Source of the DNA: Rotaria socialis | Taxonomy: Eukaryota | DNA: 64,000 nucleotides | Direction of reading: 5' to 3' | Assembly (NCBI GenBank): GCA_905331295.1 | Contig: CAJNYD010000002.1 | Span: 1 to 64,000, forward strand | Part shown: piece by piece, positions 1 to 64,000 of the stretch | Position numbering within the stretch: the first letter of the stretch is position 1 | Layout: each line of letters opens with the position of its first letter | Notes under the pieces: generated by a model | Database searches by the model: none | The model's input: the letters and a program-made list of their open reading frames with translations, nothing else | Told to the model about the DNA's origin: nothing | Made by a program: the position numbers and the translations under genes

Positions 1-64
1 CAATATATCTATAAAGAAAAAAATAGATACTAGTCATTATTTTAAATTTTAAATATTTGGTTAC

Positions 65-2967
65 TTACCGTCCATAGAATTCACCTGTCTTCGTTTGTTC
101 TTCAACAATATTTTTTTGCCATTCCGACATAAAAATATTAGCCAAAGTTAATGTTAATGATGAACCCATAGCACCACCAGTTGTTTGTTTATAAATTTTT
201 TTACCATAAGCAAAAACATTATCTTTGAGAATAATTGAAGCTAATCTTTTTATTGTATCAATACTAATTCCCTTCACTTTTCTATAACCATGAGCATGAA
301 GAAATTTCATAAGAATATCTAATGTTTCTTCTTGTGGTAACATTGTATATAAATTACGAATATCAAATGTACAAAAAAGAGTTGTTGGCTTTAAAAGACC
401 TTTTTTGTTATATTTTGAAAGTTCAGTAATTAATGAAGCACCATCAATAATAGTTGTATCTTTGCATTTATCATCAAATATTGGCCGTAAAATTTTGTCT
501 AAGAATTTTGAAATTTTTGTAGTTGAAGCATGAATTGTACTTTCAATGGGTCTAACTGGTATACCATCCTATAAAAATTAGAAATTAAATAAAAAATTAA
601 ATATTAAGAAAAATTTTAAGAAAAATTACCTTATGTGTTTTAGGATTAAAATATAAATGAGCTAATTCACAATTTGTTCGATCAGGCATCATTTGTTCAT
701 ATTGCCATTTACGAATAAGATCTTTTCCACGAAGTGTATTGAGTAATTGTATAACTTTATCTAATATTTCATTGAATGGATTGTAAGATAATTCTATGAA
801 AGCATTTGTATCAGAGAAAAATTTTTGAGCTTTTTTTTCAAATTCAATAGCTGAACCAATATAAAAATTATTTCCTTTGTCCGTAACACGAATAATAAGA
901 TTCATCTTTTGAATTATTCGTCGAATTGATCCAAGAATTTGTGCTTGTTCGTGGCTTTTATATTGATCTTTATATGGTAATGGAGTAAAATAACTTTGAT
1001 TAAGATAATCGAGAAGATGATCTGAATATTGTTTGAAAATTGCATTGTTTCGTGGTATACGATGAGGATATCCGGTGAGATGATTTTCAACTTTCGAATA
1101 AATATCTTTATGTTCATTTTTTATTTCAGTTTCTTGTTGACATTTTGGACGAATAGCACTTTGATTTACTCTTATATAAGATGGACCTAAGTTAATAAAA
1201 AAGAAATAAAGAAATTTTAAAAAATAAGTTAAAAAAAAATTATATTACCAAGTGAAAGATAATTCCATTGACGTTTATCAAATGGATTAGAAATAAGATC
1301 GAGATATGGTTCAGGTGAAACACCAATAACATTTTTTGTTGATGATGAACGTTGACGATTTTGAAGTATTATTCTTCGAAAAGATGCCATTTTATTATAA
1401 ATATCCTTTTTTAATCTATTTATTCGATTATTAATAGATTCTTTAATATTATTTAACATAGTTGTATCATTATTATCTGAGAAGAGTGATCTCAATTTAA
1501 TGAATTCATTTTGATATTGTTGTTCATATTCTTGTATTTTTATTTCATAAATATTTAAGAAATAATTTAACCATTGACGTTTTGCTTCTTGTATAATTTT
1601 ATAATGTTTATTTTTTATTTCAATAGCTTTTTGATTATTATTCAATGGTAAATAATCAGTAGGTGAGATAAAATTTTCCAACTGATCAAAATTTAGTGGT
1701 AAAAATTTGCAATAAATTCGTATTTCTAACATTAATTGTTCTTTCCAAATTTCTGCTTGTTTTTCTCGTATTGTAATCAATCGATTTAAATATTCGTTCT
1801 AAAAAGAAAATTATTTAATAAGAAACATAAATATTCGACTAAAAATCAAATGGATTTACTTCTTGATTGTTCATAAGAGCAGAAGTAGATATTGTTGTCA
1901 ATCGTTGTTTTTCAGAAATATCATCTTTAAATTTGATCAATTTATCATTATTTCTTTTTGATAAATATTTTCGTTCACGATCCACTAATTCTTTAAGTCG
2001 TTGTTCCATTTGTTCAAATGATATTTCTATCATTGGACAAAATGTTTGAAATTGTTCTTCTTGTTTTGTTAATTCAAATTGACAATGATTCAATTGTTTT
2101 TTATTATTTTCCATATAATTCATTACATATTGTTTACATAAATCGAAATCGTTTGTCTTTGCCATTGTATAAAATTGATCCTTAATATTAATTCAAAACA
2201 AATAAAATATAAGACTGATTTTAATATAAAATAAAAAACTTACCGGCCATAAATGTTGTTGTAAACCAATATCTAAATAAGATTGCCATAATTGTCGATC
2301 CATTTCTAAACAATATTGTTGATCTAATAGTTGAAGTCGTCCATTGATAAATTGTTTTTCATCTTTTTTCTTTAATGAATAATTTAAAGCTTTATTTAAT
2401 ATTTGATAGAGTATCGATGATGACCGTGTTAAATACATTGGTTGTCTAAATATATACAAAAAATAAATAAATATGATGGGTAATTATACTGTTAAAAATT
2501 TACTCTTACCGATAATTTATATGTTTATTTGTATCATTGTTATTTCTATTGATTATTGAATTATTATCCATTATTTCTGATATATTCTTCATTTTTTTTG
2601 ATGATGATTGTGCAATAGATATTGAACTCGTTGTTTTTGGTATTGCCAGATCTATTGCTGATGATAATTGTTGTGAAGATATATCTCGTTTACGTTTAGT
2701 AAGATTTGTTGTTATTATTGGTTGTGATTGATAATTTTGTTTTGATGCTAATAATTCCTTGTTTAATTTTGTTGATTCTATATTTGTCGTAGGTTTTTGA
2801 TTTTTCTTCTGAAAACGATTTCTTTTCTCAATTAATTTTTTGATTTTTGCTGGTTTCATTTTTTCAGCACGACATTTTCTTCGAAAACGTTGATCTCTTC
2901 GATTTCCATGACATTTTTTCCGTGGTGCTTGTTGATTTAAATTTAAAACATTATCTTGTCTATCCAT
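65..2967 (-). CDS. Athena (endonuclease-deficient Penelope-like) reverse transcriptase, multi-exon, 3' part runs off the window
   Basis: GT-AG splicing joins ORFs 2506-2967, 2193-2459, 1839-2165, 1229-1780, 597-1187 and 65-569 in frame. PLE RT motifs: TDKG, LYFNPKTHK|DGIPVRPI, TFDIRNLYTMLPQ, QTTGGAMGS..LANIFM, YGR|(YIDD). KR-rich N-terminus (CHGNRRDQRFRRKCR). Confidence 0.9.
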
Positions 2968-3100
2968 ATTGTTAATATTGACTATTGACAGATTAATCTG
3001 TATGTCGAATAAAAATTATTTAAATTATCTGAAAGAAATGAAAAACTATATTAAGAATTGAAAATGAAAACACTATTTTGAATGAAACAAAAAAAAGAGA

Positions 3101-4571
3101 TTAAGATTTCAAAAGAATTGATTCAGACTTGAATTTATAAGTAGATTTAATACGTTCACTAATTTTATTACAACGTTCATTAATAAGTTGTACGAATGTT
3201 GAAGATAACTTTTCATTATTATTCAATGTATGTTGAGATGCATCCATTTTCTTTAAGTTAAGTTCATGTTTCTTTTTATATTCTTCTCGTTGATCTTCAG
3301 CTGATTTCAGATACATATTAAATAAAGTAATTCTCGATTGTATAGCAACTTCTTTGAATTGTTTCTTTAATGCTTCTTGGACAGTTAAACTTTGAATAGA
3401 ATCAATTAAAGGATGATGAGATATTGTTGAGCATTCAAATGATTGACTTGGTAAATTGTAATAGGCAATTTTTTGTTTTAACAATTCATATTCTTGTTCT
3501 GATGTTTCTTGTTCATATTGACTTTGACAAATTTGTATCATTAGTTGTTTCTAAAATATTATAGATTAAATTCAAAGAAGATTTATTTGTCTATTTTCCA
3601 AAAGAAAAAAAGACATACTTGATATTCATTTGGTTTATGTTGAAAATATTCTAATTTCAATGCTCGAATGTGATAATCATAATGAATCAGTTCAACTTGA
3701 TGTTCAATTTTTTTACTTAATGAAGAATTAAGATTTGGCTCAATATATGTCATAAGCCTTTCTTGAATTGATATTGTATAACCTTGAAAATTATTTGCTT
3801 TAATATTCAATTCTTGTTGATATTGCTTTAATTGACGTTGCAGTTCATTTAGTTGATTATTGACAAATTTTAAACAAATTTCATTTTCATTTGTTTTATC
3901 TTTCTTGTTTGATAATACAATGGTTTTTATTTCTTTTGGCCATATTGATAAAGTTGTCGGATAGGATAGCTTTTGTTTTGTTTCATATGGAATAATCAAT
4001 TGTCCTGTACCAGATTTTAAATAAGTTTTCCATAGGTATTGATAAGTTTGAATAACCATAATTTTATAAAGTAAAATAGCTATTTTTCTTAATTCATCCA
4101 TATTATTATTTAATTTTTCTGTTGTTGTTATTATCGACGATAATGTTTGATGCATAAGTTCTTTGAAAGATATATTTTGTTTTGTTAAATAATTTGGAAT
4201 TATTTCTAGTTGATCTTTGATTTCTTTCATTATCTTGATAGGATTTTTTTCATGTGTTGCACTAGTTGATAATTGACTCATTTTTCTTGATAAATTTTGT
4301 TTTTCTATTTCCTAGAAATTATATAGATATATTAGAAATATAATCGATTTAAATTTATTTAAGACTTGCATCCAATTTTTCATTGACGTTACTTTTCTGT
4401 TTAATATTCCATGGAAGATCAACTGACATTTTATCAAAATTTTGCAAAGTTTCATCCTATAATAAAAATGGAAAATATTTGTTAAAAAAAAAGGGCCATA
4501 TGACAAAAAGAATTTATTATTACCTGCTCTTCTTCTTCTTGATTGTACGAATTAGCATTGTTTGTTGTCAT
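3101..4571 (-). CDS. Terminon coiled-coil ORF (4 exons)
   Basis: Exons ~4571-4524, ~4458-4369, ~4311-3620 and ~3550-3101 splice in frame. Helical Q/E/K/L-rich protein sharing YLWxxYL and INERC..I.ERI motifs with neighbouring ORFs. Co-oriented upstream of the RT. Confidence 0.7.
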
Positions 4572-7010
4572 CGTTAATAGAAAGACAAAGAGTTATATCT
4601 GAAACAAAAAAGAAATGAATTTAACAAGCAAATGAACATATGAATTATTTCAAGGATTTTGGGTGATAAGATACATTCGTTTAATATCTTAAATTCAACA
4701 AGAATTCTTTTCTTAACTATCATCTAGAGCAATGACAATCTAATTATAGGTATGAATTTCGAGCTACATGAAAGAAAAAGAGAAAACAAACATTTCTATT
4801 AGATATCTATATAATTATATAATAAAAAGTATTCTTTTATTATTGAGAAGAAGTGTTGATAAATTCCATAATGACTTGTGTACGTTGTTCGATAGTGACG
4901 AGACGTGCTTCAATAATGGCAAACATGACAGGAACAAAATCATCGATGGACAATAGATTCATATTGACTATTGGATTGTTATCAGGAAAAATTGTTTTCG
5001 TTTTTTCACGGAGAAATCGTTCACATGAATTTAATTTTGTTTGCCAAATTTGTTGAACAAGATGAATCTTGAATAGAAAAAAAAAAGAAATATTTTACAT
5101 AGAAAAAGTGATCGAAGTGAATGAAATACGAACTTGTTTTTCAGTTGGATTTAAATCATAGAATGATTTGACTAGATATGCATCATGGAAATTAAAGTGT
5201 AACAAGAGCTTCTTCTGTTCAAAATGTACATGGAAAGGATTCAAATCATTTCTTAGAATAATGGCAAACGTTTTAGATACGATGTCGATCGAATTCTTCA
5301 CATATATTTCATTTTGTAGGTTGAACTTGGATGAAAGTTGAGATTGATGCTTCGACAAATTATATTCCGTTCGTTGTAATTTGTTTTGAATTAATGTTTT
5401 TTGATGTCGAATATTCGTTTTTGTTCTCCTAGAATCCCAATCGATAGAATTTTGTTGAATTATTTCTTTTGATACATCTTCGGATAACCAAACCATGACA
5501 AGTAGATGCAAATTGTCTAAATAATTCCAATAATCTTCTTCAATTTTCAATTGAAAAAAATGACACCATAAATTAGCAAGTCGTTGAACACATTTTAACA
5601 ATTGAATACATGCTAAACATTGTTGAATTTGATCATGANTGATAATTGACTCATTTTTCTTGATAAATTTTGTTTTTCTATTTCCTAGAAATTATATAGA
5701 TATATTAGAAATATAATTGATTTAAATTTATTTAAGACTTACATCCAATTTTTCATTGACGTTACTTTTCTCTTTAATATTCCATGGAAGATCAATTGGC
5801 ATTTTATCAAAATTTTGCAAAGTTTCATCCTATAATAAAAATGGAAAATATTTGTTAAAAAAAAAGGACCATATGACAAAAAGATTTTATTATTACCTGT
5901 TCTTCTTCTTCTTGATTGTACGCATTAGCATTGTTTGTTGTCATCGTTAATAGAAAGACGAAGATTTATATCTGAAACAAAAAAGAAATGAATTTAACAA
6001 GCAAATAAACATATGAATTATTTCAAGGATTTTGTGTGATAAGATGCATTCGTTTAATATCTTAAATTCAACAAGAATTCTTTTCTTAACTATCATCTAG
6101 AACAATGACAATCTAATTATAGGTATGAATTTCGAGCTACATGAAAAAAAAGAGAAAACAAACGTTTCTATGAGATATTTATAATATTACATAATAAAAA
6201 GTATTCTTTTATTATTGAGAAGGAGTGTTGATAAATTCCATAATGACTTGTGAACGTTGTTCGATAGTGACGAGACGTGCTTCAATAATGGCAAGCATGA
6301 CAGGAACAAAATCATCGATGGACAGTAGATTCATGTTGACTATTGGATTGTTATCAAGAAAAATTGTTTTCGTTTTTTCACGGAGAAATCGTTCACATGA
6401 ATTTAATTTTGTTTGCCAAATTTGTTGAACAAGATGAATCTTGAATAGAAGAAAAAGAAATATTTTACATAGAACAAGTGATCGAAGTGAATGAAATACG
6501 AACTTGTTTTTCAGTTGGATTTAAATCATAGAATGATTTGACTAGATATGCATCATGGAAATTAAAATGTAACAAGAGTTTCTTCTGTTCAAAATGTACA
6601 TGGAAAGGATTCAAATCATTTCTTAGAATAATAGCAAACGCTTGAAATACGATGTCGATCGAATTCTTCACATATATTTCATTTTGTAGGTTGAACTTGG
6701 ATGAAAGTTGAGATTGATGCTTCGACAAATTATATTCCGTTCGTTGTAATTTATTTTGAATTAATGTTTTTTGATGTCGAATACTCGTTTTTGTTCTCCT
6801 AGAATCCCAATCGATAGAATTTTGTTGAATTATTTCTTTTGATACATCTTCAGATAACCAAACTATGACAAGTAGATGCAAATTGTCTAAATAATTCCAA
6901 TAATCTTCTTCAATTTTCAATTGAAAAAAATGACACCATAAATTAGCAAGTCGTTGAACACATTTTAACAATTGAATACATGCTAAACATTGTTGAATTT
7001 GATCATGATA
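4267..7010. repeat. ~1.37-kb tandem direct duplication joined at a single N (5639)
   Basis: 4267-5638 and 5640-7010 are near-identical with scattered substitutions, and the junction is an N. Confidence 0.9.
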
Positions 7011-7492
7011 AATGGTAGGAATATTTTTTAAGATTAGCTGTTTAAATGTATCAGGAGACAATCTGTTATAGTTTGGTATTAGTTGAGATGATTTTCTCCA
7101 ATCTTCCTTTGATAGATGATGGACTTTCATCGGTTGTATTGATGTAGAAGATGGAATCATCCTAGTAGTTTGACATTTATTGAATTGATTCTATAAAAAA
7201 AGAAGAAAATAAAATCATGTTATCATTTTTTTGTTTTATTTCATCGTACCTGATTTTTATTCATTGAAATGTTGATCGTATGATTTGAATTCCATGTAGA
7301 AGTATCGTCTTGTCGGTTTATATTGTCTATGTTTCGTTCCAGAGGCTGTCGCATCTCTATCAGCATTTTTATTCTTTGTTCAGTCAATCCTTTTGCTCGA
7401 CACGCCTTTCGGAAGCGTTGTAACTTTCGATTACCACAACAGCGTCGTTTCTTCTTTGATTCGTCATAATTGAGTTTATGAAAGTAATTCAT
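6212..7492 (-). CDS. Terminon coiled-coil ORF with KR-rich N-terminus (3 exons)
   Basis: N-terminal KKRRCCGNRKLQRFRKACR matches the N-terminal motif of the RT gene. In-frame exons 7492-7250, ~7190-6504 and ~6439-6212. Confidence 0.7.
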
Positions 7493-7607
7493 CCCAATGA
7501 GGTTGATGATCGATATTATTGGTATTTATGCTATCTAGAACAGAAATAACAATGGATTATTTATATTTATTGAAGATGTTATAAGAAGGGTTCAATTTTT
7601 TAAAGTT

Positions 7608-8179
7608 TCATGTAACATTTTATATTGTTGTCTACAATATTTAATTATTTTTTTATTTCTTTTCGGATGTGGAATATTCCGACAAGGTTTATGAAGTCGA
7701 CGATGGTATACAAATGGTTTGTCAAATAATCCATTATTGAATTGACGTAATATTTCAATGCCATTTTCACCAGCTAATAAACATAATCCGGTAATATATT
7801 TCCAAAATTCACCAATATGTCGTAGATAATCGGAGACTAGAGTTTCTTCAAATTTGATGATTTCATTGTAATTAATATCATTAATATGTATGCCAGTTAA
7901 ATATAAAAGATTTGCACATAATGATCGTTCATAAGGCCATTCATTTATTCGATTTTTTTTACATCTTCTACATTGACATGCATCATCATCAGTACTAAAA
8001 TAAATGACAAATAATTAAAAATTTTGAAAGTTAAAATCAAGAATTTATTACCAATATCTAATTCCTTGAAATAGTATTTCTTTGCCATTTTTATCATATG
8101 GATTCAACATCCAAAGTTGATATTCTCGAGTAGTTGGATAAATACCAAGATAATCATCAAGTTTATTGTTCTTGAACAT
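7608..8179 (-). CDS. Two-exon ~170-aa protein with Cys cluster, unknown function (absent from the ORF track)
   Basis: MFKNNKLDDYLGIYPTTREYQLW...IRY|CTDDDACQCRRCKKNRINEWPYERSLCANLLYLTG...KNVT*. A GT-AG intron (~8051-7995) keeps the frame open. Confidence 0.6.
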
Positions 8180-8341
8180 TATTTTCTTCGTAACTATATG
8201 AAAAAGTTTATCTAAAATGAAAACAAATAGATCAGCTATGAATAAATTGAATGAATAACACTACAAAAAAAAAGGTTTGATAAATATTCGAATAAATATG
8301 AGAAAAAAAACATGACTTCTATTGAATTAAATATTTATCTT

Positions 8342-8570
8342 TTAGTCTTTTTGTAATTTCAAATGAAAACATTCAATCTTATAATTATAAACCGATTGAA
8401 TACGTTCACCTATCATTCGGCAACGGTCTTGAATTAAATCGATCATTTTTAATGGTAATATTGTGAAATCAAGTGCATTATGATGAATAGAATACATTTT
8501 ATTAACTTCATTGTCATAATTCAATCTAGCTCTAGTTCTTTGTTCTTCAGCTGTTTGTAAACTTAACAAA
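8342..8570 (-). pseudogene. 3' end of another Terminon coiled-coil ORF, truncated by an insertion
   Basis: IDLIQDRCRMIGERIQSVYNYK resembles VQLINERCNKISERIKSTYKFK in the 3101 ORF. Similarity stops at the HINE end at 8571. Confidence 0.6.
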
Positions 8571-9200
8571 CAAGTAACGCGGCGTAAGCGCCGCTGACCC
8601 TCTACTGAAAGTATAGAATATTTTAAAAGCACTATAGCAAGGTTAGTTCCAGAGTCTTATAATTTAACCTACTGATCTCTCCATTGGATGATCATTGGTC
8701 AAAAACGCGGTTCTAAAAACGCAGATATGATCATTCTCATGCACTAACTACGCTTTAGCTTTCTTCGTACCACAACCTAGAGCGCACATTAAAAGATAAT
8801 TTTTAATCAGCTCTATCCTCACCCGTTCAAGAGTCCTAACTAAACAGACCTTATTGATATAGCATTATTCAATTGGTTTCTGTGGTCCGAGAGTTGGTTT
8901 TCACCAATATTATGTTCAACGGTTAGTCGTTCCTCGGCGCCCCTCCAGGGTGCCACTCACGGCTAGCCGCCGCCATTGTTTGTTACACTGAACGAAAAAT
9001 AACAGCACTCAAAATTTCAATAAACTAATCACGGATTCGGATTGCTCGACCACAGAAACTTTTGGTCAAACTTTATTCGTTATTACCGCCAGACAGGTCA
9101 AAGAAACATTGTTTTTGTTCAGTGCAAACGAACACACGGACACACACACGAACGAACGTAACAACTCATTTCGGCGTAAGACCCTCCTTTCAGTAGAGGA
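8571..9200 (-). mobile_element. Non-autonomous Helentron-type element (HINE/DINE-1-like), ~630 bp
   Basis: CAAG end, hairpin GCGGCG-TAAG-CGCCGC (8579-8594), subTIR CCCTCTACTGAAAG (8598-8611), inverted subTIR CTTTCAGTAGAGG (9187-9199), (ACAC/ACGA) microsatellite near the 5' end, A-rich flanks. Confidence 0.8.
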
Positions 9201-10045
9201 AATAAAACGATTATTATTGCATTTAAAATATCGCATTTCGATGCGATCTTTCTTATTTATCACAATAACATCTCAGTCTATTTTTGATTCGTAAGATTTA
9301 TGAATAAAACTCTCCAGGATAACAAGCGCTTCTTAAGGTTTCCAAGTATGCATGTACATATTGATATTCAGAAATAGCCTGATGTTACTATTCATGTCAT
9401 TTAGTTTTTGTTTCAATCTCATTAAAGATATAAAGAAAGAGAACGAAGGACATAAGAGGTTTATCATCGGGAAATTTTTTTTTGATTTTTTGCTGGGGAC
9501 TTGAGAGTGCCTTTTCGGGAAAATGAAATACTCTTATTCAACTTTTCAGGCTCTTTCGAATGATGTACTTTTTAACGAACCGACAGGAAGTCAAAATTTT
9601 TCGATCGGTTGATGTATTTCTTTTAATGAATAGTTTTTTTTTGGAAAATGAATCTTAACAATAGATATTTTGTTGACCTGTGTTACCGAAATCAAAGGAC
9701 AAGATAGGCGAACATGTCGAATGGAGTTTTTCTACACTCTAAAAATAGCTAATCTCAGAAACTCAAAGAGGATTTCCGATTTTGCTACTATCGGAAAATT
9801 ATTAACGGTTTCTGAGCTCACCAAAATCTTATTAATGCTTCTTACACATAATACTCAAACAACGAGTAAAACGTTTCCAAATCATGCGAAACGTGACAAT
9901 AATGTCACTCTGCATCGTAGTGAATAATCCAATCGCAGTTTCAACTAGTCATTATTGAATACATTGAGAAGCAGTGAGTCATTATTCAAATAAAAGATTG
10001 AATGAAGCCTCTGCACGAATATAAATATAAAAATCAATTAGTTGA

Positions 10046-10294
10046 TTGATTTATTTAAGTAGAAGGTATCATAAAACTCAATTTTGAGTGGAATGTAAAC
10101 ATAAAAAACAATTATAGTAGATTAAGTCAAATAAATTTTAGTAGGAAATCCGATTTCGAGTTGAATGTAAACATAAAAAGCAGTTAATGTTACGTCAAAT
10201 AGAAAGTGTCAAAAAACTTGATTTATTTAAGTAGAAGCATAATAAAACTCAATTTTGAGTGGAATGTAAACATAAAAAACAATTATAGTAGATT
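10046..10294. repeat. ~78-bp direct repeat pair in the CACTA subterminal region
   Basis: TTGATTTATTTAAGTAGAAG...GTAAACATAAAAAACAATTATAGTAGATT at ~10046 and ~10218, with a partial third copy between. Confidence 0.75.
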
Positions 10295-10723
10295 CCCGGG
10301 CAGATGAAAATTTTAACTCTATGAATCTTTTCAGCGTTAAAGGAGAGATTTTCCACGAAAGCGCTCACGCAGAAAAAAACATTTTTCATAATGTTCCACT
10401 TTTTTATAACGTTTTTGGCTGCTAATCGGGAACCTCGACTGGCAATGAAACACCATACAAAAAAACAAACGTGAAAACGACAAATAAAGTGACCCGCGAG
10501 ATTTTTCGTCGTGAACACGCTTTGAAAACAGAAGAGGTTACTGATCGTGATTTCCAAATCGCGTATGCCTGCCAATTGGGGACGTCGAGTAGCAATCACA
10601 CGGGATCAACAAAAACGAACGTGAAAAAGGTGATGACACCAAGGTATAGAATTATTCAACAGACAGAACTTTAAAAATTTCCAGCATTTAGTTGTCGCTC
10701 TCTTCAAGCGATCTCTGGATGCA

Positions 10724-11480
10724 CATATGCTGTTGGATCTAAACAGAAATAAAAGAATGATCTGCTTTTTAATTTCAGAATTGAACTCACCATCACTATT
10801 TGTTCATATGCTGTTGGATCTAAATAGAAATAAAAGAATGATCTGCTTTTTTATTTCACAATTAAACTCACCATCACTATTTCTTCAAATGCTGTTGGAT
10901 CTAAATAGAAATAAAAGAATGATCTGCTTTTTAATTTCAGTATTGAACTCACCATCACTATTTCTTCAAATGCTGTTGGATCTAAATAGAAATAAAATAA
11001 TTGATCAATTGTGAATTTCACCATCGAACTTACCATTACTATCTGTTCATATGTTGTTGGATCTGAATAGAAATGAACGAATGATCTGCTTTTTAATTTC
11101 ACAATTGAACTCACCATCACTATTTCTTCAAATGCTGTTGGATCTGAATAGAAATAAAATAATTGATCAATTGTGAATTTCACAATCGAACTTACCATTA
11201 CTATCTGTTCATATGNNNNNNNNNNNNNNNNNNNNNNNNNNNNNNNNNNNNNNNNNNNNNNNNNNNNNNNNNNNNNNNNNNNNNNNNNNNNNNNNNNNNN
11301 NNNNNNNNNTTGAACTTACCATTACTATTTCTTCAAATGCTGTTGGATCTAAATAGAAATAAAATAATTGATCAATTGTGAATTTCACCATCGAACTTAC
11401 CATTACTATTTCTTCATATGCTGTTGGACCTAAATAGAAATAAAACTATTGATATGTTTTTTAATTTCACTATCGAACTC
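10724..11480. repeat. 81-bp unit minisatellite spanning an assembly gap
   Basis: Repeated ATGCTGTTGGATCTAAATAGAAATAAAA...GAACTCACCATCACTATTT units, N-run at 11216-11309. Confidence 0.95.
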
Positions 11481-12561
11481 AGGGTAACGTAAAATGTCTT
11501 GAATGATTATGGAATCTGGTTTAAGGGACTAAGGAATATTGAATAGAAACAAAATAATCGATGATGGTGGGGAAAGATGAAAAGTGGAGACAGATGGTAA
11601 ATCTGAAGTGAAATAGAAGCTATAGAATGTAATGAATCGCGATATTACATGAAGATTAGTTGTGTACTAAAATTGGATGCTTGTAACTGAATCACAACAG
11701 TTAATTTATGATTGTCGAAAATGTGGAAGCTATTAATATTTAGGTCTTACTGGTTAAGATTTAGGTAGCGCTGTCGCATGAGATAACTAGATTTAAATAG
11801 ATCGGAAAAATGGAAATAAAAATTCAGGTATGAAGGAAGAATTTTTTTTTCTAGCATTTGGATTTATTTTATTCGAATTAGAGTTTGATTTATTTAATCA
11901 GATGTCACTGCTTCGTGTGTGATCGATTTTTATATCTCAAAGTTGAAATAGACTAGTGACTTCTGGAGAACATTTCACTGTTTGCATTTTAATCAAAAAG
12001 ATATTTTACTAAAATAATTTAATAAAACTAGATTACAACTTTTATGCTTCAGATACAGCGAGTGTAAAGTATTAGTTTATAAAAATCACCTATCTAGATA
12101 GTGGACCTAACAATTAAACGATGTTATCGACTAAAATGTTTTTCGTTCTTTTAACCTGCTCCAAGAAGGTTGTTTTTCTTCGAATAGTAAATAGGCAGCA
12201 ATGTATAATACATAGGAGGCAATATAATAGTGTGCACTAGTATAAGAAAAATATTTCAGTTTGTAGTATGCAGAAGGAGCCTATATTCACTGCGCTCTTT
12301 GTTAATATCGTCTTTGATTCAGTGAATAATTTATTTCGTACTATCAGTACGATATAATAGAAACCTGCATTTTTGTTGTAATTTCAGTTTTTTATTATTC
12401 TAATCTTGTTTATAACGGTTCTTGTTTTAGATTATTTCTTGACTATTCAAGGAGACTTATTGCATAGAAACAATTAAAATTTGTTTTTATTTCAACTTTT
12501 AAAAATTTGTTTTTATTTCAACTTTTAAAAATTTTGTATCTATTCCTTGAAATTTATAAGC

Positions 12562-14894
12562 ATGAAGCGGGTTCACTCTTCAAATAATAGCAACCAAAAT
12601 ATTAATTCATCTCAAGCAAAACGTATCCGGTCCAGTACACCAATACAAGAGGAAAAGAGTTTAGCTCATTTTCCAAATAATGGTACTGGTAGTTCTATTA
12701 AAGTTCAAAATAAAAAGAAAGTGATCAATGCTATATGTCGAAATGGAGCTCAAAAGAAATGTAGTAACGAAAATTTTGATGATGATAATTCACAAATAGC
12801 AGCATATACACCATCGGGTTCCAGTATTTCTTTTTCTTCGTCATCAAGAGGTGGCGGCAAAGAAAATCATGGAAATTTAAATGCATCGCTAAAATCTCAA
12901 CGAAAACATACTCAAGCATTACATGCAATTACTGATATTTCTAATAATTTAGGAAACAAGTAAGTTGCTTAAAGTTGAATAGAAAAACATATGATATGGC
13001 TATTTAGGTCATTGAAAAAATCCATGGATACACAACATGAAAAGTTAGTAGGTCTTCTTGGTTCTATTCATTTAACTATTGTCTATTTGAAGATCAAGCT
13101 CTCCCAATTCGAATTCAACTAATAATTTGAACCGAACATCGGATTCCTATTCAAAGTTGGTGCTCAAGATGGTTATATTAAATAAATTTCTCATTCTTTT
13201 AGCCGTGTATCTTCGCCATCATCAAGTAAAAATAAAAAAACATCCGATAAAAACAAGTAATATTACAAATAAACTTAATTTTTTGTATAAACATATTCGG
13301 TTGTCGTACCTTTTCAATAGTTCTTCACGATCATCCATTACCAATAATCGATTTACAACTGATAATCAATCATCATCGTCGGTTTTGAATACTTCTCATG
13401 CTGTACAACCCACGTTTCCCATTCATTCTCTAGTAGAGGGTTCTCTTGAATACAGAGAAATGAAGCGTCTATATTTAAATGAAAAGCAACTGGTAGAAGA
13501 CTGGCGCAAAGATTATAACGTTCTAAAGAAACAAGTTGCTTTCGTCAAAACAAGCACCATTCGTAAGTGCGATTTTCTCTCCAGTTACTACTGAATACTA
13601 AACATATTTTGAGTTGAAAAAAAATCAATAGTTCAAAGGTACGCAACGAGACATTCTCTTTAATAATCTACGGAGATACAACTTACTTTCTGATTGACAA
13701 TGTCTATAACTTGTAAGGTATTTCTTCCATTGAATCTTGTACAAAGCAGCATGGCAAAGAGTTTGAAAACCTTTGGGTTTAATCTATCTTAATCTTTATA
13801 GTGAAAGTTATCTGTTAAAGAACCCTGATGCAGACTTATTAACCGAATCAGTGAGCTTGTACATTCTCCAAAAGTTCATGAAAACGATTAAATTAGGCTT
13901 CTTAATAAATTTTTTCATATAATTTAGTTCTGATTTGTCTCTATGAGATTTTTTTGGATACGAAAAATTTTCAATATCGAACATTACTTTAAGAAACATT
14001 TAAGCGAAAAAAATTATCTCGGCGATTCAGGAAAATTTCTCGAAAACGATGTATGATTTATAATTGAGACCTGAGCTTAATTATTTAGTATTCTGAACTT
14101 ATCAGATTTCGTATCAAAATTTTCAACATTCGTATATTATTTTTATTTAGCTCGACCGACAAGTGAAGTCTTAGATTGGTTGCATGAATTACTTGACATT
14201 ATGAAAAACAATGGCGCTTTTAAAGGCGATGGAAGAAGTCTTAATAAAATTGGACAAGATTTAGTTTTAGATGAAACAAGTCTTATTTCTGTAGCTGCAC
14301 GTACACCGCAAAAGTCAGCTTTAAAATTGTTTCGCTTGCTTTATCCTACTGTTGGTAGCCGGGCTGAATGTGGTTCAATTTCAAAAGTTCCTCCAAAACA
14401 ATTAGAAAACATATATAGTGAGGCTATTTCATACAGCTAGAATTATTAAATTATTTTATATTGATTTAGTTTATGTACGTAGTCTTCATAAAAATTTAAG
14501 TTTCACAAGAGCTGATATGAGAAAAGCTATTGGAACTTCAATTAGAAGTGCCACATGTGAATTACGTAAACTCGAGCGCAATCGGCAACATCGATTCAAT
14601 GATTCAAGAAGCGATGATAGTATGGATTTTCATGAATTTGATAAAACAATAAATATCATCAATGTATTTTTAGATGAAGTGGCTGATGTTACAGATGATG
14701 TTAATGAAAATGAACATGAAAACGAAGATGATGATGATGGCAATGGAGACATGAATGAAGATGAAGAGGATGGTGACATTGATGAAAATGAAGAAGATCG
14801 TGACATGGATGAAAATGAAAACGAAGGTGACGACGATGAAAAGGAAGAAAACAATATGTTGGTTGACGATGAAGTTGACGAAGAAGATAGTTGA
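12562..14894 (+). CDS. CACTA accessory protein (multi-exon; coiled coil, possible BEN-like helical domain, acidic tail)
   Basis: ORFs 12547, 13127, 14180 and 14418 are bounded by GT/AG sites, lie upstream of the transposase and end in a D/E-rich C-terminus. The BEN-like call is a pattern impression only. Confidence 0.55.
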
Positions 14895-15477
14895 CCGTTT
14901 TGGATAATTTTCGTGATGTATAAACAAGCAAAACGGACATTATAATTATGCTTTTAAATTAAAACATTTCCGCATTTCTTATTTTATAATTATTTTTTTG
15001 CTTTTATCATTCCCTGCATTTTCATACACTTATATCACTTTAATAAACATTGAATTACTTGTCTTTGCTCTTGTTTTCTAAATATAAAAGATGTGCATTT
15101 TCTTTCGCTTGGTTTTAGTATATTTGTCGGTGATATATAAATCTTATTTTTATGACTATAAAACTACTGCTAGTACGTAACAGATATCAAAGAAATATTA
15201 AAAAGAACACTGAACATACACTTCCATTGAGATTTAACAATCATATTCATAAGGTCGCATGTCTTCTGTGAAAATCTATCTACTTGAAGACGCAACAATG
15301 TTGCATTTGATTGAAATCGAAATAATTTGTATTTCACTGATATAAGAAAACCGTGCTATACTAAAGAATAGGTTTATATCGTCAATAATTAATTCAGCCA
15401 TAAAATATACGTATATATGCATATCTATATCTATATCTATGTCTATATATATTGGTTTATGAACTATAGATTATACA

Positions 15478-18350
15478 ATGATGGATAAAGAAGAAGAAAT
15501 TCCTCTGCATTCAGCAAAAGGTCTTGTTCGACGACTGAAAAATGCTAATAATCGCCTTTCCAGAAACACTGATGTATTTTCGCTGCACTTTGAGAGTACG
15601 AAAGATCTCCAGTAAGTACTTGTTTGTACATTGAAATAAAAATAGCTTTGGTAAAAAAAATAGAACGGCAAACAATCATGGTGATCCAGATTATTTTCAA
15701 CTTGATGAGTTCGACGAGATGACTATGCAAGATCAAGATGAAGAAACTAGCGCCAGTTCGAATGCATCAGAACATTGTATGGATCATGAATGTGATGCAA
15801 GCATATACGGGGTGCTTTCGGATGACGATGACGATAATAATAATAATAATAATGATGATGATGACAATGATAATGAAGAAATAAATTCATTTCAGACATC
15901 AGATGATGCTGCCAATAATGAGGTCCAATCTGGTCTACCTAATTCTAGAGAGATTTCTATTGCTCTTTCTCTTTTCCGACGTAGACATAATCTGTCAAAA
16001 TCATGTGTGAATGATTTGTGTGAATTACTACGTTATCTAGGTGTCAAAAACGTACCAACTGATTTTCGTACCATACAACGAAACATTCTAAAAAATCAGG
16101 AGAACATTTTGCAAGGTAAAAAGTATAGTGTTTGTTCTAAATGTGGCAACAAAGGAAATATCAAATCAAAGTGTGAAAATACTAAGTGTACATCAAGTGT
16201 TAATCATCAATCAATTTCAACAGAGTTATGTACTTTTAAACTACTCCCACAGATAACATCGATTTTGGAACGGCATGTCGTACTACCTCAACCAGATAAT
16301 GATTGCTCAAGAATAAGTGATGTGCAAGAAGGTGCAGTGTGGCGCAATATTTTTTCTCAACAACTAGTGGCTGACCCAAAAAGACAAATAGTAACATTTC
16401 TTCTAAATAGCGACGGCATCGTCTTGAAAAAAAGCAGTCGCTCTATTTGGGTCAGCTGCATGATTATTAATGAATTGCCGCGAGCTATTAGATTCAACAT
16501 CAACAATGTCATAATTTGTTCTATATCCATTGGCTCTAACAAACCAAAGAAAACTGAATTTCAAAGTCACATTTCTGATTGGGTGCGCGAATTACGTCAG
16601 CTGGAACTCGGTTTTTATGTTTCTCCACCGAATTCAAATAGAATATTTCTTAAAACGCATACTTACTTAATTGCAGCAACACTTGATAAGCCAGCACAAG
16701 CACTATTGATGAATATGAATGATCCTGTAGGCTTCTATAGTTGTGTTCGATGTACTATTAAAGGTATAGTGTTGAATCTTTCATCCTTTAAAAGAAGAAC
16801 TAAAAAATCATATTGATACATTAAAAAAGATGAGCTGTATTATAGAAGTTGATAGCAGTACTAGTATCAATCTGAGTGCATGGTTCATGAAAGCGACTTA
16901 ATTTAACGACGTACGATATAATCACATTCCTATGTCAGATTTGTGTATCGGAAAAGAATATTTTTAATAACTTAATTAAGTAAAAGAAGTAAGAAATAGA
17001 TGCAACTTTAAAGGAACAAACTGTTTCACATTGACGATTTCTTCTGATAGAAATAGCTTATAAACAAATTCCATTAGAGTTACATTATTTTTGAATATTA
17101 TTAATTTAAAAATATATGACTCATAAGCGCAGCATGACAATTCAATTGAAAGTGGTTTAAGACAATTTTAATTTATTTTGTTTTGCTTATACCTGTGGAA
17201 AGATATGTGGATAGACTTTGACTACTTATATTCTTTACAGGGAAGTCCGTACAAAGTGGCAATGGATCCATTCGTGTTTTTATTCGAAATACAGAAGATA
17301 ATATTGAAGATAGAAAAAATGCGTTGTACGATAAGCATCTTTTGATATTGTCACAAGTATGAGATTTACTGGGCAAAACATTTAATAGTCTCATTTTTAA
17401 TTTTACTAGAGAAGATCAAAATTAAAAACAAATGAATACGATCCTGCTTGTGGTCGTCAAGGTGTTTGTCTCTTACGCGATTTGTCATATTTTAACATTG
17501 GTCAATCTTGCACTGCAGATTCGCTTCACAATGTTTATGCTGGGACATTTGTAAGGATTTATTGATACAAGATGCTAGTAAAAACTGAATAATTGCTTGT
17601 ACTCAAATGTTCAGTTTTGTCTAGTAACTTATACGTATATAAAAAAAATGAATTTATTTATTTATTTATTTTCGTATACTACTATTTTCTCTTATTATTA
17701 ATTGATAGAAACGCTTATTGGAATTATGGTTTAAATCTCGTCGTCAACCATTTTCTATACACAAAAGTTTACACATAATCGAGGCTCAGCTGGACTCAAT
17801 TCGTTATTCATCAACAACATATCATGTACCGTCTCAGCTCAGACATTTTCAAGCATATAAAGGCAATGAATATCGACTGGTTTTGCTATTCGGTTACCAG
17901 TAAGTTTTTCACGTGTTATGGGTAGGGCAATGAATTTTATTCTAAATGAGACAAATATATCTGTTCACGAATAATCGAACAGCTACCACAGTAGCGAACA
18001 ATAGAGCAATGAAATGGATTTTTTTAAAGTCGATTGCTATAGGAAAGTTATTCGAACGGTGTTTTCTTCTGTGCATACACCATGAACTTCATAAAGAAAT
18101 ATATAATACTTGGTCTTTAGTAAAATAATAAACTCTTTAAAAAATAAAGAAAACTTTGTCGCATTTTATACCTATATATATTTATACATAGATATTTTGA
18201 ACGATTTCTGCCGACACAATATTATGATCATCTGAAGCTTTTAGCTTATGCGATGAATCTATCCGAATCATCTATTCTGTACTATGAGACAATTGGAACA
18301 GTTGAATTGTTGCTGAATGAATTTGACAGATTATTTCCGTTATTATACCC
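15478..18350 (+). CDS. CACTA/EnSpm Tnp2-type transposase, C-terminal exons missing
   Basis: Motifs CSKC..C..C, LNSDG...SIW....INELP...RF, DKPAQALLMN...GFYSCVRC, DSLHNVYAG, YKGNEYRLVLLF. Exons ~15478-15611, 15664-16763, 17241-17355, 17410-17550, 17709-17899 and 18192-18350. Confidence 0.85.
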
Positions 18351-18746
18351 AGTAAGTATATAATCATGTTTTTCTTAATGCTATGAGAGAAATCTTTCTT
18401 ATTAGCATAGATGTTTCTTTCTTAATGACCATTTCTACTAAGGTGCATTTGAAAGAAGCAGTTATGCTCGAATTACGATAATATATATGCAGATAACAGC
18501 ACACTCAATACCATACATGCATTACTAGTATGTCTTTCTGGGACGCTATATTTTAATTTGATAAATTAGCATGTATTCTCACGACCATACATCTCTTTAC
18601 CATACATAAGGAGATTGTACTAAGAGTGATAACATAGGTGTGAAGAAAGAACATTTTCTAATTTTATCATGATGAGTTTCTCCTAAGTAAGGTTATTACT
18701 CTAAATAGTTTTAGAATAGTTCTTTTTAGTCCGGTAACATACTGTC

Positions 18747-18775
18747 TGGGGTGTGTGGGTGTGGGTGTGGGTGTG
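18747..18775 (+). repeat. Interstitial telomeric repeats (TGTGGG)n
   Basis: TGGGGTGTGTGGGTGTGGGTGTGGGTGTG directly abuts a pLTR. TGTGGG is the known Adineta vaga telomeric unit. Confidence 0.85.
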
Positions 18776-18782
18776 AACAGCA

Positions 18783-18826
18783 GTCAAGACTAGTTTCATC
18801 CTTGCTGAAGGGAATCATCAGTTGAC
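18783..18826 (-). ncRNA. Minimal type I hammerhead ribozyme
   Basis: Minus strand GTCAA-CTGATGA-TTCC..GGAT-GAAA-CTAG-TC-TTGAC. Confidence 0.85.
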
Positions 18827-18964
18827 AAATATTCTAAATGATAAAATTAAATTTAAATTAATAAATTTAAAAAATCACAAGATAAAAATATATCTGACTT
18901 ATATATAGAATTAAAACTCATATATATAAGTTGATGATTTCAAATAACTGTAGTGTGAACAGCA

Positions 18965-19008
18965 GTCAAGACTAGTTTCATCCTTGCTGAAGGGAATCAT
19001 CAGTTGAC
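18965..19008 (-). ncRNA. Minimal type I hammerhead ribozyme
   Basis: Identical to the copy at 18783. Confidence 0.85.
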
Positions 19009-19148
19009 AAATATTCTAAATGATAAAATTAAATTTAAATAAATGAATTTAAAAAATCACAAGATAAAAATATATCTGACTTATATATAGAATTAAAACT
19101 CATATATATAAGTTGATAATTTCAAATAACTGTGGGTGTGAAGAAGCT

Positions 19149-19192
19149 GCCATGACCGGTTTCGATCTTGCTTAAGGATCTCATCAGATGGC
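19149..19192 (-). ncRNA. Minimal type I hammerhead ribozyme
   Basis: GCCAT-CTGATGA-GATC..GATC-GAAA-CCGG-TC-ATGGC. Confidence 0.9.
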
Positions 19193-19343
19193 TTAATCTA
19201 TTCAAGTTTCAAATAAGTAAATTTAAAACTAAATAGAAAAGATAAAATTCAATGTTATAAAGAAAATTTTGAATAAAATCAATAGATAAAATTCAAATTA
19301 TAATAGAATCTTAAATTTTTGTTGGCAGTAGTGTGAAGAAGCT

Positions 19344-19387
19344 GCCATGATCGGTTTCGTCCTTGCTTAAGGGACTCATCAGATGGC
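19344..19387 (-). ncRNA. Minimal type I hammerhead ribozyme (stem III mismatch)
   Basis: GCCAT-CTGATGA-GTCC..GGAC-GAAA-CCGA-TC-ATGGC. Confidence 0.8.
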
Positions 19388-21513
19388 TTAAGATCTATTC
19401 AAGTTTCAAATAAATAAATTTAAAACTAAATAGACAAGTAACGCGACATAAGTGTCGCTGACCCTCTACTGAAAGGAAAAGATTACTATGAAGACATCAT
19501 TGATTTAATAATATTAAAAAAACTTTTCTCGTGTAGTGACTGAATGTATAATATCTAAGAACTGACGACATATTTGAATTCTTCAACGCTAGCAAGCTCT
19601 CATTATAAATGACTGCAAATATTACACTGTGCTATATGAGAAATTTTAGCTGAATAACGAATGAATATTGCCCAGAGTTGTTATGAGCCGTTTCCCACGT
19701 TGAAAAACTGAATATTGATTTTAAATAAAATCGCGCTTGCTGTATGATCAAATATTGAAAATCAATCAGTTTTGATTGTACAAAACAATCTTCATAAACA
19801 TGTATCTGGTGATGCTAAAAATTTACGTCGCCGCAATTAAAATGTGAGTAGCGTTAAAAGTTCAATGATTAGAATTTCTCATGCAGATATTTTAAGAGAA
19901 CTTCCACTATGGGAAATGAATCAAGCTAGTAATTCTCGCCAAGGACCATTTCAATTTATATCTACTGAAGGTTTCGCTTAAAAATTGCATATTTATTATT
20001 CACGAGACTGAATCTCGTCAAATTTGAAACACAAATCAATAAAGGCAGAATATTTCGAAAAGTACTTCTACATGATTAAGAATTATTTCTTTATTCATTT
20101 TTTATATTGAACGAATAACTATTTTGTTTCTATAGAATACGAATAAATAACAAGATTTTAATAGTAAAGCATTAAAATTATATGATAGGTCAAAATTTCA
20201 AATAGATATTTTAATTAAATATTGTCAATTATTAGCGCCGTTGTAATATTTATTTTCAAGTTGACCGAGAGCCAAAAATCCATTTAACAACTCGCTTTGG
20301 TCAATGCCATGTGCCGTTTTATCCTTGGATGTTGATGCGTCATAATAGAGACGAAATAGGATTGAACCTAAAATATAATTAACACATATAGTTAGTATTG
20401 TAAATTTTAGCCGCACTCTTGATATATTACTGTCATGAATGTTAAATGGATATTTGATAATTTTATCATTTCCTATTTGAGCTACAACTAAAAAAGTAAG
20501 GGCTCGTAATATTCCATTTTTCGTACAATTAGCAACATGAAGTAGAATCTGGAATATGTTAAAGGGCGTAAGCAACTTTAAAAACCTTACTTCTATCATT
20601 AATACATACTTTACAACAATCATAATTTTCTAGATAATGTTTCAGCTCATCAATTTCAGCAATATGAAGAAAGATTCTGGTTATGGTTTGAAATAGAGAC
20701 AAAATTGACTAAAATAAAAAAAAAGATGGATTTATATCACTCTTATGTATGATAAGGAATTATTACGTTATTTGTTTCTAAAATTTCAAGATATGACGTT
20801 TGTAATAAGAGTGGGGCAAGTGAATGGATAATACCAGCCTGTAAAGCATCCTAATTGATTTAACAGAGAAAACATAGCATTAAGACAACACTATTTTCAT
20901 CTTAAAACCCAAGCAAAGCACATCTACCTGGCATAGTTCCTGAGACACATCCATGTACGAGTTCAGACCATGCAGGGCACAAGTAAATGCTTGCCATTTA
21001 TTGTGACAATGCATCAATTCATCGCTATTCAAATTCAAGATCGTTACACAAAGCCCTATAGAATTAAATAATATAATTTTCGTGCATGATTTCTGTACCT
21101 ACCAGCGAATTTCTTATCAATAAGCTTTTTTATGAAAAGAGATTGATAATACGATGATGAGTTAACTCGTGTATATATATGGTCGATAGTGTCGAATAGA
21201 TCAAAGAGAGAGCTTGTAGAGCTCTTGTTGTACATTGATGCATCGGTAATTTCATCCAAAACATTCGCGAGCTACAATTACAACATCAATCATGAAAGTA
21301 TTTCTTCTTAATAATAAAGGTACTTCTTTGATACAATTTCTGAAGTGATTTCTGCATCTAATAAAATTCAATATACACCGTAATTTATTCTAAGCGATGA
21401 AAAATAGTTTTTATATAAAAATTATGCTTTCAAGGAGATCTCACGTGATTAGGTTTAGATTGACTTTCTAAAACATTGATGAAGATATATGTATATATAA
21501 GGACATCTGAATT

Positions 21514-21777
21514 TTAAGCTATTATCTCACTTTTTACTACATTGCGATTCGGAATAAAGAAGTAGAACATCCACATTATTAGTACAAGCAAAAATGAAAT
21601 CGAAACAAAATGCACCCTAATCAAGTCGAATCGGTGTTGTTCTACAATCTGATTGACCGCTGGATCACGTATACTCGCAAAGTTGTAGCTGACACCATTG
21701 GAAATGACTGCTACGTTTTGATTACCAGATATTCCAATTTTGTTGCTATATTGAGACTGGGCGCACAAGTTACCCAT
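21514..21777 (-). CDS. 87-aa single-pass membrane protein with N-terminal MG (possible myristoylation), FAST-like
   Basis: MGNLCAQSQYSNKIGISGNQNVAVIS..., hydrophobic segment FVSISFLLVLIMWMFYFFI near the C-terminus. Confidence 0.55.
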   Translation of the reverse strand: MGNLCAQSQYSNKIGISGNQNVAVISNGVSYNFASIRDPAVNQIVEQHRFDLIRVHFVSISFLLVLIMWMFYFFIPNRNVVKSEIIA

Positions 21778-21889
21778 AATAAAGATGATTTATAAATATA
21801 ATATATCTATGTGTATGTGAACAGAAATTGTAAATGACTTCGATAATAAATCGGAGTTTCTTCTAGAAAAAGCACAAAAATAAAATCAG

Positions 21890-22195
21890 CAGCGTCTAAG
21901 GACTGAGAAATAGGAATTCCTAATGTGCCGAGGAATTGTCAGTGTCGCTGTGATAATTCCTAGAGGAAATGGAAATCAACTATCGGTTCCCTCACAGTTT
22001 CACCATTCACGAAAGTCGCGATATTGCTGTTTTAAAAATAATTTTTGCATGAAATTCTTGATTCTCACAATTTTGCGAGTGAATATGCGTGTAAGAACAA
22101 AAATTATCGTGTATATTCCATATTCTTACCTTTAGTATGCAAGGAACTGTAGGGGTACTGATGAGGAATTCCTAATCCTCAGTCCTTGGACACTC
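21890..22195. mobile_element. ~305-bp MITE
   Basis: Imperfect TIRs AGCGTCTAAGGACTGAGAAATAGGAATTCCT / AGGAATTCCTAATCCTCAGTCCTTGGACACT. Confidence 0.7.
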
Positions 22196-22485
22196 CTCGT
22201 TATTTATTGTGATGTACAGAGGAGAGCACTCTGGACATAACAGACAATTATTATAAAGAGGGCATTGAAGAATAATGAGTCATTATAAGAAAGAAGGTAT
22301 TATTAATGAATTTAAAACGAGTACATTGAATGAGGAAAGTAAAACAAAGCAAAAAAACAGAAGTTGTAACTAAATAAGTTTTTTCATATGATGAAACGTA
22401 AAGGTAACATATAGAGAGATACTTATATAAGTTGAACTAGTATTATCAGTACTCTACTTGAATGGTGCTCTTGGCCGAGCTGTCA

Positions 22486-22803
22486 TCAAATAAAATCAAG
22501 TGTAGTCAGAAGCTTCGTCTTGGGATTGATCGTAACGGTGAAGTCTTCTGGTTCATCTTGATGTATAATTACTGCTTTCATATCATTGTTATCGTGACTT
22601 GAAGTTTGATTATGTTGCTTAGCGTCTTCCCCACGATACATGGAACATGTGACCCAAATGCCGGCCAGCAGACAAAGTAAAATTAATGATGATAGTACAA
22701 TAATAATACCTAGTAGTTCTTGAGAACTGAATGCCAATCCGCATTTTTTTTCCATTATTTGTGATGGTAGTGTCATCCATTCATTAGTGTACTTTGGATT
22801 CAT
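22486..22803 (-). CDS. 105-aa single-pass membrane protein
   Basis: Hydrophobic helix LLGIIIVLSSLILLCLLAGIWVTC, short N-terminal region, polar tail. Confidence 0.55.
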   Translation of the reverse strand: MNPKYTNEWMTLPSQIMEKKCGLAFSSQELLGIIIVLSSLILLCLLAGIWVTCSMYRGEDAKQHNQTSSHDNNDMKAVIIHQDEPEDFTVTINPKTKLLTTLDFI

Positions 22804-23457
22804 TTCGCAAAACGGATTATGTGAATAGATATTCGAAAGTAAATTCAGTCTATCTAGAAAAAGAAATCGATTGTAATGAAGGTTTTAGAATGTTAGTGTT
22901 TAGTAGCGTTTTAAGAACCAGATGATGTGGTATGTGGTATGATAAGTTATCATAGTACTTTGATAGTATTTTATTTTCACTCATAAACTATATACATATC
23001 TATCTTTACAGTTTAGTTTTTCTCTAATTATCTAGCAATGAGTGTTATGGTGAATCGTAGTTGGGATGACTTGCTGATCATTTGATAGGGATGTATATTA
23101 GGTTGCTTCAAATAGTAACCTAATATTTTTCAATGGTATTACAAATCTACAATAGAACAAAAGATCAAGATGATGCTGATAACAGAAAAAGATGTATTTC
23201 CACAACGAATTTATTTTAGTTTTGAAGATTTGTCACCCTGTTACATCACACATGCACACACACACATACACACACACACTAAATTTATAACACATCCAAA
23301 ATACGCATTGGTAGAGTTCTCGAGCTGTNGTATAAATGTCATTTTTTTTGGCGACTATTTACAATATTCTCCAGTCTTGGATAAACCTCTTTATCATAGC
23401 GGTACCTCACACACACACACACACGAAATCGAAATGATAGTGAAACATGAATGTTTT

Positions 23458-26400
23458 TTAAGTAATTGAAGCAAAACTCTTTCGAGTAACTTTTGCGATC
23501 TTGTCTAATCTATTAAGTTCTTCCAGTTGTGCTGCTGTTGGTTTCACTTGCAGAGATGACAGTTCGAAAGAACGCACAATCAGGAGATCATCTAGTCGTT
23601 TAACACGAGATAATGGAACGTAAACAGATGCCACTTCAACTGGTCCGGAAGGCATAACAAGATCAACAATAATTTTACCCAAGGTTTGACCTTGACTTTT
23701 ATGCGTCGTCATACTGTAGGCGGGTATCAACGGAAGTGCTTTACGCTTGATGGAAATCTTCGTCAACTTTTTGCCCTTCTTTGCAGCTTTTGAAATAGTT
23801 TCGGTAAGAAGCTCCTTAATGTCAAAGAGAAAAGTTTGCTCACTAACTGAGATTGGAATTATTTTGGTTTGAAGATCTCTGAGACCAGAATCAAGTTTAC
23901 AGCTCGAGAACTCTACCAATGCGTATTTTGGATGTGTTATAAATTTAGTGTGCTTTGGAAAAACGGTTTCGTCGAATTGAATATCGTCACAAACTTCATC
24001 GTATACGAGCTGACGAAATATTCCACGTGTACCATTGGAAAGTCCTAGTTCGGTCGCAATGTTTTCCGTTAGTAAAACAGGCATACCTGGCACAAGTGGT
24101 AAGTAACCAGGAAGATGCTCTGTCTTATTATCCGGTAATTCGAGAATCGCTTTGCGTAATCTTACATCGCTAATGGCTGCATTTCTAACATAATCTTGAG
24201 CAACACAAATGATCGGTCTGAGTTTCATCTCCGTAGCTTTATTAAGTACCGCTCTGTTGTTTATTTGAGTTCGAAGTGTATTGCGAAAAACCAAGATAGG
24301 AGCCTATCATGAAACATTTGATTAAATATTGAAAAAACCTGATCGAACATACTTCGTTCCAGGGGTCCTGTTGTAAATATGTCTTCAAATTTGGAGTTCC
24401 GATTACTCGTGTACAAAGAAGTTCATAGTCTTCGATTGTTGATTTTCCATCTCTTAATCTATTCAATAGTTCCAAATATCTTGTATCTTCAGTACGCATC
24501 TGTTGCTCCAATTGGACAACACAATTTATTTGTGATATCACTTTTTGTGCACACTGCATTTCTATTTGACGTTCTGTATATTGTTGTGTTGAGGTACCGC
24601 TATGATAAAGAGGTTTATCCAAGACTGGAGAATATTGTAAATAGTCGCCAAAAAAAATGACATTTATACCACCAAAAGGAACATCCGTATTGATATGCTT
24701 CGCCGTTTTCACTATGCGATTGAGCCGAGCTAATAGACTAAGTCCTAACATACTCATCTCATCAATTATCAAGTACTTCACGTGACGCCACTCATTTTCC
24801 AACTTTGTGTCGCCTGGTCTAAATGTTCTTACTTGTCGTTTTTTAGAATTTTTTCGACTTTCGCCTAAAAATGAATGGATTGTTAGGCCATCAATCTCTG
24901 CTGCTGCTATAGATGTTGGTGCCAATTTTCGCAACATTTTCCTCCTCATAGTAGCTTGGAAATAATTCGTGATTGCACGAATTAATTGAGATTTTCCAGT
25001 GCCACCACAACCAGGTACACACATCAGTAGCTGGTTTTCATTAGTGCCTAAATCATTATGGTTATTCTTTTCTTTTTGATAGAAATTAGAAAAATTTACC
25101 AGTGGGAAGTTGGCTGTCACCGTCTAGGTGGCTAGTAATAATCATGAAAGCAAACTTCTGCTCAGTATTGAGTGTAAACTTTCTGATAATATCTGATTTA
25201 GTCGGTAAGGTAACTGAGATAGTTGCAGTTACAGCTGGTACTACGGTAGTATTTACTTTACTTGGACTTGTAGGTATTTCAGAAGTTATAACTTCAACTT
25301 GCATCTCATCATCTCGCACCTCCAAAGAATCTTCTCCTGAAATTAAATAATTTCTTGCTTGATCTCTTCTCATTTCAATATCGCGCTTCCATTCTTTTAC
25401 CATAGCTGTATGATGCGAATGAGCTACGGTAAACGTATTGAAATCGGCTACGATGTGGCAGTCATTTATGTTCAACATATTTTTGTAATCTAAATATAGT
25501 TTATTATTACTAGCACGAAATAAAATTAAACTTACCATTTAGTGATCCAAACCGCTTTGTTTTATCGATCGCCTCCAATGCGTCGAATAGGTAACGCTGC
25601 TCAGGGCTGCTGAGAGACGCAGAGTAAGCTTTAGTGGTGGTCTCATCTACCAACGAGAGCATTTGTAAGAGTTCTTCCGGATTGTCTTCAGGATTGTTTT
25701 CATCATCTTCATAACAGTTAGGAATCAGAATAGGATCTATTTTTATATCAGCTTGAGCTTCTGCAATAACTCGATGAAGATGTTCGTCACGATCATTCTT
25801 ACATTCGTGGAGGAGTTGGATATTTTCAATAATCTTCAGAGCATCAGCAGCGATCTCAAATTTTCGAACCTCCAACGCCTGAGACCATGTCTGTTGTAAT
25901 GCACAAAGGTCATTCACTGATCTCCATGGTACGAATAAAGTTAGCAATGCACGACAATAACGTTCGCGTGTATCTTCTCGCTCTCGACGTGGTATTTGAG
26001 GACCTAAAAGAACTGGCACAACTGGATTGGCTCGTTTGATGAGAACATGTGATGATGATTGTGGATGTAGGTTTGCAAAAGTATGTCTCTCATTCATCTT
26101 TGTTCCTTCTGTATTTAGTCGTTGACCTTCTGATGCCGTGGTATTCTTCAGTAAACGTCTGTCGGATTTGTCGATTAATTTTTTGTGAAAGAGACTAACA
26201 AATTCATATAGGCATAACGCAGTTAGATCTTTCGATCGATGCTGATAGTCTAGACGAGTGTTCACCATAACGTAACTCTGACCGTTAGTCGTTTGTGTTG
26301 GTTCTAAAAGAAATTGCTCTTCAGTTTCTTTAGCTTCTTCTTCTCGGTCCTCATAGAAAAGCGTTGACATATCTACAAAAATCGTTTATTTAACATCTGT

Positions 26401-29400
26401 ATACTCATTTTAATATTCTTTACCACCGGTTGCCTCTTGATCAATAGTTTTTTCACTTAAACGTGCTTTCATTAGTTCTGCTTGTAGATAGTGTTCGATG
26501 GAGATAAGAAAAAGGTTCTTAAATGTATGAGTAGTGTAATGGTCCCCATAGTTCATTAGATATGATGCCACTTGAACACCAGAAACTTCTTGATGCGAAG
26601 CAATCATATTATAGCATCTTAGAACAAGTTTGCGCGATTTTTCAATTGCATTCTCGTTTTCGCTGACCGGTTGTTGCTGCTCGATGGATTTAATACCTTT
26701 TTGTGCAAGTGCAAACATATCATAGAAAGCCAGACTTGATTTTGTGACGTAATCAGTTATATAATAGACTAGAGCTTTAGCATCGTTACCAGTCCAAATA
26801 AATTTAATATCCATATTGGATCGACAAGCACTTATGAGCCATTCATTGAAGTTATTAATCCACGGATGAGATCGACGCATAGTTATCTGACCTGTAAAGG
26901 CGTCAATGCTGGAATTTTTTACTAGGACACGTGGCATTCGCATTCGACAGCTTTTCAATCCATCTGGCTTCTCTTTTGAATATTTATAGCAAGTTGCAGA
27001 GTGTTTATGAATATTGGATGTTTCAACGATGCGTACGATATCCTTCCGAAAGATGCGTCGAAAATCAACATGGCTGGGATTGGGTGTTGGAAGACAGGCT
27101 GGAGCAACTTCTTTTTCTACTTGCTCAGTTGCGTCTAAATTGAAGACACATATCAAACCAAGAATATACTAAAAACAAGTAGCTCACGAATGGATCGCTC
27201 ATTGTCATGGTCTACATTTGTTTCATTGTCATCTTCTTCTTTAAAAAAAAAGCGAACATAAAAGAGTAAATAAAATCAAGTGATTAAGGTTATTAAGAAT
27301 CTATAGAGCTTGTCCGACTAACTCTGCTACCGGACAAGCTCTATAATTTAAAGTAAACGAATCATATATTCGTCAGAAAGTTTCTTGAAAACTCATCTTT
27401 AAACTGTTGGCTCGGAAAGACACTTCGTGGATATGAAATATCCTGCATTATAGAGATACGAATATTTTTAGATTGGAACGGAGCTTTGAATATTATTTCG
27501 AAATTGGTCTAAATCTTCTTTAATAATATCTTCTAAATATTGAACTAGTTTTTGACGAAAATCTTCGTTTTGAATTTGTTGCTTCAGCTGTGTGGGCGTG
27601 AATTCATGATTTAGCCAAATAAGAAGATGCAAGTGAAGTGAACCTCTGCCTTGATTCTCGACAGTACCAAAGTATGCTTTTGTAGGACCAAGTACACCAC
27701 CAAGAACTAAAGATTTCAAGATAGTTTTTATCAAACAATTAAAGAATTTTGCAGTAGCAACTGGATGAGTTGCAATTGTTTTGGCACGTTCATAACTTGT
27801 TCCCAAGGCTTCTGGTAGAATCTTATCAAGGTCTAAGTCGACGCCTGCGAAATAAAGTGCCACCGGGCTATGTATGTCAGCTGGATTGATCGTTACAAAA
27901 AGACTAGGGAGGCCAAGATAAAAGCATAAAGAATGAATTTTTGTACGAAGAGCCGATCGCGAATGAGATGAACCCATAACATGACCACCAACAATTTTTA
28001 TATGCTTCATGAGTGTATTTATTCTTTGATCGGCAACTTTTGAATACGTTCCTTTTGAAATATTCACAAGAGCTGTTGCTATGTCTGCAGAACTCAATGA
28101 TTCTAGGAGTTGCGCAGATTGCTGAAAATATGGTCTTGATGTCATTAAATGTGCATGAAAACATGCAGTACGGCGTTGTAGAATATTGAAAACGACAAAA
28201 ATGAATGAGTAGTGTTCTTCAAAACGGTGATCCCCGAATGAAAGAAGATATCGGACATGCTCGCGAAAGTCGATTTTGACTGGTCGAGAGCAATCTTCAA
28301 TTGCACCACAACCATATGGGAAAAGCGTAGGAAATATGCCCAATAATAGATTAGGGTTAGAGTACTCATTGGCCGGTCTGTTACCACGAGGAATCGTGTA
28401 TACTGTATCTTCTTGTGCGTTTCTCTCAGAGTCTGGTTCACGTGTTTTTTCTACAATTTGTACCTTCATTCTTTCTAGTAGATGCTCAGTCATGTCATCA
28501 GACGAGATATTGGTACCATTAACATCTAAAACGGCACTAAAACAGAAGCAATCCCATTCAAAGATATCAATATGCTTATTTTAAAATTTCACCTCGGAAT
28601 CAGTGGTACTGCTGTTGTGTCGCTCGAGTCAGATACATTTAGTAAAGGATCAGGAATATAACTTGCCCGTTCATTTTCACTAGCTTCAACATTCGTTGAG
28701 ATTTGCATTGTTGCCAACAAACATTCTGGTACATCATCATCAGGTAATTTATCAATTATTGATCGATTAATTACTATACTCCGATAGAGTGGGTTGTTTT
28801 GCTTAAGCCATTGGAGGGCACCCAATACTTTGTTTTTTCGAACAGTTAAGATATTTTTTAGTTGGTTTCTTTCTGGGGTGCGACACCCGACAAAAATGAT
28901 CTTTAGAGAATCACAGAGGTCGTCTAGAGCCAATGGTAAGGTAGTAGCAATATTAACAACATCTTGAGGAAAGCTTATGCAATTGCCTTTAATAGCTGAT
29001 TGAGCTGTGGCGGTTGAATGAAAAGATGAACGCAATTTTACAATGCAGCTATTGTGTCGATAAACAGCGATGAGTCTTTGCTCAGGAATAGTCAGTCCCT
29101 GTAGTTCTTTCGGCACATCTCCCATCCATACCTTGTTGGCAGCCGAAAACTTTGGTATTTTGTCCTTCGTCAAAGAAGACCAGCATGGCGTGCAAATGTC
29201 GCAGTGTATTAAAGAGCGTTTCCTTTTGTCGAAACTACGCTGTAGCCCTCATTCATAGAAAACTACCCCATCGATACATGTGAATGAAAAGGTTTTCATT
29301 GATGATACCTTGTCACTATCTGTAACGAAAATGTGTTACTTTGTATGCTATCTTTAAAAAAAGACAATATTAACCTGTGTCATCTCCAACCGACGATGAA

Positions 29401-31557
29401 TCAGGATCATTATTCACATTATACATTTCATTTGAATACAAATTCTTTATTCGCTGTGTATCAGGGATTACATTACAAAGATCTTCATGCGTCCTAAGTA
29501 ATTCAATCGATGGAATTTTATTTACTGGTACATGTCGCAGATCACGCTTGTAGCAACGAACATTACATATTCCACATACACCTTCGGCCAGAGAACTCAT
29601 AGACATCTGTTGAATGAATTTTTTCAAACAGTTAGTTTTGCATTCCATATCAATAGCCTTAGGCCATTCAACTTTGATATTTTTATATACTCCTGTTTTA
29701 CTCACTCTTTGTTTGTTTTTCAAAATTTTCGAAAGATGCCTACTCCTGCGAGCCGCTTCTCGTTGCTGTTCAGCTTCTTCTAATGTATAGGCAGCTCGCC
29801 TAGCAGCACTTCTCTTGCGTGCTAGTATTCGTTCTTCTTCAGCTACTCTCGGAGACACAGTCGCTCGTGAGACCAAAGTTCTCTCAGCAGCCAGTTTTCG
29901 GTATTGTTCGACTTCTTTCGGTGTAAGCGTAGCTCGTGTGGTAGCATTTCTCGCACGAGTAGTTTTTCGCTCTTGTTGGATTTCTTCTGATGTCATGATA
30001 GCTCTTCTAGCTGCACTTCGTTCGCGCGCAAGTGTCCGTTGTCTATCTGCTTCTTCTGGTGTCATGGCAGCTCTTCTAGCTGCACTTCGTTCGCGCGCAA
30101 GTGTCCGTTGTCTATCTGCTTCTTCTGATGTCATGGTAGCTCTTCTAGCTGCACTTCGTTCGCGCGCAAGTGTCCGCTGTCTATCTGCTTCTTCTTGTGT
30201 GAGAGCAGCTCGTGTGGTAGCATTTCTCTCACGAGTAATTGCTCGTTGTTGTTGGATTTCTTTTGATGCCATAGTAGCTCTTCTAGCTGCACTTCTTTGA
30301 CGAGCATGTATCCGTTGTTGTTCTACTGCTTCTTGTGTAGCTTCTGCACGCTTAGCCGCCATCCTTTGACGGGCTAGTATTTGTTGATTATCAACATTTG
30401 TTATTTCGGTGTTCGTAATATTTTCTGCTGAATATTGCCTACGTTTTGTTCGAGGGGTCAATGATGTTTCACTCGTTGCTGGAAAAACCGTTTCGGATGT
30501 TTGCAATAGCTGCTGTTCGTCGTCGGCCAGATTGAATCCTGGAATACGAACTGTAGTTACAATGTTATTTTTCGTTGTTGATTTAGTTGGTGTCTGAGAG
30601 GAAAAAAAAGACTTTTCTATACAACTTGCGCAGTAAAAGCTAGAACTTACAATATCCGAAGAAATTACTTCAGACTGCGATGGATTGTTTTGAAATTCAA
30701 CATTATCTGATGAAAACAATAATGGTACAAAGTGATTAGGTGTCCAATTGCCAGAATTGCGATTGCGTGCCTGTACTTCGTTTCGTGTGTGTGTCAAAAA
30801 TATAAAAATTGTATTGGACGATAGATTGGATTGAGCGTATTCAAAAGTACTATTCATGATATGAAGGTCTTCTCGATAGTCAATCCTTGGGTATATACTC
30901 CGTATGTTGCATTTGAGAACATTGCTCAATCCTACAATTTCATAAAGTTCCGAGAAAGAAAAATTACGTGCGATATTTTTCATAGCTTCACCGAGTGGTC
31001 CAATAATATGTGAATAACGATTGCTATAAAAAAATTCGTTCTTTACGAGTTCAATCAAAGTTCGCACTAGAAAATTTCAATAAAGAATTAAAATATTAGC
31101 CTCTTAAATAATCACCTCTGAGTTCACTAGTTGTTAGAAGTTTAGTTTCGTTCAAACATGTAACTGAGTTATAGAGACAATTACCATCAGCGATGACATT
31201 AGTTGGAACCATCTTTTGTACATCCAAAGCTGCTTTTTGAAGATATACTTTTGCTTCTTGATCTATTTTATGAACATTAGGATCGAAATGAGTGATATTT
31301 GTGAATTGCATTGGTGCCAAAAGCCACTCCAGCTAAATTGTCTAGATAGAACTTGAATTAGAATATATTATTATGAAATTTACAGTTTCAATCTCTTGAG
31401 AAATAATCTTGATTTGATCATAGTAATCGATAGCGGTGGATACTTCGCCAAATAATTTTAGAAGAGTCTCGAACATTGTAGCTCGATCTATTTTCCGACA
31501 GGATAAACAGCAGGCTACTGTGGCCATTTTGCCGCAAAATAAGCACTGTTTGTTCAT
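23458..31557 (-). CDS. Helentron/Helitron2 RepHel protein: OTU-like domain, 21-aa repeats, HUH/Y2 Rep, PIF1 helicase (multi-exon)
   Basis: OTU: VIADGNCLYNS...NHFVPL. Rep: FVTINPAD, GTVENQGRGSLHLHLLIW, YITDYVTK. PIF1/SF1: GCGGTGKS, IIDEMSM, FGDYLQYSPV, QQMR, YSMTTHKSQGQT, YVPLSRV. ORFs are separated by short GT-AG introns. Confidence 0.92.
29930..30310 (-). repeat. 63-bp coding tandem repeat in RepHel
   Basis: EADRQRTLARERSAARRA(T/A)MT(S/P)E in three near-perfect copies plus degenerate flanking copies. Confidence 0.9.
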
Positions 31558-31907
31558 TTCAGCTTTATAAAGTTCAGAAATAGCAGATGATAATGTTTTT
31601 CGATTTGTAGAAATTGCAGATTATCGATCGCGAAAGAAATATATTAAACGGGTGAAAATAATCTAGAAATAAATTATTTATAACAGATTACAAACTGCAT
31701 AGTTTTTACAGATATAATATAAAATCAACTAGACAGTTCAGGCAATCTGAAATAACTCTGAGTATTTATTTCTCGTATAAATTGCAAATACAATACTAAA
31801 GTGAAAATATTGAACAAATTCAAAGACGCAGATAAATAAAATCGTAAACAGAGTTCCCTGGAATCTATGACTGTGTGGTGTTTTGCCATTAGTTCAACCG
31901 ATCATAA

Positions 31908-32910
31908 TTAACTGTACTGTTTGATGATTACTCCTCTCAAACTCCACCATAGATGTATTTGCCCATCGTACAGATAACAGTCATCACCATCATTGCATAC
32001 AAGTTTAAGATTAAGAGCACATAATGGTGCTTGAATGTTTTCACAGTGATAAGATTCTCCAACTTGCTGCAAAGAAACGTTGATAAATATTCGAGTGAGA
32101 AGCGGTGCTGATTCAAATAGACTGATCCATTTTTGATCAACAACATACCCATCTTTTTCTACTAGACCGGTCAGTTTAAGTTTTACGAGGCAAGGTATGG
32201 TTGCTACTAACTGAATGATCCAATCAAATGATACTTCGAGTAATCCAATAGTAATATTGCGAAGATTGTAAAAAATGAAAGAAGGAATTGATTTATGATT
32301 ACAATCAATTAAACTAATATTAAGTAAACGAGTACGAAAGAATTTAGATAGCATGCATAATAAATTATTCCAATCCATTATAGAACTCGAATTCAGGACA
32401 AATTGTTCGATTTCAAGTGGAACTGAAGCAAATGTGCAGTCTCTGCTGCTCTCTGTTAGATCATCAGTATGAATTTCTAGTCGACGCAATGAGGGGATGG
32501 AAACAATAGATGTTAAAAGTTTTGGAAGAGATCTAATTATAGGTGTAATAATAGTGAGTTGAATTAACTTTGAATTTATCGGAGCAGCTGTTTTGACAAC
32601 ATATGTGATCCATTCGTTTTCGCCGATGAGCTTTAGTGACCGAAGTTCTGAAAAATGTTCGATAATTTTTAATTCAACATTTTCGTGGAGTGTAAGTGAG
32701 ATGATGCGGTAAAGAGGAATTCGTTCAGGAAGATATGTAACAGCAACACCGAGTGTAAGTCCACGTAAAAAATATCCATTATTATCATTGAAAAGTACTT
32801 GATCAGCTGCCATTGTAATAGATCCAAGTGTCATAAATAAGTCTATCACTTCGAAATACTCAAATATTTGTTCCCATATATCACAACATAAATCGTGAAT
32901 GGTGCTAAAC
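31908..32910 (-). CDS. F-box plus LRR-like protein
   Basis: The frame extends upstream to FSTIHDLCCDIWEQIFEYFEVIDLF (F-box-like), followed by repeated LxxLxL motifs (LRSLKLI, LRRLEI, LRNITI, LVKLKL). Confidence 0.65.
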
Positions 32911-33442
32911 TTTTCTATGAGTGAAAATAAAAATTTACTATAATTATATCAAGAAAATGCTTACGTGTGAATCTACTGTTCACTTTAGTTTTGTCATAAC
33001 TTCGATAATCTATTTCAGTTTGAAAAGTTTTCGACTGATAATGATCCATATCATAAAATATTAAAAATAGACAGGAGGCTGCATATCGAAACTGTAAATC
33101 AACAGAATTATCTGAAAACAAGAAAGCTTATTAATGCACAGAAAATTAGGAATCAGGTAATCGTGATTGTCCTAGTAATGTCAAATAGTTAATGTGGATA
33201 CCTAGATATGTTTCCAAATATGAATGATCGACTTGATTAAGTTATAGGAAGATTTCCAAGACTCTAAAAAATTATTGTGATAAATGGATTTATTTCAAGT
33301 AGTGTAATTATGTATTTGGATTAATTTATGTAGCGTTACAACAAAATCTGTTGTTTTTTAAAGTAGAGCCATTCACAATAGAAACATTTTTCTTTAAATT
33401 AATTTATAAACACAAGATACACTAAAAATGATTACAAGAAGT

Positions 33443-33649
33443 CTATTTAAATACGAGAAAACATGAGACTACAGCGCATGCTAAGCAGACCAAATTGTGT
33501 GGATGGTGATTGAAAAAACACTCGCTATGTTCAAGATGACCACAAGCATAGTGAACTGTGGGCTCATCAGCCTCATAGTCTGCATTAAGATCACAAACAG
33601 TACAGATAGGTATAGATAACTTTGCCATTTGAAATGTTTGAGTAAACAT
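33443..33649 (-). CDS. Small RING-H2 finger protein
   Basis: C-x2-C-x16-C-x-H-x2-H-x2-C-x10-C-x2-C spacing (CTVC...CGHLEHSEC...CLAC). Confidence 0.7.
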   Translation of the reverse strand: MFTQTFQMAKLSIPICTVCDLNADYEADEPTVHYACGHLEHSECFFNHHPHNLVCLACAVVSCFLVFK

Positions 33650-33961
33650 TTTGTGACGTATTATGGTAGCTAAATTCCTTGCAAACATTCAGTTGACGTT
33701 TGAAGCGACGAGTGTGTCAATGAAAAATCCAACATCACTATATCAATCTATCAATCTGAAATTAATAAAATTAATGATAGAGGCAAATTGCATTATAGAC
33801 GTAAATTGCAAAACGTAAAAAGGGCTGCGTGAAATCCCAACTAGCATTAAATTAAATGATTATTTAAGAACCTAAGCAACTACAGTGTTGCAAGAGCGCA
33901 TCAAACGAGTCAAATTTTATTATTGTCATTGCTTTGTGTGTTGTTCTTCAGTATTGATAAT

Positions 33962-34405
33962 TTATTTTTCTTGTTGTTTTTCAAACATCAAAGCCATTTG
34001 AAGTAACTCTTCATCGGTTATCTCCAATGTAACATTAGTATTCATGTTCGTCGGAGCAATTATCGTTGCGACGCCAACAGATTTAATCTGGGTTAGATAT
34101 GTTGCAGAATACTGACTTTGCTCGTTTGAAAGTTGATGATGACACAATAATCTATTTGCTTCAGTCTCAATACCATCCGAAATAGTTCTTTTTATCGTGC
34201 AGGTTGAAGATTCAGGTGTTGCCTAATAAAATACTAATATAGGTCGTATGTTACAGTATAGGCGTTTACCTTATTTGTAGTAGACAAAGAATTTGACTCT
34301 TCAGAGATGTTGGTGTTCATTGTTGTCTCTAAGAAACAAGATGAAATAGAAAACTTGATGAATCAGAAAAAATATCTCACAACACTCACTTAATAACTGC
34401 GACAT
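33962..34405 (-). CDS. Three-exon disordered protein with C-terminal UIM-like helix (paralog A)
   Basis: MSQLL|KTTMNTNIS...NK|ATPE...EITDEELLQMALMFEKQQEK*. Canonical GT-AG introns. Confidence 0.65.
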
Positions 34406-34803
34406 TTTCTTCGGGAAAACGCTTCAATAGAACTGATTCAGTGAATAGATAAAATCTAAAAACTAATATATTGTGTTACATCATTATGAGTGCAACCAAG
34501 TTGTGTGGGTATGGGATATAATTGTGGTGTAATCGTAGACGCTAAAGTTTGTCTTGAGCTTGCCTACGTCACACCAATATTACAGTCCCCTGAAATTTAT
34601 ATTCATAGCCACTGATCTGCACAAGGATCACGAAAAAATACACAAATAAAACACAAAAACGTTGTATCGATGAGGATATTCAATACTAGCAAATAGATTC
34701 TACATGGGAAACTACGGTTATTTGAAAAGCTAAACACTACTCTATTGCACACAGAGCACTGCAAAAAAAGATTTTTCGTTGATCGATTATGATGAATTTT
34801 CCA

Positions 34804-35276
34804 TCAAACCACATTCGAGGCGTATTCAGGATGATCCATCTCGAACTTGATAGTCATTTCCAAAAGCTCTTCATCTGAAATTTCCGGCATTCTTGAAACA
34901 CTACTACGACTTGTAGCAGCTACAACAGCTGCGCTAACAAACTTTGGCGGATCAAAACGTATTGGAGCGATCTTTGGCACGCATTCTTCAGATGATTGAC
35001 GATCAACCATAATGGTTTTTATTTGATCTTCCATTTGATTATTGGAAGCAGCTGTTTTTTTTGTCTGCTCTGACGTAATTGACACTTCCTATTTTCCTGT
35101 AGTAGTTATATCATAATATGATATTATCAATTCTTACCTTATGATTAGGTGCCATCATTGATGATGTTGAAGAGATTTTTGTGTTCATTGGTGACTCTAT
35201 CGTTTAAAAGATAACGGGATAGTATATTTTTGAAAAAATTCTGTCCTTCACAAGACTTACTCGATGAATTAGACAT
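34804..35276 (-). CDS. Three-exon disordered protein with C-terminal UIM-like helix (paralog B)
   Basis: MSNSS|KSPMNTKIS...HK|EVSITS...EISDEELLEMTIKFEMDHP. Same exon layout and phases as paralog A. Confidence 0.65.
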
Positions 35277-35587
35277 TTCGATTGAATAACGCTACGTGTA
35301 TACAAATGTGTATATTTTAGTGAAATCTACAATAGAGAAATTTCGTCATTTAATATCTCGAAGTTTACGCAAAGCTTCGATTGGGAAAAGTAAACAAATT
35401 TTTATTGTATAACTATAAATGTGATTATTTACATGCATTCAATAAGTGAAATCTATATTTAAAAATCAAAACAGTTAGTTTCAGCGATTCTACTGAAATT
35501 AATTTAGTAGGAAATATGCACATAAATGATTTCAATATGAAAATTGTCTGTGCATGCCTCCATAGCTTCGTAGACGTTTGCTAATTC

Positions 35588-37847
35588 TCATTTATATTGT
35601 AATAATTCAGGGCGAACCATATGAATAAATTTTTCCTGCAGTCGAAAAGTATCAACACTTCGCGCTGGTATTCGATGATATTCTTTTGTAGCAATTTGAA
35701 TTTCACCGTCATCATCGATATACTGTTGTTGCTCAACATAATATATTGGAATCTCTTCCTGTGCCATTAATACATTGAAATCTCCATCAAAGCCAATAGG
35801 TTCCAAAAGATGGAATCCCTTCTTACAATATTTTTCTATTCGTGTACAGATATGTCGTGCGACTTCAGCATGCAAACTATAGACAATAAATGATTTTGTT
35901 GCAAGAGCTTCCAAGAATGGAAAAGTTGATATGATTTTATCTCCTGAAAATTTCAGATATCAAGATTGACGAAAAAATTATGAAAAAAAAATAGAAAGTT
36001 ACCGATAAATGCTACTTGACAAATATCCAAGTCAAAATTGTAAAGGATGTGTGAAAGTGAATTTTTCGAGTCCCCAATAAATGCACATATGAAATGAAGC
36101 TGAACACCACAGGACAGAGAGACATTATAGGTGGATACTCCAGGCATTTTTTCTACTTCTATTTCATTTTTTAATGCTTTCGATGTCATTTTTCTCAAAT
36201 TATTGACTACAATCTCAACGGCTTTTTCAAAATTCATTATATCCTCTGCATAGTAAAACAGATTGACATTTTTTTCTCTCTTATCGAGAAAAAGTGATTG
36301 GCATAGTGCATTGAGAACACACCCTCCAGCAATGGCAAACTTTGAAAAATCAATTGCTTCTAGCCATTCAGCTGATGAAAAATGAGTGGCAAGGTTCCAT
36401 CGGAATTCGTCAATAGTATCTATAAACTTCAAATTCGTACGATGATTTCGATTTCGTTCCGTATGAAAATACGAGCTAACTAAAATTAATCAAGCGTATC
36501 TATTTTCCGATAAGGCATATTTCTATTCAAAATATTTTACCTTTAAACAAGTTTTCCTCATGGTTATTTAACAAGCGTTCAGAGCCGATTGTATGTCTAT
36601 ATAATTCGTAATTGACTAATGGAAAATCTGCATCATACCAAGAATTATTAAATGGCAAAAGTCGAGAATAACATTTGAAAAGAGAAGTTTTATATAAAGG
36701 GCACAACTTCGAAAATCCTGCAGTGCTAAAGCATGGATGAATAAATATACGTTGCAATGGCTCGATGAAATAAGTATATCGCTCTGAAACTAGAAAGCCC
36801 TGTTCATCATCAATGTAATATTTGTCGGTGTAGCGTTCAAATAATGTACGTGGTAAAACAATTCTCTTGTAACTAGGGGTGGGCCATTAACATTAATTTT
36901 ATATTAATGTTAATGTTTCTCATTAACCATTAATATTAATGCTTAATGTTTTCTAAGAAAAACTTAATTCATTAATATTAATGATTAATGAAAAACATTA
37001 ACATTAATTTTAAAATTAATGTTTTCATTAATCATTAATATTAATGTCAATGTTCTTAAATGATATTAACGGTTAACGGAAACATTCACCATTAGTATGA
37101 ATAGCAATGTTTTCGTTAATATTATGGATTATACTTTCATTAATCATTAATATTAATGTTAATGTTTTCATTAAAATCAATGACTTAATATTAATGGTTA
37201 ATGTTTTCAGGAAAGCATTATAACTTTCCATATTAAGTAATTAACACTTTCGGAGAAAACATTATCTATTAGGATCAGTTAATTGATTAATAATTGTAGA
37301 TAATGTTTCCTTACAAAAGCCTAATTCAGTAATATGGAAAAATTAATGTTTTCATGAAAACATTAACATTAATATTAATGATTAATGAAAATATAATCCC
37401 TAATATTAACGAAAACATTACTATTCATACTAATGGTGAATGTTTCCTTTAACCGTTAATATCATTCAAGAACATTGACATTAATATTAATGATTAATGA
37501 AAACATTAATTTTAAAATTAATGTTAATGTTTTTCATTAATCATTAATATTAATGAATTAAGTTTGTCTTAGAAAACATTAACCATTAATATTAATGGCT
37601 AATGGAAGTCATTAATTAATGTCATTAATTAAGTTCCGTTAAAAAAAATGGTCCACCCCTACTTGTAACCAAGAAATATTTTAGTTAACTCAATGAAATA
37701 ATGATCTGCTGTTGGTGCAATTGACCAGAATTGATTGCTTGTATTGACTGCCTCAAGAAAATTGATCACGTCCATTCCATGCAGAAAACTTAACAGATGA
37801 CATCCAACAACATGATTGAGCTCGACGTTTGTATTTTTGGTCGTCAT
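35588..37847 (-). pseudogene. Pol-beta-superfamily nucleotidyltransferase-like gene, disrupted by a hAT MITE
   Basis: FAIAGGCVLNAL...NVNLF...HILYNFDLDICQVAF...RIEKYCKKGF. Removing the MITE plus one TSD restores the frame (IFLGYK-RIVLPRTLFERY...PLQRIF). Confidence 0.65.
36874..37661. mobile_element. hAT-type MITE, extensively palindromic
   Basis: TIRs TAGGGGTGGGCCATT / ATGGTCCACCCCTA, exact 8-bp TSD CTTGTAAC (36866-36873 and 37662-37669), many CATTAAT motifs. Confidence 0.92.
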
Positions 37848-38927
37848 GGACAAATATTTGATGAATATTAATATTCAAACAATAGATATATCTGAAAATT
37901 TTTTAAACGAAACGATTATTAACAAATCGATCAGTATAAAAATGCATCTGTTCTATCGAATATTGATGTAAATTGTTTATGTTCTCTGTTGCTTTCACAC
38001 ACTTGGTTATTTATTTTTATTTTCTGTCGCACTTCTGAGCTTCGTATTCTTATGTATTTGACTCGTTTTGTCTTTCCTGTTCTCACTATTTTATCAATTT
38101 ATTTTCTTTTTCATGAAAAAACAGCACTGGATCTAAGACATAGAAAAAGTTGTGAGAAAAAAGAATTCAATATTTTGTTTACAACAAGTTATATTTTATG
38201 AAAAAAAATTCTTAGAACTATATATTTATATACATATAATGATATAATTTGTACCTCTAATGTTAGGTTTATACCAAAATAAGTGTGCGATGGTGATTAT
38301 CAACAGAAGCATTCATCCTTCTCATACACTTATGTCCGGAAGCATCCACTGACAATTCATAATTATTCATCTTTTTTTTCTCTTCCTTGTAAGGTTTTAT
38401 AGTGCTCATATTTGTTTTTTTTATCTGATACAGGAATGTGTCACGATTCATTCAATAGTTGGATAAAAAAAAGAAATTTATGATTAATAAATATTTTGAA
38501 TCAAACCAAAAGAAAAAAAGCATATTTCTCGTTTTTGAATTTCATTGGATGAATAATTCTTTCTTTTCATATTGTTTTTTTCAATATGCAATGATTTTGT
38601 TTATCGGAATGAAGCTATTGTAGACTCATTCATAAAAAGATGCTACCAGTATCTTTAAGTAAAATAAAACCAATGTACTCTGTTGTTATAAATTTCTAAC
38701 TGAATCATGTTGTTTTTATCAGAACAAGTAGATTTCCCGATACTTATTTGTAACTTGTCATGTCAGTTGGTTTGCCAATCTAGTTTTATATTTATTATGA
38801 TGCGAGTATTTTATTTTTCTACAATAAGACAGATTTGCATGCAACCTACAATAATTGAACACGATCTAAATTCTACTACATAGTGGTATTCTAATTAATA
38901 TTGTTTTAAATTTCTAAAGCTTCATGA

Positions 38928-39772
38928 TTAATTCTCTTTTTCTTCCTTGATTACATCTTTTAAGTATTTAATAACATCATTTAAATCATTGAAACGTTCA
39001 CGATGATTGAAGTTATTTCCATATGAATTTTGAGCTGCCCCTTCTGGTACACTATATGATTTAAACCAATTGTTAATAAATTGTAATGGTGTTAAATCGA
39101 ATCTATTGATCCCGTGATTATTGTATCCATATGGTGGTGGCAACACTGGTAGTGATGTTTGCGAGTCGATTCTATTGGTCTCGTGGTTATTGTATCCATA
39201 TGGTGGTGGCAACACTGGCAGTGATGTTTGCGAATCGATTCTGTTGGGTCCATAATTAACACTATGGTGTTGGTGATTGAGGAGAATCCATTTCATTAAT
39301 GTCGACATCATATTGATTTATTTCCTGATCAAGTTTGCTTTCATGATCAAGATCATCTTGATTTGTTGAATTAGAGCTGGATGTTGAGCTGGTTTCTTCC
39401 TTTTCGGTTTCCGCTTGATTGATTTGTGCTTGACCACAATGCGCACACATGGGAAATCGATTGTGCTCCCAACTAATGTCCGCTACCGGCACTGGTGGAA
39501 TCATTTGCGGTATTATTTGTATAATAATCTGAGGAACTGGCAAAGCAATGGATGCCGTTGTTGGGATCTATAAAAAGAAGTTATGCTTTAATAAAAAAAA
39601 CTGTAATTTCGATACCTGACTCATATGAATTGTATTGTGAGACATTTTTATCGTTGTCGTTTCGTAGTTTTTATCTAAAATTATAGATGGGAAATCGGTC
39701 CTGAAGAAGTTTATGAGGCACATCCACAAATATGGTAAAATTAGTCAGAAAATTTACATGCGCTTGGCATTT
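38928..39772 (-). pseudogene. Pro-rich gene with a duplicated PPPY motif, apparently frameshifted
   Basis: Two overlapping ORFs in different frames (39262-39543 and 38928-39311), a 69-bp duplication encoding NRIDSQTSLPVLPPPYGYNNH, and small upstream exon-like segments. Confidence 0.4.
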
Positions 39773-40299
39773 TCGATCACTAGATGACTGGGAAATCAGA
39801 TACAGAATAATAAACACAACGCTAATTTTTTTGCCCTTATATATGGCTCAGATGCCTAACGGTTAAAAAGTAAAACAAAAGCTTTTCTTCTTTGTCATAA
39901 TTATCAATTTCTTCCGTTTCTCTAGCTTATCACTTGATATTCTGTAAACAAACTTGTCAAGTGAAACAGGAAGCCAAGAGAATTATTAGCTAATTGTAAT
40001 TATTCAAAATGACATATCTCAAAATTTGAAACAATCCAGCTGCTTTTGCTTATTATCTTGACGAGGAGAAAATCAGTTAGAGCTTTACTGGTTACTAATC
40101 TTTGTTTGTCTTTCAATTTCAAAACAAAACGTTAAATGGATTCATTTTAGTTGATGTTTTTGTGTTTCATGTGTGGTACTTATTCATTTATAATGAACAG
40201 TTCTATTGAAAATGAGAAAAAGAGTCATTGAGTTATCAATAAAGAAGATCATGAGCAATGAATCATTTTCATTGATGTAAAAACAGAAAGTCTGTTATT

Positions 40300-40700
40300 T
40301 CATGACATCTATTTGGATGGATAGTAATAGACCTACTGGCCCTTTGTTTTCCTTTTTCAACAATATAATATTAATTTCGATGCTTTCTTTTCTCTTTATA
40401 TCAATGGTTATATAAAAAATAAATAAAAAGGTTAAGTTCTTCTAATTTTGAACTTAAGCCTAAGAAAACATCGACATATATGTTGTAGTGGAAATTAAAA
40501 TTCAGTAGAATTTAAAATCCTACTAGTAGAAATTGAAATTTTAGTTTCTACTATAGGTAAAATTCAGTAGAATTTCAATTTCTACTAGTAGAATTTTAAA
40601 TTCTACTGAATTTTAATTTCTACTGCGACATATATATTGTTCTAAAACGAAAAGAAAAGAGCAGTAGGTCTACTGCTATCCATTCAAATAAATGTCATGA
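40300..40700. mobile_element. Old MITE (~40-bp TIRs) containing a nested MITE
   Basis: TCATGACATCTATTTGGATGGATAGTAATAGACCTACTG pairs with CAGTAGGTCTACTGCTATCCATTCAAATAAATGTCATGA. Confidence 0.65.
40481..40630. mobile_element. 150-bp palindromic MITE in a TA run
   Basis: Near-perfect fold-back TGTTGTAGTGGAAATTAAAATTCAGTAGAA / TTCTACTGAATTTTAATTTCTACTGCGACA, flanked by TATA. Confidence 0.8.
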
Positions 40701-41287
40701 TATTAAAACAACTCACTCGCTTAATTTGATATTCACTAAGTAGGAAAAAGATATTATAGAAATAAAAATGGTAGGAAATCAACATGAACGTAATTGATTG
40801 TCTTGATATTATCTATTATGATAAAATTATGGCAAGTATTCATTGATCATCATCTATTACATTTGTATACGCATAACGACCATTCAAAAAAAGAAAGACG
40901 ATTCATCGATAGAATGAAAAGAATAAAAATTGGTGACAACGTCTGTTCAAAAAGACATTCATTTAGTAAAACATTAAAAAAAATTCGTTAAAACAAAACA
41001 AAAATAACTAGCTAAAAAAATGTCTAAAAGTTTTTGTACAGAGTAGCTATCCTTCGCTACAAATGTATCATTCATCCACCACCATGTGTTTAGTGTATCG
41101 ATCCGTTCAAATACTGTAAGAAGAAAAAGACAAATAATTTATTCTGGTAAGCAGGAAAATGGAAATAAGCGTACTTTCAAAAATTTTAATGTTTTGTGCC
41201 ATTATTTGTTCTGAAAGACGCCGAATGAATATTTTGAAAAATTTCTAAATAAACAAATAAAACAGTCTAGATCAATTTGATTGTAAC

Positions 41288-41632
41288 CTAATTGCATACC
41301 ACATCGAGAAATCGATCGATGTATTTCCCAAATGCAGCATTAACAAGATCAATGAATTGTTTTGGTGGAAATGGTCGAAATGGAAGTTCAGATTCAATAG
41401 AATTCGGCGGACGATATCTAGCAAGTGAAATATTCTTTATTGATTTTGCTTTTCGAAGCGCAAAATATGTTTCTTCCTCTTTTCGAAAAAAAAGGTAGAA
41501 AATTGATTTTCCAGTTTTTGATGTAACGCGGCGAAACTTAAAATATTTTAATTGCTGATGGAGTATGCCAGACATATCTTTATTTTTTATTTCATTATCA
41601 GTTCGATTATTTAAAACTAGTCTGCATTCCAT
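41288..41632 (-). CDS. Small basic protein, possible RRM-like fold
   Basis: Pattern RLVLNN...KSIFYLFFRKEEETYFALRK recalls RNP1 followed by helix 2. Weak evidence. Confidence 0.35.
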   Translation of the reverse strand: MECRLVLNNRTDNEIKNKDMSGILHQQLKYFKFRRVTSKTGKSIFYLFFRKEEETYFALRKAKSIKNISLARYRPPNSIESELPFRPFPPKQFIDLVNAAFGKYIDRFLDVVCN

Positions 41633-44600
41633 AGTTGATTTTACTAAAATTATAGAGAAGTGTCATACACAAATATATAAGCTAGTTGAGTTCTTCTTAC
41701 GAATGACTTTAAGAACTAAACCATATATTATCACACTAATGATACAAAGGAAAAGTATACATAAAAGATAAATCACAATGAGTGTTCGATAAAATATTTC
41801 TGAAGAAACATTCAGAAAAAGACAGAAATATGAATCCTTAGAACACCTTATAATACTATACAAAAATATTCCACTGCATGAAGAATTAATTAATACTTTT
41901 AGCCTTTCTATGTTAATAGCAAATATAAATATTATACGAATAGTTCATTACATATATAGATGCTTTAGCAAGATTCTAGTAAATAGAAGTAATAGATCGC
42001 TACATTTTTTTTCTTTGTACATTAGTATCTGTCTTTGAACTTAATCAGCGAAGAAAAAATTGTATTAGTTGTACAATATTACTTAATCACTTTTTATAAA
42101 CAGTCCTCACAGTAGGTGGTCTGCGTTTCCTCCTTTTCTCCGGCAGATTTTATTCTGATATAACATGCTCTCTTTCAACATAATTAATTGAATTTTTTTT
42201 CTATTTTTTTTCTATGCAATAGTGGCATCAGTATCTGGTATTTTTCTAAAATTTTTCTCGATAGAGGACTAGAAACCTAGTACTGTATCACCTTAGGAGT
42301 AAGTCTACCTTATTGTAAGTTTAATTTCATTAGTACATTTAAATATCATCAAATACGATCAATAGTGCTAGTGTAGTTATCAGTTTTTTTTTCATATAGT
42401 ATGCACTGGTTCCATATTTTTACATTATTGATGTTTGATTTCAAAGCTTTTATTTCTTTCTTTCATTTTGACAATTCATTTCCTGATCTAATTTAACGCT
42501 CACGATGTAACACTTCTTATTCATCGAGAATCAGTTTCAATCATATTAGATGAAATTCAATTCGATCTATTTAACTCTTGCCTTTTAGAGCTAATGTCAT
42601 GTGTCTTTCCTGGTTTGCTTAAATTTTTTAGTCATCTTTAGGTAGACCCATAATAATTCCACTCAATTGTTTTATTCTACTCAGTTTAGTATGTCGTTTT
42701 TTCGAATATTAACTGTAGTTCAATGAAGCGAGAGCACACGAGTTGAGGCATTCGCTTTGAAACATCATATACAGATGAAACATATGATAGTGATTTCTCT
42801 ACGGTCTAAACACAAGGTTCAATTATGTTTCATTTCTCCATAAGAAAAGTAATAGTAACGTCACACTATTTCTACTAAAAATGACTTTCTATTTCTATCA
42901 TTTTGACTGCACACGATAAATCGATACATGAAAAATCTCGAAACATGATTTTTACGTATGAGTCAAAATAAAAACATAAAATGATAGTGTTTATAGAAGA
43001 ATAATTAGTTTTTTTTTCTAACATCAAGTGTAAAAGATATTTATAAAACAGTGCCAAAACGGCTCGGTGTCCACAACGGATCGGTTTACATTTTATTCAA
43101 AGTTATACATACTTGAGATTATCTTAAATGCTACTTGTTATGGTATGAGTGCAATTGCAAAATAAAACCTTAAATAAAAATGAGCAAGTCTTATAGTACA
43201 TATAACTAATGCCAATACATACTAAATATGTTTGACTATGATGACGTGCTTTAATAATTATGATGATAAAAGTAGAATGTAAATGTAATATACGAAGTTA
43301 TTAACTCGAAGTGAATTTGTTGAACGAAACTGAAATTACTGTAGGAATCGATCTCTATTTATAGTCCACCTTTTGTTTATCTTTGTGATGAATTTTCTTG
43401 AAGTCCTATTGGACATTTACTATTCATCTAAGAGAAATTCTGACGAATCATACAGTTATTTCTGCTTTTCATCTTAGCTCTTTGAAGTTTTAGAATAACA
43501 AATCAACAAGATCCTATCAATAAGTTTATCTTGTAAACAAATAAAAAGCCATTTTCAGCATCAGATCTCTATAGTCTTTCATTTCGATTGATTTTATTCT
43601 TCGAATTAAGAGTTTGCTGTCAGAAGAAATTCGTAAAAATGACATGCATCAAGCTTGGAATATCTATATTATTGTTTGAGTGAAATATTTAACTTTGAAT
43701 CATCGCTTGATATTTGATACATATGAAACTAAAACAAAGTAATCCTACTAATATTCTGTCTATGAATACACACTATAATAAATATATAAACCTATTTTAA
43801 TTTGTTTATAATATTACGGCCGTTTTGAAAAGAAATTCTTTATATAAAAACAGAAACTTCATATGATAACATGTATCTTTAAATGCCACATGGATACACC
43901 TTTCGTTCACTTCAAAGATGAAGTCTGATAATGTTTAGATGCGAAAAATATTCTGATTTTGTGCTCTTTTTACGTGGATAAGTAGACAAGCTTATATCAA
44001 CTTCTTCATTAACAATTTTATGATAAACATTGAGATGATACAAAAATTCTTTTAGAAAAATCTACATACATCATCACGAAAATCAATCTAGTATTGAAAT
44101 CATCTAAAACTGTGATGTTTTCTTATTCAATGATTATTTTTGTGTTGAAAAACCTCTTTAAATTCAAGATAAAACTGATGTGAATATTTTCATTATTCAA
44201 TGCTGATTGATCAATTTACTTATTGTTCTATATGATAAAACTTTGATTTTTATGAAATGTTTTTCAATATTTAAGAAAGCTACTAATGTGCATAACACTC
44301 TGTAATTGACCATAAGTTAGAACGATGAGTTTTTAAATACTAATAAAAAAAATGGTCAAATAATTAGCTTGAACGTTGATTAAATAGATAGCCAAGCTTT
44401 GGTAGTGAGACATCGAATAGATTTCAATGACAGACTCCATGCTTTCATATAATACCATGCTTATCTCAAACATCATAGAAAAAAACATCAATTTGTGCGA
44501 GCACAAACAACAAAAGATGTTAATCACAATTAGTTTATTGTTGCTGATTGCATTTCGATCAGTATTCTTAATGCTTGCCATATCAACTCTGATACAATAT

Positions 44601-47371
44601 ATTATTGTGTTCATAGTACTTGACATTTTCTTTTATATTTTATAAGATCTATCGAAATAAATATGATGTAAACATTTTTATAATGACGAGAATCGATTTC
44701 ACAAAAGAAAATGATCGAATATCATTAAAAATATATTTTCTAATACAAACATGTATATATATAATCTCTATTTGTTGATTTTTCTATTCGATATGTAAGA
44801 AAAAAATTCAGTCTAGCTATATCATGATGCAAGATTATATATTTTTCTGGAAAATTCACAATATTAATTTTGTTTTATCGCGGATTACTTTATAGAATGA
44901 AATATAATTGTATTGAATCGATGTTCATTCAAGCTTCACAAAAAAAATTCATTGAAAACGTATCAGCTATAAAAGCACGTGTATATAAATATTTTATTTG
45001 TTTGAAAATGGATATCTGATACAACAATCGTTGTTTCCGTTATCAATTATAAGAGTAACATATGATGATACAATCATCATGTATTGTTGAAAAAGCACAG
45101 ATACTCAAACATGTTCATCGTAATGTAATCGGTTGTTTTATTTTGCTTATCAAGTGTCACGTCAAATGACATGTATGTATAAGAATACTTTCAAACCTAA
45201 CGATTCAAAATTTACTTAATAATGAGTCAGATCATGCCGATATTATAAATTGATGTTTTTGAAAAAGAAAAGAATAACTAATTAAATAATTGTAAACCTA
45301 TCAACTCATTTTTTAAATGCATCACTTTATAAATAGAAGTCAATGTGAAATATTTATTTATCCATGTATTTGACTTGTGCATTTCAGAAGAAAAAAAAAT
45401 TGAATGATTATGTGCGAAACTCTCACATGTTTTACTTTTCATTCAAATGTGATATCATTTTATTCAGCTATATATGAGAGTAGACGAAATTATGTGCACG
45501 AATGAATAAAGCGTTTTACAAAAAATAAAATTCCTATTTATTCAATAAATAGCTCTTCGATATTTTTCTAACAAAGTACAGCATCACATGAAATGAGCTA
45601 TAATATAATCTACACCTTTGATTCGAACCTTTAACTGATAGATAAAGATGATAACAGTATTTTCTGAAGATTTGTTAATTATGTAGTGATATGGATGTTA
45701 AACTTATTTAGTTGTTCTTTTCTATACTGTATCGTCGATTGAAATAATAAATGAGCTTCAACCTATGTGCCTGCAATTTCTACGGTGATGACGATAAGAT
45801 TATATATTATCATTGAAAAATCAACAACTAATAAAGTCATCATCAATCTCTTTTTTTCCCGATTAGTTACTGAATGAATTCAAATAAATAGTGAAAATCT
45901 TAGTGCATAAGTACCTCAAGTAGTCTCTAATTCATGAAACGGAAATCGAAAAATACTAAAAGTGAATTAATTATGTTAGATATGTCTATCTGTACTTCTT
46001 GTTAATTGATCTGATGTGTGATATTTTAAGTTGATATAATAATCTCTGTATATAAGAACGTATAAACACTGACAATATAAAGAGCATTAGGAATTAATTA
46101 TGTCAAAATATTGAAGTGCTATATTGACTATCGTGCAACTGTTCTCTTGTCATTTGAGATACTATGTTAAAAGAAATGTATATGAGAACGTGACATAATC
46201 TTTCAATTTTAATACGAATTCTAGAAAAGAAAAGAGATCAGATTTTCTTTGAAATTTGTCAGCGTGGTGGGGACACGAAAGGTCTTTTTTTCGATATTAC
46301 TGTTATATTATACGATAGCTTAAGTTGAAATAGTGATTTTCTTTTGAAAAACGTATTCGAAGCTCTTAAAATAATCATGATCAAGTGGTCGAACGTTGTC
46401 GAATTCATCCCATAAATATGAGTTTTTTTCTTCAGTGAACTGTTAAATTAAATGACCGTGTACATAAAATACTCCAGTGTAAATGTATTTGACTTCTGCA
46501 CTTCAAGAGAAACACTAATAAAAAAAAGCATGATTGAAAATCAAGGAATAACAGATGAAATGTATAATTATGTTATTTTAAAGAGTTGGAATTCGCTAAT
46601 TAAGTTGTCTTTGAACATAGAAAAAAATATAATTTCTTTCAATCAATCAAATATTTCGAATAAGTCAGCGATATTTTTTTTCTTTTGAATCAAGCCATAT
46701 AACGCAAAATAGAAATGGAAATATTCTTGGATTGACCGATGAAATTTTTTTTATTCTTGAAGGAAAATCATATATCACCGTTAACGATTCATCAGCTGTG
46801 TAGAAATCTGAATGTTCTTTTTTATTTTAAATTTATGTCATACTTCTGAGACTCGTGAAAGATTATCTTAAGTTTATAGGTTGTTTGTAGACACATTTCT
46901 CGTCTTTTTTTGTTGACTAAGGTGTTCCAAGGTTTGATATTTTTGTGATACTTGATGATGCCGCTCATTAGTGTACAGAATTTCAAAGCGTTTTATGTGA
47001 AATATTTGAAGAAAAGCATATCTCCCATCGTAAATTTTTACTATAAATATTTTTAACTTGTATCACTTCATCTTCCGAGATTTTCCCAACGATAGTATCC
47101 GAAGACTGACGAAAGATGAATAACATACACCGTTGATATTTTCAACATGCTTAAACTAAAATTTCAAGTGGTACCGCTGCCAAAACATAAAAAGAGATTA
47201 TAAATATATGTTGGAGTCATGTTTGCCTTTTATTATGAGTTGAAAAAAAACAGACATTGATATTATCATCCACATATTGCTCCCTATAAATACGTGTTTC
47301 AAAATCAGTTGTGCCACATTTTCTCATCGACTATTACGATCATACACACTTGCTTATTTTTCCAATTTAAC

Positions 47372-48823
47372 ATGACACCTGCCGTGACTCACTTGGCAAA
47401 TCTTAGAAGATTGAAACGTGGTGGCTTCAGTATTGGTGGCTCTGAGAATAATCCCACAATCACGGGAACGCAAAATGTAGTTAGTATTGGCACGGATTCA
47501 TCGTCGTCAGGACAAGAAACGTTAATTCGGAAGGCTGGACATCAAATAGGCAGAGTCTTTGAAGGTGGTGCTGATCTAGTGACTGCTCCGGTGAGATGGC
47601 TTACTCATATGCAAGAAAATTGGTAAAAAAAATTTTTTTACTTATACTTAAAATGTATACCGATCCGTTATGGACACTTAGCCGTTGTGGCACTCTATAT
47701 TGGTCAGTAAAATATACTTGACTACTGCTGAAGTAATAGAAACGAGAGATGCACAATTATGTATATGCGATATAACTTCCCAATGAGAAAATTATCCATT
47801 TCTTACTAAGCTTTATTATCCTTCTTATTTAAACAGTGAGCATCCTTATTATCAATAGCTCTTAAGAATGATTTTAATTAAAATATCTGTTATGTTTTTC
47901 TCTGTAAACGACCAGTAAGAAAATGAGAGCAGAAGAAAAATGATGCATTGATTTTGACGAATAGCTAATACATTTGCCGAACTGTATGTATATATATACG
48001 AGAGCGAAAGCAGAAGGTGAACTAGAGTGAGAGAAAATGATTATCTGTTCCACTAACAATTCTTTTGAGTAGTAATAAAAAAGTGTGAAAGAAGAAATTT
48101 CGTACAATCTTTCGTTCAAAATAGCTTTACTATTTATTATGGATTATACCAGACAAAAATTTGCGCAGGATCGTTTACACGATGTTAAAATAAAACATAC
48201 GAGTCGACTTATTAACGATACTCACTATAATAAACTAGAAGCAAATCAATAGAAACACGATTATCAAAACAGAATGAGAGAATCTTTTAAAATTTATTGT
48301 TTTACGATCCATATAGACAAATGGCAGTATAATTTCATACATAGACAGAGAGAGAGAAAGAGAAACTATCTTAATTGCATATATCGGTGCGCGTGTAACA
48401 TTAAATAAAAACACTGTAGACGATTATAAACATGATCATTTTAAGAGAAAGACACAACTTTCTCATAGCTTATTTTACCTCCATGAATCATTTCTTTGAA
48501 AAAGAAATCTTTATTTAGTCGAGCTTTTGCAAAACTAATACGTCATAGGTTAAAGCTTTTAACGTGTGATTGTTTGCTTTTAATATGAGTTTTTTTTTCT
48601 CAAAATTCGCGTTTTTCTTAGGTTAACATATCTTGTCTGCATAACGATACTATTAGTTTGTTCGTTGATCATATACTACTGCATTCGTCGAAAAATATCA
48701 TCATTCTTGTCTGGTAATGCAACACGTGTAATGCCACGATTAGCCGATATGGTATCCCTCGAAGAACGAGGAAATAAAACATTTCGTCCTGCTCTCAAAC
48801 CTGATGCATGGAACTTTTTTTGA
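47372..48823 (+). CDS. Two-exon 150-aa single-pass membrane protein, FAST/env-like
   Basis: Exons 47372-47622 and 48622-48823 join in frame: ...RRLKRGGFSIGG...ITGTQNVVSI...GHQIGRVFEGGADLVTAPVRWLTHMQENW|LTYLVCITILLVCSLIIYYCIRRK...WNFF*. TATAAA at ~47285. Confidence 0.65.
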
Positions 48824-49593
48824 TTGATTTCAATGCAGAACACTGGGGGCCGTTATAAAACAATTGATTCTTCTTTTATGTTAACGTTTTTTTGTGTTGT
48901 TTGATTTTTCGTAGTATCACACATTTTACTCATTTTAATCTCTTTCAAGCGAATCCATGGTAACAGATCCATCTTTTTCTGTTTCTCTGAACGCACAATA
49001 ATATCTATCTACTGCATATTTCACATATACAATAAAACATCATCATCAGTCTCAACTTTAAGTAAATATTGCTATTGACAATGTGTATATATCTATTATA
49101 AAAAGAAATTGATAATGAAAAAACAGTTATCCTCAGGTATTTTTATGAGTTCATTTAATAGATTTACTCCTTACTGCCTCACAGTGATAGATAATGATAG
49201 AATTTCATGGTAATTTTTATTTTCATCGCAAAATTTTGCTTTATATTCAATGAATCTCAGTCATTTTTTGTTTTCGATGATGCTCACGCTGTCAACACGA
49301 ATGTCTAATGAGCATAGATCAGCTATAGAATTTGTCTTCGTCAAGAATCATCGCATATTCTCATTCTTTCTCGTTTTGCTCTTCTTCAAAGTATATGATC
49401 AAGATGGATGTACATTGAGAAGGTCAAACGTAGAACAAAAAATATTGACCTATGAGCGAAGAAGTTATTTCAATAACAATGAGCGGTCAATAGATAATAA
49501 TAAAATAGAAGCATATACTTGGGGCGTAGACGGTGGATAGAAGCAGTTGAGATAAAAAGAAAAGGAAAGCACATCACCTTTTTGTTCTTGTAG

Positions 49594-49869
49594 ATGTATA
49601 TTAACTGTGCTCGACACCAAGTCTCAATTCATGGGAACAATAATAAGGTCAATATCCATAGCCCACAAGATGATCTTAAAACAAATTGTAATTGGTTTCT
49701 GGACGATGAATCCACGAACATCATCATGATTTCTATTATTGTCTTTGTTTTGCTGATCTGTATTATTTGTTATTGTTGCTGTTGTTGTCCTCATCATCTT
49801 CATGTTTACCATAACTCAAAGCTTTCTCCGAAAGCAACCGTTAAAACATTTGAAAATGAAAATTCTTAA
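49594..49869 (+). CDS. 91-aa single-pass membrane protein with juxtamembrane poly-Cys
   Basis: VSIHGNNNKVNI motif, then TM IIMISIIVFVLLICIICY and CCCCC. The ATG follows an AG acceptor, so an upstream exon is possible. Confidence 0.6.
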   Translation: MYINCARHQVSIHGNNNKVNIHSPQDDLKTNCNWFLDDESTNIIMISIIVFVLLICIICYCCCCCPHHLHVYHNSKLSPKATVKTFENENS

Positions 49870-52753
49870 CATATTTACTTAAAAACTCACGAACAACAAC
49901 AAAAAAATTGGATTTTTTTATAAATGTTTTCAAATAAATCTTGTCAAAAAGTAGCATTACACCAAGATCATTTTAATTGACATATAACAATCGAGTACAC
50001 GCTTTATAATAAGGTTTAAAATAAATACTTTTATAATTTCTTCCGTCTAAATTGAACGCAAAAAAAGAATTCTTTCTTTCAGCATGCTATACTTCGTTAT
50101 ATATTGCTTAGTCACTGAATAAAAAAATCTTCATATCATTCTGACGAGGTTTCAAAATGTACATTCTGACAATCAGTACAGTTAATTATCTGTCTGCGCT
50201 GAGATATCGAAAAGATACTTCTACCTGCAAAAACAAATTTGAACCAAAATCTATCATCAATCAGAATAATTCATCGTTTTTTTCTAATTTTTTCTATATT
50301 TTTATTCCAAAAAGTACGAGAAAAAGAAGCAAATTCGAATGTTTACAGTTTAATGGCCATACATAATTCAATAAAAACTCAACAATGTTAATGTGAAATG
50401 ATACCAAGTAGATAAATTTTAAGCGATATATTTATGTTATTTTTTTGGATAATTATTATAAAACGATGAATTCCATTCAAATGAAAAATAAGTCATTGTC
50501 TACAAATTTCTGTCTTCTCTATTTCCCTCGCGTTTAAAAATTATTTCTAGTTTAAATATAGGGTGAGGGTGTGTCTTTTCAATTCCCATATCAGAATAAA
50601 AACAGAAAAAAATAAGAGTCGACTATACAGAGAATGGATTCTATTCAATTACAACAAAAAGTTAAGAATATCACTATTAAAACTTAGCAGATTATTAGTT
50701 TATCAATATTTTTTCGTTTTGTTAGAATGACTTTGAAATGGCGAATTTGTTTGAATCGTAAATTATTATTTAGTGAATTTTTTTCCTTCATATATAAACA
50801 GTTGATGAAGTATTCTTTTACAGAAACAATTTCTACAGCTAGTTATGTGTTTTTATTTGAAACGTCTATTAAAGATATGAATTCGAAGATAAAACTGTTT
50901 CGCTATAATGCACTCCTTATGTTAATGAGAATAGCTTTAATAAAAAATTCAATCATTGACGATAAGATTATTTGATTTTATATAAGTAGATTTTATATTT
51001 GGCTCAAAAAATACTTCTTTAATATTAGGGTATGCCATAGAAAATATTTTTTTATTTATTCTGAGAGTAAGAATGGGAACGTCTGATCACCTAGTGATGC
51101 ACGTGGTGATGTGTTTTTTGTCGTACAGAAACATATCTACGCTGATCCAATTGAAAGAAAAAAATGATAAACGCAAATAGCTCAGAATATTTATTATTTT
51201 TATTTCAAATCTCGTGTAACTGAAAATGAAATTCTCTTAATACAACATACTGTAAAACTCATGACAGATAAATAAATGTTTCGCGATGCACTGAAAATTG
51301 CTTTACGATTCTGATTTTTGGAGATTGTTCGTTTCCATTGAAGTTATGTTTATTAATTTCTTTTGATTTTCAAATTGAAATGCATAAATTATGCTCAATA
51401 GATTAAAACGTTGCTTTTATCTATCCAAAGGAGAACACATGTTATAACATAATCAGATTCATAAAATTTCATGTTCACAGATACGTGAATTAAAACGTGA
51501 GTAAGTCAAAGGAAAAAAGATGCATTTAATAACTATTTATATTCGAAGAAAAAAAGATTAAGTCTTGAAAAATGAAATAAATGAATGAAATATATAACTT
51601 TGATGATGAAGTATTTTATAAAACTATTTTCGAATAGTATGTATAAAAGCACATGTATAAATACAAATCTCCATTTATGTTCTCTCGTCGTTTTCAATAA
51701 TGAATTCTCTCATTCGATTGACATTAGATACAAAAAAATTGCATACTTACTATTGACTTTTATGCTTGGAACAGCCATGAGTTTTATCTTAGAGTAACTG
51801 ATTATTCTCGTGAAAATCTATGTACTGGTACTGGTCGTATAGAAATTTTAGTTTTCGGATCAATCGATAAATACTCAAAACATGAAATTGATGTTACAGA
51901 AACATATACTAAGTTAAAGATCTAATAAATATAAATAAAATGGAAAACAAAACGTTTTAAAGAACCATTCTATCTATTTTGAAGTAAAAAATCAGATAAA
52001 TAAGCACTCAATGTGTTTTCGTCATGTTCTCTCTTTTGTATTCATCTTGTTTCGAGACATGCATATCGTACACATGAACGCCAATTCATTCATATATCAT
52101 GCAAAAAAACATAAAATAAATTAGTGGATGAAACGAACGAAGAGAAAACTACCGCAGCTATTGCTGTGGAAATGTAAAAAAAACATTTTGTAATAATATT
52201 TTTGAATCCTCAAAAAGGGGGTATAGATATCTGCTGAGCTGAATATCTTCGGTACAGACTAATTCAACATGGATGTAAAAAAAAATTCTTCATGTAGTAT
52301 CAACTGAATCTAATTTCAATAAACTGAGATATAAAATATTTCAATCTGAAAACAGGTGATTTCAGACTATTACTAATAGAATTTCAACTTGAAAAATATA
52401 TTCAATCAATGATTTTTGCATTTCAACAGCAATCTCCAATAGAAAAGGGGAACAAACGGCGCATTTTATTGTCACGTGCTATGCGATTCTTCAGATGCAT
52501 GCAGATAAGTAGTGAAGAAAGTTTCTACTCGCTCAGATCATCAATTTTTTCTGATTTTATATTTCAAAGTAGACAAAAATTTTTTTTTTGAGAGAATTTG
52601 TGCTGCCATTGAATTGAGAATTAATGTCACACACTAGAAACGAATTTAGGATTCATATTAATATTCCTAAAATTACTTGTTCGCACATTTTCACGTGACA
52701 AAATCGCGATTTGTTTTAGTTTAGATACTTTATCATTGTATATTTAAAAGAAA

Positions 52754-52970
52754 TCTTTTTTTCGAAAAAGTCTCTCTCTCTCTCCCCTAAAAAAAGGAAA
52801 AAGCGAAATTTCAAAAATCTGACAACGCCATCGTGTTCCCCGACCCCGACTCCCTTCGGTCAACCCTTATAGGATCTATCTTTTTTTGTAAAAAAGTCTC
52901 TCTCTCCCCTAAAAACAGGAAAAAGCGAAATTTCAGAAAACTGACAACGCCATCGTGTTCACCGACCTCG
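52754..52970. repeat. Two ~125-bp subterminal tandem repeats at the Helentron 5' end
   Basis: AAAAAGTCTCTCTCTCCCCTAAAAA..GGAAAAAGCGAAATTTCA...CTGACAACGCCATCGTGTTC.CCGACC occurs twice. Confidence 0.85.
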
Positions 52971-53127
52971 AATAACCTTTGGTCATACATATCGCAAGAG
53001 AAATTGCTTGATGTTAGGTTAGTTTATATATCTGCTTTTCTATTGGACGAACGAACATACGAACGAACGAACATACAAACGAACTGCGCGAGCTTACTCT
53101 TCGTCTAACCCTCCTTTCAGTAGAGGG

Positions 53128-53615
53128 AATAAGAATATCAAGTGATTTTTCTTGTGGTAACATCGTATATAAATCTGTAATATCAAATGTGCACAAATAA
53201 GTTTTTTGTTTCAAATAGCCATTTGCTGCATAAGCTTCTAAACGATGAATCGAATCAACTCCATGAATAATTCTTGTTGAACGCGCAAGTTTATCAAATA
53301 TTGGTGGGATTAATTCATCCAAAAATTTTGAAATTCTTGTCGTTGGCATATTCATTGATGATAGAATAGGCCTCAATGGTGTCCCTGCCTAATAAATTGT
53401 GTTGAAGAGAGATAAGAATCACAAATTGGAAATGGATTACTTTGTGAGGTTTAGGAATGAAATATAAATAAGCTAACTGAACTTTCTCCCACTTCGGCAT
53501 CATTTTATCTAGTTGCGACGATAGAATATGTTTTTTTGAACGAAGATCATTAAGTAAAACATTAGCTTTATCAAATACACTCCATAACGGATTAGAATCT
53601 ATATACAATGATTTC
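53128..53615 (-). pseudogene. Athena RT fragment (second family), interrupted by the Helentron end
   Basis: LYFIPKPHK|AGTPLRPI...TFDITDLYTMLPQEKSLDILI, then the subTIR begins. The intron is at the same position as in the first RT. Confidence 0.85.
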
Positions 53616-53824
53616 CTGCAACATTGCTTCTTGGTAACATATTATCGATAATCATATTTATAAAAGATGTTTCAATCGGATATTGTTGCACAGCATTTTT
53701 CACAAAGTCAGACAAATATATTTCGAAAGTAAGCAGCAATCTCCACTATAAAAGCTGGTTTAAAAAAAGAAAATACAGAAATTGTTTTTTGTTTATGACG
53801 CATTGGGTTGCTATGATTTGAATA

Positions 53825-54316
53825 TCACAGTTCACAGTGCAAATATTCCGTACTTTCAAAATCCGTTCTATCTGTTGCACATGCTGGCGGCGTCCATAGG
53901 CATTCGTAAACGATTGGAATACCATGATGTCTGAATTTGCTCGCTTGATTGCTACATCGCTCTCGTAAATCGCTTGACGGTGGATGAGCAGACCAGAATG
54001 GTGAATGATGGAGAAAGTATCCAAAAGTAGCTTCCGAGAATGCTGCATAAGAGCGTGTATTAATTATGTGCAAGTGGAATGCCTTGTCTATTTCTTTGGG
54101 TGGTCCACAATCAGCCCCGATATTATATCGGATACCAGTATAGAAATTTTCCAATTCATAGACAATTTCTTGAGCACGATCCGTTGAAATCTCGTTGTAT
54201 GTTGTTGTAAGCATTTCGATCAGATACGCTCGATCACCATCAGGAAGAATAACTCTTTCCACAGCAACAGTAGATACTATTAACAATAGAGAAGAAATCA
54301 GAAAGATTAAAGCCAT
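53825..54316 (-). CDS. Secreted, intronless DUF1399/glycine-rich-domain-like protein
   Basis: Signal peptide MALIFLISSLLLIVSTVA, motif PPKEIDKAFHLHIINTRSYAAF....FGYFLHHSP, TATA box ~60 nt upstream. Confidence 0.65.
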   Translation of the reverse strand: MALIFLISSLLLIVSTVAVERVILPDGDRAYLIEMLTTTYNEISTDRAQEIVYELENFYTGIRYNIGADCGPPKEIDKAFHLHIINTRSYAAFSEATFGYFLHHSPFWSAHPPSSDLRERCSNQASKFRHHGIPIVYECLWTPPACATDRTDFESTEYLHCEL

Positions 54317-54632
54317 GCTTGGTAGTTGAGAGAAGCTGAGAGAACAATAACAAATCAATGCATAGAAAACATTGCTTATATACAGCGTGTTTATTACTTC
54401 TAGTCTACCGACAAATCGAAAAAAAGACCAAATCAATATAAAATTGTGAAAACACTTATGCACTGGTGGCGCTAATTTCTGAAATACCACAGCCACTTTT
54501 TCAGTAGGGGTCCTTAATATCAAAACGTAGCTTGACAAAAGACAGATCGTCTCACGTAGTCAGATTTTTCGGCCTATTTTTTTTCTCGAGAAAATGATTA
54601 ATTAAGGGGGGGGGCGCGGGGGGGGGGGGGGN

Positions 54633-55586
54633 ATAAAGATAGTTTCTAATGGCTCAAGCGTGACTGATCCCTCTCCTTATTGGCGGTTGCGTTTCATTGC
54701 TCTTAATGTTCTACTGAGGGCGACCCCCCCTTTCCGGCGTTTCTAAGAAACGGCCGAACGAAAACTCCTGAAACTTTCAGGGTAGATAGATCTTGAGTAG
54801 TAAAGCAGAAGTTGCCATAGACACAGATTTGTCAGACGTCATCTTTATGGATTTCCAGAGACCCCAAGCTCAAAAACTTGCAAAAAGTTTCACCCCTGCA
54901 AATCCAAAAATTTCATCCGTTTGAGCTGAAATTTTCACTGTGGGTAAACGAACACAATCGGGGTGGACGTTTTTTTTTCTTTTTCAAAAGTTCCGAATAC
55001 TTCAGCCTGGAGAACCAAAATACTGAGCACCGCAAAATCCCTAGGTTTTTTGGATCCTGAAAATTTTGCGAAGCATGCCAAACTTGATTGGTAGAAGGTA
55101 TCAAAAAAAAACATGCGCCCAACCCAAATCACTTGAACTCTCAGTAAAAAAAATTCAGCCTGATCGGGCGTGAAATGCTGAAGACAGTGGGAAACTGGTT
55201 TTTGATACTCAAAAACCTAGTTTCGAGAAAAATGCAAAATAAACGAAATGTTTAAAATAATAGTTTTTTTTTCGTCTTTAGTATAAATATACTACGTACA
55301 TCATGATATAACTTTACATTAAAAAACAACAATTTTTTTTTGTCGAATACGTCTCCAGAAAACCTGGTTTTTCAGAGACTTTCCGACCTTGGATGGTTCT
55401 AGTTTTTACAGCACACTTAAAGGAGACCTTGATACACCTTTATATACAACGAAAAAAAAATCGAAAAAAAAAATTTTAGGCTTGGGAAAGGGGGGTCGCC
55501 CTCAGTAGAACATTAAGAGCAATGAAACGCAACAGCCAATAAGGAGAGGGATCAGTCACGCTTTAGCCATTAGAAACTATCTTTAT
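54633..55586. mobile_element. Non-autonomous TIR element with ~100-bp TIRs
   Basis: 54633-54735 is the reverse complement of ~55485-55586 with few mismatches. The left end is hidden by an N at 54632. Confidence 0.8.
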
Positions 55587-56027
55587 TTCTATAGGATAGA
55601 TTGTATAGATTAGTTCTCGGTTATAGCCACTTTTCTAGAAAAAATTGAAAGCAAAGTTTGATAGAGAATTTTTCTCTTTATATCCTCAGATTAAAGAAAA
55701 CCTCAGTCCATTTAATTTTTAAGAGGTCGCCACCCGTAGGGCATTCGATATTAATTCGCTTAAAATGCGTTGTTTTTTCGCTGTGTTGATATACTATTCT
55801 TCCTCTTTCTCCTGATTCAGATTCTGTTCTGTTCTCTATTTGCAACGTGGTAACATTTCATTGGACCATATCATTGCCAGTTAAAAGACAAGGTTCGGTT
55901 TTCAACCACTCATTTGTGAAAACGTGACAGTACAGTACTATTCAATATGGAAAAGAAATACAAGGTGGTCCCACATTACTATGAAGGATTGATAATGATT
56001 TTTGAATTTAAAGAAACATACTTCTGA

Positions 56028-56040
56028 GGGTGTGGGTGTG
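56028..56040 (+). repeat. Telomeric repeats at an Athena 3' junction
   Basis: GGGTGTGGGTGTG directly before the pLTR start AAGAAGCT. Confidence 0.75.
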
Positions 56041-57276
56041 AAGAAGCTACCAAGACGCGTTTCATCCCTGCTAAAGGAATCATCAGTTGGCTTAATCTAT
56101 TTCAGTTTCAAATAGAAAAAATTCAAAACAAAATAGGAATAATAAAATTCATTGTCATAAATATTCTTTCAGAAAGAGTCAAATTTTAATGTGTTTTAGA
56201 ATTCTTCTTTTGTTTTGTGGTGGAAATAGGAATAGCATGAAAAATAGTCTGTCAAAGTGATATTTTGGCTTTGGATAAAAAAAAATTCTGAATTAGGTTT
56301 CGATTGAATATTTTTGAATTCTCACTTTTATTTTATTGAGTATTCGGAATCATGTTAGAGGAATTAATTAGATAAATAGTTCGTTGAGTAGACATTGTTC
56401 TTGGATGTCGATGATGATGACGTTGGTTTCATATTTGGTTATTTGTTGTTTGATTTTGTGCTTTTTGTTGACGATGTCTGTTCTTTTCGCGGTTTTCATC
56501 TAGAATCAATAAATAAATGTATATTATATATTATTTTTGAAAGACTGCGTTATTTTTTTGATTTATCTTACTTGCTCTAGGTTTGTTCTTCAGTATTGTC
56601 TGTCTTGGACGTTTTCGAATCAATTCTTTCATTGTATTTTTCCGATTTCTGTTCCCAACGATTAGTTTCGTTTCGATTATTGGAGTGTTTGCGAATGTTT
56701 CTTGAAAGATACGATGCAGATCGTGCTTACGTGTGTTGAATCGTTTCTCATGTGTATAATGAATTATAAGTTTATTTTGAAATTCATTTTGTTTCTTATT
56801 CTCTTGAATGGTGAATTCTTGTTTTTTATCCGATTCTTCAAATAAATAGTTGTTATCAGTCGTAACTGTTGCAATTCTCATTTCGACTTGAGATTGTTTT
56901 CGACTAGGTTGTCCAGATAATGCAATACGCATTTGTAAGAATTGTCTTTCCTCATCAAGAAATGGTAGAAATGATCGAGATGATATGTAGCCAGAGAAGA
57001 ATTTTCGGAATGTCTTGTCGATAAATGTAGACGGGTAACTATAGAATAAATCTATGAGAATAGTATATGTATCAAAAATAAACTTACCCATTGTACAAAA
57101 ATGTTGATTTGATATATCTTCTCTCATCATTGAATAATTGAAAAGTTGATGAATATTTGATTGCACGTCGAAGACTTGTTTGTATAATGTTATCGAATAC
57201 ATGTCGAGGATGATCAGAAATAAATGGTACAACATAGGGTTCTGCTCCTGGTTTATGATAGACCGAGGTTGATAGA
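56041..57276 (-). mobile_element. 5'-truncated Athena element (pLTR plus RT C-terminus, no endonuclease)
   Basis: LSTSVYHKPGAEPYVVPFISDHPRH...FLYNG|YPSTFI...LIVGNRNR...ELIRKRP. No GIY-YIG motif follows. The 5' end is capped by telomeric repeats. Confidence 0.85.
56049..56091 (-). ncRNA. Minimal hammerhead ribozyme in a pLTR
   Basis: GCCAA-CTGATGA-TTCC..GGAT-GAAA-CGCG-TC-TTGGT. Confidence 0.8.
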
Positions 57277-57295
57277 GTGTGGGTGTGTGGGTGTG
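57277..57295 (+). repeat. Telomeric repeats capping the truncated Athena
   Basis: GTGTGGGTGTGTGGGTGTG, with another short tract at 57423-57437. Confidence 0.8.
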
Positions 57296-57303
57296 AAGAA
57301 GCT

Positions 57304-57346
57304 GCCAAGACGCGTTTCGTCCCTGCTAAAGGACTCATCAGTTGGC
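57304..57346 (-). ncRNA. Minimal hammerhead ribozyme in a pLTR
   Basis: GCCAA-CTGATGA-GTCC..GGAC-GAAA-CGCG-TC-TTGGC. Confidence 0.9.
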
Positions 57347-57469
57347 TTAATCTATTCTAGTTCATTAAAAATTTAAAAGAAAATTTAAAACAAACTAAAT
57401 AGATAACTCAAATTCATTGTTAGGGTGTGTGGGTGTGTTAGACACTCAAATATATAGATTCAAAGCAGA

Positions 57470-57514
57470 ATACGACGCGTTTCGAACCTTGCTGAAGGGT
57501 TCAATCATCAGTAT
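57470..57514 (-). ncRNA. Variant hammerhead ribozyme
   Basis: ATA-CTGATGA-TT-GAACC..GGTTC-GAAA-CGCG-TC-GTAT. Has a 2-nt insertion after the core and a weak stem I. Confidence 0.6.
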
Positions 57515-57542
57515 CTTTAGAATCTTTTACTACATGTGAAAA

Positions 57543-60500
57543 GGAGGGGGGGCACTTTGTACACAAAACGGCCCTAAATGAAAATCAGTTCAAAAATGAG
57601 TTCTAACAACCATTTCAATCTGTACTGTGTGTGAGTACACGATTCTGAGCTTTTACAGGACATCTTCAAAAGGTTTTAGTCTCCGTCTACAAACAGTACA
57701 TCTCTACAATAAAACATACACTGTAGTGACTGTCGTAGCAGCCAGCAACACATTACACAGACGCGCTAGTAACCTGCAGATAGAGCTTTTGAAGACCTAC
57801 AAAATGATCATAAAACATCCAGTAAAATATGCTACGTTCGAAAATTCTTGAACAGCATACAGTCAAAATTCTACGGAATGACGAATGTATGGCAAAGTGT
57901 GGTGTTTCCGATCTCGAGTACTGAACCAGATACCATCGCCGATTTTTCTCTACGAACTGAGTTTTCCAAGGTCTACAAACTGGTCATAAAATATTCAGTA
58001 AAATATGCTGTGCTCGACAATTCCTAAACAGCATACTGTCGAAAGTGTATGGGAAAATTATTGTGTGCGTCGAGAATGCTGAATATAATGCTTAACAGAT
58101 TTGATTTGGTGTTGTTTATCGTTCAGTGACGGAAAAATTGGTGTTTGAATATCAGTTCAGTGAATACGATTGGATATTTTTATGGACATCTTTATTTAGA
58201 CTGCATTGGATACGAGTCGATCTATTGTTATGGACATCTTTTTCAATAGTGCATTTGATCGTATGGGATGTTTTTCATGGACATCCGTATGGTTAGCTTT
58301 TCAGGTAGTAGCCCCTTCCTCTTTGGTCAGTGTGTCGGATTCAGAGCCAAACGTCTTAAAGGACGTCCTTTTCATCATCATCTGTGACCGGGATTCGATA
58401 CCGAGATTGTCGAAGTTAAATAAACAACCGCTATCCCCATTGGACCACCCGGTCGGTTTAAATCAGGTTGGATGAGTAGTATGAAGAGTATTGAATTGTT
58501 TTAATATATAAATGTTAAACTGACAGGTAAGCACATGTGAAAAGCAGAGGAAGAAAAGGGTATAGAATGGTCTTTGCTACGGATGGAACTTATCAATCTT
58601 GAATTTCTATGAAACAAGCCGAATAGTTATTCATACTTTTATTTCTGAAGAAAAATTTCATATATATATATATATACGTATATCATTCTGATGTATAGAT
58701 ATAGCTATTATCTTCTTCATCCGAAGACGGTTCAAAATCGGAAATATTGTCTGCATACTGGATGTTTGTGGTATTAGTTGATGATGGTTGTCGGTTTGTA
58801 GTACTTTGATAGCGTTCATAACCTAGAAACCAAATAGCTGCTGCAATATGTGAGCAACAGCCGACTGTTCGCGGACCAGGTATGCACGTACAATACCATG
58901 CGATAACTTGTGTTGAGTCAAATTGAATGTATGTATGATAGGTGCATGATTTATGTGCAGATCGAAATCGGAGACGAATGATGTCTTCTGCGCCATTTTC
59001 AGTGCATGCTTCGATTGGAAAATAGACATCCGGATCCGTGAGTTCAGTGCAGTCGCTGTGTTCTTCAGCATAACTTCTTGCTCTTTTCAGCTGATAGACA
59101 CCTGAAAAATAGTTAGATGTTAATGAAGATTTGATCGAAAAGTTTGATACCTAGAGTTATAGATCTGATATCATCGAGAGATAAGACAGGAAATGGTTCA
59201 AATAAATTGTCAATATCTATAAATTGCCAAACGTTATGTCGCTGCAGATTATTTTGGATAAGCCGTTCTTGCAAGATGTTGCTTTTTGAGAGCAGTTGAT
59301 TCATACGTCGAACTATATCATCATCTTCGGGTGAGGCTACTACCATGGGTACGTGAAAGCAGTTATTAAGTGCTGCTAAAATGGCCATAAAATCAGGAAC
59401 GGATGGCAAAGATGAACTTTGAATGGTTTGACTGAACCATCTGAATCTTTTGAGCCGTGCATTGACACCTTCAACTACCCAACGTAGTTTCGTGACAAAA
59501 CGTGATCGGTTGGCATCGTACGCATCGAATTGTCGTCGATTTTTACCGAGAAACGAAGGCATCGCAGTGTCAATCCCAAGAGCTTTTAGTACGCCAAGAG
59601 AATCACGGAAGCCTCTGTCTAAAATCATAATGTCATTTTCCTTGGTCCAATTAAGAATATCTTCATAGTTATTGAGCATGACATGCTTCAGAATAGAAGC
59701 GTCATTGTTATGAAAGTCGGAGAAGAATGGTCCAAAAATTGTGACTATATACCCAGTTGTGGTAACCATAACCATGGGCTTGATCAATGACCGTTTCTTC
59801 TGCAGACTGTATGTCCTGCGTTGAACTGCATTATTTCGACTTTTCTATTTTTCAAGACAAAGTGTTAGTTTTAAAATGCTCATGACTTGTGTTACCTGTA
59901 TATATAGATAGGTTCCATCGAGTACCAGTATACATGGGTCTCGGCCCTCAGTCAATAAACGATTTGCGATTGGTGATGTATGCTTGTCGATAACATCCTG
60001 CCGTGTCAAGTGAGCTAAACCCAAATAGCGAGGTACGAAGTGCTTGGTGACCGCAACTGGAGCCTCACATATGATACGGCTCATTCGGCGTTTGCTGTCT
60101 ACACCGACCATAGATGCTAAAACCGAATCGCTCAATCCCAGTTTCAATTTCATTAAAAGATACGCCAGAGCAGATCGAGCTGACCTTGTCGCTGAATTCT
60201 TCAAAGATGTTGGAGGTATATGTGACAAGATATGAGCATGCTGAGCTCGAGTAAATCCAGTCAGTTTGATGTAATCAGCATCTGTCAAGCACATGCATTC
60301 GTCAAAATCAAGGTGTTTGTTACTGTTGAGTCGTGTACGATACGATTTAAGGAGGTTTATGAGCGTTTGTGGAGAAAAAAGTCGATATTGCACTTTGTGT
60401 GGTACCAGAGACTGGAACGCTTCAGGAATCAGACGTTTACCGACAGTGTGTAGCTTGCAGCATCGGGATCCTGCAGGTATTTCGATGTGGCGCCGAATGA

Positions 60501-62385
60501 ACAATTCAGTGCGATCTGCTTCGCGAATAGTCACCGTTGGAGGTACAATTTGTTTTTTGCAAATACAACATTGACTAAAAAACGAAAAGTACTTGATTGT
60601 CTGTATCCTAAGCATCTACCTTTTTGAAAAGACCGAAACTTCAATTGGAACTTCGATACCTTGTTCATCGATATTTTCATCTGAGGGGATTGTATCCATC
60701 TAGAAAGTTAGACTAAATAACGATGAAATATATCCAGCTGCACTTACTGCTTCACTACTTCCATCCGAATTGATTTCTTCATCGTCCACTTGATCACTAG
60801 TGACAGTTGAATCATAGATCGACTCGCTATCACTGGATGATGCATTTGCTGTTTGAACACGAATAGATCCATCGTACATCGAATCAGCCACACTTGATGT
60901 GTCATCAATCAGCTGATCAGTGCCATTATCTTCATTTTCGTCTCCGACAACATCAGTGTCGGCATTTGCTGCTTGATGGTTATTGTTGATGGTGGTCAGC
61001 ACATCGCAGAATTCTGGTAGAGCTGTCCATTGATTAAACATAAAACGGCACTTCGTACAAATGTAGCCATCAGTCGGCAGAGAAGCTGGAAACAAACGTG
61101 CAGCAACAAAAAGTCGAATACATTTTCCCTTCAAAGAGCGTCGACAGCTCGCAGTAAGGCGATCACCACAACAGGCGCACGCACAAAACTTCTTCGAATT
61201 CATTTTATGCGAAATGAAACAATAAACAAGGAAACGCATACAACTTATAATCTCTCTCTTCATTCTCTATCACTAATAGAAATTCTCTGAATCACTCTCC
61301 ATCTGAAATATATTCTCTCTGAATCTCTCATAAAATTAATCAGTTCATTTCTCTTTTTCTCTGTCAAAAATAACATCAGTGCATGTATTTCACGCGCTCT
61401 CTTAGATTTCTTCTCCGCTTACGCCTCCCCTTTCAAATATCTTCCCGTCCACTACATCTAACTGACCACATTAGCTATTCCTTTGTTATCCAACTTTCGT
61501 CTCTGCATCTAAATTACCGCACAATTCCTCATGAGAAAGGATTCTTACGCTCCCATCACAAAACCACTGATAAAATAGAGCACCCCGGTCAGAACACCTT
61601 TCTCGGACAAACAACCTAACCATTTCTGAAGCAGCATGTACAAAAAAATCCTTTCAATATTCATTCCGTCACCATACGACAACTTCACCAACGCTGCGAA
61701 AATATAAACAAATCTCTCCCAGTTTATATTATCCCTCAGAGGAACCCTACATACCCTCTCACCTCAGAACATCTTGAAACACGCGATCACTTATCTTTCC
61801 GCTGGTGAAATTACGGTGGTATCTAGTTCAGTACTCGAGATCGGAAACACCACACTTTGCCATACATTCGTCATTCCGTAGAATTTCGACAGTATGCTGT
61901 TTAGGAATTGTCGAGCACAGCATATTTTACTGAATATTTTATGACCAGTTTGTAGACCTTGGAAAACTCAGTTCGTAGAGAAAAATCGGCGATGGTATCT
62001 GGTTCAGTACTCGAGATCGGAAACACCACACTTTGCCATACATTCGTCATTCCGTAGAATTTTGACTGTATGCTGTTCAAGAATTTTCGAACGTAGCATA
62101 TTTTACTGGATGTTTTATGATCATTTTGTAGGTCTTCAAAAGCTCTATCTGCAGGTTACTAGCGCGTCTGTGTAATGTGTTGCTGGCTGCTACGACAGTC
62201 ACTACAGTGTATGTTTTATTGTAGAGATGTACTGTTTGTAGACGGAGACTAAAACCTTTTGAAGATGTCCTGTAAAAGCTCAGAATCGTGTACTCACACA
62301 CAGTACAGATTGAAATGGTTGTTAGAACTCATTTTTGAACTGATTTTCATTTAGGGCCGTTTTGTGTACAAAGTGTCCCCCCTCC
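57543..62385 (-). mobile_element. PIF/Harbinger-ISL2EU-group (PHIS) DNA transposon with ~500-bp TIRs
   Basis: GGAGGGGGG(G/A)CACTTTGTACAC ends, with 57543-~58040 inverted at ~61885-62385 (identical 74-aa ORFs on both strands). Internal ~180-bp subrepeats. Flanked AAA|...|TTT. Confidence 0.9.
58683..61203 (-). CDS. DDE_Tnp_4-type transposase with N-terminal Cys motifs and C-terminal SWIM finger, apparently intact
   Basis: VLDGTYLYI, KPMVMVTTTGYI...GPF...NDASIL, LDRGFRD, RWVVEGVNARLK. The last exon reads WYCTCIPGPRTVGCCSHIAAAIWFLG and ends at a TGA at 58683. Confidence 0.88.
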
Positions 62386-62436
62386 TTTAAAAAACTATTT
62401 ATTACAATTTTTGTTTTAATTTAATTCTATTTTAAG

Positions 62437-64000
62437 GATGATATACCAGTTAGACCAATTGAAAGTACTATTCATGCTTCAACAACAAAAATTTCCAAAT
62501 TTTTAGACAAAATTTTACGATCAATATTTGATGATAAATGCAAGGATACAACCATTATTGATGGTGCCTCTTTAATTTCTGATCTTTCAAAATATAACAA
62601 AAAAGGTCTCTTAAAGTCAACAACTCTTTTTTGTACATTTGATATTCGTAATTTATATACAATGATACCACAGGAAGAAACATTGAATACTCTTATGACA
62701 TTTCTTGTTACACATGGTTATAGAAAAGTGAAGGGAATTAGTATTGATACAATAAAAAAATTAGCTTCCATTGTAATTAAAGATAATGTTTTTGCTTATG
62801 GTGAAAAAATTTATAAACAAACAACTGGTGGTGTTATGGGTTCATCATTTACATTAACATTAGCTAATATTTTCATGTCGGAATGGCAAAAGCAAATTGT
62901 AGAAGAACAAACAAAAACAGGCGAATTATATGGCCGGTAAATGACAAGAAATAAATAAATCAATCACTATTTTAGAGAAACAAAACACTTTTCTTTTTTA
63001 GATACATCGATGATGTTTTTATGACTTGGAATAAATCTGAAGAAGAATTACGAAAATTATTAGACGATGTAAATACATGGCATCCAATATTAAATTAGAC
63101 TCCAAAATTGGTAATAGTCCCGCATTTCTTGATGTACAACTTACAAATAATAATGGAACATTGGCAACATCTGTTTATCACAAACGTGCAGCTGAACCAT
63201 ATGTTACACCATTTACCTCTGACCATCCTCGTCATGTTTTCGCAAATATTATTAAAACTTCTATTGAACGTGCAACAAGATACTCATCCACATTTGAAGA
63301 CTTTAATAATGAACGACGTAACATAAAATTCATGTTACTCTATAACGGGTAAGTTAATAAAAAAAAAAAAATGAAAAGAATTTTATTTAATTCTATATCT
63401 TACAGATATCCATTGACATTTATTGAAAATGAATTCAAGAAATATTTTTCTGAATATATATCAATATCACCATTTTTACATTTCATCGATGACGAAAAAA
63501 AATACAACCATACAAGGCAAAAATTATTAGGTCAACCAACACTTCGCCAATCACAAGTAGCAATGAGTGTGGCCCAAGCTAACATTGACAATGATGGAGC
63601 AGATGATCGATTAAATCAACCAAATGAATCTACAAAACAAACGGAAAACAAAACTTTCAATTTTGATGAAAAATTATTTATACATTTTACACATGAAAAC
63701 CGTTTCCATACATATAGGCGAGACATGCACCAAATATACGAAGACGTCTTTCAACAAACACCAGCCATGAATACACGATTGATCGTTGGTAACCGGAATC
63801 GTCGTGAGACTCAAAGCGAACTGATACGGAAGCGTCCAACCAAAGCGATCTTACAAAATAAAATAACAAAAAGTAAGTTACAGAAAAAAAAACATCAAAA
63901 AATCTTTCGCAAAAAAATTAAACATTCAACCTTTTTTCTCTAATTACCTAGAACCAGTGATGCGAACGACTACAACGAACTGAACGAGATAAAAGTCCAA
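62437..64000 (+). CDS. Athena RT, 5'-truncated, opposite orientation
   Basis: DDIPVRPI...TFDIRNLYTMIPQ...GVMGS..LANIFM...YGR|YIDD...FLDV..YHK...YNG|YP. Closely similar to the RT at 65-569 with the same intron positions. Confidence 0.9.

Follow-up and report, generated by a model that had tools for sequence, protein, structure and literature searches.

The window analysed here, a 64,000-nucleotide stretch of Rotaria socialis DNA (contig CAJNYD010000002.1), holds what is likely a defective copy of a bdelloid family of large HLE2-type rolling-circle transposons, in which an ordered block of whole genes recurs beside the RepHel gene and likely moves with it (probability about 0.72). The termini of the 33.7-kb stretch concerned are real. 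Since the same ordered set stands beside RepHel in several distant relatives, RepHel and the whole extra genes are likely to move together in a single giant element, of 20 kb or more and likely of 33.7 kb here; that the element takes in the entire 33.7 kb, with the outer 4 kb and 9.6 kb, is probable.

Table 1. Features of the large element, its flanks and the HINE (window coordinates)
Position	Strand	Feature	Remarks
8571..9200	-	Non-autonomous HINE, 630 bp	termini same as those of the large element
18754..19434	-	3′ flank	four hammerhead-type repeat units, the final one truncated, and telomeric repeats
19435..19475	-	3′ terminus	subTIR 19462-19475, 6-bp hairpin 19443-19458, terminal CTTG, then T-rich flank
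21514..21777	-	87-aa ORF, one predicted transmembrane segment, Met-Gly start	no family match above cut-off
22486..22803	-	105-aa ORF, one predicted transmembrane segment	no family match above cut-off
23247..23430	.	(GT)n tract, single N at 23329, two short inverted copies of helicase sequence	
23458..31557	-	Multi-exon RepHel: OTU, 23-aa repeats, DUF6570, Rep (HUH, Y motifs), PIF1	
31908..33049	-	F-box/LRR-like gene	43-48% identity to L008 and L001
33443..33688	-	81-aa ORF, complete RING-H2 ligand pattern (all eight ligands)	
33962..35188	-	Two paralogous genes of ~100 aa, acidic helix at end (EIxDEELL motif)	
35588..37847	-	Four-exon NTase, CCA-adding-enzyme-like head (Gad2-like)	split by MITE
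36874..37661	.	Palindromic MITE, 788 bp, 8-bp target duplication	nested in NTase gene
38928..39567	-	Small gene made up of two ORFs, with a CxxC motif and an acidic tract	L002 and L008 have a counterpart in this position
41010..41632	-	41.6-kb gene, conserved	no assigned family
43039..43121	-	Non-coding 83-bp element	position kept in L002, 81% identity
47375..48823	+	P0216, two-exon gene, 150-aa single-pass membrane protein	RRLKR near N-terminus
49594..49869	+	91-aa membrane protein with cysteine string	transcript observed in processed form
52753..53128	-	5′ terminus	T and subTIR 53114-53127 (inverted), microsatellite, 122-bp tandem pair
53128..53700	-	5′ flank, Penelope/Athena-like RT frame	cut at junction

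Four matches to the 14-bp subTIR (CCCTCTACTGAAAG) with at most two mismatches occur in the window, where about 1e-4 exact matches would be expected by chance. Two lie at the ends of the 33.7-kb stretch and two at the ends of the HINE (8598 and 9187). The first-pass annotation had described terminal signatures common to the stretch and the HINE, and this is borne out, as the same subTIR stands at all four ends and nowhere else in the window. The 3′ terminal 41 bp of the large element match the 3′ end of the HINE at 90% identity. The 6-bp hairpin stems differ by two compensatory pairs, and the two 46-nt 3′ ends fold at −7.1 and −10.4 kcal/mol, the hairpin end on the minus strand being CTTG. A Helentron HINE partner is expected to share a subTIR of at least 11 bp and at least 80% of the 3′ end; here 13 to 14 bp are identical, with 90% over the last 41 bp, and beyond the termini the HINE has no similarity to the large element. 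Near the 5′ end, positions 52753-52985 are occupied by a 122-bp tandem pair with (CT)n, and positions 53047-53084 by a GAAC-type microsatellite. Both junctions are T|T in the correct orientation. In a run from another study (X9), five contigs part from the window precisely at the 3′ terminus, and the loose ends that they carry before 19434 differ (agreement 0.52).

A Helitron RepHel nicks at the 5′ end, and its PIF1 domain displaces one strand; synthesis is ended by the 3′ hairpin, and the copy enters a T|T site, leaving no target duplication. By this scheme everything between the subTIRs is copied, and a RepHel of the large-element family would move the HINE too.

The RepHel gene, predicted at first pass as OTU-Rep-PIF1, matched DUF6570 (E=1.4e-42), Helitron_like_N (E=1e-35) and PIF1 (E=4e-25) in a Pfam profile scan; the HUH, tyrosine and Walker A motifs are present, and the OTU is seen through relatives that align to exons 31503-30654. 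The window's copy is likely defective, since a stop at 29251-29249 interrupts its reading frame and a canonical splice donor is lacking near 27498; with the MITE in the NTase gene besides, this copy of the element looks dead. AP endonuclease is absent from the RepHel C-terminus, the ORF stopping at 23458 after PIF1, and no endonuclease match was found in 21 downstream ORFs of at least 45 aa or in four relatives of 1878 to 2305 aa. The class given earlier, Helentron, was therefore rejected in its strict sense, and the element is assigned to the HLE2/Helitron2 type. Consistent with this, it has an HUH Rep and PIF1 RepHel (in an interrupted frame in the window's copy) and DUF6570, described as an HLE2 marker domain in the available text of PMC11417382.

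About 12 cargo genes were counted besides RepHel, in line with the "about ten small genes" first proposed; most are co-oriented with it as claimed, but two (47375-48823 and 49594-49869) lie on the opposite strand. The conserved block spans 23.5 to 43.5 kb and comprises RepHel, the F-box/LRR gene, the small acidic-helix genes, the NTase and the 41.6-kb gene. Judged by substitution ratios, the NTase, F-box and 41.6-kb genes are under purifying selection: dN/dS is about 0.2 to 0.4 for the longer cargo genes, namely 0.19 to 0.29 for the NTase in all nine loci compared, 0.39 (against L008) and 0.23 (against L001) for the F-box/LRR gene, and 0.17 for the 41.6-kb gene. The latter is 65 to 68% identical to L002 and to Rotaria and Adineta records; the structure model of its product is unusable (pLDDT 42). 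The acidic-helix genes have no Pfam or PDB match. The gene at 38928..39567 is weakly similar to its counterparts (window against loci, E=0.17-0.42 and 0.004; L008 against L002, E=1e-5), and an inverted second copy of the 83-bp element lies at 47649-47694. Among the "ubiquitin effectors" proposed earlier, the OTU stands; the F-box (the copy in L008 has a profile match at E=0.018) and the RING (zf-RING_2 at E=0.004, short of the cut-off, its RING-H2 pattern occurring in none of the nine loci outside the window) are weakly indicated.

The NTase head fold was assessed on a model of the relative P0002, whose mean pLDDT is 46 with a higher core region; the best match has Z 10.2 and rmsd 3.2 Å over 125 aligned residues, and the top seven rows of the comparison are tRNA-processing/CCA enzymes. 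Such nucleotidyltransferases normally carry two acids at the metal-ligand motif, which here reads D-x-N in relatives and N-x-N in the window, so that two acidic ligands are not present. No Pfam family matched in four relatives; PF26128 (Gad2) is precomputed for P0002 and annotated on 13% of the nearest Atlas cluster. Phage records gave no match. Rotaria socialis-labelled records hold two deep NTase lineages, with the window's NTase a third, and the lineages are common to sister species.

Pieces of the core block recur, with gene order kept, at distant bdelloid loci (30 to 68% protein identity). Nine NTase loci were compared, the longest of 16 kb; six are from one metagenome assembly, and exon 3 of the loci from that assembly is 56 to 79% identical among them where measured. 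In L008, order and strand are those of the window: NTase (56% identity), acidic-helix gene (30-35%), F-box (43%), OTU (42%) and DUF6570 (55%). Six of the nine loci extend past the NTase stop, and all six match the acidic-helix gene or, in L005, its upstream 98 bp. The F-box gene is matched by L001, by L008 and by L002 through its last 31 codons, and L002 also carries the 41.6-kb gene and the 43.1-kb element; L007 has no F-box within 3.5 kb beyond the acidic-helix gene. Among the nine, only L008 reaches RepHel. Named Rotaria and Adineta records have the same gene neighbourhoods: NTases CAM4964560.1 and CAM2724900.1 neighbour RepHels CAM4964548.1 and CAM2724897.1 (only 59% identical to the window's Rep), an adjacency taken from accession numbers rather than read from DNA. 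By this measure 1 of 10 RepHel clusters looked up has an NTase neighbour among the matches listed. P0011 and P0073 both have a longest contig of 56,892. Gene callers fused F-box with RepHel (P0110 and P0213), NTase with acidic-helix gene, and 41.6-kb gene with NTase in Adineta records. Finally, pieces of RepHel and of the 3′ cargo are also present in runs X9, X10 and X12, which come from three other studies and were picked up with the 40.5-50.4 kb segment; they cover 21, 21 and 17 of 23 interior bins, with, for example, 1 difference in 540 bp and 10 in 543 bp from the window; this co-occurrence would also follow if those runs hold the same species.

The recurrence in order, together with dN/dS of about 0.2 to 0.4, points to a stable family gene set and not to recent random capture, and the claim that the cargo is more than random host fragments is upheld by L008 and by the Rotaria and Adineta records. 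Cargo and RepHel recur together in other loci, but the subTIR core was found in none of the nine, and no relative reached a terminus.

That all 33.7 kb moved as one unit is less certain than the recurrence of the ordered core with RepHel. An unlikely alternative is a composite locus that never moved whole: a real element of about 20 kb (RepHel and core cargo), whose outer 4 kb (3′) and 9.6 kb (5′) came from separate non-autonomous relatives or nested copies and were joined by recombination or scaffolding. The two flanks are not one target site. The 3′ flank does not continue the 5′ flank, the two deriving from different places of a retroelement; the RT runs on past 53128 in contigs of X6 and X9, and on rejoining the flanks its frame closes 2 codons past the junction, against 94 open codons when the HINE flanks are joined. 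If the whole stretch is one element, as is probable, this mismatch would reflect either recombination of two insertions with each other or a deletion next to a single insertion. Between the 3′ terminus and RepHel, the (GT)n tract with the N at 23329 and the inverted helicase pieces is likely an assembly join; an X6 contig tracks the window up to 23245 and then departs for 38 letters, and X6, a possible source run, has diverged versions of outer parts only (19493-21845 and 50052-52177). Over the 4.5 kb upstream of its NTase, L008 carries a different region and a DDE transposase. Many R. magnacalcarata contigs hold members of P0216's 90% cluster, whereas the best RepHel from that species among the matches listed is 81% identical, so the 5′ part may have a separate history. 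Against a composite, the four subTIRs leave no internal termini of the same family in the window, both junctions are T|T in the right orientation, inner and outer parts occur together in the three runs from other studies, and one long element is expected to give internally deleted derivatives with both ends (PMC4067079, as far as its available text goes).

A virus-like element, that is, a rolling-circle replicon passing between cells or animals by means of membrane or envelope proteins, is very improbable. Outside rotifers, the closest look-alikes of the NTase are proteins of giant viruses (Atlas 0.92; BFVD E=2e-8 to 1e-6, top five rows), but the comparison lacks cellular predicted structures and is thus biased towards viral folds. 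L002 carries an intact 552-aa ORF that is paramyxovirus-F-like and scores 0.98 to envelope and fusion-glycoprotein clusters. However, this ORF occurs in one of nine loci and is absent from the window, lies between duplicated acidic-helix genes after telomeric repeats, has a low Atlas recognition value (1387), and resembles the env of the TelKA retrotransposon as described in the available part of PMC5408684. The window has four small membrane genes, and an RxR/KR site is found in 23 of the 90 clusters of the P0216 family; P0216 does not align with the envelope ORF (probability 0.2), and a sub-threshold Fusion_gly match appears in 1 of the 90 only. Among the ORFs scanned, several of which match no family, no capsid, packaging ATPase, polymerase (PolB included) or integrase match was found. 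The earlier "virus-like" label is thus borne out no further than the NTase look-alikes and one relative's envelope-like ORF. It is a long shot that bdelloid giant rolling-circle elements stand half-way to viruses, with giant-virus-type NTase, ubiquitin effectors, furin-site membrane proteins and, in some lineages, an envelope, and pass between animals; if true, the element would be a vehicle for gene transfer in asexual rotifers.

An old bdelloid host cluster, with Helitrons inserted in or beside it and the termini bracketing it by chance, deserves scarcely any credence: bdelloid genomes are rich in F-box/LRR genes, and introns, purifying selection, NTase lineages common to sister species and host-type processing of one transcript fit it (run X14, RNA-type, has a contig over 48620-49058 in the P0216 region and another at 49592-49965 with an untemplated leader joined at the AG before the ATG of the 91-aa gene and untemplated poly(A) after AATAAA), but the F-box abuts RepHel in the window, L008 and Adineta records with RepHel proteins down to 42-73% identity, repeated independent insertion at one spot in one orientation is unlikely, and the block is embedded in retroelement DNA.

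If the block does move with RepHel, the cargo may, somewhat short of an even chance, be kept because it helps the element against its host. On this reading, ubiquitin on the covalent RepHel-DNA intermediate would be removed by the OTU, and restriction factors of the host would be marked for degradation by the F-box/LRR and RING proteins. By binding or tailing the 3′ ends of RNA, the NTase-fold protein would blunt small-RNA silencing. An accessory-gene role for a eukaryotic DNA transposon, in counter-silencing or ubiquitin control, thereby becomes testable. Some "host" or "horizontally acquired" genes in bdelloid annotations would be transposon genes, and the large element is a candidate carrier for DNA transfer in bdelloids. 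Elements of this kind were previously thought to capture mostly gene fragments. A family in which several rotifer genera keep an ordered, selected whole-gene set would be to rolling-circle elements what Terminons and Starships are to their own classes, the latter of which use a tyrosine recombinase.

The comparisons below rest on the available portions of the sources cited. The element resembles HLE2/Helitron2 (HELIANO, PMC11417382; Fusarium FoHeli, PMC5148889) in several ways: its terminal inverted repeats are asymmetric, a stem-loop stands at the 3′ end, the junctions are T|T, DUF6570 is present, OTU lies upstream of Rep, an endonuclease is dispensable, and non-autonomous partners have the same ends. 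The extra domains in the HELIANO survey are single ones no more than 4 kb from RepHel, anything farther having been filtered out (PMC11417382), whereas here at least five separate multi-exon genes extend about 12 kb upstream and are conserved across two genera. With Helentrons and HINE/DINE-1 (PMC4067079) it shares 12-15-bp subTIRs, a 3′ palindrome, T-rich targets, OTU, and a microsatellite and tandem repeats near the 5′ end; unlike Helentrons, it has no AP endonuclease fused to RepHel, no RPA match and far larger cargo. Gene-capturing Helitrons likewise owe their large size, up to 39 kb in maize and 14 kb in fungi, to extra sequence enclosed by the termini, but their cargo is mostly gene fragments, full-length capture being termed exceptionally rare in a 2019 review (PMC6431247). 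Here the genes are whole and retain their order and purifying selection. Moreover, most cargo lies upstream of RepHel, in contrast to the 3′ end predicted by terminator bypass. Gad2 of Bacillus phages, which blocks bacterial Gabija (10.1101/2023.05.01.538930), and giant-virus NTases are likewise proteins of about 400-450 aa with a predicted nucleotidyltransferase domain. Bdelloid Terminons are also giant, with many accessory ORFs including membrane proteins, and share the telomere-type region, but they are retroelements ended by hammerhead repeats (PMC6431247, PMC5408684). In the window they form the flanks, not the element. Fungal Starships, too, are giant elements with a mobilising gene and whole cargo genes; their cargo is variable and of host benefit (PMC13439237), whereas the bdelloid element combines HUH rolling-circle chemistry with a conserved core.

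On the sequence evidence, the genes at 23.5-43.5 kb form a block that is old, under selection and tied to RepHel, the OTU-DUF6570-Rep-PIF1 gene, a reading that draws on recurring gene order, fused gene models, dN/dS and the NTase tree. The NTase-like gene, with ten homologues (44-59% identity) in Rotaria and Adineta records, served as the probe for cargo membership. An alignment of nine of these homologues yielded nine loci (among them L001, L002, L007 and L008) from 226 candidate stretches in metagenome contigs; four assemblies are represented, and six of the nine loci come from a single one. Three loci terminate within the NTase, and the remaining six all run on, reaching the acidic-helix gene or the region upstream of it. 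The F-box gene is reached in L001, L008 and L002 (last 31 codons), and L007 has none within 3.5 kb. Beyond the F-box gene, L008, the sole locus extending that far, continues through OTU, a repeat region and DUF6570 with the window's order and strand kept (30-56% identity). Upstream, L002 holds the 41.6-kb gene, along with a non-coding element of 83 bp that corresponds to window positions 43039-43121.

Named records point the same way. In two accession series, an NTase lies 12 and 3 numbers away from a RepHel that shares 59% identity with the window's Rep, a proximity read from the numbers as adjacency and found for one of ten RepHel clusters looked up (of at least 120). P0011 and P0073 have the same longest-contig size, 56,892. 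Fused gene models join the F-box gene with RepHel (P0110, P0213) and the 41.6-kb gene with the NTase (P0004, P0039, P0041); in P0056, the NTase is merged with the acidic-helix gene. With synonymous sites close to saturation, dN/dS was 0.19-0.29 for the NTase in all nine loci, and the 41.6-kb gene gave 0.17. The F-box gene had values of 0.23 and 0.39. The acidic-helix genes ranged over 0.26-0.62, save for one estimate of 1.43 from 51 codons. In a 24-row tree built on a single NTase exon (deep order unresolved), R. socialis records fall into two deep lineages, A. ricciae also has two, and the window forms a separate branch. Thus, the accessory gene set that the first-pass annotation had placed on a RepHel element is upheld for the 23.5-43.5 kb block: it recurs with RepHel in L008 and in named records, and is under selection. 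Synonymous divergence from L008 is lower for the NTase than for RepHel; we do not claim an exchange of NTase and RepHel modules from this, since AT-rich codons saturate early.

The 14-bp subTIR CCCTCTACTGAAAG lies at 19462, with an inverted copy at 53114. When up to two mismatches were allowed, the sole other sites in the window were the two ends of HINE, the 630-bp non-autonomous element at 8571-9200, as expected from the earlier claim of common terminal signatures; about 1e-4 exact matches would arise by chance. The large element is oriented on the minus strand. Its last 41 bp are 90% identical to those of HINE, with two compensatory pairs distinguishing the hairpin stems. Beyond the 3′ end, similarity is limited to 19 bp at the 5′ end. 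Since the two have nothing but end sequences in common, they are family partners and not parent and deletion product. Five contigs of X9, a run from another study, diverge from the window at 19434 and differ in their flanks, which argues that the 3′ end is a real mobile boundary; these contigs could be HINE ends.

We put the probability that the full 33.7 kb belongs to the unit at about 0.65. In favour, no internal termini occur, and each junction is T|T and correctly oriented. X9, X10 (sludge) and X12 (wastewater), three runs found via the 5′ cargo, also contain RepHel and the 3′ cargo at roughly 96-99.8% (pieces listed). X6, a possible source run, contains both outer parts in diverged form, as would be expected from deletion derivatives; an allele would give the same. 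Several observations count against the full extent. The 5′ flank is a reverse transcriptase frame cut mid-way, and on the 3′ side lies a hammerhead unit that is itself truncated; were they one target, roughly 1.5 kb of retroelement would be absent. When rejoined, these flanks have a frame that closes two codons past the junction; across the HINE flanks, an open frame extends over 94 codons. Position 23329 is a single N in a GT tract that also contains inverted pieces of helicase sequence, which suggests a scaffold join. The subTIR core was found in none of the nine NTase loci. P0216, a 150-aa membrane protein near the 5′ end, is common with R. magnacalcarata at the 90% cluster level, and that species' best RepHel among the matches listed is 81% identical. 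Unique flank cover reached one of five left bins in X9, two in X10 and none in X12, and depth in the last right bin was 0.63 and 0 in other-study runs; missing contig cover proves nothing, so its fit with an element without its flanks is not counted as evidence. Contig depths were not taken as copy numbers. The run search listed no RNA run among the holders, which weighs in neither direction.

The window itself is AT-rich eukaryotic DNA, dense in Penelope/Athena-like reverse transcriptase pieces, hammerhead-type repeats and DDE transposases. Every named close homologue comes from a bdelloid rotifer record. Among full RepHel matches, the best is labelled Rotaria socialis and is 99-100% identical over most exons. 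An Rfam scan at the gathering cut-off found nothing, including none of the hammerhead-type cores.

Further features observed in the window
Feature	Position	Remarks
Direct duplication, 1.37 kb (97%)	4267-7008	Single N at 5639; likely assembly join, like 23329
81-bp tandem array	10724-11479	Includes 94-N gap
CACTA/Transposase_21-like ORF and upstream ORFs	12529-16816	ORF at 15635-16816
Tandem repeat units, four hammerhead-type cores	18754-19434	End is three telomeric repeats; Terminon-like 3′ end
Several short minus-strand ORFs	20225-21271	Just inside 3′ end; possibly a single multi-exon gene that has decayed; no family match
Small inverted-repeat insertions	21877-22208; 40297-40703	Within element, in addition to the MITE in the NTase gene
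244-aa ORF	53696-54559	Outside element; RNA-type contig with untemplated leader at 54278 and poly(T) end at 53696; no Pfam match
103-bp inverted copy	54632-55586	Single N at 54632; likely assembly join, like 23329
Three hammerhead-type cores	56059-57511	
4.8-kb element	57540-62388	513-bp inverted repeats (99% identical); DDE_Tnp_4 transposase; nested in Penelope-like element

Pfam recognizes DUF6570, Helitron_like_N and PIF1 in RepHel, the OTU is carried by relatives aligning to exons 31503-30654, and the frame stops at 23458. No endonuclease was found in 21 ORFs of at least 45 aa downstream of RepHel or in four long relatives. The name Helentron therefore does not hold in the strict sense, and by the definitions in the accessible text of PMC4067079, PMC5148889 and PMC11417382 the element is of HLE2/Helitron2 type. 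The window copy is likely non-autonomous now: a stop interrupts the frame at 29251-29249, a site at which four relatives carry a sense codon, and no canonical donor lies near 27498. In the Adineta steineri record P0059, the Rep region is duplicated with two tyrosine motifs, possibly a self-insertion or a tandem element.

The structure model of the NTase relative P0002 is poor overall (pLDDT 46), and its core resembles CCA-adding enzyme heads (Z 10.2, rmsd 3.2 Å, 125 residues). The closest Atlas clusters of the NTase are two from rotifers and one from giant viruses, with Gad2 on 12-13% of members, and the best viral fold matches are from giant viruses. The available text of 10.1101/2023.05.01.538930 describes Gad2 as a phage protein that counters defence and is predicted to have an NTase domain. 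The NTase motif is atypical, and the window gene is interrupted by a MITE with an 8-bp duplication. PHROGs matched none of 14 proteins, and scans of prokaryote genomes and of phage records gave no match. The predicted F-box and RING identities are weak. Pfam and PDB comparisons did not support the acidic helix as a ubiquitin-interacting motif; it may resemble RPA-binding helices. The model of the 41.6-kb gene gave no usable fold.

The P0216 family comprises 90 clusters (P0216, P0218-P0306) of small membrane proteins without a Pfam name. A conserved PxxW amphipathic stretch precedes the membrane segment, which is predicted in 60 of the 90; an RxR/KR site occurs in 23. A single family for the three small membrane genes was rejected, as the P0216 profile misses 21514-21777 and 49594-49869 at E<1. 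The latter, a 91-aa membrane protein gene, is transcribed: a contig of the RNA-type run X14 bears an untemplated leader at the AG before the ATG and untemplated poly(A). The identical leader terminates a second, unrelated contig at 54278, and we take its letters to match the 23-nt trans-spliced leader of bdelloids. Trans-splicing of such a leader in bdelloids is described in PMC1925144 (accessible part).

L002 (7621-9315) encodes an intact paramyxovirus-F-like envelope ORF that combines a signal peptide, an RNKR site and, at the C-terminus, a membrane anchor. It scores 0.98 to envelope and fusion-glycoprotein clusters, at a low recognition value, and has no Pfam or PDB match of note. The ORF lies inside the cargo block, flanked by duplicated acidic-helix genes and preceded by telomeric repeats; neither gag, pol nor an LTR is visible nearby. 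TelKA retrotransposons of bdelloids possess an env of such kind, according to the text available of PMC5408684. Stray capture is the likelier reading, because the ORF occurs in one of nine loci and is absent from the window. P0216 as a reduced envelope protein was not supported. No match in viral contigs was obtained for this ORF, P0216, the NTase alignment, the DUF6570 and Rep queries or the 3′ terminus pattern.

From known Helitron biology, rolling-circle copying would start at the 5′ subTIR and finish at the 3′ hairpin. The cargo may act against host ubiquitin and RNA control. No description of cargo-bearing rotifer Helitrons was found in literature largely outside subscription titles; the supplements of PMC11417382 and PMC7943196 could list some. 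In their accessible text, the HELIANO survey (PMC11417382) discarded domains lying over 4 kb away from RepHel, and PMC7943196 gives only a bulk figure for bdelloid rolling-circle elements. The Helitron cases in the available portions of PMC13085455, PMC13439237 and 10.1101/2025.11.13.688278 are without a comparable gene set. For Fusarium relatives, a circular intermediate is reported in the part available of PMC5148889. Full-length gene capture by Helitrons is called exceptionally rare in the accessible text of PMC6431247, where maize Helitrons reach a maximum of 39 kb and are composed of fragments.

What the first reader, a model, noticed from the sequence alone, without database searches (positions are those of the whole stretch)
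21514..49869. Family of small single-pass membrane proteins resembling FAST cell-cell fusogens inside the Helentron
Seen: three dispersed ORFs share an N-terminal motif, IGISGNQNVAVI (21514-21777), PTITGTQNVVSI (47372-48823) and VSIHGNNNKVNI (49594-49869). Each has no signal peptide and a single TM. One starts MGN, one has RRK after the TM, and one has juxtamembrane poly-Cys. A fourth small TM protein lies at 22486-22803. Known: reovirus and rotavirus B FAST proteins are ~95-200-aa single-pass proteins with short, often myristoylated ectodomains, Cys palmitoylation and a polybasic juxtamembrane stretch. Inference: a rolling-circle element may encode fusogens for cell-to-cell spread. No single ORF shows every FAST hallmark.
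Basis: partly seen in the sequence, partly recalled or inferred. Interest (0 to 1): 0.85.

Follow-up and report, generated by a model that had tools for sequence, protein, structure and literature searches.

The report
Envelope-like membrane proteins in giant Helitron
A 34-kb rolling-circle transposon of an asexual bdelloid rotifer carries four small membrane-protein genes, one of them from an undescribed rotifer-wide family built like a miniature viral envelope protein, which would, if it fuses membranes as predicted, give a DNA transposon a way to move between cells or animals.

Summary
The ORFs are real. All four lie between the termini of a 33.7-kb Helitron2-type (HLE2) element (19434-53128) in a Rotaria genome; it has no endonuclease domain, so it is not a Helentron proper. 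C (49594) is a spliced-leader trans-spliced, polyadenylated mRNA. B (47372-48823, 150 aa) belongs to a bdelloid family of at least 51 proteins with a conserved basic cleavage site, Gly/Asn repeats, a Trp-rich amphipathic stem, one TM and a basic patch; the mature ectodomain is 68-74 aa whether made by cleavage, signal peptide or a bare Met. One relative is identical over 103 aa in five species of two genera, suggesting recent horizontal spread (contamination not excluded). A, C and D are not detectable members of B's family; C shares the short motif significantly, A weakly. B fails FAST membership (ectodomain too long, cleavage site, signal peptides in relatives) and looks more like a stem-only viral envelope protein. 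Against: no fusion data, no genomic context for distant relatives, and the only B RNA seen skips exon 1 and would lack the TM. Fusogen-like role about 35%.

The parts
19434..53128 (-). Giant HLE2 (Helitron2-type) element, ~33.7 kb, containing all four TM genes
   Evidence: 16-bp asymmetric terminal inverted repeat at both ends, 5' and 3' hairpins; 16 DNA contigs of one run begin at 19434 with unlike flanks; RepHel with DUF6570. Flanks do not rejoin as an empty site, so movement as one unit is inferred
19434..19477 (-). 3' terminus: ATIR 19462-19477, hairpin 19443-19458
   Evidence: same layout with compensatory stem changes in the small relative at 8570-9202
53108..53128 (-). 5' terminus: ATIR folding into a terminal hairpin; interrupts a Penelope-like RT fragment
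23458..31620 (-). Intron-containing RepHel (OTU-like by eye, DUF6570, Helitron_like_N, PIF1); in-frame stop at 29249-29251 in this copy; no endonuclease
21514..21777 (-). ORF A, 87 aa, TM 55-75, MGNLCA start, 12-aa tail; acceptor at ~21863 (predicted trans-splice site)
   Evidence: no homologue found
22486..22803 (-). ORF D, 105 aa, TM 31-51, no shared motif; acceptor at ~22854
   Evidence: 95% identical variants in R. magnacalcarata
47372..47622 (+). Gene B exon 1: RLKR cleavage site (13-16), Gly/Asn repeats (19-40), amphipathic Trp-rich stem (49-84); TATA-like box at 47285 and initiator-like TCAGTT upstream
47649..47694 (+). Conserved intronic double-hairpin element just after B's donor site; second copy at 43050-43095 (-)
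   Evidence: its translation appears in 6 of 8 relatives with intron read-through
48622..48823 (+). Gene B exon 2: TM 85-105, YC, RRK, amphipathic tail; its acceptor also takes the spliced leader
49594..49965 (+). Gene C, 91 aa (CDS to 49869), TM 43-63, poly-Cys; spliced leader joined directly before the ATG, poly(A) after 49965
   Evidence: RNA contig of run X14, 374 nt, 1 mismatch; leader identity from PMC3795323
31908..41662 (-). Other cargo: F-box/LRR-like, RING-like, two paralogous UIM-like ORFs, nucleotidyltransferase-like multi-exon gene, PPPY-repeat ORF, basic ORF
   Evidence: (RING E=0.004); the other labels are recalled motif resemblances, not database hits

Best explanation
A giant Helitron2-type transposon of a bdelloid rotifer carries four small single-pass membrane-protein genes, and gene B likely encodes a stem-only, envelope-like membrane-fusion protein that would help the element's DNA pass between cells. 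Shown: the element's ends, the ORFs, trans-spliced expression of C, and B's family-wide anatomy. Inferred: B sits N-out; a furin-type protease cuts after KR (or, in relatives, a signal peptide plus RFRR, or a bare Met or myristoylated Gly, gives the same start), exposing a short hydrophobic F/I-N-F-G-G segment on a ~70-aa ectodomain; the Gly/Asn repeats cluster molecules as beta-arches; the amphipathic Trp-rich stem, TM, Cys and basic patch perturb the bilayer, as the membrane-proximal parts of viral envelope proteins do. C and A, which share only the beta-arch motif, are predicted accessory partners. Trans-splicing onto exon 2 would switch the TM form off. No capsid gene was seen, so the cargo would be the circular DNA intermediate moving through cytoplasmic bridges or vesicles.
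For: Family of 51 proteins, every named one bdelloid, 21-56% identical yet with near-invariant W76/W84, G, P, N. Arg at the cleavage position in 34 of 41 rows that cover it, dibasic 28, R-x-K/R-R 15. Mature ectodomain 68-74 aa across three ways of making the N-terminus. Signal peptides in relatives fix the ectodomain as luminal; one (P0034) nests inside the no-signal group. Charge +4 after the TM, hydrophobic moment 0.83 (stem) and 0.74 (tail). An A. vaga member starts MGxxxS. Atlas neighbours of two divergent members are viral fusion-glycoprotein clusters, scores 0.76-0.84, below the tool's 0.9 bar. One relative is identical over 103 aa in five species of Adineta and Rotaria (one change in a sixth), multi-copy, one copy flanked by a direct repeat: behaviour of a mobile gene. 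Precedent: FAST-like sORF2 of MDG1 retrotransposons (PMC11952523) and small env-like ORF3s of bdelloid LTR elements (PMC5408684).
Against: No fusion data. No significant Pfam, PDB or fold match; models are low-confidence (pLDDT 60, 57). The only B RNA contig joins the spliced leader to exon 2; its first long ORF is 30 aa without the TM. Link of distant relatives to Helitrons is not shown; B, D and F-box are accession neighbours in R. magnacalcarata but that may be the same insertion. One relative is fused in a gene model to a choline-kinase-like gene. Helitrons have no known particle; this copy's RepHel has a stop. The cross-species identity could be cross-contamination; the Adineta copies are on 1-3 kb contigs. 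Dibasic site + amphipathic helix + TM are generic features, as PMC5408684 warns.
Confidence: 0.35

Rival explanations
1. Captured host-type cargo: B is a processed cell-surface or membrane-active host protein (adhesion, antimicrobial-peptide-like or peptide-hormone-like precursor) that rides on Helitrons; A, C, D are unrelated small membrane genes.
For: Introns, TATA/initiator promoter and signal peptides are host-like; family found only in bdelloids; Helitrons capture host genes (PMC6431247 passages); amphipathic helix-AP hinge-helix recalls cecropin-type peptides (recalled).
Against: Many divergent and degenerate paralogues per genome, and one variant unchanged across two genera, fit mobile rather than vertically inherited genes; whole-gene capture is called exceptionally rare in PMC6431247.
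Confidence: 0.27
2. Immune or cell-death decoys: the shared Gly/Asn motif is a RHIM-like amyloid arch and the membrane proteins interfere with host defence signalling, together with the element's RING-, F-box-, OTU- and UIM-like cargo.
For: G-x-x-N-x-apolar pattern repeated 2-3 times in a predicted disordered region matches the Gly turn plus Asn-x-apolar described for RHIM (PMC4262963 passages); C shares it significantly; ubiquitin-related cargo.
Against: The Q of the RHIM core is absent (N/K instead); no RHIM Pfam hit; signal-peptide relatives put the motif outside the cytosol.
Confidence: 0.18
3. True FAST proteins: A, B, C are one family of reovirus-type cell-cell fusogens.
For: Size, single TM, polybasic patch and Cys in B, poly-Cys in C, MG start in A, MGxxxS in an A. 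vaga relative.
Against: Ectodomains 54, 84 and 42 aa versus about 30 (PMC11952523); furin site and signal peptides; A, C, D lack a polybasic patch; A has a 12-aa tail; no shared homology beyond the motif.
Confidence: 0.07
4. Element-encoded membrane proteins with a non-fusion housekeeping role for the transposon (vesicle loading or budding, exclusion of related elements, anchoring replication).
For: PPPY-repeat ORF and UIM-like cargo; weak sub-threshold hits of A, B and C to baculovirus Orf78 (E 0.065-0.16), probably TM composition.
Against: Does not explain the conserved cleavage site and constant mature ectodomain length.
Confidence: 0.13

Closest known systems
FAST proteins of reoviruses/rotaviruses and FAST-like sORF2 of MDG1 LTR retrotransposons (PMC11952523, PMC12945298; passages read)
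   Same: Small, single-pass, predicted N-out, juxtamembrane Cys and basic patch, amphipathic tail (B); carried by a mobile element without a canonical env; one relative has MGxxxS.
   Different: Ectodomain more than twice as long, conserved basic cleavage site, signal peptides in part of the family, intron and trans-splicing; host element is a capsid-less rolling-circle DNA transposon.
Env-like ORF3s of bdelloid LTR retrotransposons Vesta4, Vesta6c, TelKA (PMC5408684, section 3.2 read)
   Same: Same host group; small TM proteins with RXXR; Vesta6c described as a gp41-like remnant.
   Different: Those are 210-230 aa (or ~600 aa) with two TMs or coiled coils and Cys sets, in LTR elements; B is 140-150 aa with no ectodomain Cys. 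Direct sequence comparison was not possible.
Membrane-proximal stem + TM + tail of viral fusion glycoproteins (gp41, rhabdovirus G, gB, hantavirus Gc)
   Same: Trp-rich amphipathic stem before the TM, cleavage exposing a hydrophobic N-terminus; nearest Atlas clusters.
   Different: No fusion core domain, no significant alignment to any of them.
HLE2 / Helitron2 / Helentron elements (PMC3627910, PMC11417382; passages read)
   Same: ATIRs, 5' and 3' hairpins, DUF6570, T-rich target.
   Different: 33.7 kb with about ten apparently whole cargo genes on both strands; no endonuclease; membrane-protein cargo not mentioned in the passages read.
RHIM / amyloid signalling motifs (PMC4262963; passages read)
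   Same: Gly turn followed by Asn-x-apolar, tandem copies, disordered context.
   Different: No Q core; likely extracellular.

Membership tests
FAST proteins | Small (about 60-200 aa), single TM | tested here: met
   87, 150, 91, 105 aa; one TM each by hydropathy
FAST proteins | Ectodomain about 30 aa | tested here: not met
   A 54, B 84 (68 after KR), C 42; only D is 30 (norm from PMC11952523)
FAST proteins | N-out topology without signal peptide or proteolytic activation | tested here: not met
   B charge bias N-out, but conserved basic site (34 of 41) and signal peptides in relatives; absence of these in FAST is recalled
FAST proteins | N-myristoylation (MGxxxS/T) or palmitoylated dicysteine | tested here: inconclusive
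   A fails MGxxxS/T but fits a looser recalled pattern; C has poly-Cys; B has one conserved YC; relative P0082 fits MGxxxS
FAST proteins | Juxtamembrane polybasic patch and amphipathic endodomain helix | tested here: inconclusive
   Met in B (3 K/R in 10, moment 0.74); not in A (2, 0.24), C (0, 0.41), D (1, 0.34)
FAST proteins | Cell-cell fusion when expressed | not testable with these tools
   needs cell assay
Viral envelope fusion protein (cleaved TM subunit) | Furin-type site exposing a hydrophobic N-terminus | tested here: met
   dibasic 28 of 41, R-x-K/R-R 15 of 41, followed by F/I-N-F-G-G-like segment; cleavage itself is predicted
Viral envelope fusion protein (cleaved TM subunit) | Sequence or fold homology to a known fusion protein | tested here: inconclusive
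   Atlas 0.76-0.84 leads (46, 94); Baculo_gp64 E=0.15 for one member (104); nothing significant in Pfam, PDB, BFVD (50, 51, 65, 100, 115)
Viral envelope fusion protein (cleaved TM subunit) | Trimeric coiled-coil core | not tested
HLE2 / Helitron2 | RepHel with DUF6570 | tested here: met
   marker per PMC11417382
HLE2 / Helitron2 | Short ATIRs, 5' terminal hairpin, 3' ATIR 20-30 bp from end before a hairpin | tested here: met
   definition from PMC3627910
HLE2 / Helitron2 | T|T insertion with contiguous empty site | tested here: inconclusive
   T at both ends, but right flank is mid-RT and left flank a different repeat; no genome held
Helentron sensu stricto | Apurinic endonuclease domain on RepHel | tested here: not met
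   helicase ends at 23458; no EN hit in the ORFs scanned
RHIM | (I/V)Q(I/V/L)G core | tested here: not met
   family has F/I-N/K-F/I-G; no RHIM Pfam hit

The most novel reading that the evidence does not exclude
Bdelloid giant HLE2 elements are capsid-less infectious DNA transposons: a protease-activated minimal fusogen family (B) with motif-sharing partners moves their circular DNA between cells and between animals, explaining a variant that is identical across Adineta and Rotaria species and how transposons spread in long-term asexual hosts.
Probability: 0.2. Interest if true: 0.92.

Novelty: new variant of a known kind. Interest (0 to 1): 0.62.

Why it matters
Envelope-like or FAST-like genes are known from LTR retrotransposons and viruses; my searches found none reported for Helitrons. 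How transposons persist and spread in asexual bdelloids is open (PMC7943196 invokes horizontal transfer even for elements without adaptations for it). A small, expressible family with a defined cleavage site makes an element-encoded transmission route directly testable, and a ~70-aa cleavage-activated fusogen would be a new minimal design. Even if not fusogenic, a 34-kb HLE2 with trans-spliced whole-gene cargo and an undescribed bdelloid membrane-protein family are new descriptions.

Tried and rejected
No genome held. Word searches for A and C found no candidates at near length; longer or shorter forms were not searched. No RNA holder of the whole stretch was listed; RNA contigs did not cover A, D or B exon 1: no evidence either way. 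Summed DNA contig depth rises towards both element ends but is not a copy number and was not relied on. Genomic context for relatives: metagenome scan with the helicase gave one 1.3-kb relative, L001, plus three distant helicases; six viral-contig scans were blank; the genome-contig scan reported one relative but no locus. A. vaga FUN_ gene numbers in a supplement do not match the I4U23 tags (cut file); another supplement held nothing. C and A versus the tails of P0073/P0076: not significant. The TM-like frame at 41666-41944 has no ATG and was not pursued. Rfam found nothing; RNA folding of the intronic element is not better than shuffles (z -1.2 and +1.0). No stop-free RepHel splice path under five settings. 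dN/dS could not be computed (no DNA of relatives). Rows dropped from family counts: P0042 (repeat false hit), P0046 (48-aa fragment), P0065 (alternative model of B). Earlier-finding look-ups returned nothing on this topic.
Full report
Setting. The window is from a bdelloid rotifer of the genus Rotaria: cluster members of its proteins are named R. socialis and R. magnacalcarata. No whole genome was held. I call the ORFs A (21514-21777), D (22486-22803), B (47372-48823) and C (49594-49869).

The observation. A, C and D are intronless ORFs of 87, 91 and 105 aa. B needs one 999-nt GT-AG intron and gives 150 aa; the same protein is a public gene prediction, P0015. Each has one TM. Such ORFs are not expected by chance: 3 observed versus 0.033 per shuffle, none of 300 shuffles with two. 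A, C and D each have a strong acceptor just upstream with no AUG between (3.2% of 1444 ATGs). For C this acceptor is used: an RNA contig of run X14 carries the rotifer spliced leader directly before the ATG and poly(A) after 49965 (leader consensus in the table of PMC3795323). A and D are therefore predicted to be trans-spliced as well; RNA contigs did not cover them, which says nothing either way.

The element. RepHel fragments match DUF6570, Helitron_like_N and PIF1; DUF6570 marks HLE2 (PMC11417382 passages). A 16-bp inverted repeat occurs at 19462 and 53127; the 5' copy folds into a terminal hairpin and the 3' copy precedes a hairpin about 28 bp from the end, the Helitron2 layout of PMC3627910 (passages). 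A 630-bp relative at 8570-9202 has the same ends with compensatory stem changes, and 16 contigs of DNA run X6 start at 19434 with unlike flanks. So all four genes lie in a ~33.7-kb HLE2. No endonuclease was found, so 'Helentron' is not strictly right. This copy's RepHel has an in-frame stop at 29249-29251 and no stop-free splice path was found under five settings. The two flanks do not rejoin as an empty site, so that the whole 33.7 kb moved as one unit is inferred.

B's family. phmmer with exon 1 gave 35 hits at E<=0.001 and a profile search 23; after dropping P0042, P0046 and P0065, 51 proteins remain. All that carry a species name are bdelloid. They share: Arg at the cleavage position (34 of 41 rows that cover it; dibasic 28; R-x-K/R-R 15); F/I-N-F-G-G..N-P-x-I-x-G-x-x-N-x-V repeats; an amphipathic helix pair ending W-L-x-H-M-x-x-N-W; a TM, Y-C and a basic patch in the 9 TM-bearing members measured (basic count 3-4 in 8, 1 in P0082). 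Three subtypes make the N-terminus differently: no signal peptide plus KR (window B), signal peptide plus RFRR, or an intronless form starting M-S-F-K-I-G without a basic site; an A. vaga member starts MGxxxS. The mature ectodomain is 68-74 aa in all measured cases, which argues that the site is a real processing site and the new N-terminus matters. The intron position is shared by two subtypes and is short (22 codons) in one relative. A tree on 71 columns keeps the Met-start group together (100/100) and nests a signal-peptide member inside the no-signal group (weakly resolved), so B's lack of a signal peptide rests on annotation only. AlphaFold gives a disordered 1-50, helix 51-82 and TM helix, at low confidence; fold, PDB and Pfam searches are blank. 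Atlas neighbours of two divergent members are clusters of viral fusion glycoprotein fragments at 0.76-0.84, below the tool's 0.9 bar and thus leads only.

Are A, C, D the same family? No by HMM: among 1932 window ORFs, C scores E 0.8-3 and A and D are not separated from background. The motif alone, tested with a PSSM from 50 relatives, ranks C first in the window (none as high in 25 shuffles; Asn-richness may help it) and gives A a modest score. A and C had no near-length relatives by word search. D has 95%-identical variants in R. magnacalcarata with accessions next to the F-box-like cargo and B, possibly the same insertion.

Mobility. One signal-peptide member is identical over 103 aa in 8 of 10 records compared, from A. 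steineri, A. ricciae, R. socialis, R. sordida and R. sp. Silwood1; the 2 R. magnacalcarata records differ by one residue. It is multi-copy, on contigs of 0.2-123 kb, and one record has a direct repeat on both sides. That suggests recent horizontal spread, but cross-contamination is not excluded and its carrier element is unknown. All attempts to get DNA context for distant relatives failed, so linkage of the family to Helitrons is shown for this locus only.

A result against the simple story. The one RNA contig over B joins the spliced leader to exon 2; its first ATGs give a 4-aa and a 30-aa peptide without the TM. Contigs drop rare forms, so cis-splicing is not excluded. A 46-bp double hairpin follows B's donor and shows up in 6 of 8 relatives with enough intron read-through; it may regulate this choice (inference; folding energy is not above shuffles).

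Mechanism. I favour a protease-activated, stem-only envelope-like protein that remodels or fuses membranes so that element DNA can pass between cells (0.35). Shown are the genes, the ends, C's expression and B's conserved anatomy; topology, cleavage, oligomerisation, fusion and any role in transmission are inferred. Rivals: captured host-type protein (0.27), RHIM-like immune decoy (0.18), other element housekeeping (0.13), true FAST family (0.07).

Comparison with what is known. FAST and FAST-like proteins have ectodomains of about 30 aa, myristoylation or dicysteine palmitoylation and a polybasic patch (PMC11952523 and PMC12945298, passages); B works like them at best but fails membership. 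Bdelloid LTR elements carry other small env-like ORFs (PMC5408684, passages and section 3.2). Searches for Helitron plus envelope, fusogen or TM terms returned no such report; PMC6431247 (passages) mentions TM ORFs in Terminons, whose primary paper I could not read, so overlap with those ORFs or with Repbase entries is possible. Also consulted by passages only: PMC7943196, PMC4262963, PMC1925144, PMC8494291, PMC13524379 (118, reference list hits only); supplements searched for PMC10809525 and PMC12220480 (67, cut file). One earlier scan note concerned a hAT nested in a related Helitron and does not bear on this.

Verdict. Real genes in a giant HLE2, one of an undescribed and apparently mobile bdelloid family with envelope-like anatomy; not a FAST family; function untested. 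Novelty: new variant of a known kind; interest 0.62.

Noticed in passing
window 8570-9202 (-): About 630-bp non-autonomous HLE2 with the same ATIRs and a 3' hairpin showing compensatory stem changes.
   Followed up: partly
window 47649-47694 (+) and 43050-43095 (-): 46-bp double-hairpin element just downstream of a splice-donor-like site, conserved in introns of B relatives in several species; the 43-kb copy follows a TATA/initiator-like promoter at 43363. Possible splicing regulator; B's donor itself can pair with the U-run after it.
   Followed up: partly
proteins P0073, P0076, P0084-P0091, P0096: A signal-peptide member of the B family is identical over 103 aa in A. steineri, A. ricciae, R. 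socialis, R. sordida and R. sp. Silwood1; P0096 shows a 33-aa direct repeat on both sides (tandem or circular unit).
   Followed up: partly
window 35591-37874 (-): Multi-exon gene with nucleotidyltransferase-like motifs (recalled; no Pfam hit), interrupted by a high-copy MITE at 36898-37642.
   Followed up: no
window 33965-34222 and 34807-35088 (-): Two paralogous ORFs ending in a UIM-like helix (BLAST E 2e-6 to each other), next to RING-like and F-box/LRR-like genes: a ubiquitin-related cargo cluster.
   Followed up: partly
window 38928-39311 (-): 127-aa ORF with two tandem PPPY motifs, like viral late domains (recalled); annotated in Rotaria.
   Followed up: no
window 23275-23409: Inverted patchwork of two RepHel fragments (from 23899-23952 and 24590-24672) with CA repeats right after the RepHel stop, suggesting template switching.
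   Followed up: no
window 21877-22208: High-copy MITE between ORFs A and D.
   Followed up: no
window 18770-19400, 56025-57362: Repeats with hammerhead-ribozyme-like cores (recalled motif; Rfam gathering search negative) flanking Penelope-like fragments.
   Followed up: no
window 57540-62388: DDE_Tnp_4 transposon with 528-bp terminal inverted repeats, 98% complementary.
   Followed up: no
A. vaga I4U23_005680 and I4U23_005710: Two divergent B-family subtypes lie 30 locus tags apart on one chromosome.
   Followed up: partly
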